Shown one piece after another: positions 1 through 32,000 of a DNA stretch of 32,000 nucleotides. Below the pieces are notes generated by a model. The model had not been told where the DNA came from. It saw only the letters and a program-made list of their open reading frames with translations, and ran no database searches. Numbering within the stretch: the stretch's first letter is position 1; each line of letters opens with the position of its first letter. Source of the stretch: Cyanobacteria bacterium RI_101 (GTDB lineage: Bacteria > Cyanobacteriota > Cyanobacteriia > Cyanobacteriales > Microcystaceae). The stretch lies in assembly GCA_016471375.1 (NCBI GenBank), contig WGLZ01000036.1, forward strand, positions 13,564 through 45,563, given 5' to 3'. A program made the translations under genes and the position numbers.

Positions 1-384
1 GCCAAGGGGTTTCCCAGTCCCGTCGATGAAGGCGGAGCGGCAGAAGCTGACCCCCACCTGGGGCGAAGCCTCTAAATGGGCCACCTGTTTCGCTAATTTA
101 TCCGGCGCCCAGAGATCGTCAGAGTCCAAAAAGGCAAGGTAATCGCCCTGGGCGTAGCGAATTCCGGTATTGCGAGCGCCGGCTAAGCCCCGGTTTTTTT
201 GGTGAACAATCTTAATGCGGGGGTCTGAAAACTGTTGACAAATCTCGGCGCTCCGGTCAGGGGAATCGTCGTTGACGATAATGATCTCAAAGTTCTGATA
301 AGTTTGGGCCAACACCGACTCAATGGTTTGAGCGATATAGGCTTCGACGTTATAGACCGGGATAATGACAGAGACCAGTTTCAT
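1..384 (-). CDS. Glycosyltransferase family 2, first 128 codons only (the gene runs off the left edge of the window)
   Basis: Absent from the ORF track because there is no stop in the window. Reverse complement from the ATG at 384-382 reads MKLVSVIIPVYNVEAYIAQTIESVLAQTYQNFEIIIVNDDSPDRSAEICQQF...NRGLAGARNTGIRYAQGDYLAFLDSDDLW. This carries the canonical GT2 N-terminal signature (IIPxYN, NDxS, DxD). Confidence 0.85.
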   Translation of the reverse strand, partial: MKLVSVIIPVYNVEAYIAQTIESVLAQTYQNFEIIIVNDDSPDRSAEICQQFSDPRIKIVHQKNRGLAGARNTGIRYAQGDYLAFLDSDDLWAPDKLAKQVAHLEASPQVGVSFCRSAFIDGTGKPLG

Positions 385-518
385 GGGCGGCGTCCTCTGG
401 GAGCGGGGGAGAGCTTTGATTTCTTCTATCTTGAAGGGCGAGTGTTGACGATAACGTTTAAGCGGTTGTCTAACTTAGGCGAATTTGTCTAACCCGGCGC
501 TTTAACAAAGTTCAATCT

Positions 519-783
519 CCCCTAACCCCCCTTTGCAAGCTACCGTGTACACAGATCTACCCATCAGCCTCGTTTTGCCCCCCCAGCCCCCCAATTTTGG
601 GGGGAGTTCGGAGCCTTTCTGAGTTCAAAGTCCCCCAGAATTGGGGGATTGTCCCACTGAGCCTGCCGAAGTGTAGGGGGCGAGATAAGGTTAATGGCAA
701 AACCAAAGACTTGTGTGTCCACCGTAGCCGTTGATAAGGGGAAAATCCGGTTCCCCTCTTAGGAGGGGATTAAGGGGGGTTTG
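519..783. repeat. Composite intergenic repeat cluster: a CCCCTAACCCCCC...GGGG hairpin repeat interrupted by a MITE, followed by a CCCCTC-TTAG-GAGGGG hairpin unit
   Basis: The same sequence units recur at 12361-12546, 13264-13359 and 29401-29860. ORF 691..897(-) is built entirely from this repeat DNA. Confidence 0.8.
539..728. mobile_element. MITE copy A (~190 bp), termini GCTACCGTGTACACA / TGTGTGTCCACCGTAGC
   Basis: Terminal inverted repeats match those of the copies at 12382-12536 and 29564-29720. It has no coding capacity. Its interior carries a nested hairpin element (GGGGGATTGTCCCACTGAGC..GCCGAAGTGTAGGGGG), also seen at 13321-13359 and 29786-29840. Confidence 0.7.
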
Positions 784-837
784 TTTTTCTGACGCTACGC
801 CAAGGTTAATTGATATTATCCAGTTAAGCTCCGACTT

Positions 838-2049
838 ATGAGCAACCCCGAAATGCGTAGCTTGGAAGAAATTAACGAGAAAATTCGCCGCGGTCAAGCC
901 GTGGTCTGGACTGTGGAAGAGGTCAAAGCCCTAGCGCCGGAGTGGGGCGTCCGTAAAATCGCCGAAACGGTGGACGTCGTCTGCGCTGGAACTTTTGAAC
1001 CGTTAGAATCCGCCGGCGCCGTCATTAATCTGGGCCACACCGACCCCCCCATCAAAATTCGCCAATGCTGGTTGGAAGGCATTCCCGCCTACGGAGGCTT
1101 TGGCGCGGTGGATTTATACCTCGGCGTCACCGCTACGGCGGACTACGCCAGCGCCGAACTGGGCGACGGCGAGCAAAGGGGTCATTTCGCCCGAGAGGAG
1201 CGGGGAGGCGGCCACGTGATTGAGGATTTAATCAACGGCAAATCCGTTTCTCTACGGGCGCTGGGTCAGGGCACGGATTGCTATCCCCGAACCGCCCTGG
1301 AAACCCAAATCACCAAAGACTCCATTAACCAGTTTTACCTCTACAGCCCTAGGGGCCTTTACCAAAACTTTGTCGTGGGAGTCAACGGCGGCGAGCGCCT
1401 GCTCTATACTTACCTCGGCCCTCTGCAACCCCGGTTAGGGAACGCCGTCTATGGCAACCCCGGCGCGATTTCCCCGTTATTTAACGATCCGCTGTTAGAG
1501 GCGGTCGGCATTGGCACCCGCATTTTCTTGGGAGGCGGGGTGGGCTATGTGGCCTGGGAAGGCACCCAGCATTTTCCCCTGCAAAAGCGCCTCCCGAACC
1601 AAACCCCTATCGGCCCGGCGGCGACCCTAGCGCTGATTGGGGACGCGAAACAAATGCAGGGCTACTGGGTGCGGGGCTGTTATTTCAAAAACTACGGCGT
1701 TTCCCTAATGGTGGGAGTGGCGATTCCTCTGCCAGTTCTCAACGAAGGCGTGATCGCCCACTGCGCCGTCCGGGACGAAGAGATCGTGGCGCCGGTGATG
1801 GACTTTTCTATTCCTCGCCGGGTGCGCCCCACTTTTGGCTTGGTTAGTTACGCCCAACTGAAAAGCGGCCGCATGACCATTGAAGGCAAAACCGTGCGGG
1901 TGGCGCCGTTGGCCAGCATGGCCCGTTCCCGAGAGGCGGCCCAAACCCTGAAGACGTGGATTGAAGCCGGGGACTTTCTCCTAACGGCGCCGGTGGCTCC
2001 CCTACCCCGGGAGCGGGGATTTTTGCCCCAGGATCAACTGGCGAAATAA
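838..2049 (+). CDS. Homocysteine biosynthesis protein, DUF39/COG1900 family (L-aspartate-semialdehyde sulfurtransferase type)
   Basis: 403 aa. The N-terminus SLEEINEKIRRGQAVVWTVEEVK and the length match my recollection of the COG1900 family known from methanogens. No CBS pair at the C-terminus. Confidence 0.75.
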   Translation: MSNPEMRSLEEINEKIRRGQAVVWTVEEVKALAPEWGVRKIAETVDVVCAGTFEPLESAGAVINLGHTDPPIKIRQCWLEGIPAYGGFGAVDLYLGVTATADYASAELGDGEQRGHFAREERGGGHVIEDLINGKSVSLRALGQGTDCYPRTALETQITKDSINQFYLYSPRGLYQNFVVGVNGGERLLYTYLGPLQPRLGNAVYGNPGAISPLFNDPLLEAVGIGTRIFLGGGVGYVAWEGTQHFPLQKRLPNQTPIGPAATLALIGDAKQMQGYWVRGCYFKNYGVSLMVGVAIPLPVLNEGVIAHCAVRDEEIVAPVMDFSIPRRVRPTFGLVSYAQLKSGRMTIEGKTVRVAPLASMARSREAAQTLKTWIEAGDFLLTAPVAPLPRERGFLPQDQLAK

Positions 2050-2051
2050 CC

Positions 2052-3710
2052 TTAAAACTCGTAGTTAATTCCCAAGTACAGTCCGTCGTCCTGGATGTTA
2101 TTACCCCGGATATTGAGATTAATCAACGGCGGGGCGTAATCGACCCGCAGGGTTAACCCCGCAATGGGTTGGTAGATAAGCCCTAGACCTAAGGCCGCCA
2201 ACATATTTTTATTCGCGCCCAATTGGTTGGGATTGCCCGCCGCATTCCAAACGGCGCCGAAGTCAAAGAAAGGGGCCAACGTAAACACGGCCCGGTTTTC
2301 CCCGTCTTTCGCCAAGGCGATCCGGTCTTCGATAGAAAAACGGATACCATTATCCCCCGCCAGCACATTCTGACGGTAACCCCGCACGGATTGGGCGCCG
2401 CCGATCACAAATTGCTCCATGGGGAGGAGGGGGTTGGCGGAGAACTGCGTATCCAACTGCATAATCAAAAAATTATTCTCCGAGAACTGTCGTAGGCGCT
2501 GGACTTGTCCCAACCAGGCGAAAAAGTAGCCGTCGGGAATGGGCGCCGGATTATTGGTGGCGCCGAACAACCCGGTGCCGAATTTAAACTGGGAACGCAG
2601 GGCCCAGACGCCGACGCTATCCCGGACGGTGTAATCTTGGGTAAACAAAAGGGGAGAGCTTTCGCTGTAGCCCTCGGCGTTGGGGCCAAAGCCAAAGGGC
2701 ACCCCTTGATCTAGGGCGAAGGTTTGCCCGGAATCGTAGGAAACGCCGAAACTTAAGGCAAACTCTTCGTCGGGGGTGCGAATCAAAGGCTGGCGGTATT
2801 CCACCACATAGCGGTCCGAGTTGCCCCGAATATTGAGGGGAGTAAATTCGTCCGTCAGGATTTTATTGCGGTCAATGAAGACGCTGAAGGCGAGGGTTCC
2901 GTCTTGGGGGTTGAGGGGGACTTGGTAAAACGTGTCCAGGCGATAACTGTCTAGAAAAGCCTCCAAACGGGGACGGTAGGAAACAAAGACCGTGTCTCCC
3001 AAGCCCGTCGGGTTCCGATAACCGGCGCTGAGACTTAACTGGACAGCGCCGATACTCGGGGGAGAATAGTTATCTAATCCGACCTGACCAAAAACGGGAT
3101 TGGCTTCTACGACCCGAACAATTAAATCCGTTTTATTGCTTTCCGGCGCTGTCTCTTGGTCTTCTTCCCCCTCTAGAGCGGTTTCGGGCGGCCGCAAACT
3201 GGCGTCGATGGACTTAAATAAGGGATTCGCTTTGAGTAAACGGAGTTGAGTTTCTAAATTGCGAATATTCAGGGGCCGCCCGGCGCCGAGCGCGACCCGA
3301 TCTCGGATATAGGTTTCCAGCCGGGGAGCGCCTTCGATAACAACGGTTCCCAGTTCCCCCTCCCGGACGCTGAGGATAGCGACGCCCTCTGGGGAAAAGG
3401 AGTCGACCCGGGCCCGGGAGTTGAGATAACCCGCCTCTAGATACCGCTGGGTAATCCCCTGGGCTAGGCCCTCCAGTTGGGCTTCCGTCACCGGCTGGTT
3501 CAGAAGCGGCTCCCAGAGAGACCGCAAATCCGCCGCGGCGAAGGCGGTGTTACCCGTTAAACGGACTCCCCGCAGGATCGGGGCCGGCGCTTCTTCCCCT
3601 TGCGGTTCAGGGGCGGGGGGCAGTTGGGCCGGCGCGGGTAGTCCGGGCAGAAGGAGCAGACCCACCGCCAAGATCGCGTTCCCGGTTCCCCGGATCCATC
3701 GGTTGATCAT
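2052..3710 (-). CDS. ShlB/FhaC/HecB-family two-partner-secretion outer-membrane transporter (TpsB) with POTRA domain
   Basis: 552 aa. It has a signal peptide (ILAVGLLLLPGLPAPAQ), a POTRA-like N-terminal region (LRGVRLTGNTAF...), a beta-barrel-rich C-terminal half, and a terminal aromatic residue (...GINYEF). Confidence 0.8.
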   Translation of the reverse strand: MINRWIRGTGNAILAVGLLLLPGLPAPAQLPPAPEPQGEEAPAPILRGVRLTGNTAFAAADLRSLWEPLLNQPVTEAQLEGLAQGITQRYLEAGYLNSRARVDSFSPEGVAILSVREGELGTVVIEGAPRLETYIRDRVALGAGRPLNIRNLETQLRLLKANPLFKSIDASLRPPETALEGEEDQETAPESNKTDLIVRVVEANPVFGQVGLDNYSPPSIGAVQLSLSAGYRNPTGLGDTVFVSYRPRLEAFLDSYRLDTFYQVPLNPQDGTLAFSVFIDRNKILTDEFTPLNIRGNSDRYVVEYRQPLIRTPDEEFALSFGVSYDSGQTFALDQGVPFGFGPNAEGYSESSPLLFTQDYTVRDSVGVWALRSQFKFGTGLFGATNNPAPIPDGYFFAWLGQVQRLRQFSENNFLIMQLDTQFSANPLLPMEQFVIGGAQSVRGYRQNVLAGDNGIRFSIEDRIALAKDGENRAVFTLAPFFDFGAVWNAAGNPNQLGANKNMLAALGLGLIYQPIAGLTLRVDYAPPLINLNIRGNNIQDDGLYLGINYEF

Positions 3711-3815
3711 ACTTTATGGCCCCCATGATTCAATTTAAAACGCTCTCTGCCCTAGAATAAACTACAAAGCGAAAACTCTATACCTAAAAATTAGGCGACT
3801 TTGCTCCGAGGCGTC

Positions 3816-4136
3816 ATGGCTTTTTCATCTCGCCAAATCGTCTGTCTCGATCACCCCCCGGCTCGGCTATACGGAGAGGTCATTCAGGTCGTTGACAGCG
3901 CGCAAACCTGTTGGCTCCGCCCCTGGGTTCTGGTGACGGAGGAATTGACCCTAGACGCTCGGGAAGCTAGCGATATCGTGTATCCTCTAGCGCTCTTTCG
4001 GGCGGCGGAAGACTGGGAGTTTTTATCTCTTCTGCCTATTCTTGACGCTAAAGACCCGAAGGGGGACGCAAAACCCCAACTGCGGCGCTTTTTAGAAGGG
4101 GTCTGGCGGGCGCGACCGGAGCTATTTCGTCGTTAA
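3816..4136 (+). CDS. Hypothetical protein (~106 aa from the ATG at 3816; the track start at 3801 is a TTG)
   Basis: Open frame with native-looking codon and GC usage. No family recognised. Confidence 0.45.
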   Translation: MAFSSRQIVCLDHPPARLYGEVIQVVDSAQTCWLRPWVLVTEELTLDAREASDIVYPLALFRAAEDWEFLSLLPILDAKDPKGDAKPQLRRFLEGVWRARPELFRR

Positions 4137-4182
4137 CCTGAAGATTTTCGGCGTTTTTGTCTGGCCCCGACCCCCCAGCGCC

Positions 4183-4210
4183 TTGGAGTTGTCTAAGGCG
4201 CCGGTATAAT
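4183..4210 (+). promoter_or_regulatory. Candidate sigma70-type promoter: TTGGAG (4183-4188), 16-nt spacer, TATAAT (4205-4210)
   Basis: A perfect -10 hexamer lies 39 nt upstream of the DUF427 start codon, with a reasonable -35 at 16-nt spacing. Confidence 0.3.
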
Positions 4211-4248
4211 TAAGCCCTAGGTCTAATCTGTTTTTTGGGGGGATTCCG

Positions 4249-4533
4249 ATGGTTCAGGCAATCTGGAACGGCGCGGTTTTAGCGGCGAGCGATCAGTGTC
4301 GGCAAGTGGAAGGAAATTATTATTTTCCGCCGGAGTCCCTTAACCTAGAATATTTTCAAGCGAGCGAGACCCATACGATTTGTTCATGGAAAGGGGAAGC
4401 CAGCTACTATACTCTCATCGTGAATGGGCGAGAAAACCCCGACGCGGCCTGGTACTATCCCAACCCCAAGGAGCGGGCTAAGGAGATTCAGGGCTACGTC
4501 GCCTTTTGGCGGGGAGTTCAGATCCAAATTTAG
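4249..4533 (+). CDS. DUF427 domain protein
   Basis: 94 aa. AIWNGAVLAASDQCRQVEGNYYFPPESL...THTICSWKGEASYYTL...NPDAAWYYPNPKERAKEIQGYVAFWRGV matches the characteristic DUF427 motif string. Confidence 0.8.
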   Translation: MVQAIWNGAVLAASDQCRQVEGNYYFPPESLNLEYFQASETHTICSWKGEASYYTLIVNGRENPDAAWYYPNPKERAKEIQGYVAFWRGVQIQI

Positions 4534-4584
4534 CCGGGTCTTTTTTCCCTTTTTCCAGAATCAACCCCCTACCCCTACCCTGTT

Positions 4585-4992
4585 ATGGTTCTCAATGAGA
4601 GCGGCGCTTCTTTGGAGTCTTCGCTATACCTTCTGGAGGTGATCCCCCGCCCCCCCGCGACCCGACTTCTGCCCGCTAACCGCAATCGCTATTTTCTCAA
4701 GGTCGCCTACCCTCAACTCAGTCAAACCCTCCAGCGTTTGAGCCAGAAGGGCGACCGGGTGATCCAGGTTACCCCCACCTCCGCTCTCCAGCCCCCCGCG
4801 ACGGTGGCCTGGTGGATTGAAATTTACACTGACTATCCTCCCTGTCTTTATTACTTCGGCCCCTTTGAGAGCGAAGCGGAAGCCCAGGGCGCCGAGCAAG
4901 GGTTTATCGACGATCTACGAGAAGAAGGCGCCGAGCAAGTCGCGGCCCAAATTAAACCCTGTCGCCCCCAAATTTTGACCCAGGAATGGTGA
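4585..4992 (+). CDS. DUF1816-like conserved cyanobacterial protein, possibly with a short CpcD-like N-terminal segment
   Basis: WWIEIYTDYPPCLYYFGPFESEAEAQGAEQGFIDDLREEGA resembles the DUF1816 core. The preceding NRYFLKVAYPQLSQTLQRLSQKGDRVIQVTP resembles the C-terminal half of CpcD/linker domains (weak). Confidence 0.55.
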   Translation: MVLNESGASLESSLYLLEVIPRPPATRLLPANRNRYFLKVAYPQLSQTLQRLSQKGDRVIQVTPTSALQPPATVAWWIEIYTDYPPCLYYFGPFESEAEAQGAEQGFIDDLREEGAEQVAAQIKPCRPQILTQEW

Positions 4993-5082
4993 GGACAGCT
5001 TCTTCAATCTCCTTCCCTAGGGTTTGCGATACACTAAACCCTGACCTCTCTTCAGCGCATCGGGAGTGAATCTTTCATCAAT

Positions 5083-5667
5083 ATGGACGCAATGGCTTTT
5101 TTTCAGAAAAGCGCCGGCACTTGGCGCTCGCAACGGGCGACCCATCACCTGGCCTTTCGACGGGCGGAAACCGGGAGTTCCGAGATTTTTGTCGATCCCC
5201 TCGGCGCCGACGATCCCCGGGTGATTGAAATTTGCCAACTCCACGGCGTCGATCCCGCCGAAACCGTGGGCGGCGCTTTTGTGCGTTGGCAAGGCGTCAT
5301 GGCTTGGGATAAAGAGGATGAAAATCACGAAGGCACAACGGTGTTCGCCCTGATTCCCGACGCCGATAACCCCCAACAGGGCGCTCTGCTCCGGGAGCGG
5401 GGCTATGCCGAAATTGTCCCCATCGCCGGGCGCTATCAAATTGAACCCGACGGCGCTCTGCTCCTGATTACCGAGTACGAAACCATGACCACCCTAGAGC
5501 GATTTTGGTTTCCTAGCCCCAATTTACGGGTTCGCTCCAGCACGGTTCAACGCTTTGGGGGCTTCAACACCGCCACTTTTTGCACCGAAGTCCGGGAGGA
5601 CGCGGAAGGCGAGACCGGCGCCGGCCCGGAAGCGGCCGCGGAGTACGACGCGCTTGTGGGCTGGTAG
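5083..5667 (+). CDS. cpcS: Phycobiliprotein (phycocyanobilin) lyase, CpcS/CpeS family
   Basis: 194 aa. MDAMAFFQKSAGTWRSQRATHHLAFRRAETGSSEI...LLRERGYAEIVPIAGRY...TEYETMTTLERFWFPSPNLRVRSSTVQRFGGFNTATFCTE matches the conserved CpcS lipocalin-like lyase sequence. Confidence 0.85.
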   Translation: MDAMAFFQKSAGTWRSQRATHHLAFRRAETGSSEIFVDPLGADDPRVIEICQLHGVDPAETVGGAFVRWQGVMAWDKEDENHEGTTVFALIPDADNPQQGALLRERGYAEIVPIAGRYQIEPDGALLLITEYETMTTLERFWFPSPNLRVRSSTVQRFGGFNTATFCTEVREDAEGETGAGPEAAAEYDALVGW

Positions 5668-5676
5668 TATTGGCGA

Positions 5677-6654
5677 CTATCGTAACGGCCATTGGGGAAG
5701 CAAACTTTCGTTGTAGATTGAGTCCAGACCAAAGGCCGCCAGCGCCTTCAAGCCAAAAGTCATTTCTTCGGCGTTGAGTTTCGAGCGCCAATCGATCATT
5801 TGTTGGGGATCATAGTTGGCGAAAATTTGTTTCTTAGTCGTTTTATCTAGAGACTTAGAGATAAACGCGGAAGCCGAGGGGAGCTTCATCCGCTCCGCTT
5901 CCGCCTCTAACTGCGACGCTGGAACCGAAATTTCTAAAAAATCCAGAAGGCGCCGAAGTTCTTTTTGGGGATCAAGGCAAAGATTTTCGTAAAAGACCAA
6001 TGAAAGACGGTCTGAATGTCCTAAGCAATTCAGGGGAACCCACTGTTCGACACACCAGGTCACAAAATATTTTTCAAAATCGCTTTGGGCAGAGCTAATA
6101 ATGTCCAAGTATGTGTTTAAAACATCTTCCCGCAACTCCCGCTGTTCAAGCATTTCCCCTATTTTTGGCGTGGCTCTCTTCATGCCACAAATAGACTTAA
6201 TGACCGGAAAAGGATGTCTGAGCAATAAAATAAACTTTGTTTCTGGGAACTGATTAATTAACCACCCTAATCTTAAATTAGAGTGAATATCCTTAACCAA
6301 TCTTCGAGAGACCCAAAGTTGGGTATTGAGAGTATCTGTCCATTGACCTCGTACTTTTCCCTGTAGGATAGAGTTAACCTCTTGAAAATACTCAGAATAA
6401 TCGCTCTGAGCGCGCCAATAAGGAGGATAGTTTCGAGCGGATTCTAGGGGAGAATTACGAGTGTGAAAGGGTTCAAAAATCAAGCGAGCGCCGCTCAGTC
6501 TAGCCAAGGATTGACCCAGCCAGGTGCTACCGCTACGGGCGCTGGAGGCTAGAAAAATAGTTTGCCGGGAGTCTCCATTGAGATCTAAGAAATAACGGCT
6601 GGTAAGTTTTGAGCGCGCTTTCTCTAGGGACTGACGGAGGGGATTATTTTCCAT
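5677..6654 (-). CDS. Sulfotransferase family protein (PAPS-dependent)
   Basis: 325 aa. It has a 5'-PSB P-loop-like motif (FLASSARSGSTWLGQSL) and a later RHPF..I.S motif. The gene is visibly more AT-rich than its neighbours. Confidence 0.75.
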   Translation of the reverse strand: MENNPLRQSLEKARSKLTSRYFLDLNGDSRQTIFLASSARSGSTWLGQSLARLSGARLIFEPFHTRNSPLESARNYPPYWRAQSDYSEYFQEVNSILQGKVRGQWTDTLNTQLWVSRRLVKDIHSNLRLGWLINQFPETKFILLLRHPFPVIKSICGMKRATPKIGEMLEQRELREDVLNTYLDIISSAQSDFEKYFVTWCVEQWVPLNCLGHSDRLSLVFYENLCLDPQKELRRLLDFLEISVPASQLEAEAERMKLPSASAFISKSLDKTTKKQIFANYDPQQMIDWRSKLNAEEMTFGLKALAAFGLDSIYNESLLPQWPLR

Positions 6655-6801
6655 TGGATTGGCGATCCATATTTGTAAGAGAATCGAGTGATTTGGGCCC
6701 CTCTCAGCAGAGAATGCGCGGGAGAGTCAAAGTTGGAATAGTGTCAAAATTAACGCCTTAGTCTCACTTTGTAAAGCGTCGACTCACAAGACTATCAACG
6801 T

Positions 6802-8091
6802 TTACTCGGCGCCGAAATATCCTAGGAGTTTGCCAGCGATCCTCTCGGCGCCGCCGGGAGGCCCTAAACGAGCGAGACCGTTGGCGGCCAAAATCCCTAA
6901 TTGACGGGGATCGGCGAGAATCTTCAGCAGTGCCGGGCCCGCCTCTTCCGGCGCGGACACAAGGATAACAGATTCTCCGAGGAGGAACGTTTGACGCCGG
7001 GCAAAGCTCTCGTTAAATTGGGGGCCGGCGCCGACGAGGGTAACGGCGGGTTTTCCGAGACCGACGACCTGTTCCGTAGCGGTTCCGGCCATGGCTAGGG
7101 CGGCGTCGGCCCAATGGAGGGCTTCGGGGTAGGCTCCCTGGGTGAGGATGAGGGACTGGTTCAACTTGCGTAAGGGCTTAATCTGGGGATCAAGACGGGC
7201 TAACTCGCCGGGGGGAAGTTGGGACTCCAAACGCCAGCCGTCCTCCAGCGCCAAATCCAGAAACGACTCTAGGGCCAATCCCGGCGCTAGCGCCGCTAGA
7301 GCCGCCACAGGGCGGGACGTCAAACCCGCTAAAGCTTTCAGTATTAAGCGCCAATTTTCATGGGCCTCCGGCGCTCGGGAACCCGGCAACAAGACTAATT
7401 TCAAAACGGCCGGGCTAATCTCCAGCAACGTCTCAAGATTGATCCGCGGCTCTAGTCCGTCCATCATCGGATTGCCGGCGTAGTCGTTAGAGAGGCCTAA
7501 TCGCTCTAAACCCTTGCAGGTGAGACTATCCCGGACTAAAACGCCCCGGCATCGGGGACGACTCAGGAGCCAGCGCTCCCAGGGATAATAATCCGAGGCT
7601 CGGCGCCAGAAACCGCTCTCGCCCCGGAGGTAGTAGTCGGATTTAGCGGTGCCCACAAAGGCGTAGTCGGCGCCGCTTCCCCAAGCCATCAACAAGGGGA
7701 CAATATCTCCCAGGGCCGCCACTTTCCCCCCGTCTCGGGCCCACCCTTGGATCGATTGGAACTGCCGGAGGGTCAAGGAACCTAAACCGCTTTTAAGATC
7801 CCGCCACAGTTGACGACTATCCATATAAATAAAGCCGCCGGAGGGTAGGGATTGCCCGTCTAAAAGAAACGGCGCGTCTAAAGCTCGATAAGCCCGACCT
7901 TCTCCCACCAGAGGTAAGACGGCATAGTGATGCTCCGGCGCTAATTGTTGTAAACAGCGAAGAACTTTAGCGGCGATCTGGTCTTCCCCGTGGCCATTGC
8001 TGACGAGAAGCAGATTCAGCGCCGGTTTTTGAGCCAGAACCATGGTTAGCCTAATTCTTTCTCTACCTTCATCAATCGGTTGAGAAAGCAT
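6802..8091 (-). CDS. Lipid-A-disaccharide synthase-related protein (TIGR03492-like, LpxB-related GT-B fold); the true start is probably the ATG at 8043
   Basis: LNLLLVSNGHGEDQIAAKVL is the typical N-terminus of this family, which favours the internal Met17 (8043). A perfect TATAAT on the minus strand at 8100-8105 sits only 9 nt from the 8091 ATG, which also argues for the downstream start. Confidence 0.7.
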   Translation of the reverse strand: MLSQPIDEGRERIRLTMVLAQKPALNLLLVSNGHGEDQIAAKVLRCLQQLAPEHHYAVLPLVGEGRAYRALDAPFLLDGQSLPSGGFIYMDSRQLWRDLKSGLGSLTLRQFQSIQGWARDGGKVAALGDIVPLLMAWGSGADYAFVGTAKSDYYLRGESGFWRRASDYYPWERWLLSRPRCRGVLVRDSLTCKGLERLGLSNDYAGNPMMDGLEPRINLETLLEISPAVLKLVLLPGSRAPEAHENWRLILKALAGLTSRPVAALAALAPGLALESFLDLALEDGWRLESQLPPGELARLDPQIKPLRKLNQSLILTQGAYPEALHWADAALAMAGTATEQVVGLGKPAVTLVGAGPQFNESFARRQTFLLGESVILVSAPEEAGPALLKILADPRQLGILAANGLARLGPPGGAERIAGKLLGYFGAE

Positions 8092-8099
8092 GACTAGGG

Positions 8100-8105
8100 A
8101 TTATA
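8100..8105 (-). promoter_or_regulatory. Candidate -10 box (TATAAT on the minus strand) for the lpxB-related gene
   Basis: Exact hexamer. It is positioned so that the transcript would start near 8093, giving a ~50-nt leader to the ATG at 8043. Confidence 0.3.
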
Positions 8106-8212
8106 CAAAATTTTCGTATGCTGTTCTCGGATCTCTTGCGCCGTCGCGGCCAGATCGACCATGGCAAAGCGGATTTCATGGTTTTGGATCAGAACGGACT
8201 CGTTCAGCCGAC

Positions 8213-8371
8213 AAAGAGGCCTTAACTGTTTTGGAGGTCAGTCTCGGCATTGGTCATTCTGATACCTAAACTGTTTGCACCAATTATAAGCGGTTTTCAC
8301 AGTAGTTAAAAAATGATTGATGACACAGGGTTAGACCCACCCCTAACCCCTTCAAGGAGGGGAACCCGAAA
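8213..8371 (+). pseudogene. Decayed 3' end of a paralogous TPR/NLR gene plus trailing hairpin repeat (left copy of the direct repeat flanking the NLR gene)
   Basis: Hand alignment to 10906-11064 gives 133/159 identical bases. It translates as KEALTVLEVSLGIGHSDT*TVCTNYKRFSQ*LKND*, against the intact REALAIFEVSLGTGHSDTRTVRANYERFLQQLNNE* of the NLR C-terminus. Two internal stops are present. Confidence 0.8.
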
Positions 8372-8436
8372 TATAATAGTCGTGTTCTATAATCTCGTTT
8401 TGGAAAGTTGTCCTATGATGAAGGAGGTTTGTCATT

Positions 8437-8865
8437 GTGGGAAAATTAGCTATGGATCCCATTACTGCGGCGTTACTGATGATTCTGGGCATTTACAGTA
8501 GTGGCATTGTCAATAAGGCTGGCGAAGATACTTGGGATGTCGGTCGTCAACTGCTAAGAAGGAAATTGGCTAATACCCCCACAGGCAAGGCGTTAGCCGC
8601 AGGGCAAGAACCGAATCCAGATCAAGCGCTTATAGATGTAGAAGCCATCAGCGCCGATCCTGAGCTAGAAGAACTTAAGTCTCAACTTCAGACGTTGCTG
8701 GCGCAGAACGAAGAGTTTAAACGACAAGCAGAAGCCATTAAAAAAAACATTCAAATTAATCGTGATCAGGCTCAGGGCTATCTGTTTGAGGGTGAAGTCA
8801 AATCACAATTTCTTGGCGGTACCCATATTCATCATCACGGCGCTGAGCGGCCTAAAACGGATTGA
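8437..8865 (+). CDS. 142-aa N-terminal module of the NLR-like locus (hydrophobic N-terminal helix, coiled-coil, G/Q/N-rich tail); ends at a TGA that is in frame with the NB-ARC ORF
   Basis: SD AAGGAGG (8421-8427) lies 9 nt before the GTG at 8437 (alternative ATG at 8452). Elements: DPITAALLMILGIYSSGIV hydrophobic helix; ELEELKSQLQTLLAQNEEFKRQAEAIKK amphipathic helix; NIQINRDQAQGYLFEGEVKSQFLGGTHIHHHG tail. No family recognised. Confidence 0.6.
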   Translation: MGKLAMDPITAALLMILGIYSSGIVNKAGEDTWDVGRQLLRRKLANTPTGKALAAGQEPNPDQALIDVEAISADPELEELKSQLQTLLAQNEEFKRQAEAIKKNIQINRDQAQGYLFEGEVKSQFLGGTHIHHHGAERPKTD

Positions 8866-8943
8866 CTGGAGTCGCCGGAGTCGAGAGCGCCGGTAAAGTT
8901 CAAGGCTCCCAATAATTTACGGAGAAAGTCAGTCGCCGCTTTT

Positions 8944-11013
8944 GTGGGGCGAGAAAAGCAACTGACGAAACTTCATCAGTGGTTAACGGCGGGGCAACGG
9001 GTCTCGGTCTGGGGTATGGGCGGCCTTGGTAAGTCGGAGTTGGTTCTGCAATATTGGGCCCGTCACAGTCAGGATTACCCCAGCGGGCTGATCTGGTTAG
9101 AAGCGCCGGAGGAGGCGGGTCAGGATATTGTCGTTTTTGGGAGCAACTGTCTCCATTTAGAACCCTCCCCAGAGTTGCCCATAGCCCAGAAGGTGGATCG
9201 GGTCTGGGCGCAATGGCCGGGGGAAGACCGGGTTTTGGTGGTGGCGGATAATCTCAACACGTTGGACGATTACCGTCTGGTTGAGAAGTTTTTACCCAGC
9301 GCCGACCGTTTTTGCGTCTTGGCTACCAGTCGGGTCAGGTTAACGGGGTTGAAGGAGTTGCCATTGGAGGAGTTGTCTCTGCCGGAAGCGGTGGAACTTT
9401 TGGAGCGCCGGAGTCAAGCACCGGAGCGGAGAAGCTGGGATCGGGCCGAAGCGGCAACTCTTTGTCAACGCTTGGGGCGCTTACCCCTGGCTATCGCCTT
9501 GGCGGGCAGTTACTTGGCCATAGATCCCAATTTGAGTTTGGGGGAGATCAGCGCCGAGCTTACGGCCAGGGGATTGGAGGCGCAGTATTTTCAAAACCCG
9601 GATTTGACGGTAGCCCAAAGGGGACTGAACGCGGTTTTCGATTTATCCTGGCAAGCCCTCGATCCACCGACCCAACGCTTGGCCGCTCTCTTAGCGATGT
9701 TTGCGGCGGCCCCTATTGAATGGCGTTTGGTGGAAAAGATCTTAATTTCTTCAGGCAACCCGACTTTAGACCAATTTAGTTTAAGAGATCTCAGGCAAAC
9801 TCTGCTCCGCTACGCTTTATTACAGTCTGTGGAATTACCGGAAGAGGGGTTATCCGGCTATCAATTGCATCCCCTGATCTGGGACTATTTCCGGCGCCAG
9901 ATTCCTAATTGTCTGGATCAGCCCGCCCGACAGGCCTTTGTTACGGTGCTGGTCGCGGAGGCAGAAACAATTGCCTACAATGCGCCCCTAGAAGACTATG
10001 AAAAGGCGCGGGCTTCTATTCCCCATATTGCGGAAGTAGCGGAAACTTGGGCGAACGACTTGGCTGATGAGGATCTGATTACGCCCTACACAGGACTCAG
10101 TCGCTTTTATGAAGGTTTTCTTGACTATCAACTGTCTGAAGTTTACTTAAATAAAGGTCTCTCCCTATCCCGACGGCGCCTACCCCAAAACCATCCCGAT
10201 ATTGCCGCCGCCCTCAACAACCTAGCGGTACTGTATAAGTTCTTAGGGAGGTATAATGAAGCTGAGCCTCTCTATACAGAAGTGTTATTAATTCTCTCCA
10301 AATTTTTGCCAAAAAATGATCCAATTTTGGCCATCACTCTCAACAACTTAGCAGAACTATATCAAGTGCAAGAAAAATATAAAGAAGCGGAGCTTCTCTA
10401 CAAAAATGCTCTAGATATTGACTTAAAATCCTTACCTGCTAGTTATCTCAATTTAGCAACTCACCTTAACAATTTAGGTGGATTGTACCAAGCGCAGGGT
10501 AGATATAGCGAGGCGGAACCTCTCTACACAGAAGGGCTGAGCATCATCCGTCAAATCTTACTCCCCGATCATCCCCAATTAGCACGTCACCTCAACAACT
10601 TGGCTGGTCTATACCAAGCTCAAGGTCGGTATAGTGAAGCGGAATCCCTCTACACAGAGGCGTTAGCTATTGACCGTCAGTCTTTAGTTTCCAATCATCC
10701 TTACTTAGCCAGTCATCTCCACAATTTGGGATTTCTGTACAGATCTCAAGAGAAATACAGTGAAGCAGAATCTTTCTACAGAGAGGCTATAGCCATTGAT
10801 CGGCAATCCTTACGCCCCAATCATCCTCAATTAGCCAATCATCTGAACAATTTGGCATTATTGTGCGAAATGCAAAAAAAATACAGGGAAGCGGACCCCC
10901 TCTACAGAGAAGCTTTGGCTATTTTTGAAGTCAGCCTCGGCACTGGTCATTCTGATACCCGAACCGTTCGCGCCAATTACGAGCGGTTTTTACAGCAGTT
11001 AAACAATGAATGA
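8944..11013 (+). CDS. STAND NTPase: NB-ARC domain + six KLC-type TPR repeats (NLR-like). The homologous reading frame actually continues upstream to 8866
   Basis: P-loop GMGGLGKS, Walker B RVLVVADNL, LATSR (RNBS-B/TTR-like), GRLPLAIALAG (GLPL-like) and QLHPLIWDY (MHD-like). These are followed by 42-aa repeats of the form HPxLAxxLNNLAxLYxxQGRYSEAEPLYxEAL. Codons 8866-8943 (…APNNLRRKSVAAF) complete the usual FVGRE pre-P-loop motif. Confidence 0.9.
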   Translation: MGREKQLTKLHQWLTAGQRVSVWGMGGLGKSELVLQYWARHSQDYPSGLIWLEAPEEAGQDIVVFGSNCLHLEPSPELPIAQKVDRVWAQWPGEDRVLVVADNLNTLDDYRLVEKFLPSADRFCVLATSRVRLTGLKELPLEELSLPEAVELLERRSQAPERRSWDRAEAATLCQRLGRLPLAIALAGSYLAIDPNLSLGEISAELTARGLEAQYFQNPDLTVAQRGLNAVFDLSWQALDPPTQRLAALLAMFAAAPIEWRLVEKILISSGNPTLDQFSLRDLRQTLLRYALLQSVELPEEGLSGYQLHPLIWDYFRRQIPNCLDQPARQAFVTVLVAEAETIAYNAPLEDYEKARASIPHIAEVAETWANDLADEDLITPYTGLSRFYEGFLDYQLSEVYLNKGLSLSRRRLPQNHPDIAAALNNLAVLYKFLGRYNEAEPLYTEVLLILSKFLPKNDPILAITLNNLAELYQVQEKYKEAELLYKNALDIDLKSLPASYLNLATHLNNLGGLYQAQGRYSEAEPLYTEGLSIIRQILLPDHPQLARHLNNLAGLYQAQGRYSEAESLYTEALAIDRQSLVSNHPYLASHLHNLGFLYRSQEKYSEAESFYREAIAIDRQSLRPNHPQLANHLNNLALLCEMQKKYREADPLYREALAIFEVSLGTGHSDTRTVRANYERFLQQLNNE
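10192..10947 (+). repeat. Six tandem 126-bp (42-aa) TPR-coding units inside the NLR gene
   Basis: The exact 126-bp periodicity was verified in frame (10192 + 6x126 = 10948). The units are diverged at synonymous sites, so they are not recent duplications. Confidence 0.85.
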
Positions 11014-11064
11014 TGACACAGGGCTAGACCCACCCCTAACCCCTCCAAGGAGCGGAACCGGAAA
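10906..11064 (+). repeat. Right copy of the ~159-bp direct repeat flanking the NLR gene (NLR 3' end plus hairpin unit GACCCACCCCTAACCCCTCCAAGGAGCGGAACCGGAA)
   Basis: See the alignment to 8213-8371. Confidence 0.8.
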
Positions 11065-11068
11065 CTTT

Positions 11069-12367
11069 ATGCCTGAGCCGCCAGCCGAAAATTCCCTTTC
11101 CCCCGCTCCCAAACTGCGCCACCGGGGCCGAATTTTTGCGCCTCGCCCCAGTCCCTACGAACGAGTCCTTTGGCCCTGGGTGCAGATGAAAAACCTCTTC
11201 CAGCGCCTCTACCGGTTTTGTCTGCGTCTCCTCTGGGCGGAATTGCTAGAGGGCAAAACCCAGGAGGAAGAATGGCTCAATTTACTCTTATTTGTCCTGT
11301 TCCTGTTTCTCTCCTGGTTAAGCTATCGCCTCTCCCAAACGGCGCCGTGGGTCGCCTTCAGCTTTTTTGTCCTCTGGTATCTGGATTATGCCCTAGCGGT
11401 TCGGGCCTATCGACGGGGCCAAGCTTGGCGGGCCGTGGAACTCAGCGAAAACAGCGCCGGCCTTTGGCAGTGGCGGAGTCAGGTGGCCCCCTTTCGCTGG
11501 GACTTTACCCCGGAGCAGACCCGACGATTAACGATTACCCTGCGGGAATTGCGGGCCGGCGCTTTTAGTCATCGTCTGGGGCGAGTCTGGCAATTAAAGC
11601 TTTTACTGATGGATCAATCAGATTGGCTACTGGCGGAAAGCGAGCGCCTGCCAGACCTCTTGGCCCTAGCCCAACCCCTACAAACCGCCCTAGATCTAGA
11701 CTGCGTCTTCGCCGACAGCGCCGGTTGGGGGAGCTACGCCGAACAGGGCATTGTTACCCAGTCTCTAGCGCTCCCTCCGGGGCAACGGCCCGGGGTGGGT
11801 TGTCAGATTACGTCCGCCAAGTGGCATATTTTTTCCCGGTGGCGCTGGGGGGATTCCTGGGCCTTTCTCAAGGAATTGGTTCGGGAATCGGGTTTTTTAA
11901 TCTTCGCGCTCCTGACGTCGGGGTTTATGCTCCAGGCGGGGCGGCTGATCGACGGGGTGCTAACCGCCAGAACCGTTACCTTCTCCCTTGGCTTTGGCAG
12001 AGGCTATTCCTGGCTCACTCTCCTCTCTCTTGTCGGCGCCGTAGGGATTTTAATCTATCGGGGTTGGCAGTTGAGCCGCCAAAAACACACCGTCATTGAC
12101 CGCCATTTCCTACGTTTTTTCCTGGATCAGTATGCTTTGGGTAAACTCCCCACCCAACAGGTCGTCTCGGCGCTGTTTTCACCCCAAAAGGACGTCGGCT
12201 TAGTGTTCTTAACGGCGGATCAGGCGCTGATTCTACCACCCCTCCCCCAGGAAAGCGACAACCTCCGCTATCTCCAAAGTCTCTACGAAGCCCTGCTCTG
12301 TTTTCAGCAACCCCCGGCGCTGGAGGAAGAGGATTTGGAAAATGAGTCAACGCCCGATCCCCCCTAA
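11069..12367 (+). CDS. Hypothetical integral membrane protein with two TM-hairpin + soluble-module units. The track start at 11006 lies inside repeat DNA; ATG 11069 or 11186 is more likely
   Basis: TM pairs LNLLLFVLFLFLSWLSY / WVAFSFFVLWYLDYALAV and GFLIFALLTSGFMLQAG / WLTLLSLVGAVGILIY, each followed by a ~90-130 aa soluble segment (layout reminiscent of bacterial PH / YdbT-like proteins; weak). GC content and octamer content are native. Confidence 0.6.
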   Translation: MPEPPAENSLSPAPKLRHRGRIFAPRPSPYERVLWPWVQMKNLFQRLYRFCLRLLWAELLEGKTQEEEWLNLLLFVLFLFLSWLSYRLSQTAPWVAFSFFVLWYLDYALAVRAYRRGQAWRAVELSENSAGLWQWRSQVAPFRWDFTPEQTRRLTITLRELRAGAFSHRLGRVWQLKLLLMDQSDWLLAESERLPDLLALAQPLQTALDLDCVFADSAGWGSYAEQGIVTQSLALPPGQRPGVGCQITSAKWHIFSRWRWGDSWAFLKELVRESGFLIFALLTSGFMLQAGRLIDGVLTARTVTFSLGFGRGYSWLTLLSLVGAVGILIYRGWQLSRQKHTVIDRHFLRFFLDQYALGKLPTQQVVSALFSPQKDVGLVFLTADQALILPPLPQESDNLRYLQSLYEALLCFQQPPALEEEDLENESTPDPP

Positions 12368-12381
12368 CCCCCCTTTAACAA

Positions 12382-12536
12382 CTACGGTGTACACATAACT
12401 CAAATAATTGCTGAAATTCTATCAAGAACCCCTCCCTAGCCCTCTCCTTGGTAAGGGGAGGGAACAAAGATTTCCGGTTCTCCCCCTTACCAAGGGGGAG
12501 TTAGAGGGGGTTTTGACACTTGTGTATGCACGGTAG
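12382..12536. mobile_element. MITE copy B (155 bp) with a perfect 10-bp target-site duplication, CCTTTAACAA (12372-12381 and 12537-12546)
   Basis: Termini are CTACGGTGTACACA / TGTGTATGCACGGTAG. The interior is near-identical, in reverse complement, to 29564-29720. The flanking duplication was read directly. Confidence 0.85.
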
Positions 12537-12559
12537 CCTTTAACAAGGGGAAACGGCTC

Positions 12560-13210
12560 CTAAACAGAGCGCCGCCCAAAAATGAGACTGCCCACCCGAA
12601 TCAGCGTCGCGCCCGCGGCCAGCGCCTGGGGATAGTCCCCCGACATGCCCATGGATAATTCTTCCAAAGGCAAGGGAAGGGATTGGGCTAACTGAGCCAC
12701 TTTTTGAAAGGCGGCGAGGCGCTCCTCCGGGGTTAAGCCCAGGGGCAAAATGGCCATTAACCCCCGCAGTTGTAGATGCTCCAGCGCCTGAAGGCGGGGC
12801 AGAGCGTCCTCTAACTCGCGGGCCGACCAGCCCGTTTTCGTTTCGTCGGGCCAAAGTTTGACCTGTAATAAAATCTGAGGACGGCGCTTTAATTCCCCGG
12901 CGATTCGCTCTAGGCGCTCGGTGATCGCCCAGCTATCGACGGAATGAATCCAGGGAAAATGCTCGATAATTTTGCGGGCTTTGTTGGCCTGTAAGCGCCC
13001 GATAAAATGCCAAGTCAGATCCGTTAAATCCGCTAACCGCTCCATTTTCGGCAAAGCTTCCTGAACTCGGCTCTCCCCAAAGTCCCGCACCCCGGCGCCG
13101 TAGGCTTGACGGATGGTTTCGGCGCCGACGGTTTTACTGACGGCCACCAGCTTGACGCCGGGGCGCAGGGCGTTTTGCAGCGCCCGCAGTTGGCTTAGCT
13201 CGTTAGTCAT
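12560..13210 (-). CDS. pipY: YggS/COG0325-family PLP-binding (PLP homeostasis) protein; PipY in cyanobacteria
   Basis: 216 aa. VKLVAVSKTVGAETIRQAYGAGVRDFGESRVQEA (PLP lysine motif AVSKT), HFIGRLQANK and the C-terminal LSMGMSGDY...GATLIRVGSLIFG are present. It lies directly downstream of pipX. Confidence 0.9.
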   Translation of the reverse strand: MTNELSQLRALQNALRPGVKLVAVSKTVGAETIRQAYGAGVRDFGESRVQEALPKMERLADLTDLTWHFIGRLQANKARKIIEHFPWIHSVDSWAITERLERIAGELKRRPQILLQVKLWPDETKTGWSARELEDALPRLQALEHLQLRGLMAILPLGLTPEERLAAFQKVAQLAQSLPLPLEELSMGMSGDYPQALAAGATLIRVGSLIFGRRSV

Positions 13211-13263
13211 AGCCGAGAAAAGCCCTCTAAGCGGTGTTGAATAAAGGTCAACTTCTCAGTTTT

Positions 13264-13359
13264 ATCCCCCCTAGCCCCCCTTTGAAAGGGGGGAACCGAT
13301 TTTAAAGTCCCCCTTCCCAAGGGGGATTGTTCCACTGAGCAACGCCGAAGTGTAGGGGG
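13264..13359. repeat. ~96-bp double-hairpin repeat between pipX and pipY
   Basis: CCCCCCTAGCCCCCC-TTTGAAA-GGGGGG ... AAAGTCCCCC-TTCCCAA-GGGGGATTGTTCCACTGAGC..GCCGAAGTGTAGGGGG. The same family occurs at 585-680 and 29740-29840. Track ORF 13207..13392(-) is made of it. Confidence 0.8.
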
Positions 13360-13395
13360 CTTGACTAAGAGAGCGAGGAACTTTCCCAACATCTT

Positions 13396-13662
13396 CTAAA
13401 AATGGGTCTGGTAAAGTTTCAGGGCTTCTTGGTATTGTTGGAGATCCCCCGAGCGCCGCAGAGCGCGGAGACGATTTTCGATCATTAACTTCGCTTCGGC
13501 CCGGGTCATGGACTCAAAACGGGTGGACTCGGCGGCGGTCACCACCAAAAAAAAGAGGCGCTGGGCGTAGAGGGTCGTAAAGATTTCCCGAGTTTCATCC
13601 AACAGACAAACCCGATAAAGGAGACCAAAAGTGGGGTGATTCAGGTAGGTTTCGATGCTCAT
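13396..13662 (-). CDS. pipX: PipX (PII-interacting protein X, NtcA coactivator)
   Basis: 88 aa. YLNHPTFGLLYRVCLLDETREIFTTLYAQRLFFLVV...TRFESMTRAEAKLMIENRLRALRR closely matches the PipX sequence as I recall it (YLNHPTFGLLY...LYAQRLFFLV). Confidence 0.92.
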   Translation of the reverse strand: MSIETYLNHPTFGLLYRVCLLDETREIFTTLYAQRLFFLVVTAAESTRFESMTRAEAKLMIENRLRALRRSGDLQQYQEALKLYQTHF

Positions 13663-13830
13663 TCCAGCGGTAGCCCTTGACGCGCAAGCCGAGGTTTGCT
13701 CTTGGTTTAAAGTGACGTGGCTTGGGTGTTGACCCTAGAAACAATTCCGGCGCTAAACTTTTCCACATTGAAACCAGTCATCAAGCTCCTTGGGAGGGGG
13801 CTGGGGGGCAGGTTCTAACCTTGAGAAACT

Positions 13831-13870
13831 CACCCGCCCCTAACCCCTCCGGGGGAGGGGAACCGGAGAC
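13831..13870. repeat. Hairpin repeat unit CACCCGCCCCTAACCCCTCC-GGGG-GAGGGGAACCGGAGAC
   Basis: Same unit as 8334-8371 and 11028-11064, and (in reverse) 29427-29463. Confidence 0.75.
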
Positions 13871-13968
13871 TTAGGATTTCAAAGTCGATGCGGTTTAAAC
13901 TCAGAATTGCCTTTATCCTAGTCATCTTACCCTGTTCGGCTAAATTTTCCCCCTAGGTCTTGTCCCGG

Positions 13969-14055
13969 ATGCCCGAATTATCCAGTTTGCTCGTTCCCTT
14001 GGCGCTCTTGGGCTGTATTCTCCTCGCGGCGCTGTATTTTACCCGCGTCGCCTAG
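13969..14055 (+). CDS. Possible 28-aa hydrophobic mini-protein (MPELSSLLVPLALLGCILLAALYFTRVA)
   Basis: An ATG-initiated ORF below the track cutoff with a single predicted TM helix. It does not match any small photosystem or b6f subunit I can recall. Confidence 0.2.
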   Translation: MPELSSLLVPLALLGCILLAALYFTRVA

Positions 14056-14058
14056 GGC

Positions 14059-14619
14059 TTAACTCCGGCGCGTTTCCAAGTACTGGCCAATCATTTGCTC
14101 TTGACCCGCCCGGGAAATAATCGTCTGGCGGGTGCGGTATTGAGCTCCGATCAACTTCAGTTCTTCCTCAAAGCTGGCGCCGTTATACTCGGTTTTCAGG
14201 GTCATGGTCTGGGGGTTGGTAAAGCTGTAGTCCGCCACCACGGGTTTAGCCGTGGCGAAGCCCCTGTCCCGATAGAGAATCGCGCCCCCGGCGCCGAAAA
14301 TGGTGGAGCCTTTACTGGGTTTGCGGTGGGGTTGGGGATAATGGCTTTCCCAGGTCACCCGAGCGCCGCAGACGAGATGCTCCGCCTTCTCTAACTGGTG
14401 CAAACAAGCGAGATGTTCCAATTCTGGGGCGCCGGCGGTTAAAAAGACCACGGTGATGTCACTGGCGACCTCCTGGGGTTCCTCCGTCCCGTTGAGGGTG
14501 TAATACCGGCGCTGGGAACGCCACTCTCCGGCGCTACGACGGAAAAAGTCGGTAATTAAGGTTTCCAGGGTCGCGGGGCAAAGGGTAGGGGTCATGGGGA
14601 TCACTGGTAGTCTTGTCAA
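14059..14619 (-). CDS. Phycobiliprotein lyase, CpcS/CpcU (CpeS-like) family, second paralogue
   Basis: 186 aa. LITDFFRRSAGEWRSQRRYYTL... (the family's FF..SAG.W.SQR motif), plus a lipocalin-like length and the C-terminal ...YRTRQTII. Confidence 0.75.
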   Translation of the reverse strand: MTRLPVIPMTPTLCPATLETLITDFFRRSAGEWRSQRRYYTLNGTEEPQEVASDITVVFLTAGAPELEHLACLHQLEKAEHLVCGARVTWESHYPQPHRKPSKGSTIFGAGGAILYRDRGFATAKPVVADYSFTNPQTMTLKTEYNGASFEEELKLIGAQYRTRQTIISRAGQEQMIGQYLETRRS

Positions 14620-14815
14620 GTTATTGTAACTTATCTTTACATTTGCCGTGGGGAGGAGAGTGACCCGAACTCTAGAGGGCGGCGCCGAGAAAATCTGTTA
14701 ATTCCGCTACGGTTAGCCCTGGCGAATCTCCGTCCCCTATAATCTTTGAGTCTGAGCAGTCTTCTCAGCGTTCCATGTCTTCGGGTGCGTCTCAGATTTG
14801 TCGGTGGTTTTGTTT

Positions 14816-14904
14816 ACCCTCATCCCCCGGCCCCTTCTCCCAAGGCGGGAGAAGGGGAGCCAAAGTCCCTCTCCCTTTTTGGGAGAGGGATTTAGGGTGA
14901 GGGT
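14816..14904. repeat. 89-bp double-hairpin palindromic repeat (ACCCTCA...CCCCTTCTCCC-AAGGC-GGGAGAAGGGG...CCCTCTCCC-TTTTT-GGGAGAGGG...TGAGGGT)
   Basis: Read directly. It lies just upstream of argS and supplies the spurious TTG start at 14911. Confidence 0.75.
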
Positions 14905-14946
14905 CAAGGTTTGAGGCGTACTAGTCGCAAAAGTGAGATGTTCCCC

Positions 14947-16695
14947 ATGTCTTCCCCCCTCCAGCAGTTAACGGCCCGTTTTGCCGAAACCCTCGCGCCT
15001 CTGTTTGCCGTTCCCCTCCCCCAACCCTTGGTGGTTCCGGCCACCAATCCTAAATTTGGGGATTTTCAGTGCAATATCGCCCTGCCCCTGGCGAAAACCC
15101 TGGGGCAACCGCCCCGGACTATCGCCGCCCAGATTGTGGAGCGCCTAGAACTGGGAGATCTTTGCCAAGCGCCGGAAATCGCCGGCCCCGGCTTTATTAA
15201 CCTGACCTTGAAACCGGAGTATCTAGCGGCCCAACTGCGAGACCTTCAGGGCGATCCCCGTTTAGGCGTGGAACCTAGCCCAAACCGGCGCCGGGTGATT
15301 GTGGATTTTTCCAGCCCCAATATCGCCAAGGAAATGCACGTCGGCCATCTGCGCTCTACCATTATTGGCGATTGCCTGGCTCGAACCTTGGAATTTTTAG
15401 GCTACGACGTTCTGCGCCTAAACCACGTGGGGGACTGGGGCACCCAGTTTGGCATGTTGATTACCTATCTGCGGGAAGTCCATCCCCAGGCGCTGACGGA
15501 GGCGGACTCTTTGGATCTAGGAGATCTGGTCAGTTTTTACCGCCAAGCCAAGGCCCGCTTCGACGCCGACGCAGAGTTTAAAGAAATCTCCCGGCAGGCG
15601 GTGGTGGCGCTCCAGGGGGGAGACCCGGAGAGTTTAAACGCCTGGCGCTTGCTCTGCGACCAGTCCCGGCGGGAATTTGCCCGCATTTACGAACAGTTAG
15701 ATATTTGCCTAACGGAACGGGGGGAATCTTTTTATAATCCTTTTCTAGAGGGGGTGATTGAGCGTTTAAATCAAGCGGGTTTACTGACGGAAGATCAGGG
15801 CGCCCAGTGCGTTTTCCTCGACGGCTTTAACAACAAGGACGGCGCCCCGTTGCCTTTAATTGTCCAGAAGTCCGACGGCGGCTATAACTACGCGACGACG
15901 GATCTAGCGGCTCTTAAATATAGGTTCACTGAAGACCAGGTCGACGCAATTTTCTACGTTACCGATAGCGGCCAAGCCAATCATTTTGCCCAGGTCTTTC
16001 AAGTCGCCCTGCGGGCGGGTTTGATTCCCCCGGAGAAAACCGTCCTGCACGTTCCCTTTGGTTTAGTGAAAGGCGAGGACGGCAAAAAGCTGAAAACCCG
16101 CTCCGGGGACACCATTCGTCTCCAGGATCTTCTCGATGAAGCCGTGGCCCGGGCCCGTCAGGATTTGGAGTCCCGACTGGAGAGCGAAGGCCGGACGGAA
16201 AGCGCCGACTTTATCAACGAAGTGGCCCAACGGGTGGGTCTCGGCGCCGTTAAATACGCGGATTTGAGCCAAAATCGCCTGAGCGACTATTGTTTTAGCT
16301 ACGACAAAATGCTGGCCCTCCAGGGCAACACAGCGCCCTATCTCCTCTACGCCTACGCCCGCATTCAAAGTATCGCTCGGGAGGGCGATTTAGATTTAGA
16401 ACAGCGACAAATCGGCGCTTTGGAACTGGCGGAGCCGAGCGAACTGACCCTCGCCAAGGCGCTGTTGGCCCTGCCGGACGTTCTGGCGGAAGTGGAAACC
16501 AGCCTTTTGCCCAACCGCCTCTGCGATTACCTCTACGAATTGAGCAAACACTTCAACCGCTTCTACGAAGACTGCCCCATCCTCAAGGCGCCGGAACCCC
16601 AACGCGGTTCTCGACTCCTCCTCTGCGACCTCTGCGCCCGGACGCTAAAACTGGGTCTGGGACTGTTGGGGATCGCCGTGTTAGAGCGGATGTAG
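14947..16695 (+). CDS. argS: Arginine--tRNA ligase
   Basis: Class I motifs [16 protein letters not shown] (HIGH-type) and a KMSK-equivalent region. The N-terminus [16 protein letters not shown] is typical, and the C-terminus ends ...VLERM. The start was moved from the track's TTG at 14911 to the ATG at 14947 (alternative 14938). Confidence 0.92.
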
Positions 16696-16803
16696 CGCCG
16701 AAGCGGGTCTAAGGAGATCCCGAACAAGCTCCGCTCCGATTAGCGCCCCTTTGCTAAAGCTTGGGTGTGTACAGATCTCGGTTAAAGACCTGTTTTGAAG
16801 TTT

Positions 16804-16879
16804 GATCCCCCTAAATCCCCCTTTGCAAGGGGGACTTTGGATCTTGCTCCCCCCTTTCCAAGGGGGGTTAGGGGGGATC
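16804..16879. repeat. 76-bp double-hairpin palindromic element (GATCCCCCTAAATCCCCCTTTGCAAGGGGGACTTTG...CCCCCCTTTCCAAGGGGGGTTAGGGGGGATC)
   Basis: A second copy of the same length lies at 31337-31412. Track ORF 16681..16905(-) is made of it. Confidence 0.85.
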
Positions 16880-16926
16880 GTCATGGGATTGCGTTCACGA
16901 CTCATCCGTAAATGCTATAGAAGTTT

Positions 16927-17667
16927 TCAAGCCGCCCCTTCCTCGGCGCCGTTGAGTTTGCGATAACAGCGGGCGGTGGTGAAATAGGGGTGGAAAATTT
17001 CTAAAAATTCCGCTTGCAGGGTGAGGAAAAAGGCCTCGATCTGCTCTGGATCGTCTAAGTGGAAAGGAAATTCGCCCTCAAAGCCTTTGAAAAAGTACCA
17101 GTTGGTAATCAAGCGCCCCTGGGGAGCCAGCATTTGGGCAAAGCGCCGCAGTTGTCGGGCCGGGTTTGGCAAATGCTCAAGGACGTCGAAACATTGAATC
17201 GCGTCAAACATTTCCCCAGTCGGCGCCGTTTGGCAGACCACTTTATCTGTCAGCCCCAACCGCTCCAGGCGAAACTGGACAAATTTTAAATTAATAGGAT
17301 TAAGGTCGCAATAGACCACTTTTTCAATTTGAGGACACAGCGCCGCGGCGATGGCGTGGGTGCCGATACCGCCGCCAAAATCCAGGACTCGACCCTGACC
17401 GTAGTCCCGAATCAACCGAATCGTGTCGCCGATATAATCCCGACTACTCAGGTGCCAAGCGCCCAGTTCAAAGAGATAAATATCCCCCACTTGATCCTGA
17501 TAGAACGCTTCCGCTTGACTCCAATCAAAATCTCGATGGCCCAGGGTCGCTAATTGTTCTTTACTTTCCCCCAAACGGCGCTCTAGGGTGGCTCGGTCTA
17601 ATCCTAAAAAGTCCTGTAAATGGGACTCTAAATCAAAGGCGTTGTCAAGATAGGCTTGGAGAGGCAT
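16927..17667 (-). CDS. Class I SAM-dependent methyltransferase
   Basis: 246 aa. Motif I is RVLDFGGGIGTHAIA, and the post-I acidic residue (YCDLNP) and motif II/III (FDAIQCFDVLEHLPNP) are present. It starts 8 nt after the metF stop. Confidence 0.8.
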   Translation of the reverse strand: MPLQAYLDNAFDLESHLQDFLGLDRATLERRLGESKEQLATLGHRDFDWSQAEAFYQDQVGDIYLFELGAWHLSSRDYIGDTIRLIRDYGQGRVLDFGGGIGTHAIAAALCPQIEKVVYCDLNPINLKFVQFRLERLGLTDKVVCQTAPTGEMFDAIQCFDVLEHLPNPARQLRRFAQMLAPQGRLITNWYFFKGFEGEFPFHLDDPEQIEAFFLTLQAEFLEIFHPYFTTARCYRKLNGAEEGAA

Positions 17668-17675
17668 AGGTTATG

Positions 17676-18563
17676 TTACAGCGCCCCGATACCGGCGCGA
17701 TCCAGAATTTCCGGGATTAAATCTTCCCGCTTAATGGCCATTAAATGGACGCCTTGACAGAGGTCTTTGGCTAATTTGACCTGCTCGGCGGCGATAGTAA
17801 TCCCCTCCTGAAGCTGATCCGGCGCTTGTTCCAGGCGCTGAATTAAAGCCTCGGGAATATGGACTCCCGGCACGTTTCGTTGGATAAAACGGGCATTTTT
17901 AGCGGATTTGAGCAGGAAAATCCCCGCCAGAATGGGTTTCCCGCATCCCGCCGCCACCTGGGTCATAAACTTATCCAGGCGCTCGAAGTCCGTAATCAAC
18001 TGACTTTGGAAAAATTGAGCGCCGGCTTGGAGCTTTCGCTCAAAACGTTTCTGCAACCCCGACCAACTATCGGACTGGGGGTCCGCCGCGGCGCCGGGAA
18101 AAAGGTCTAAGGCTCCGTCCCCTAACGGCGCTCCGTTATAGTCGGCGCCGTTGTTGAGACTTTGAATCAGTTTCAGCAAACGAACAGATTCTAGGTCATA
18201 GACCGCCCTCGCCTGGGGATGGTCGCCCGCCTTGAGGGGATCGCCGGTGAGCGCCAAAATATTCGTTATCCCCAGCGCCTGGGCGCCCATTAAATCCGCT
18301 TGTAAACCGATGACGTTCCGGTCCCGGCAGGTGACTTGGCAAATCGGTTCAATTCCCGCCCGCTGGAGCAAAACACAAGCCGCTAGGGAAGACATCCGCA
18401 GAACGGCGCGACTGCCGTCGGTGATATTCACCCCATGCACTCGGGATTTAAGTTTTTCCGCCACGGCCAACATCCGTTGAGGATCGGCGCCCTTGGGCGG
18501 GGTCACTTCGGCGGTAATCAAGAAAGCGCCGGACTCGGCGGCTTGGCGGAAGGGCGTTGGCAT
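17676..18563 (-). CDS. metF: Methylenetetrahydrofolate reductase (MTHFR family)
   Basis: 295 aa. FLITAEVTPPKGADP, VNITDGSRAVLRMSSLA and LALTGDP are typical MetF/MTHFR TIM-barrel motifs. Confidence 0.85.
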   Translation of the reverse strand: MPTPFRQAAESGAFLITAEVTPPKGADPQRMLAVAEKLKSRVHGVNITDGSRAVLRMSSLAACVLLQRAGIEPICQVTCRDRNVIGLQADLMGAQALGITNILALTGDPLKAGDHPQARAVYDLESVRLLKLIQSLNNGADYNGAPLGDGALDLFPGAAADPQSDSWSGLQKRFERKLQAGAQFFQSQLITDFERLDKFMTQVAAGCGKPILAGIFLLKSAKNARFIQRNVPGVHIPEALIQRLEQAPDQLQEGITIAAEQVKLAKDLCQGVHLMAIKREDLIPEILDRAGIGAL

Positions 18564-18565
18564 TG

Positions 18566-18614
18566 GTTAGGGAGTAGGAGTTAGGGAGTAGGGGTTGGGA
18601 ATTGGGAGTTAGGG
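18566..18614. repeat. Seven tandem heptamers (GTTAGGG AGTAGGA GTTAGGG AGTAGGG GTTGGGA ATTGGGA GTTAGGG) immediately upstream of the metF start codon
   Basis: Read directly. On the coding (minus) strand this is a CCCTAAC-type pyrimidine-rich leader ending 2 nt before the ATG. Confidence 0.85.
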
Positions 18615-18682
18615 AGAATGGACAGAGCCAAACTTTCAAAATTAGCTTGTCGGTGATCTCAGCAGTCTATTCCTTGAAGTTT

Positions 18683-18710
18683 GATAACTGGTAACTGATA
18701 ACTGATAACT
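18683..18710. repeat. Four tandem heptamers (GATAACT GGTAACT GATAACT GATAACT), STRR-like
   Basis: Read directly. It begins 3 nt after the trpS stop codon. It is the reverse complement of the family at 20967-20994. Confidence 0.85.
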
Positions 18711-18713
18711 GAA

Positions 18714-19724
18714 TTAAGTTTTGGGCAAAAACCCCGCGGCTTCCCGCACTCGCTCCAAAGTCGCCGTCGCCGCCTGGTTGGCTTTATGGTTCCCTTCCCG
18801 GAGGACGGATTGGAGATAGCCGGGATCCGCCATGATCTTTTGGTATTTATCTTGAATGGGTCGCAGGGCCTCGATGGCGGTTTCCGCAAGGAGCGGTTTA
18901 AACTGACCCCAGCCCATCTCCCGGCATTCCGCCGCGACGCTTTCCCGACTTTGACCCGAGAGCAGTTGGTACAGCGTTAACAGGTTATGGCATTCCGGGC
19001 GCTCGGGGTCGTCAAACCACAAACCCTTAACGGGATCGGTTTTACATTTTTTGATCTTTTTCTGAATTGTTTCCGGGGAGTCTAGCAAGTTAATCCGGCT
19101 TAACTCCGATTCGTCGGATTTCGACATTTTCTTGGTTCCGTCCGCGAGGCTCATCACCCGAGCGCCGGCTTTTTGAATGAGAGGATCGGGCACTTTTAAG
19201 ACGGGGTTTTCCGGTTGTCCAAATTTATCGTTGACCCGGATAGCGATGTCCCGAGTCAGTTCTAAATGTTGTTTTTGGTCTTCCCCCACGGGCACTTTAT
19301 CGGCGCTGTAGAGGAGAATATCGGCGGCCATGAGGACGGGGTAATCCAGCAGTCCCACGCTGACGTTTTCCCCCTGTTTCAGGGCCTTTTCCTTAAACTG
19401 AATCATCCGCTCTAACCAGTTCAAGGGCGTAAAACAGTTCAACAGCCAAGCCAATTCGCTGTGGGCCGCCACATGGGACTGGATAAAGATGGTGGAATAC
19501 CGGAGGTCGACGCCGCAGGCGAGGTATAAAGCGGCGACGGCTTGAGTATCCTGGGCTAAGCTTTGGGGATTATGGGGAACGGTAATGGCGTGAAGATCCA
19601 CCACGCAGAAAAAATTCTCATACTCGGACTGAAGTTCCACCCAGTTGCGAACGGCGCCGAGGTAGTTGCCGAGGTGGAGGTTGCCGGTGGGTTGGACGCC
19701 GGAGAGGATACGGGGTTTGCCCAT
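18714..19724 (-). CDS. trpS: Tryptophan--tRNA ligase
   Basis: 336 aa. GVQPTGNLHLGNYLGA (HIGH-type) and KMSKS are present. Confidence 0.93.
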   Translation of the reverse strand: MGKPRILSGVQPTGNLHLGNYLGAVRNWVELQSEYENFFCVVDLHAITVPHNPQSLAQDTQAVAALYLACGVDLRYSTIFIQSHVAAHSELAWLLNCFTPLNWLERMIQFKEKALKQGENVSVGLLDYPVLMAADILLYSADKVPVGEDQKQHLELTRDIAIRVNDKFGQPENPVLKVPDPLIQKAGARVMSLADGTKKMSKSDESELSRINLLDSPETIQKKIKKCKTDPVKGLWFDDPERPECHNLLTLYQLLSGQSRESVAAECREMGWGQFKPLLAETAIEALRPIQDKYQKIMADPGYLQSVLREGNHKANQAATATLERVREAAGFLPKT

Positions 19725-19845
19725 AACGAGGGAGGGAGAAGCCGCAAGGTCGGCGGAAAACGTTAATAATTTTTAACATTATGCCCGTCTTTGGGCGCTT
19801 CTAGGGATCGCTTTGACAAACCTCAAACCCTCTCATGCCCCTCTC

Positions 19846-20955
19846 ATGCCTAAACTCAGCCTCGGAACGCGGCTCTTTTTTTCCCACCTGACGGTGATGC
19901 TGGTGGGCTTGGCCAGTTTTGTCATTTTAGCTAAGCTCTCCTCCCCAAAAATGTTTCTGCTCCGATTAGAACAACTGGAGAATCAGGGTTTTATCACCGT
20001 CCGCTCCGCCCGCACTTATCTAGTGAAAGGCTTTGAGACCGCCTGGAACAGCAGCGCTTTCTGGGCCGTGATTTTCGGCGCCAGCGCCGCGGGGGGGCTG
20101 AGTTACTTAGCGGCGGAGCGGATTTGTCAACCCCTAAAGCAGATGAAGGAGATTACCCAAAAATTAGCCGCCGGCAATTTGGAGGAGCGGATGCCGGAGA
20201 CGATGATTCCCGAATTTAACCAACTGGGAAAGAGTTTTAACGTCATGGCTAGTAGTTTGGCGGACGTGGAACAGCGCCGACGGGATCTGATTAGCGACTT
20301 GACCCACGAACTGCGCTCCCCTTTAACGGTGGTGCGGGGATATTTAGAAGAATTGGCGGACGGCAATATCGCCCCGTCCCCTGAACTTTACCAGCGCCTC
20401 GTGGGAGAAACTCGCCGATTAGAGCGTTTAACCTGGGATCTTCAGGAACTCTCCAAGGCCGAGGCGGGCTATTTAACCATTCAACCCCAAGCCTTTTCCC
20501 TCTATCCTCTGTTGGAAGCCTTGGTCGAAAAGTTTCGAGACCAAATCCCGGAGGACGGGCCCGAACTGGTTTTAGAGTCCCGTCGTCATCACCCTAAGGT
20601 TTACGCCGACCCTGACCGGACTGAGCAAATTTTAGTCAATCTCATTGGCAACGCGATCCGCTACACTGAAACCGGCGCGATTACCCTCAAAACCTGGGTG
20701 GATCCCCAGAATAAATCCCAACTCTGGATCTCGGTCGCGGACACCGGCGTCGGTATCGGCGCCGAAGATCTGCCCCATGTCTTTGAGCGTTTTTGGCGGG
20801 CCGATAAATCCCGCTCCCGCCATTCCGGGGGCACAGGCATCGGTTTAGCCATCGTCCAGCGCCTCGCGGAACTCCAGGGCGGCGCTGTGACAGTCCGCAG
20901 TGTTTTGGGAGAAGGAAGCGAATTTTGTTTTTCCTTACCCCTAGCGCCGGATTAA
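19846..20955 (+). CDS. Membrane-bound sensor histidine kinase with HAMP domain (orphan; no adjacent response regulator)
   Basis: It has two TM segments, a HAMP region (QPLKQMKEITQKLAAGNLEERMP), the H-box SDLTHELRSPLT, the N-box LVNLIGNAIRYT, G1 DTGVGI and G2 GGTGIGLAIV. The ATG at 19846 is preferred over the track's TTG at 19813. Confidence 0.85.
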   Translation: MPKLSLGTRLFFSHLTVMLVGLASFVILAKLSSPKMFLLRLEQLENQGFITVRSARTYLVKGFETAWNSSAFWAVIFGASAAGGLSYLAAERICQPLKQMKEITQKLAAGNLEERMPETMIPEFNQLGKSFNVMASSLADVEQRRRDLISDLTHELRSPLTVVRGYLEELADGNIAPSPELYQRLVGETRRLERLTWDLQELSKAEAGYLTIQPQAFSLYPLLEALVEKFRDQIPEDGPELVLESRRHHPKVYADPDRTEQILVNLIGNAIRYTETGAITLKTWVDPQNKSQLWISVADTGVGIGAEDLPHVFERFWRADKSRSRHSGGTGIGLAIVQRLAELQGGAVTVRSVLGEGSEFCFSLPLAPD

Positions 20956-20966
20956 GATCAGATTTT

Positions 20967-20994
20967 CAGTTATTAGTGATCAGCTATCAGTTAT
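20967..20994. repeat. Four tandem heptamers (CAGTTAT TAGTGAT CAGCTAT CAGTTAT), STRR-like
   Basis: Read directly, 12 nt after the histidine kinase stop. Confidence 0.8.
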
Positions 20995-21146
20995 CGAAAC
21001 TATAGCGTTATTCTCTCGACTGAGAGACAATCTGATAGCTTAAACTCTTAATTTGAGCGCTGAGCGTAGCGCTGTCCTGAGCTTGTCGAAGGGTCGAAGA
21101 GCGTCTGTCACCCATCTGTAAACCGCTATAGCAACTAATTTTTAAC

Positions 21147-21833
21147 ATGAAAGCCGTTAATTTTTTAAACTTAATTCGTCAAGAAAAGCGCCAATTTGCC
21201 GTGATTGGGCTGGGGCGTTTTGGGCGAGCCGTTTGCGAAACGCTATACCACAATGGCTACGAAGTTCTAGGGGTGGATCAAGACGAAAAATTGGTGGCGG
21301 AAATTTTAGCAGACCGGGTGGTAGCCAACGCGATGACACTCGATTCCACCGACGACAACGCCCTCCGGGAAGCGGGCATTTTTGAGATTGACACGGTCAT
21401 TGTCGCCATTGGCAATTACCTCAAGGAAAGTATTATCACCGCCATGAACCTTAAGGAAGCTGGGGTCAAACATGTCGTGGCCAAAGTTTCCTCCGATACC
21501 CACGAGAAAATTCTTCGGCGTTTGGGAGTTGATTTAATCGTCTTTCCCGAACAGGAAGCCGGTCAAGATTTAGCCTACCGTTTGACCAAGCCCGCCATTG
21601 TGGATCGCTTTAAGCTTGACCCGGAAAATAGCATCGTTGAAATTCTCGCGCCCGAAGAGTTTTGTAATAAAACGCTAGCGGAATTAGAGTTGCGCAAAAA
21701 TTATGGCGTCAGCGTTTTAGCCATTGGCAATGAAAAGAAATTTAAGATTAACCCTTCTCCCCAGGATCGATTACAAAAGGGGATGATTATGGTGCTCATT
21801 GGACTCAATGAGAATATTAATAAATTGGTTTAA
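21147..21833 (+). CDS. ktrA: TrkA/KtrA-family K+ uptake regulatory subunit (RCK_N + RCK_C)
   Basis: 228 aa. It has the Rossmann motif FAVIGLGRFGRAV and a C-terminal TrkA_C-like segment (LAELELRKNYGVSVLAI...). The size matches KtrA. Confidence 0.8.
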   Translation: MKAVNFLNLIRQEKRQFAVIGLGRFGRAVCETLYHNGYEVLGVDQDEKLVAEILADRVVANAMTLDSTDDNALREAGIFEIDTVIVAIGNYLKESIITAMNLKEAGVKHVVAKVSSDTHEKILRRLGVDLIVFPEQEAGQDLAYRLTKPAIVDRFKLDPENSIVEILAPEEFCNKTLAELELRKNYGVSVLAIGNEKKFKINPSPQDRLQKGMIMVLIGLNENINKLV

Positions 21834-22031
21834 GAGTTTTGGCGCGGGCAAGGAACCGGTCGGCCCTTTGGCTCATGACCCTAGATAATCGCTATCTTGA
21901 AAAAACGGCGCCGGGGAGAATTCGGACGCTCGGAAATAACCGCCGGAGGAAGTCGCCTGCAACGGCGGGTTCTCGGGTTCTGGGTTTTCACAGCCAGCGC
22001 TCACTGACAAGAGATGAGACTGACTTCAACT

Positions 22032-22832
22032 TTAGCCAAAACGACCGCTGACATAATCCCGGGTCGCCTCTTGCTGGGGATTTTGGAAGATCGTTTCCGT
22101 GGGGGCGTACTCTACCAAGTAGCCGACCTTAGCGCCCTTTTGGGTGGCTTCGGCGTTAAAAAAGGCCGTCCAGTCGGAAACCCGTGACGCCTGTTGCATG
22201 TTGTGGGTGACGATAACGATGGTGTACTGGGTTTTGAGTTCGTGAATTAACTCCTCCACCTTGAGGGTGGAAATGGGATCCAGCGCCGAGCAGGGTTCGT
22301 CCATTAAGATCACCTCCGGTTGCACGGCGATGGCCCGGGCGATACAGAGGCGCTGTTGTTGTCCCCCAGAGAGCGCCAGCCCGCTCTGCTTGAGCTTATC
22401 TTTGACCTCGTCCCAGAGCGCCGCTTTAGTCAGGCTACTTTCCACCAGTTCGTCTAGATCGCCCTGGAAATTGTTTAACCGGGCGCCCCAGGCCACATTT
22501 TCGTAAATAGATTTCGGGAAGGGGTTGGCTTTTTGGAAGACCATGCCGATGGAACTGCGCAGACCCACGGGATCGACGGCGTCGGCGTAAATATTGCGGC
22601 CCCGGTAGGTGATGCTTCCCTCGACGCGGGCGCTGGCCACCAGGTCGTTCATACGGTTAAAACACCGCAACAGGGTGCTTTTGCCGCAACCGGAGGGGCC
22701 GATAAAGGCGATGACCTGGCGCTCCGGGATATCGATATTGCAGTCCCGCACCGCGAGGTGAGAGCCGTAATAAACATTGACGTTTTGGGCGCGGAGCACC
22801 GCTTCGGTAATCGTTTCTGTAGGAGTGACCAT
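22032..22832 (-). CDS. pstB: Phosphate ABC transporter ATP-binding protein PstB (distal copy)
   Basis: 266 aa. Walker [10 protein letters not shown], signature [14 protein letters not shown], Walker [12 protein letters not shown] and the C-terminus [10 protein letters not shown] are present. Confidence 0.93.
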
Positions 22833-22841
22833 AGTTTTTTT

Positions 22842-22927
22842 TCAGATTTCAGATTTCAGAGATCAGATTTCAATAAAGTTAGGCTTTCAGATTGCAGATA
22901 TCTGTCATCTGATATCTGTCATCTGTC
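22842..22927. repeat. Two heptamer arrays in the pstB-pstB spacer: TCAGATT x4 (22842-22869, one variant) and ATCTGTC x4 (22900-22927, one variant)
   Basis: Read directly. The second array ends 1 nt before the stop codon of the upstream pstB copy. Confidence 0.85.
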
Positions 22928-22928
22928 T

Positions 22929-23735
22929 TTATCCAAAGCGCCCGCTGACGTAATCCTTGGTTTCCTGTTGTTGGGGATTGCCAAAGATATTTTCCGTGCG
23001 GTCGTATTCAACGAGATAACCCACTTTACTGCCTTTGCCCGTGGCTTCGGCGTTGAAGAAGGCGGTCACGTCCGCCACCCGGGTGGCCTGTTGCATGTTA
23101 TGGGTGACGATGATGATGGTGTACTTCTCTTTGAGTTCGTTCATCAACTCCTCCACCTTGAGGGTGGAGATGGGATCCAGCGCCGAGCAGGGTTCGTCCA
23201 TCAGGAGGACTTCCGGTTGCATGGCGATGGCTCGGGCGATACAGAGGCGCTGTTGTTGCCCCCCGGAGAGGGAAAAACCGCTGGCTTGGAGTTTATCCTT
23301 GACCTCGTCCCAGAGCGCCGCCCGCCGCAGGGAGGATTCCACCAATTCCTGTAGGTCGCCCCGGTAGTTGTTGACCCGAGCGCCGTAAACCACGTTATCA
23401 AAAATGGTTTTGGGGAAAGGGTTAGGTTTTTGAAAAACCATGCCGATACTTTTGCGCACGGCCACCGGATCCACATCCGGCGCGTAGAGGTCTTGACCGT
23501 GGTACTCAATGCGCCCGTCCACCCGAAAACCGTGGACTAAATCATTAAGGCGATTAAAGCACCGGAGAATGGTGCTTTTTCCGCAACCGGAGGGGCCGAT
23601 GAAGGCGGTGACTTGATTTTTGGGAATGCCTAGAGTCACGTCCCGCACCGCCCGGTAGGCGCCGTAGTAGATATCGATATTATGGGTGCGGATAACCGTC
23701 TGTTCATTGCCGACGGGCGCGTCTTGGGGATTCAT
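22929..23735 (-). CDS. pstB: Phosphate ABC transporter ATP-binding protein PstB (proximal copy)
   Basis: 268 aa. It has the same motif set as the distal copy and high amino-acid identity to it. Confidence 0.93.
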
Positions 23736-23756
23736 AGGATTAACTCCAGAGGAGGG

Positions 23757-24620
23757 TTAGAAGGATTTGCGACGGGTGGCGAGACGAGCGCCGACGCTGG
23801 TGGCGAGAACTAAAAACACCAAAATCAGGGACGCGGCCCAGGCCAATTGTTGTTGGGGAGCGAAGGGCACCGTGGCGAAGTTATAGACCAGCACCGCCAG
23901 GGTGGCGATAGGCTCCTTGACTCCCTTGGGCCAGAAGTTGGAAAACAGCGCCGTGAAAATGAGAGGGGCGGTTTCCCCCGCGGCCCGGGCGATGGCCAAG
24001 GTGACGCCGGTCAAAATCGAAGGCAGGGCGGCGGGTAAGACGATAAACAACACCGTTTGAAATTTGTAGGCGCCGACTCCGAGAGCCGCCCAGCGGATAT
24101 CCTGGGGCACGATTTGCAGGGCCTCGTCCGTGGTGCGGATAATCGTGGGGAGCATCAACACCGCCAGGGCGGTGCCGCCGGCGATGGCGGAAAAGCCTAA
24201 AATCCCCGACGCCACAAAGAGACCGTAGGCGAAAATCCCGGCGATGATGGAGGGCACCCCGCTGAGGATGTTGGTGGCGAAGCGGACTCCCCGAGCGATT
24301 TGGTTATCGTCGCTAAATTCCGAGAGGTAAATAGCCGCTAAGACGCCGATGGGCACGGCGATAGCCACGGCGATGGAGACCACGATCAGGGTGCCCATAA
24401 TGGCGTTGGCCACCCCGCCGCCGCTCAACCCCGGCGGCGGCGGCAGTTTGGTGAAGAGGTCAAGATTAATGCGGCTCACGCCTTGGATGGTGACGTAAAT
24501 CAACACCGCGAAGAGGGGAATCAGGGTCAGGAGCAAGCAAGCGCCGGCGACCCCGGTCATGGCTAGCCCCACTAGGGTGCGGGGACTAGAGCTTTGTTTT
24601 TTAAGATTGGCGACGGTCAT
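23757..24620 (-). CDS. pstA: Phosphate ABC transporter permease PstA
   Basis: 287 aa with 6 TM segments and an EAA-like loop (IARAAGETAPLIFTA). It sits between pstC and pstB. Confidence 0.9.
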   Translation of the reverse strand: MTVANLKKQSSSPRTLVGLAMTGVAGACLLLTLIPLFAVLIYVTIQGVSRINLDLFTKLPPPPGLSGGGVANAIMGTLIVVSIAVAIAVPIGVLAAIYLSEFSDDNQIARGVRFATNILSGVPSIIAGIFAYGLFVASGILGFSAIAGGTALAVLMLPTIIRTTDEALQIVPQDIRWAALGVGAYKFQTVLFIVLPAALPSILTGVTLAIARAAGETAPLIFTALFSNFWPKGVKEPIATLAVLVYNFATVPFAPQQQLAWAASLILVFLVLATSVGARLATRRKSF

Positions 24621-24626
24621 GGGCGT

Positions 24627-25583
24627 TTAGGAGTATTTGGCTTTGACTTTATTGACAATAAACTCAGCAAGCACGTTGACCACGAGGGTGAGGAGCATGA
24701 GCACCAAACCAGCGTACATCAGCGCCGCCACCTGCATCCCCGAAGCTTCGGCGAATTGGTTCGCCAGCAGAGAGGCGATGGTATTGGCGGGGTCTAAAAG
24801 GGAGGCGCTCAGCTTGTTGGAGTTGCCGATCAACATGGTCACGGCCATGGTCTCCCCCATCGCTCGCCCCAGCGCCAACATAATGCCGCCGACAATGCCG
24901 GAGAAGGCCGCCGGCACCAGCACTCGGAAAATAGTCTCCCAACGGGTGGCGCCTAAACCCAGGGACGCTTGACGCAGTTCCGGGGGTAGAGAAGCGAGGG
25001 AATCCCGGGCGATGGCGGTGATAATGGGCAAAATCATGATGGCCAACACCACCGAAGCGGGCAACATCCCCGGCCCCGCCGGTTTGGAGCTAAAGAGGGG
25101 AAACCAACCCAAGGTTTCATTGAGCCAGAAGCCCAGAGGGCGCAGGAGCGGAATTAAGACAAAAATACCCCAAAGCCCGTAAACAACGCTGGGAATCGCC
25201 GCCAGCAGTTCCACCAGAAAAACCAAGACAATGCGAATGTTCAGAGGAATGAAATCTTCGCTCAAAAAAACCGCGGTGCCTAAGCCGAGGGGCACGGCGA
25301 TTAACAGCGCCAACAGAGAGTTCACTAGAGTGCCCACAATCACCGCCAGGGCGCCGTACTGATTCCGAACGGGGTCCCAGGTGTTGTTAAACAAAAAGCC
25401 GAAGTTGTATTCAACGATGGCGGGCCAGGCCCGGATCGTCACCACCAGGGCGATGAGCAGTAAGATGAGGCCGATGCCGACGGCGAAAACTAGCGTTAAG
25501 CTCCGGAATCCCGTCTCTAGGTTCTTTTCTAGGGCGGAGCGAGACTGGAGGGCCGAAGGGCGAGAATAGGAAGGGGCGACCAT
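24627..25583 (-). CDS. pstC: Phosphate ABC transporter permease PstC
   Basis: 318 aa, multi-TM, with an EAA-like loop (LGRAMGETMAVTMLIGN). It sits between pstS and pstA. Confidence 0.9.
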   Translation of the reverse strand: MVAPSYSRPSALQSRSALEKNLETGFRSLTLVFAVGIGLILLLIALVVTIRAWPAIVEYNFGFLFNNTWDPVRNQYGALAVIVGTLVNSLLALLIAVPLGLGTAVFLSEDFIPLNIRIVLVFLVELLAAIPSVVYGLWGIFVLIPLLRPLGFWLNETLGWFPLFSSKPAGPGMLPASVVLAIMILPIITAIARDSLASLPPELRQASLGLGATRWETIFRVLVPAAFSGIVGGIMLALGRAMGETMAVTMLIGNSNKLSASLLDPANTIASLLANQFAEASGMQVAALMYAGLVLMLLTLVVNVLAEFIVNKVKAKYS

Positions 25584-25646
25584 ATTAAATCAATTGGAGT
25601 TAACCAGAATAGCCCCCCGACAGGAGGGCTGTTAACGAAGAAAGAG

Positions 25647-26807
25647 CTATTTAACCTTGATTTGGAAATCGGGGCTAATTTGATCCGCGACCGCCGCCAC
25701 TTTTTCCACCACGTTGGGAGGCAGGGGAATATAGCCTAGGGCGGCGCTTTGCTGTTGTCCCGTGGTCAGACCGTACTGCACCATGGCTTCGATCCCCTTG
25801 GCCTTCATGGGATCGTCGTAGGTTTTGTACATCAGCATCCAGGTGTAAGTGACGATGGGATAGGATTGTTCCCCGTCGGGGTTAATAATAAAAGCCCGCA
25901 GGTTTTCCGGCAGTTCCACCGTGGCGAGGGTCGCCGCCGCCGTGGTTTCGTCGGGGACGACAAACTGACCGGCTTTATTTTGCAGGGTCGCCATGGCCAG
26001 GTTATTGTTTTTGGCGTAGCCGTACTCGACGTAGCCAATGGCGCCTTCGTTTTGTTGAATGTTGGCGGTCACGCCTTCGTTGCCTTTGCCGCCGATAAAT
26101 TTGCCTTTAGCCGTGGGCCACTGGACGCTCTTGCCGTCGCCGATGCTCTCCTTCCACTTGGGGCTGACGGCGCTCAGGTACTTGGTGAAGACCCCGGTGG
26201 TGCCGCTACCGTCGGAGCGGTGAACAACCGTGATGGGCGCGTCGGGCAATTTCAGGTCGGGGTTATCCGCGACCAGTTTGGGGTCGTTCCATTTGGTGAT
26301 TTCCCCCATGAAAATGGCCACTTGATTTTCCTGAGAGAGTTTCAATCCCTCCGCGCCGGGAAGGTTGTAGGCGAGGACGATACTGCCTGCGGTCATGGGA
26401 AGCATCAGCACGCCCTTGGCCACCTTGGCGATTTCCTCGTCCTTCATGGCGGTGTCGCTAGCGCCGAAATCCACGGTGCCGGCGGTAAATTGCTCCACCC
26501 CGGCGCCGCTTCCCACGGACTGATAGTTGACTTGCAGGTTCGGCACCTCTTGGTTCAAACCCACGAACCAGTTTTGATAAAGGGGCGCGGGAAAGGTCGC
26601 CCCGGCGCCGGTGAGGGCCACTTGGGCGGTGATGGCTTCTTTGATATTGGCGCTCATGGAGGGCGCTCCGCCAGTTTGTTCGCCGCCGCCGGTTTCCGTG
26701 CCTGTTTGCTCGCCGCCGCCACCGCCGCAGGCCGCTAGACTGAGGGACAGGGTCAGGGCCGCGAGAGTCGGCGCCAAGCGGAAGGTTGGGAATTGAGATC
26801 TAATCAT
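25647..26807 (-). CDS. pstS: Phosphate-binding lipoprotein PstS
   Basis: 386 aa. It has a lipobox (LSLAAC), a G/E/T-rich linker, then the PBP type-2 motifs GAGATFPAPLY, YQSVGSGAG and SDGSGTT. Confidence 0.9.
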   Translation of the reverse strand: MIRSQFPTFRLAPTLAALTLSLSLAACGGGGGEQTGTETGGGEQTGGAPSMSANIKEAITAQVALTGAGATFPAPLYQNWFVGLNQEVPNLQVNYQSVGSGAGVEQFTAGTVDFGASDTAMKDEEIAKVAKGVLMLPMTAGSIVLAYNLPGAEGLKLSQENQVAIFMGEITKWNDPKLVADNPDLKLPDAPITVVHRSDGSGTTGVFTKYLSAVSPKWKESIGDGKSVQWPTAKGKFIGGKGNEGVTANIQQNEGAIGYVEYGYAKNNNLAMATLQNKAGQFVVPDETTAAATLATVELPENLRAFIINPDGEQSYPIVTYTWMLMYKTYDDPMKAKGIEAMVQYGLTTGQQQSAALGYIPLPPNVVEKVAAVADQISPDFQIKVK

Positions 26808-26856
26808 AGAATTAGGAGAGGGAAGGAAAGAATGCCAAAATGCAAAACAGACACAG

Positions 26857-26901
26857 ATGATACCGTTTTGTATAGCAACTCTTGGTAAAGGTCAGGTTAA
26901 G
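26857..26901 (-). promoter_or_regulatory. Candidate Pho-regulated pstS promoter: three 8-bp direct repeats at 11-bp spacing (Pho box) plus a TATCAT -10
   Basis: The minus strand reads CTTAACCT gac CTTTACCA aga GTTGCTAT (26901-26872), then 9 nt, then TATCAT (26862-26857). The first repeat fits the cyanobacterial SphR consensus PyTTAAPyPy(T/A) exactly, the second has 1 mismatch, and the third is weak. Confidence 0.45.
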
Positions 26902-26903
26902 GG

Positions 26904-29400
<2,497 letters not shown>

Positions 29401-29860
29401 ACTGCGTCTAACTTGAAACCCAAGGTTTCCGGTTCCCCTCCCTCGGAGGAGTTAGGGGTGGGTTTTTTCTTGGCTCTCACGGTTAGAACCCACCCCCCAA
29501 CCCCCTCCCAAGAGGGAGTGCGTATGCACAAATTTCAAAATCCCCCCTAGCCCCCCTTAGAAAGCTACAGTGTACACACAAATGTCAAAACCCCCTCTAA
29601 CTCCTCCTTGGTAAGGGGGAGAATCAAAAATCTTTGTTCCCTCCCCTTGGCAAGGGGAGGGCTAGGGAGGGGTTCTTGAGAGAATTTCAGAAATTCTTTT
29701 AGTTATGTGTACGCGGTAGCGTGGAAAGGGGAGAACAAGACTTAAAGTCCCTACTTCGACAAGCTCAGTACGGCGCCTTGTAAAGGGGGATTGTCCCACT
29801 TAGCTTGCCGTACCCGAAGGTCTAGTGTAGGGGGATCGAACCGCTTGCGCCCGCCCTAAT
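29401..29860. repeat. 460-bp repeat-only intergenic block of hairpin units, a solo MITE end, a full MITE and a split double-hairpin element
   Basis: 29427-29463 is the reverse copy of the 8334-8371 unit. 29519-29545 is a solo MITE-like end. 29564-29720 is MITE copy C. 29740-29840 holds the GGGGGATTGTCCCACTTAGC...GTGTAGGGGG family. Confidence 0.8.
29564..29720. mobile_element. MITE copy C (157 bp), inverted relative to copy B
   Basis: Termini are GCTACAGTGTACACA / TGTGTACGCGGTAGC. The interior aligns almost base for base with the reverse complement of 12382-12536. It is inserted in the loop of a CCCCCCTAGCCCCCC..GGGG hairpin. Confidence 0.85.
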
Positions 29861-29881
29861 TTATCTGGATAAACTGAAACA

Positions 29882-30499
29882 ATGTCTCAATGGTTGGCGG
29901 ACTGGATTCCCTCAATAATGAATCAACTGGGCTACTTTGGTATCGCCCTCTTGATGTTTCTCGAAAATCTGTTTCCGCCCATCCCCTCGGAATTGATTAT
30001 GCCCTTGGCGGGATTCACGGTTTCCCAGGGCAAAATGGATTTTATCGGCGCCGTCCTAGCGGGTTCTGTGGGCACAATTCTCGGCGCTTACCCTTGGTAT
30101 TATCTCGGCAAATGGGTCAACGAAGAGCGCCTAGAACACCTGGCGGATAAGTATGGCAAATGGCTCAGTCTCGGCGCTAAAGATATTCACAAAGCCAACG
30201 CTTGGTTTAACCGTCACGGCGGCAAGGCGGTCTTTTTTTGCCGGTTAGTGCCCGGCGTGCGCACGTTAATTTCCCTGCCCGCGGGGATTAACGCCATGCC
30301 CCTGCTTCCCTTTACCCTCTACAGCAGTTTGGGAACTCTCCTCTGGGTGCTCTTTTTAACCGGCGCCGGTTATAAGTTGGGGGATCACTATGAATTGGTG
30401 GACGAATATTTAGGGCCGGTCTCTAAAATTGTTCTCGCTAGCTTAGTTATTTTCGCCCTCCTCTGGATCGTCCGTAAACAATGGCGTAAAGCCAGTTAG
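29882..30499 (+). CDS. DedA/SNARE-associated family membrane protein
   Basis: 205 aa. GYFGIALLMFLENLFPPIPSELIMPLAG and the FFCRLVPGVRTLISLPAG motifs are typical of DedA. Confidence 0.85.
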   Translation: MSQWLADWIPSIMNQLGYFGIALLMFLENLFPPIPSELIMPLAGFTVSQGKMDFIGAVLAGSVGTILGAYPWYYLGKWVNEERLEHLADKYGKWLSLGAKDIHKANAWFNRHGGKAVFFCRLVPGVRTLISLPAGINAMPLLPFTLYSSLGTLLWVLFLTGAGYKLGDHYELVDEYLGPVSKIVLASLVIFALLWIVRKQWRKAS

Positions 30500-30514
30500 C
30501 GCCGTCAATAGCCT

Positions 30515-31297
30515 ATGTTTCTCTCCAGTCTCCTCGCCATCTTCCGCAAAGAATTTTTGAGCTACTTCGCCTCCCCCTTCGCCTATGTGATCGGCGCCGT
30601 TTTTTGGCTGATTTCCGGGCTGTTCTTTGGGGTGATTCTCGATAATATTATTCAAAACGCCGAATTTACTCGTCAGGCGGGGATGAACACTCCCATTGAT
30701 ATTGCCGGGGAATTTCTCGGCAGTTACCTCGGGGTAATTATTTTCCTGCTGTTAGTCCTTCTGCCGGCGCTGTCCATGGGTCTCTACGCCGAGGAAAGGA
30801 AGCGGGGCACTTTGGAATTACTGGCCACCTCCCCGGTGACCAATTGGGGGGTGGCGCTGGGAAAACTCCTGGGCGTTTTTACCTTTTTCACCGTTTTAAT
30901 GGTTCCCCTCTGGATTTATCAAGCCGTCATCTTCAGCGCCGCCGATCCCCCCTTTCCCATTGCTCTGATCCTGAGCGCCAACGGCGCTGTTTTGCTGGTG
31001 GCGGCCTCGATTTTATCCTTGGGGATGTTCATTTCTTCCCTCACCGACAGCGTCATCATCGCCTACATTTTGACCTTTGTGGGGGTTTTCGCGCTCTGGA
31101 TTGTGGATGTTTTCGCCCGGAGAGTGGGGGGAACCGCGGGGGATATTTTAGCTTCCCTGTCCTTGTTTCAGCCCTATAATGATTTGGTGAGCGGCGTGGT
31201 CAAAACCCCGGCCCTCGTTTTATTCGCCAGTTATATTTTCCTCGGCGTGTTTCTCACCGCCCAATCCATCGAGGCGCTCCGCTTCCAGCGCGCTTAA
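30515..31297 (+). CDS. ABC-2 type transporter permease (GldF-like); no cognate ATPase in the window
   Basis: 260 aa with 6 TM segments. LYAEERKRGTLELLATSPV is the characteristic ABC-2/GldF-like loop. Confidence 0.75.
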   Translation: MFLSSLLAIFRKEFLSYFASPFAYVIGAVFWLISGLFFGVILDNIIQNAEFTRQAGMNTPIDIAGEFLGSYLGVIIFLLLVLLPALSMGLYAEERKRGTLELLATSPVTNWGVALGKLLGVFTFFTVLMVPLWIYQAVIFSAADPPFPIALILSANGAVLLVAASILSLGMFISSLTDSVIIAYILTFVGVFALWIVDVFARRVGGTAGDILASLSLFQPYNDLVSGVVKTPALVLFASYIFLGVFLTAQSIEALRFQRA

Positions 31298-31336
31298 ACA
31301 AGCTCATGTTTGGAAAGCTTCTAAAATCTCCAAGTA

Positions 31337-31412
31337 AATCCCCCTAAATCCCCCTTTGCAAGGGGGACTTTGAGAAGTTTTCCCCCCCTTTCAAAGGGGG
31401 GCTAGGGGGGAT
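31337..31412. repeat. Second copy of the 76-bp double-hairpin palindromic element
   Basis: AATCCCCCTAAATCCCCCTTTGCAAGGGGGACTTTG...CCCCCCCTTTCAAAGGGGGGCTAGGGGGGATC. Compare 16804-16879. Confidence 0.85.
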
Positions 31413-31460
31413 CAAACTGGGATGTTGATCCTTGTAAAACACCCTCTAAGGACGGCGCCG

Positions 31461-32000
31461 ATGACTCTTACCCTCACCCGTTGGAATTTGGAAGATTACC
31501 ATCAATTAATCTCCGCCGGTCTTCTGGACGGGCGCCGGGTCGAATTACTCAACGGTTTACTGGTCGAAATGCCGCCGGAAAGTCCCCTTCACGCCGAGTT
31601 AAACACCTCCATCGCCCAGCGGCTCCAAAACGGCCTCGGTTCTCAAACAATTGTTCGTAACGCTAAGCCCATTAGTCTAGAGGACAGCGAGCCTGAACCG
31701 GATATCGCCCTCGTTCGGCCCGGCTCCTATCGATTGGCTCACCCCGGCCCGGCCGATATTTTTCTGCTCATTGAGTTTGCTCAGAGCAGTTTAGCTAAGG
31801 ATACTCAGGAAAAAGCGGCGCTGTATGCCGGCGCCGGGATTCTCGACTACTGGGTGGCGGATTTAGCCGAGGGACAACTTTGGGTCTTCCGCCAACCGGC
31901 GCTGGGGGGCTATCAAGCCTTAGAAAAATTAACGAGCGGTCAAATCTCGCCCCTCGTTTTTCCCGATCTTAGCCTTTCCGTGGCGGAGTTAGTGAGTTAG
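31461..32000 (+). CDS. Uma2 (DUF820) family putative endonuclease
   Basis: EDYHQLISAGLL...RVELLNGLLVEMPPESPLHAE...PEPDIALVR...EKAALYAGAGILDYWVADL has the PD-(D/E)xK-like Uma2 pattern. The ATG at 31461 is preferred over the track start at 31422, which abuts the repeat. The stop is the last codon of the window. Confidence 0.85.
   Translation: MTLTLTRWNLEDYHQLISAGLLDGRRVELLNGLLVEMPPESPLHAELNTSIAQRLQNGLGSQTIVRNAKPISLEDSEPEPDIALVRPGSYRLAHPGPADIFLLIEFAQSSLAKDTQEKAALYAGAGILDYWVADLAEGQLWVFRQPALGGYQALEKLTSGQISPLVFPDLSLSVAELVS

Follow-up and report, generated by a model that had tools for sequence, protein, structure and literature searches.

HIP1 (GCGATCGC), the highly iterated palindrome of most cyanobacteria, goes together with the solitary methyltransferases DmtC/M.Ssp6803I (m5CGATCG) and DmtA/M.Ssp6803III (Gm6ATC). 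An alternative palindrome with a GGCGCC core has been described in Calothrix PCC 7103 (Elhai 2015, PMC4390886). Other replacement words are GGGATCCC in Thermostichus/Synechococcus JA-3-3Ab and JA-2-3B'a, CAGGCCTG in Synechococcus PCC 6312, rCCGGy in Oscillatoria PCC 10802, and GCsGC in Cyanothece PCC 7822 (PMC4390886, PMC13756078). The octamer CGGCGCCG is not reported in either of these two papers. It is a genuine, lineage-specific iterated palindrome of very high copy number and has supplanted HIP1 in a clade comprising three species.

Abundance and distribution of the octamer

In the window, i.e., the whole stretch of 32,000 nucleotides analysed, an exact search found 36 copies of CGGCGCCG and 0 of HIP1, in agreement with a sequence-only reading of the same DNA, which had counted about 36 sites and no HIP1. 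Dinucleotide-preserving shuffles gave a mean of 1.67 copies (maximum 6). Sixteen of the 18 example coordinates of that reading were exact, and two (starts at 13130 and 28351) were off by 10 bases, the true sites being 13120-13127 and 28341-28348. As it had claimed, all frames, genes of both strands, and intergenic DNA contain sites, but the split is uneven (xCG-GCG-CCG 29, xxC-GGC-GCC-G 4, CGG-CGC-CG 1, intergenic 2). The sites in window coordinates, all CGGCGCCG and listed without a strand of their own, are given below with the state in the relatives G002 and G005 where available.

1014..1021, xCG-GCG-CCG of a plus-strand gene; same in G002 and G005
1985..1992, xxC-GGC-GCC-G of a plus-strand gene; same in G002 and G005
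2252..2259, minus-strand gene; same in G002 and G005
3281..3288, minus-strand gene; same in G002 and G005
5202..5209, plus-strand gene, cpeS-like; same in G002 and G005
5616..5623, plus-strand gene; same in G005, TAGCGCCG in G002
6807..6814, minus-strand gene; CAGCGCCG in G002 and G005, gain in G000
6846..6853, minus-strand gene; same in G002, CGGCACCG in G005
7026..7033, minus-strand gene; same in G002, CGGCGCCC in G005
7668..7675, minus-strand gene; same in G002 and G005
11340..11347, plus-strand gene; CGGCGCCT in G005
12034..12041, plus-strand gene; same in G005
13093..13100, minus-strand gene; same in G005
13120..13127, minus-strand gene; CGGCATCG in G005
14289..14296, minus-strand gene
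14680..14687, intergenic
15286..15293, argS, frame CGG-CGC-CG; same in G005
16242..16249, argS; CGGCGCTG, the common T variant, in G005
16944..16951, minus-strand gene
17221..17228, minus-strand gene
18089..18096, metF-like minus-strand gene
18143..18150, metF-like minus-strand gene
19652..19659, trpS-like minus-strand gene; TCGCGCCG in G005
20757..20764, histidine kinase gene
21906..21913, intergenic
26501..26508, pstS-like minus-strand gene
26603..26610, pstS-like minus-strand gene
26942..26949, plus-strand gene
27146..27153, plus-strand gene
27491..27498, plus-strand gene
28341..28348, plus-strand gene
30046..30053, plus-strand gene
30361..30368, plus-strand gene
30592..30599, plus-strand gene
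31453..31460, plus-strand gene
31829..31836, plus-strand gene
1..32000, 81 further CGGCGCT/AGCGCCG half-sites, throughout the window including both palindrome-free gaps

Intergenic DNA of the window also shows several short dispersed repeat families present in the genome.

The elevated density extends to the whole genome of this species (G000), with 4,834 copies in 3.75 Mb (1.29/kb), which supports the earlier proposal that an iterated palindrome other than HIP1 is used. CGGCGCCG is the top-count octamer and CGGCGC the top-count hexamer, at 4–8 times expectation. Genes contain 88% of the sites, and the frame split is 2711 in xCG-GCG-CCG, 1150 in xxC-GGC-GCC-G, 382 in CGG-CGC-CG, and 591 intergenic. 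Spacing is near random (CV 1.10), density climbs with local GC from 0.48/kb at <45% to 1.75/kb at >59%, and the 10 bases on either side carry at most 0.06 bit of information, i.e., flanks are not conserved.

The two longest CGGCGCCG-free stretches of the window are 7676-11339 and 21914-26500, as noted before, and such gaps had been proposed as a marker of acquired DNA. These two are no evidence of foreign DNA: they contain nine and 12 CGGCGCT half-sites, respectively (about 2.5/kb, a normal density), and the GC content of the second, the pst gap, is 0.568 and typical for the genome. Genome-wide, 71 gaps of at least 3.6 kb were found versus 48 expected. At a larger scale the idea fared better, as the longest CGGCGCCG-free stretches of the genome (8–11 kb) are low in GC and two of them hold HIP1 clusters.

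The three CGGCGCCG-rich species are placed by GTDB in the genus Synechocystis; plasmid pieces of G008 and G011, 100% identical to PCC 6714 and PCC 7338, identify the genus. Ten congeners have 2,281–3,434 HIP1 sites and 10–33 CGGCGCCG, whereas G000, G002, and G005 have 27–74 and 2,887–4,834, respectively; in G007, neither word is abundant. No comparable enrichment of CGGCGCCG was found elsewhere among 400 genomes sampled across the phylum.

Conserved unit and origin of the sites

Rather than just the palindrome, a strand-asymmetric unit is conserved, CGGCGC followed by a pyrimidine, and the palindrome consists of two such units overlapping on opposite strands. CGGCGCT occurs 10,464 times in the genome, and this T variant is enriched 14–20-fold, whereas no enrichment is seen for the double variant CAGCGCTG. 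At positions 1 to 4, single variants reach 0.35, 0.51, 0.35, and 0.11 of the CGGCGCCG count. Among GGCGCC sites, 51% are CGGCGCCG, which is 16-fold enriched compared with 2–2.6-fold for other flanks. Strand polarity is not strong, the 61% of CGGCGCT found on the sense strand being due to gene orientation.

The sites were built in place through ordinary point substitutions. Only one of 232 CGGCGCCG sites mapped on outgroup orthologues is common to both; the outgroup octamers mostly differ in 2–4 of the eight bases (mean about 3.4) with no length change, and 31% of the mapped sites show no amino-acid difference from the outgroup. The sites are two to four times more conserved than neutral positions, four-fold synonymous positions included. 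Whole-site conservation is 0.82 versus 0.56 at neutral positions (G002) and 0.67 versus 0.41 (G005), and four-fold third-position divergence is 6.0% in palindromes, 4.4% in CGGCGCT, and 17.7% outside (G002), or 13.1%, 12.7%, and 25.9% (G005). G000 is still shifting towards the palindrome: it has the palindrome where a relative has the T variant at 36 places, the reverse being true at 14. In one polarised case, the window site at 6807, parsimony places the A-to-G change in G000, as both relatives carry CAGCGCCG.

Methyltransferases and explanations of the switch

Two candidate methyltransferase genes are located outside the window.

Contig C57:32874-33899, minus strand, M2
Contig C70:9412-10686, plus strand, M1

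M2 is a solitary C5-methyltransferase present in G000, G002 (93% identity, syntenic), and G005, where it lies at a contig end and the call is based on 23 codons; the C5-methyltransferase loci of the 11 remaining species of the genus contained no orthologue. It shares 65–73% identity (71–75% in the target-recognition domain) with enzymes adjoining PF09519 RE_HindVP endonucleases, the BsaHI/HgiDI GRCGYC family. M.BsaHI methylates the central C of its site (PMC2413257), and M2, an enzyme of the same family, is predicted to make GR(m5C)GYC, hence GG(m5C)GCC, at the central CpG. Neither a matching endonuclease nor avoidance of GRCGYC sites was found in G000. A search for a methyltransferase with GGCGCC specificity had been suggested earlier; M2 is a solitary enzyme whose predicted sites include GGCGCC, and the GGCGCC core is probably linked to it. 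M1, a second solitary C5-methyltransferase, occurs only in the three CGGCGCCG-rich species (95% amino-acid identity, pN/pS 0.13–0.18). A C5-methyltransferase of about 422 amino acids, taken to be the M.Ssp6803I/DmtC orthologue that makes m5CGATCG inside HIP1, was found only in HIP1-rich species and is absent from G000, G002, and G005, the absence calls in the latter two being weak because these genomes are incomplete (67% and 92%).

The best explanation, and in our view the probable one, is that CGGCGCCG is a highly iterated palindrome that replaced HIP1 because the solitary cytosine-5 DNA methyltransferases changed; we infer both this cause and the methylation link itself. The clade would have lost the methyltransferase of its HIP1-rich congeners and gained M1 and M2. 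A step that reads methylation, during mismatch repair or during uptake and recombination of DNA, would then act on the word, so that changes creating the methylated word would be favoured and changes destroying it disfavoured. The new word would build up, and HIP1, no longer methylated, would decay. This mechanism is modelled on suggestions for HIP1 and the Calothrix GGCGCC word. As the three species form one clade, the link between methyltransferase and word comes from a single evolutionary event, and the correlation is just as good for any other gene acquired on that branch. Cyanobacteria without such a word commonly have GRCGYC-family enzymes (PMC4390886), so that M2 by itself does not suffice, and M1 relatives at 56–63% identity occur in 12 other genomes, none rich in CGGCGCCG, which speaks against the link. 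The predicted M2 site accounts neither for the outermost bases of the octamer, C and G, nor for the CGGCGCT half-sites, since GGCGCT does not match GRCGYC. Deamination of m5C would be expected to leave context-specific C-to-T hot spots, but none was seen, and G000 has no Vsr endonuclease.

It is possible, although we are doubtful, that CGGCGCCG is instead a tag which a DNA-binding protein recognises in natural transformation or recombination (an uptake sequence or self-recognition signal), kept by selection or uptake-driven drive, with the methyltransferase changes incidental or only modulatory. A density of about 1/kb, graded near-miss enrichment, and an asymmetric CGGCGC-Y core are more in keeping with a site bound by a protein than with one that is methylated all or none, and synonymous positions within the word are conserved. 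HIP1 is reported to increase the efficiency of transformation in Synechococcus PCC 7002 and Synechocystis PCC 6803 (bioRxiv 10.1101/2024.09.10.611283), and a role as uptake sequence has been proposed for it in a 2026 survey (PMC13756078). However, the reported transformation effect depends on methylation, so that the tag overlaps with the methyltransferase explanation; moreover, polarity and spacing are unremarkable (see above), and no candidate receptor was identified.

A methylation-independent biased repair, in which mismatches are resolved in favour of CGGCGC by a mismatch or short-patch repair enzyme specific to the lineage and the new methyltransferases are passengers, is unlikely. It would fit the asymmetric core, the near-neutral toggling at position 7, the preponderance in G000 of changes towards the palindrome, and the outer bases that the predicted M2 site does not explain. 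However, no candidate enzyme was identified, neither G000 nor G005 contains a Vsr-type endonuclease, and the T variant, which a short-patch system of the classic type would make rarer, is in fact enriched.

That the excess is a by-product of base, codon, or amino-acid usage as lineage GC rose from about 47% to 55% is very improbable and already contradicted by codon shuffles, the non-coding ratio, and high-GC genomes. Density does climb with local GC, and 64% of coding sites are in the single frame xCG-GCG-CCG. In genome Markov models the observed/expected ratio is 42 (order 0), 16 (order 2), and 3.6 (order 3). The hexamer-based model (order 5), proposed earlier as a possible refutation, almost reaches the count (3,588 expected versus 4,834, ratio 1.35), but this reasoning is circular, since the sub-words owe their abundance solely to the motif. 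Three independent nulls confirm that the excess is real: synonymous-codon shuffles preserving protein sequence and per-gene codon usage gave 605 ± 21 copies versus 4,249 observed (a 7-fold excess), the observed/expected ratio is highest, at 30.7, in non-coding DNA, which has 48% GC, and the 11 congeneric genomes have 10–33 copies each. The reversed letters, GCCGCGGC, occur only 418 times, and no excess over this control is seen in the phylum's high-GC genomes. That the octamer spread as part of a mobile element or dispersed repeat of the MITE or REP type, for which the short repeat families might speak, has a negligible probability and is already contradicted by the low information of the flanks and the unrelated octamers in outgroup orthologues, besides the location of most sites inside genes.

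Comparison with described words

Like HIP1, CGGCGCCG is a GC-rich palindromic octamer at about 1/kb, present both inside and outside coding sequences with no conservation of the flanks, conserved above neutral expectation, and accompanied by a solitary methyltransferase predicted to act on its inner part, with the predicted methylated base in a G-m5C-G context. Unlike HIP1, it contains no adenine, so that Dam-type methylation of the palindrome does not apply, and the cytosines predicted to be methylated make up a single CpG pair at its centre, whereas those of HIP1 are four bases apart. Its conserved unit is asymmetric and its near-miss variants are far commoner, as single variants of HIP1 at positions 1–4 reach roughly 0.13, 0.07, 0.05, and 0.007 in typical genomes (Elhai 2015, PMC4390886).

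With the DNA uptake sequences (DUS and USS) of Neisseria and Haemophilus it shares about one copy per kb, a strand-asymmetric core, graded enrichment of imperfect copies, and accumulation by point substitution. Those words, of 9–12 bases, are non-palindromic and have a known competence receptor that reads them, for which CGGCGCCG has no identified candidate. GGGATCCC, CAGGCCTG, rCCGGy, and GCsGC differ in sequence but are likewise lineage-specific replacement words of HIP1-poor genomes, each with a methyltransferase target inside.

As a GGCGCC-core alternative is already known in Calothrix PCC 7103, CGGCGCCG is a variant within a known class of words and does not found a class of its own. Both cases combine the core with loss of HIP1 and of the CGATCG methyltransferase, a GrCGyC-family C5-methyltransferase, and a density of 1,000–2,000 per Mb. 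In Calothrix, however, the unit is a hexamer (top octamer CAGGCGCC), whereas the outer C and G matter in CGGCGCCG; two GrCGyC enzymes are present there, compared with one plus an unrelated C5 enzyme in G000; and other GRCGYC sites are depleted there but not in G000. The CGGCGCCG case also differs in sitting in a model genus with close HIP1-bearing relatives, and this within-genus switch provides a natural experiment on how such words arise.

Abundance of the octamer beyond composition and coding

Exact search of the window returned 36 copies of the palindromic octamer CGGCGCCG (core GGCGCC), in agreement with the approximately 36 of the sequence-only reading, while dinucleotide-preserving shuffles gave a mean of 1.67 and a maximum of 6. 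HIP1 (GCGATCGC), the usual iterated word of cyanobacteria, was absent from the window as claimed, and the two long octamer-free stretches were located where they had been placed. Among 18 example coordinates, 16 were exact and two were off by ten bases (13120 instead of 13130 and 28341 instead of 28351). The sites were also confirmed to lie in every reading frame and on genes of both strands, with 29, 4, and 1 sites across the frames of the window and 2 intergenic sites; the corresponding frame counts for the whole genome were 2,711, 1,150, and 382, with 591 non-coding sites.

The assembly of Cyanobacteria bacterium RI_101 (G000; 3.755 Mb, 102 contigs, 54.6% GC), in which the window corresponds to C36:13564-45563, contains 4,834 sites, or 1.29 per kb, and CGGCGCCG is its commonest octamer. 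Observed counts exceeded expectation 42-fold under an order-0 model, 16-fold under an order-2 model, and 3.6-fold under an order-3 model. A Markov expectation from hexamer frequencies, which had been suggested as a way to refute the excess, indeed came near the observed count (3,588 expected, ratio 1.35; order 6: 1.08), but this test is circular because the sub-words owe their abundance to the motif alone. The top hexamer of the genome is CGGCGC, at 4–8 times expectation.

Three independent null models were decisive and settled that the excess goes beyond composition and coding. Shuffling of synonymous codons in 2,809 genes from a crude gene call, one gene at a time and with its protein sequence and codon usage preserved, yielded 605 ± 21 sites as compared to 4,249 observed (7 times expectation). 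In non-coding DNA (757 kb, 48% GC), CGGCGCCG also ranked first among octamers (590 sites, observed/expected ratio 30.7). The same letters in reversed order, GCCGCGGC, occurred in 418 copies versus 4,834. Flanking positions carried at most 0.06 bit over ten bases on each side, and CGGCGCCG is thus a clean octamer and not a piece of a longer repeat. Spacing was near random (coefficient of variation 1.10), and regular spacing was not found.

Some further words stood out in this genome. In 62 cases, two sites lie exactly 6 bases from each other and read CGGCGCCGGCGCCG, and the sole palindromic octamer with a ratio above that of CGGCGCCG was GTGTACAC (108 sites, observed/expected 30). Many six-base palindromes were nearly missing, namely CTCGAG (10 copies), CGTACG (12), CTGCAG (20), GAGCTC (22), CAGCTG (40), and TTCGAA (53), all with observed/expected ratios of 0.01–0.07; GCGCGC and CGCGCG had ratios of 0.15 and 0.08. 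These near-absences probably reflect present or past restriction systems.

Distribution in the genus, origin of the sites, and octamer-free regions

The octamer was followed in 14 species genomes of the genus. The genus is Synechocystis, as named from two of these genomes, G008 and G011, whose plasmid stretches match plasmids of Synechocystis sp. PCC 6714 and PCC 7338 at 100% identity; ArgRS did not serve this purpose, as its relatives in a scan of related loci reached 68% identity at most. A Synechocystis strain, LKSZ1, is listed as having lost HIP1 in a 2026 survey (PMC13756078).

Copies of HIP1 and of CGGCGCCG in the 14 species genomes
Ten species: HIP1 2,281–3,434; CGGCGCCG 10–33
G000 (RI_101): HIP1 74; CGGCGCCG 4,834
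G002: HIP1 27; CGGCGCCG 2,887
G005: HIP1 62; CGGCGCCG 3,443
G007: HIP1 134; CGGCGCCG 32

In the genes of RI_101, HIP1 has fallen below expectation (51 coding sites vs. 156 in codon shuffles). G007 retains residual HIP1 at an observed/expected ratio of about 6, and a 300-kb sample of its genome revealed no strong octamer of any kind. Among 400 genomes sampled across the phylum, none showed a comparable specific excess of CGGCGCCG; the runners-up had 1,070 copies against 252 of the control, and 219 against 6. As an iterated word, CGGCGCCG is mentioned neither in the 97-genome study of Elhai (PMC4390886) nor in the 389-genome survey (PMC13756078), and a full-text literature search did not find it.

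In aligned DNA, RI_101 is 93% identical to G002 and 89% to G005, and about 73% identical to G007 and the HIP1-bearing species. When 232 sites of RI_101 were placed on orthologous genes of G007, G012, G011, and G008 (average 75% amino-acid identity), CGGCGCCG was present at the orthologous position in one case. The outgroup octamers mostly differed by 2–4 of the 8 bases (mean about 3.4), and the amino acids were unchanged at 31% of the mapped positions. Since the outgroup words are only a few bases away, the sites arose where they now stand, through point substitutions that were for the most part silent or neutral, and were not inserted.

Once present, the sites are retained. Whole-site conservation was 0.82 between RI_101 and G002 and 0.67 between RI_101 and G005, versus neutral expectations of 0.56 and 0.41 from overall divergence. 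HIP1 is likewise conserved above neutral expectation (Xu et al. 2018, PMC5861425). The third position of codon GCG differed in none of 46 cases within palindromes versus 123 of 863 outside.

Divergence at four-fold degenerate third codon positions, the clearest test
G000–G002: palindromes 6.0%; CGGCGCT 4.4%; elsewhere 17.7%
G000–G005: palindromes 13.1%; CGGCGCT 12.7%; elsewhere 25.9%

The palindrome is more numerous in RI_101 than in G002 and G005. A palindrome in RI_101 faced the T variant CGGCGCTG in a relative at 36 places and the opposite was seen at 14. The comparisons used samples of G002 and G005, with three-way coverage of a few kb. At window position 6807, both relatives carry CAGCGCCG, the reverse complement of this variant, which marks a gain in RI_101. 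Context-specific C/T differences among the three species were also searched for a signature of 5-methylcytosine deamination and proved to be codon effects only.

The sequence-only reading had proposed that gaps in the distribution could mark acquired DNA. This did not apply to the two gaps of the window, which do not look foreign: their CGGCGCT half-sites are present at normal numbers (9 and 12), and the GC content of the pst gap is typical. In 5-kb bins of the genome, site counts show mild over-dispersion (variance 9.3, mean 6.5), and gaps of at least 3.6 kb number 71 versus 48 expected, so two of them in one window are only mildly unusual. On a larger scale, the idea does work. The four longest octamer-free stretches have 42–47% GC and few half-sites:

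C54:25497-36529, octamer-free stretch
C82:36005-46279, octamer-free stretch
C18:1-9475, octamer-free stretch
C72:13037-20997, octamer-free stretch

Those on C54 and C72 (GC 0.47) contain 6 and 5 of the 74 HIP1 copies of the genome and are candidates for islands that came in recently from HIP1-bearing cyanobacteria. Near-absence of CGGCGCCG together with HIP1 clusters flags likely imported islands in these genomes. The C72 stretch is flanked by a 1,111-aa ATPase-like and a 1,262-aa helicase-like gene and looks like a defence island.

The window also contains short intergenic repeats (514-741, 12357-12556, 13235-13400, 13784-13882, 14783-14953, and 16733-16881), each matching dozens of contigs of G002 and G005 at 80–96% identity. 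They are families of small dispersed repeats common to the clade.

Variants of the octamer and strand asymmetry

Among single-base variants, strong enrichment was confined to one transition, that at position 7, which is equivalent to position 2. This variant, CGGCGCTG/CAGCGCCG, has 4,265 copies, 14 times expectation in the genome as a whole and 20 times in non-coding DNA. The half-site CGGCGCT occurs in 10,464 copies with uninformative flanks and is enriched 6.5–14 fold irrespective of the next base, and in non-coding DNA up to about 20-fold; its conservation equals that of the palindrome. With A, C, or T as the next base, CGGCGCC reaches an enrichment of 2–2.6 fold only. CGGCGC before a purine is unenriched (0.3–0.9), and the double variant CAGCGCTG, with 32 sites and an observed/expected ratio of 0.4, does not exceed chance. 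Altogether, a pyrimidine comes next in 93% of CGGCGC hexamers.

Rates of change between species fit this pattern. Positions 1 and 3–6 in both classes, and position 8 in the palindrome, change 2–3 times more slowly than average, and position 7 changes at or above the average rate (6–9% vs. 6.9% for G002 and 10–16% vs. 10.6% for G005). Variant enrichment and per-position rates together indicate that the conserved unit is a strand-asymmetric CGGCGC plus pyrimidine, and that the palindrome consists of a pair of these units, one on each strand, that overlap. The asymmetric grammar is common to RI_101, G002, and G005 and absent in G007.

A sense-strand preference was noted for CGGCGCT (61%), and its plus-strand fraction per contig ranged from 0.41 to 0.79 (sd 0.06). 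Strong replication polarity, as for Chi or KOPS, was not found; the orientation of CGGCGCT correlates with that of genes and not with GC skew.

It is conceivable, although less likely than not, that what is driven to accumulate is the strand-specific heptamer CGGCGC plus pyrimidine, a palindrome resulting where it is present on both strands. In that case, highly iterated palindromes (HIPs) in general would be built from half-elements that overlap and are each read on a single strand, for example by methylation-guided repair or an uptake step, and a young, still-maturing switch in Synechocystis would expose a mechanism that mature HIP1 hides.

Methyltransferases and the place of the word among iterated palindromes

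C5-methyltransferases were surveyed in the 14 genus genomes with Pfam PF00145. An enzyme of about 422–424 aa is found in the HIP1-rich species and missing from RI_101, G002, G005, and G007. From its position in the genus, it is presumably the orthologue of M.Ssp6803I/DmtC, which makes m5CGATCG (PMC6105098). The following loci were relevant for the comparison:

C70:9412-10686, plus strand, M1, C5-methyltransferase of 424 aa, only in G000, G002, and G005
C57:32874-33899, minus strand, M2, C5-methyltransferase of 341 aa, adjoining mnmG and a NUDIX gene
C55:3050-4483, M3, shared with HIP1-rich species and thus uninformative
L033:5281-6054 (Geminocystis herdmanii), PD-ExK neighbour of the M1 family with a PD...ELK motif

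M2 matches PF00145 at 230 bits. It is present and syntenic in G002 (93% identity), and its first 23 codons stand at the end of contig C25 in G005 (96% identity). No orthologue was found among the C5 loci of the other species, the best match being 41% over the N-terminal half. Its relatives share 65–73% identity overall and 71–75% in the target-recognition domain, and directly adjoin PF09519 (RE_HindVP) endonucleases with a C-terminal SPERRFD motif. These endonucleases are those of the BsaHI/HgiDI/HgiGI family, which recognises GRCGYC, and M.BsaHI adds its methyl group to the central cytosine of this site (PMC2413257). From these neighbours, M2 is predicted to make GR(m5C)GYC, including GG(m5C)GCC, the core of the octamer. 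The methyltransferase of GGCGCC-type specificity for which a genome search had been proposed would accordingly have a counterpart in M2, as a predicted member of the GRCGYC family. A tblastn search revealed no relative of RE_HindVP anywhere in RI_101, and GRCGYC sites are unavoided (observed/expected 1.4–2.7), which together indicate that M2 is solitary.

The M1 copies of the three species share 95% identity. M1 is under purifying selection (pN/pS 0.13–0.18) and has no endonuclease neighbour. A diverged DmtC orthologue was rejected, as identity to the enzyme of the congeners is only about 25%. M1 is 55–63% identical to a family in Microcystis, Gloeomargarita, Geminocystis, and others. The Microcystis relative is solitary and adjoins the psbEFLJ cluster; those in Geminocystis, Cyanobacterium stanieri PCC 7202, and Synechococcus PCC 7502 are paired with a conserved PD-ExK protein of about 250 aa. 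This protein had no sequence match in Pfam, NCBIfam, or PDB, and its AlphaFold model (pLDDT 89) brought up nothing beyond weak matches to nucleases of a generic kind; it is likely an uncharacterised restriction endonuclease family. The target-recognition domain of M1 has diverged no more than the catalytic core, and searches of PDB and NCBIfam gave generic C5-methyltransferase matches only. In two genomes with the pair, palindrome avoidance pointed to no single site, and GGCGCC and GCGC were unavoided. Locus-tag arithmetic suggests that the Geminocystis relative is not the GrCGyC enzyme of Elhai. As a guess, M1 may supply the specificity that is missing from M2.

G007 lacks the DmtC-type enzyme as well as M1 and M2 and has neither iterated word. 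It looks like a state after HIP1 loss without a replacement.

Other modification and repair genes were also considered. Dam-type enzymes are kept. Vsr-type short-patch repair was dismissed, as RI_101 has no Vsr endonuclease; the sole Vsr-type match in the genus is in G002 (C269:4681-4845, 58 bits) and is absent from RI_101 and G005. At C53:88264-94612, a 711-aa N6/N4-type methyltransferase, the sole PF01555 gene of RI_101, is followed by a 1,152-aa open reading frame, and the locus looks like a type III restriction-modification system. With this one gene resembling a type III mod subunit, an N4/N6 methyltransferase is an unlikely agent on an adenine-free word.

The rise of CGGCGCCG probably followed a swap of solitary C5-methyltransferases. 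Methylation would then lead to accumulation through a methylation-reading bias in mismatch repair, as proposed by Elhai, or alternatively through a methylation-dependent advantage in uptake and recombination, as reported for HIP1; we infer this step. As the three species form one clade, the correlation between methyltransferases and word rests on one event. The causal claim is weakened further, as many genomes that have no such word carry GRCGYC enzymes, the predicted M2 site accounts for neither the outer bases C and G nor the abundant CGGCGCT, and no deamination signature was found.

How HIP1 originates and functions has been a standing question for about three decades. Exceptions described so far come from single genomes distant from tractable models; this replacement lies inside the genus of PCC 6803, with close HIP1-bearing relatives, and G007 with HIP1 lost and no new word, as a comparison set. 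Three species at 89–93% identity share CGGCGCCG, which seemingly is still increasing in one of them. The list of candidate causes is short (one methyltransferase lost, two gained), and the asymmetric grammar constrains whatever mechanism is proposed.

HIPs reach roughly 1,000–2,000 copies per Mb, in gross excess over what composition or coding accounts for, and their genomes encode a methyltransferase with a predicted target inside the word; alternative HIPs are confined to genomes in which HIP1 is scarce or missing (Elhai 2015, PMC4390886). With 1,287 copies per Mb, 74 HIP1 copies versus 2,281–3,434 in ten congeners, and a methyltransferase whose predicted family sites include GGCGCC, CGGCGCCG can be read as a member of this class. 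The sequence-only reading was right in substance, but CGGCGCCG is a further variant in a class already known and not a new kind of element. Dispersed repeats such as MITE or REP are conserved beyond their core and inserted, whereas CGGCGCCG has uninformative flanks (≤0.06 bit) and arose by substitution. Chi and KOPS have a strong replication-orientation bias, and CGGCGCT tracks gene orientation instead. DNA uptake sequences come with an uptake bias and a cognate competence receptor, and no such receptor was found for CGGCGCCG. HIP1 combines GCGATCGC with DmtC (m5CGATCG), whereas the word of RI_101 is different and the C5 enzyme of HIP1 species is absent from all three CGGCGCCG-rich species. 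The closest parallel is Calothrix PCC 7103, in which HIP1 is likewise low, the CGATCG enzyme lost, GrCGyC-type enzymes are present, and GGCGCC is highly iterated (PMC4390886). There, the hexamer GGCGCC is the whole unit without flank preference, whereas in RI_101 51% of GGCGCC sites have C...G flanks, a 16-fold enrichment versus 2–2.6-fold for other flanks. A Calothrix-like constellation occurs a second time, independently, inside a model genus.

Follow-up and report, generated by a model that had tools for sequence, protein, structure and literature searches.

A conserved in-frame stop codon and a covarying hairpin between a predicted Bell-type effector and an NB-ARC-TPR protein of cyanobacteria: a candidate programmed readthrough signal

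A single in-frame TGA separates a short helical protein from an NB-ARC-TPR protein (NLR) in Cyanobacteria bacterium RI_101, which raises the question of whether this stop codon is a defect, an ordinary gene boundary or a leaky signal. The window, that is, the whole stretch of DNA that was analysed, has a length of 32,000 nt. The sequence-only reading of this window offered three explanations: an all-in-one NLR interrupted by a nonsense mutation or an assembly error; TGA-C readthrough giving mostly free N-terminal module (N-module) and little full-length NLR; and a two-gene effector and sensor system. It also proposed an alignment of orthologous loci and a Foldseek search with models of the N-module. 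The layout that it described was borne out on the sequence: the effector ORF 8437/8452-8865 and the NB-ARC-TPR ORF 8944-11013 have one frame in common, they are separated by a single TGA and 26 codons without ATG, GTG or TTG, and a Shine-Dalgarno-like AAGGAGG does precede GTG 8437. The effector ORF is collinear with the NB-ARC-TPR gene and adjoins it. The features of the locus are listed in Table 1.

Table 1. Features of the effector-NLR locus (positions in the window)
Feature	Position	Strand	Remarks
161-nt direct repeat, two copies	8211..8371 and 10904-11064	+	84% identity, spacing 2693 nt
AAGGAGG, Shine-Dalgarno-like	8421..8427	+	9 nt 5′ of GTG 8437; read off the sequence
Effector ORF (N-module): predicted Bell-type helical domain, then C-terminal tail	8437..8865	+	
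Hydrophobic helix 1, MDPITAALLMILG, 'MEPIS'-type region	8458..8484	+	AF2 helix, residues 3-11
N/Q/G/H-rich C-terminal tail, NIQINRDQAQGYLFEGEVKSQFLGGTHIHHHG, putative BASS-like amyloid-signalling motif	8746..8841	+	
Conserved in-frame TGA, then C at 8866	8863..8865	+	33-locus comparison
Start-less linker, LESPESRAPVKFKAPNNLRRKSVAAF, pre-P-loop segment of the NLR	8866..8943	+	
8-nt spacer, CTGGAGTC (consensus CUNNANUC)	8866..8873	+	Alignments
Hairpin: 5′ arm GCCGG 8874-8878, 11-nt loop, 3′ arm CCGGT 8890-8894	8874..8894	+	
Possible outer helix: AGTTC 8897-8901 pairing with TGACT 8863-8867	8897..8901	+	Weakly supported
NB-ARC (STAND) NTPase: FVGRE 8941-8955, P-loop GMGGLGKS 9013-9036, on to LHPL	8941..9880	+	
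TPR sensor region, six TPR_10/12 repeats, and ORF end	10027..11013	+	

Translation of the N-module from GTG 8437 gives a protein of 142 aa, and translation from ATG 8452 gives 137 aa; the latter product is identical to the NCBI hypothetical protein GC158_07160 of 'Cyanobacteria bacterium RI_101'. The N-terminal consensus of the family, M-E/D-P-I/V-T, points to ATG 8452 as the candidate effector start; the Shine-Dalgarno spacing, by contrast, suits GTG 8437. At the start of the N-module, in MDPITAALLMILG, the residues M1, E2 and P3 are nearly invariant in an alignment of 58 family sequences. An N-terminus of this 'MEPIS' type is known from the Bell, Hell, Bab and Avast2 domains (bioRxiv 10.1101/2024.11.07.622273). 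The AF2 model of the N-module (pLDDT 72.9) contains helix 1 (residues 3-11), in agreement with the hydrophobic N-terminal helix recognised earlier, and five more helices, while the tail is modelled with low confidence or as disordered.

The N-module belongs to a family with 466 short cyanobacterial homologues. No effector-NLR fusion was found among the 120 family members listed or among the 26 representative matches, and among the matches listed the relatives of the N-module otherwise stand alone, with a length of ~140 aa. Scans against Pfam, NCBIfam and PADLOC returned chance coiled-coil matches only, and the Foldseek search was equally unproductive, since neither of two AF2 models (pLDDT 67.5 and 72.9) had a match in PDB below E = 1. 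By its N-terminus and composition, the N-module is most probably a Bell-type effector with a 'MEPIS'-type N-terminus and a BASS-like tail, as the initial guess of a HeLo/Bell-type helix and an amyloid motif had suggested.

The downstream half is, judging from its motifs and profile matches, a genuine STAND NB-ARC and TPR protein. The motifs GMGGLGKS, VLVVADNL, GRLPLAI and LHPL are present, and an NB-ARC profile of the window NLR and its relatives matches AfsR at 1e-26, as well as the plant NLRs Roq1, NRC and ZAR1. Pfam detects TPR_10 in six stretches and TPR_12 at 5e-58. For the window NLR sequence alone, the Pfam NB-ARC match is weak (E 0.009, under the cut-off), and the domain is found in homologues. 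The 3′ end of the NLR is covered by the second copy of the 161-nt repeat.

The same junction was found in 32 other cyanobacterial loci, including those of finished genomes (Acaryochloris marina pREB4, Calothrix NIES-4101 and Nostoc 7120-type chromosomes); at 70% identity, the 33 loci form 11 clusters. The related loci are not one recent clone, because the window NLR shares an identity of only 35-55% with the NLRs of the others. In the alignment of orthologous loci, the stop at the homologous position is TGA in 29 loci, TAG in four and TAA in none, and it is never replaced by a sense codon (0/33), although Nostocales paralogues are numerous among the loci, so that these counts are not independent. 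In 32 of the 33 loci, the stop is followed by C as the +4 base. Background ORFs of the same loci end with TAA in 136 cases (55%), TAG in 63 and TGA in 46; among the window ORFs of at least 200 codons, there are 16 TAA, 10 TAG and two TGA, and none ends with TGA-C. It is known that UGA-C is the weakest bacterial terminator and that readthrough decreases in the order UGA > UAG > UAA (PMC5289835).

These data bear on the explanations that treat the stop as a defect. A decaying pseudogene, in which an all-in-one NLR was killed by a nonsense mutation, would agree with a single in-frame stop in a metagenome-assembled genome (MAG), with the local rearrangement to which the flanking 161-nt repeat and a TPR fragment point, and with the damaged N-module of one locus (L021). 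It is nevertheless very improbable, since the stop occupies the homologous position in 33 loci, the ORFs on either side of it are intact, the downstream part is under purifying selection, and the loci contain neither further stops or frameshifts nor a sense codon at the junction. The probability of an assembly or sequencing error is practically negligible: the source is indeed a MAG, but an independent Logan assembly of the self sequence (P0001 and P0003) also has this TGA, as do finished genomes at the homologous site. The conservation of the stop with both its flanks in the 32 other loci thus refuted the first of the three initial explanations; deliberate readthrough is likelier than a mutation or an assembly error because more than 30 further cyanobacterial genomes have the same layout. 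An uninterrupted all-in-one NLR of the Avast2 type was also rejected, as the stop is present in 33/33 loci.

The region 3′ of the stop is conserved at the RNA level. RNAalifold predicts one helix only, the 5-bp hairpin located 8 nt past the stop, in which 98.1% of the alignment cells are paired, compared with at most 37.5% when the partner is slid. Compensatory changes were observed in three of the five pairs, with 23 double-change cells versus 6.3 in shuffles (0/500 shuffles). The covariance model R1 gives the window a score of 43 bits (E 2e-7), and in 583 kb it matches such junctions only. The synonymous exchange of CCC and CCT covaries with that of CGG and CAG (Arg/Gln) five codons on (Fisher p = 0.03). 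All three loop-length changes are multiples of 3, and the spacer and the loop are conserved in sequence, as is the stem. The hairpin is small, with a folding term of -6.5 kcal/mol, and the case for it rests on covariation because the single-sequence folding z-scores are not significant. The possible outer helix is 92.4% paired across the loci, and its pairing is kept in the TAG variants; most of its pairs hardly vary, and the window forms four of five. Rfam has no family at the junction, and a metagenome scan with a degenerate hairpin pattern, which is too weak for a collection of this size, gave 120 chance matches, none of them adjoining an NLR. Taken together, the recurrence, the stop-codon bias and the covarying hairpin make the arrangement far more than chance. 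The hairpin may aid readthrough; we know of no precedent for structure-stimulated readthrough in bacteria besides SECIS.

A frameshift or a ribosome hop was rejected as the way past the stop, given that frame 0 is kept in the downstream ORF and that the codons 5′ of the stop are not conserved. Recoding might also be efficient, with a dedicated factor that perhaps reads the hairpin as SelB reads SECIS, so that an all-in-one Bell-NLR would be the main product and the free effector a by-product. The sequence conservation of the spacer and loop besides the stem and the likeness of the stop-proximal hairpin to bacterial SECIS geometry would be in line with this, and working all-in-one NLRs with a 'MEPIS' N-terminus exist (bioRxiv 10.1101/2024.11.07.622273). 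We regard such recoding as quite improbable: a sense codon would suffice for a fusion but occurs at this site in 0 of the 33 loci, the effector family, among the matches listed, otherwise stands alone, and TAG in four loci indicates a signal that depends neither on one particular codon nor on selenocysteine. Selenocysteine insertion as such was rejected on the same ground, not being compatible with a signal that is not UGA-specific.

The start-less linker aligns with LQSPE.E.VK.NP..PQNLP.SGVVKF in the 32 other loci, and its indels are multiples of 3. No conserved canonical start column was found in the linker across the 33 loci. An upstream start is absent in 31 of them despite purifying selection on the distal linker (dN/dS about 0.27-0.29, with an excess of third-position change). 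Because the constraint on the first ~10 post-stop codons is at the RNA level and not at the protein level, we infer their translation from frame conservation alone. A CTG start directly 3′ of the stop was rejected, as this codon is CTA or CTC in 19 of the 33 loci and CCA in one.

The proteogenomic study of Nostoc 7120 lists the tryptic peptide LNPEIPQNLPLSGVVK, preceded by Arg, and three more peptides of the same NLR (PMC8557916 Table S6A). This peptide is encoded from 10 codons past the TGA and begins 13 codons 5′ of the first canonical start. It shows that the start-less linker is translated in the Nostoc 7120 homologue and excludes canonical internal starts; non-canonical initiation within the first 10 codons stays compatible with it. 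Six-frame peptide databases break at stop codons, and peptides across the stop, which in Nostoc 7120 would have the form GAMVAQQITIQEQHNTYN-X-LQSPEQER, fall outside them. Neither an effector C-terminal peptide nor LQSPEQER nor a revised gene model was found in the supplement text of PMC8557916.

Could the two proteins be made separately? In that case the stop would be a normal terminator and the NLR would be initiated at an internal or non-canonical codon (GTG 8944 in the window), while the hairpin would serve translational coupling, mRNA processing or regulation, and the effector and the motif-less NLR would communicate otherwise. Gene callers do find starts, namely GTG 8944 in the window, GTG 4029 or 4041 in Nostoc and ATT in A. 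marina. A GTG lies within the SGVVKF segment in 19 of the 33 loci, and these GTGs, including 8944, could serve as NLR starts; in locus L009, a 92%-identical NLR without any N-module opens at that GTG. The first 10 post-stop codons have no protein-coding signature, and the canonical relatives of the locus are true two-gene systems. Even so, separate synthesis seems unlikely to us. The start positions are not conserved, and locus L074 has no canonical start 5′ of the P-loop at all, RefSeq calling an ATT start there. A start at 8944 would cut off the pre-P-loop segment, although this is conserved and under purifying selection, and the Nostoc 7120 peptide begins well before the first canonical start. 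Separate synthesis would also leave unexplained the exclusively leaky stops, the +4 C, the strict frame and the loop indels in multiples of 3, and the NLR would have no motif with which to signal to the effector.

By its composition and position, the tail NIQINRDQAQGYLFEGEVKSQFLGGTHIHHHG appears to fit an amyloid motif, ~25 aa in length, N/Q/G-rich and beta-prone. It is similar to the N-terminus of the related NLR P0008, with 48% identity over 25 aa (E 5e-8). P0008 is the NLR of the sister locus L010, where its N-terminus pairs as a motif with the tail of the adjacent effector at an identity of 65% (E 6e-13); the duplication of the tail on the NLR in the sister loci is the known two-gene amyloid-signalling layout. 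No copy of the motif was found on the window NLR, to the N-terminus of which the window tail does not align. Here, a motif at the N-terminus of the NLR would exist only in the readthrough product. Of the canonical effector/NLR pairs in the same data set, 1/10 is in frame; their stops are TGA in four cases, TAA in four and TAG in three, their NLRs have an ATG and a motif copy of their own, and no junction hairpin was found in these pairs. The two-gene pair of Bell/BASS and BASS-NLR is the evolutionary relative of the window locus. The third initial explanation, an effector and sensor encoded by two genes, holds for the sister loci, and for the window it describes a relative.

We consider it fairly probable that the locus represents a Bell/BASS-NLR amyloid-signalling cell-death system in a one-frame version, with programmed stop-codon readthrough as its mode of expression. 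Leaky TGA-C readthrough is now the best-supported of the three initial explanations because the stops are exclusively leaky, C follows them, a covarying hairpin is present, no start is conserved, the NLR is motif-less, and a linker peptide was detected in Nostoc 7120. In the following scheme, we infer the occurrence and efficiency of readthrough, the part played by the hairpin, the templating of amyloid, the attack on the membrane and the trigger. Ribosomes would make the Bell-type effector with its hydrophobic helix 1, helical bundle and amyloid-motif tail, and most of them would end at UGA-C (8863), releasing free effector. A minority, probably aided by the hairpin 8 nt on, would decode the stop as an amino acid and read on into the NB-ARC-TPR part. 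The outcome would be a little effector-motif-NLR fusion, the NLR having neither a start codon nor a motif copy of its own. On sensing a trigger, the TPR/NB-ARC part might oligomerise and bring the tail motifs together; the clustered tails could seed an amyloid fold that templates the free effector pool. The templated effector would then free helix 1 and damage the membrane, leading to abortive infection or regulated cell death.

With slightly less confidence, we lean towards the broader proposal of a clade of cyanobacterial NLRs that are expressed by conserved hairpin-assisted readthrough, so that one frame gives both a free Bell/amyloid effector and a rare tethered form. If this is true, a single motif would be both nucleator and substrate, the stoichiometry would be set by termination efficiency, and amyloid signalling would be wired in a new way. 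For bacterial and fungal amyloid signalling, this would suggest how the motifs of effector and receptor are kept matched to each other and how a large surplus of a lethal effector over its trigger is maintained. Readthrough would also account for the arbitrary, even ATT, annotated starts of these NLRs. To our knowledge, hardly any cases of programmed readthrough are documented in bacteria apart from phage Qbeta and selenoproteins; a conserved leaky stop with a hairpin in a family of immune genes would be a new recoding signal and, as far as is known, the first readthrough signal in chromosomal genes of bacteria that is both conserved and structured. Our literature searches returned no account of readthrough in genes for NLRs or amyloid signalling. 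This Bell-NLR class escapes motif-pair searches, and pipelines demanding an N-terminal motif on the NLR would miss it. Nostoc/Anabaena sp. PCC 7120 has the same junction and public proteomics data, which makes the proposal directly testable.

The closest known systems are the Bell/BASS and NB-ARC-TPR pairs (Dyrka et al. 2020, bioRxiv 10.1101/2020.01.06.895854) and the antiphage Bab/Agp system of E. coli (bioRxiv 10.1101/2024.11.07.622273). A term search of the Dyrka et al. preprint found no mention of stop codons or readthrough. As in the Bell/BASS pairs, the gene directly 5′ of a cyanobacterial NB-ARC-TPR NLR, and collinear with it, encodes a small helical effector, of which the conserved N-terminus is hydrophobic and of the 'MEPIS' type and the C-terminus carries an N/Q/G-rich motif of ~25 aa. 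Unlike in these pairs, the window NLR has neither a motif copy nor a start of its own, and both parts lie in one frame with a conserved leaky stop and a covarying hairpin.

Coat/A1 readthrough in coliphage Qbeta takes place at UGA, and retroviral gag-pol readthrough takes place at UAG with a pseudoknot 8 nt past it. PMC5289835 cites the coliphage example. In common with them, a leaky in-frame stop is predicted here to yield a plentiful short protein and, rarely, one that is extended at the C-terminus; C at +4 would provide the 3′ context effect, and a structured element follows an 8-nt spacer. The differences are that the genes considered here are chromosomal bacterial immune genes, that the structure is a simple 5-bp hairpin and that readthrough is a prediction here. 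The locus resembles bacterial SECIS recoding in that an in-frame UGA is closely followed by a conserved hairpin within the coding sequence; it differs from it in the replacement of TGA by TAG in four loci and in the lack of a selenoprotein context. Finally, the predicted fusion would combine a membrane-targeting helical domain, a STAND NTPase and repeats, like the all-in-one 'MEPIS' NLRs (Avast2/Avs2 and bNACHT02/11/23). The latter are single ORFs without an amyloid motif, whereas in the locus described here a stop splits the modules and a pool of free effector is expected.

Re-reading of the sequence bears out the layout described in the sequence-only reading: a short ORF closed by a single TGA, a run of codons without a start, and an NB-ARC-TPR ORF in the same frame. 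The short effector ORF is called here the N-module, the downstream ORF the NLR, and the whole arrangement, with its single in-frame stop, hairpin and start-less linker, the junction.

Coordinates of the junction features in the window
Feature	Position	Strand	Remark
N-module ORF	GTG 8437 (or ATG 8452) to TGA 8863-8865	+	read in sequence
Start-less linker LESPESRAPVKFKAPNNLRRKSVAAF	26 codons after TGA	+	ATG/GTG/TTG absent
Hairpin arms	8874-8878 and 8890-8894	+	consensus element in the window
Open frame past GTG 8944	to 11013	+	continuous with the N-module frame

The DNA belongs to a MAG ("Cyanobacteria bacterium RI_101"). The NLR is a STAND NB-ARC-TPR protein with six TPR_10 stretches and a weak NB-ARC match in Pfam; profiled jointly with its relatives, it matches AfsR (1e-26) as well as the plant NLRs Roq1, NRC, and ZAR1. 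TGA terminates two of the 28 long ORFs of the window, and TGA-C terminates none. The locus is a 2.7-kb unit flanked by housekeeping genes encoding sulfotransferase, LpxB-like, YggS-like, PipX, and ArgRS proteins. Toxin–antitoxin genes (PIN, ParE/RelB) adjoin many related loci (L001, L010, L013, L216), as in defence islands; none are present at the window's own locus. A direct repeat of 161 nt (copies 8211-8371 and 10904-11064, 84% identity) places a second copy of the NLR gene's 3' end, plus ~50 nt, upstream of the effector gene. The ORF 8090-8269 ends in ...EALTVLEVSLGIGHSDT, resembling the NLR C-terminus, and together with the repeat it suggests the remains of another NLR/TPR gene or of a tandem duplication. 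A 453-aa ORF (11006-12367) has hydrophobic stretches, no Pfam match, and an 8-nt overlap with the NLR stop. The first ~20 codons of this ORF (MNDDTGLDPPLTP...) lie within the repeat; a spurious ORF at 8313 starts with this peptide too.

The region upstream of the P-loop was scanned in 80 cyanobacterial loci retrieved by an NB-ARC profile. Orthologue alignment, a check proposed in the earlier reading, showed that the in-frame stop is conserved, mostly as TGA, in 33 loci sharing the layout (the window and L013 included); one further locus has a damaged N-module. Each locus has an upstream ORF (~130–165 aa where complete), one in-frame stop, and a conserved linker with the consensus L-Q/E-S-P-E..VK.NP..PQNLP.SGVVKFVGR, 49–61 codons before the P-loop. 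In Nostoc 7120, the junction reads GAMVAQQITIQEQHNTYN-stop-LQSPEQER. The hosts are Nostoc, Anabaena, Calothrix, Nodularia, Acaryochloris, Okeania, Symploca, Leptolyngbyaceae, and others. The loci form 11 clusters at 70% identity, the window NLR being 35–55% identical to the rest, and the junction is also found in finished genomes (A. marina MBIC11017 pREB4 and Nostoc 7120-type chromosomes). That the locus is a pseudogene is very improbable, and an assembly error at the TGA is next to inconceivable. Two tandem stop-plus-hairpin junctions can be noted in the Leptolyngbyaceae contig L057 (418-470 and 4576-4628), so junction loci can form arrays.

The junction stops comprise 29 TGA, four TAG, and no TAA, compared with 136 TAA, 63 TAG, and 46 TGA in background ORFs of the same loci, and the base after the junction stop is C in 32 of 33 cases. 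Among bacterial termination signals, UGA-C is classically the weakest; for readthrough, the ranking is UGA > UAG > UAA (PMC5289835). SECIS recoding is ruled out, since TAG variants exist. As an internal control, an N-module HMM was used to collect every effector–NLR pair in any frame. All 32 distinct junction-type pairs are in frame. Of the ordinary pairs (n = 11), where a start and a motif copy are present on the NLR itself, 1 of 10 is in frame, and the stops are TGA 4, TAA 4, TAG 3.

The N-module matched no Pfam, NCBIfam, or PADLOC family. It belongs to a large family (466 members) of short cyanobacterial "hypothetical proteins"; 26 representatives are 55–170 aa in length, and among the 120 members listed (114–198 aa), none carries any fusion. 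In all members, M-E/D-P-I/V-T opens the sequence and leads into a hydrophobic helix; a helical region and a short N/Q/G-rich C-terminal tail of several interchangeable types come next. The AF2 model (pLDDT 72.9) contains helix 1, five more helices, and a tail modelled with low confidence. Bell, Hell, Bab, and Avast2 have the "MEPIS" N-terminal region in common (bioRxiv 10.1101/2024.11.07.622273), and this region with a subsequent BASS amyloid-signalling motif is the published hallmark of Bell-type cell-death domains. Judged by sequence, the features of the N-module are these hallmarks. A fold search of the N-module models, of the kind suggested in the earlier reading, found no match in the PDB. 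Downstream of the A. marina NLR, a 325-aa ORF (L074/L215 5723-6697) matches the N-module HMM over its first ~140 residues (E 1e-10); this ORF may encode a Bell-type domain joined to an additional part.

The operational criterion for BASS was the same motif on effector and NLR, and this was found in the sister locus L010. Its effector is a 131-aa N-module homologue with the C-terminus NIQINKDQAQGYQFNDKIKAQSIGGIHYHD; the gene overlaps (CATGACTGA) an NLR gene whose product is 45% identical to that of the window and begins with MTDQDQSQRYEFNDKVEAQFIGGIHYHE. Aligned with each other, the two copies of the motif give E 6e-13. The window effector tail also matches the L010 NLR N-terminus (E 5e-8), and no match was found between this tail and the window's own NLR.

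The first ~10 post-stop codons are constrained at the nucleotide level (dS 0.12–0.5 versus at least ~1 further downstream), and in columns 5–10 conservation is higher at third codon positions than at the other two. This constraint is due to a 5-bp hairpin that follows an 8-nt spacer, with the consensus UGA-CUNNANUC-[GYCNG]-loop-[CNGRY]-AAAG. It is the sole helix predicted by RNAalifold. Its cells are paired in 98.1% of cases, versus at most 37.5% with a slid partner, and compensatory double changes occur in three of the five pairs (23 cells versus 6.3 ± 3.1 in shuffles; 0/500). In the Nostoc-type subset, a synonymous CCC/CCT change of a Pro codon covaries with CGG/CAG (Arg/Gln) five codons later (Fisher p = 0.03), a pattern for which the protein offers no easy explanation. 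Loop length varies in three cases, each time by exactly 3 nt. An outer helix pairing the stop codon and 2 nt with AGUYA is possible (92% paired, most pairs nearly invariant). The single-sequence stability of the hairpin is unremarkable, and no Rfam family was found at the junction. In 583 kb, the covariance model of the element matched only such junctions; matches outside the training set included L021, the second tandem copy in L057, and L001/L002. In L001 (1183-3481; also L002–L008; protein P0002), the closest homologue of the window effector (64% identity) retains TGA-C and the hairpin (34 bits). After its stop, the frame stays open for 97 codons that match no family; next comes a distinct protein of 537 aa that consists of TPRs only and lacks NB-ARC.

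An NLR without the motif might instead be initiated separately, the hairpin having another role. GTG codons are indeed present in many loci, and the L009 NLR, 92% identical to that of the window, has no effector. However, the stop-to-P-loop alignment contains no conserved canonical start column, the best column having one in 21 of 33 loci; in several loci the first canonical start comes only after FVGRE, and L074 has none. The ATT start of the A. marina MBIC11017 pREB4 NLR in RefSeq (L215 3049) is explained by the absence of ATG, GTG, and TTG before the P-loop. Start calls also differ between the Nostoc 7120-type assemblies L216 (GTG 4029) and L217 (GTG 4041), and in L218 (AP018216.1) the NLR has no gene call; such inconsistent annotation reflects the lack of a start codon. 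The distal linker (K.NP..PQNLP.SG) is under purifying selection (dN/dS ~0.27–0.29), with a two- to threefold excess of third-position change. In a proteogenomic study of Nostoc sp. PCC 7120 (six-frame search, five search engines, FDR < 1%), the genome-search-specific peptides listed include LNPEIPQNLPLSGVVK, FVGRDEELQELHK, AENVGLQVVQFAR, and SLLAETPER (PMC8557916). Each of the four falls within the NLR encoded at the homologous locus. The peptide LNPEIPQNLPLSGVVK, preceded by Arg, begins 10 codons after the TGA, and from its start it is 13 codons to the first canonical start; therefore, the linker is translated in frame by ribosomes in Nostoc 7120. A six-frame database cannot contain a stop-spanning peptide. 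Given this linker peptide, the leaky-stop bias, the strict frame, and the motif missing from the NLR, separate initiation seems unlikely.

In L009 (4700-5080; JGI 3300057200, P0004), no effector gene lies upstream of the NLR, homology to the window ends just 5' of the equivalent of GTG 8944, and a divergent adh_short gene is 254 bp away. This NLR is either a recently decapitated copy or a sign that the NLR can stand alone.

The scheme that we infer, including readthrough itself, hairpin function, and the biology that follows, is this. Termination at UGA-C would yield the free Bell-BASS effector, and readthrough would occasionally yield a Bell-BASS-NB-ARC-TPR fusion; we regard this as the most likely and a probable explanation, efficient dedicated recoding of the stop being quite improbable. 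With the stop in the A site, the hairpin lies where mRNA enters the ribosome and would probably aid readthrough. Its 8-nt spacing is that of retroviral readthrough signals. Readthrough would be the sole route by which the NLR of the junction class gains the motif found at the N-terminus of its canonical relatives. Once activated and oligomerised, the fusion would act as a seed that converts the free effector pool to amyloid, and membrane attack would follow; such a course has been proposed for Bell/BASS systems and demonstrated for the E. coli antiphage system Bab/Agp (bioRxiv 10.1101/2024.11.07.622273). The junction hypothesis is directly testable in Nostoc 7120.

A description of the junction arrangement was not found in literature searches, including a term search of the preprint of Dyrka et al. 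(bioRxiv 10.1101/2020.01.06.895854). The window system derives from the Bell/BASS-NLR amyloid-signalling pairs and resembles them in its mode of action; one of their defining features, the motif on the NLR, is absent from the window NLR unless readthrough occurs. The predicted long product resembles the Avast2-like all-in-one NLRs, and the expression logic is similar to that of Qbeta A1 and retroviral gag-pol readthrough.
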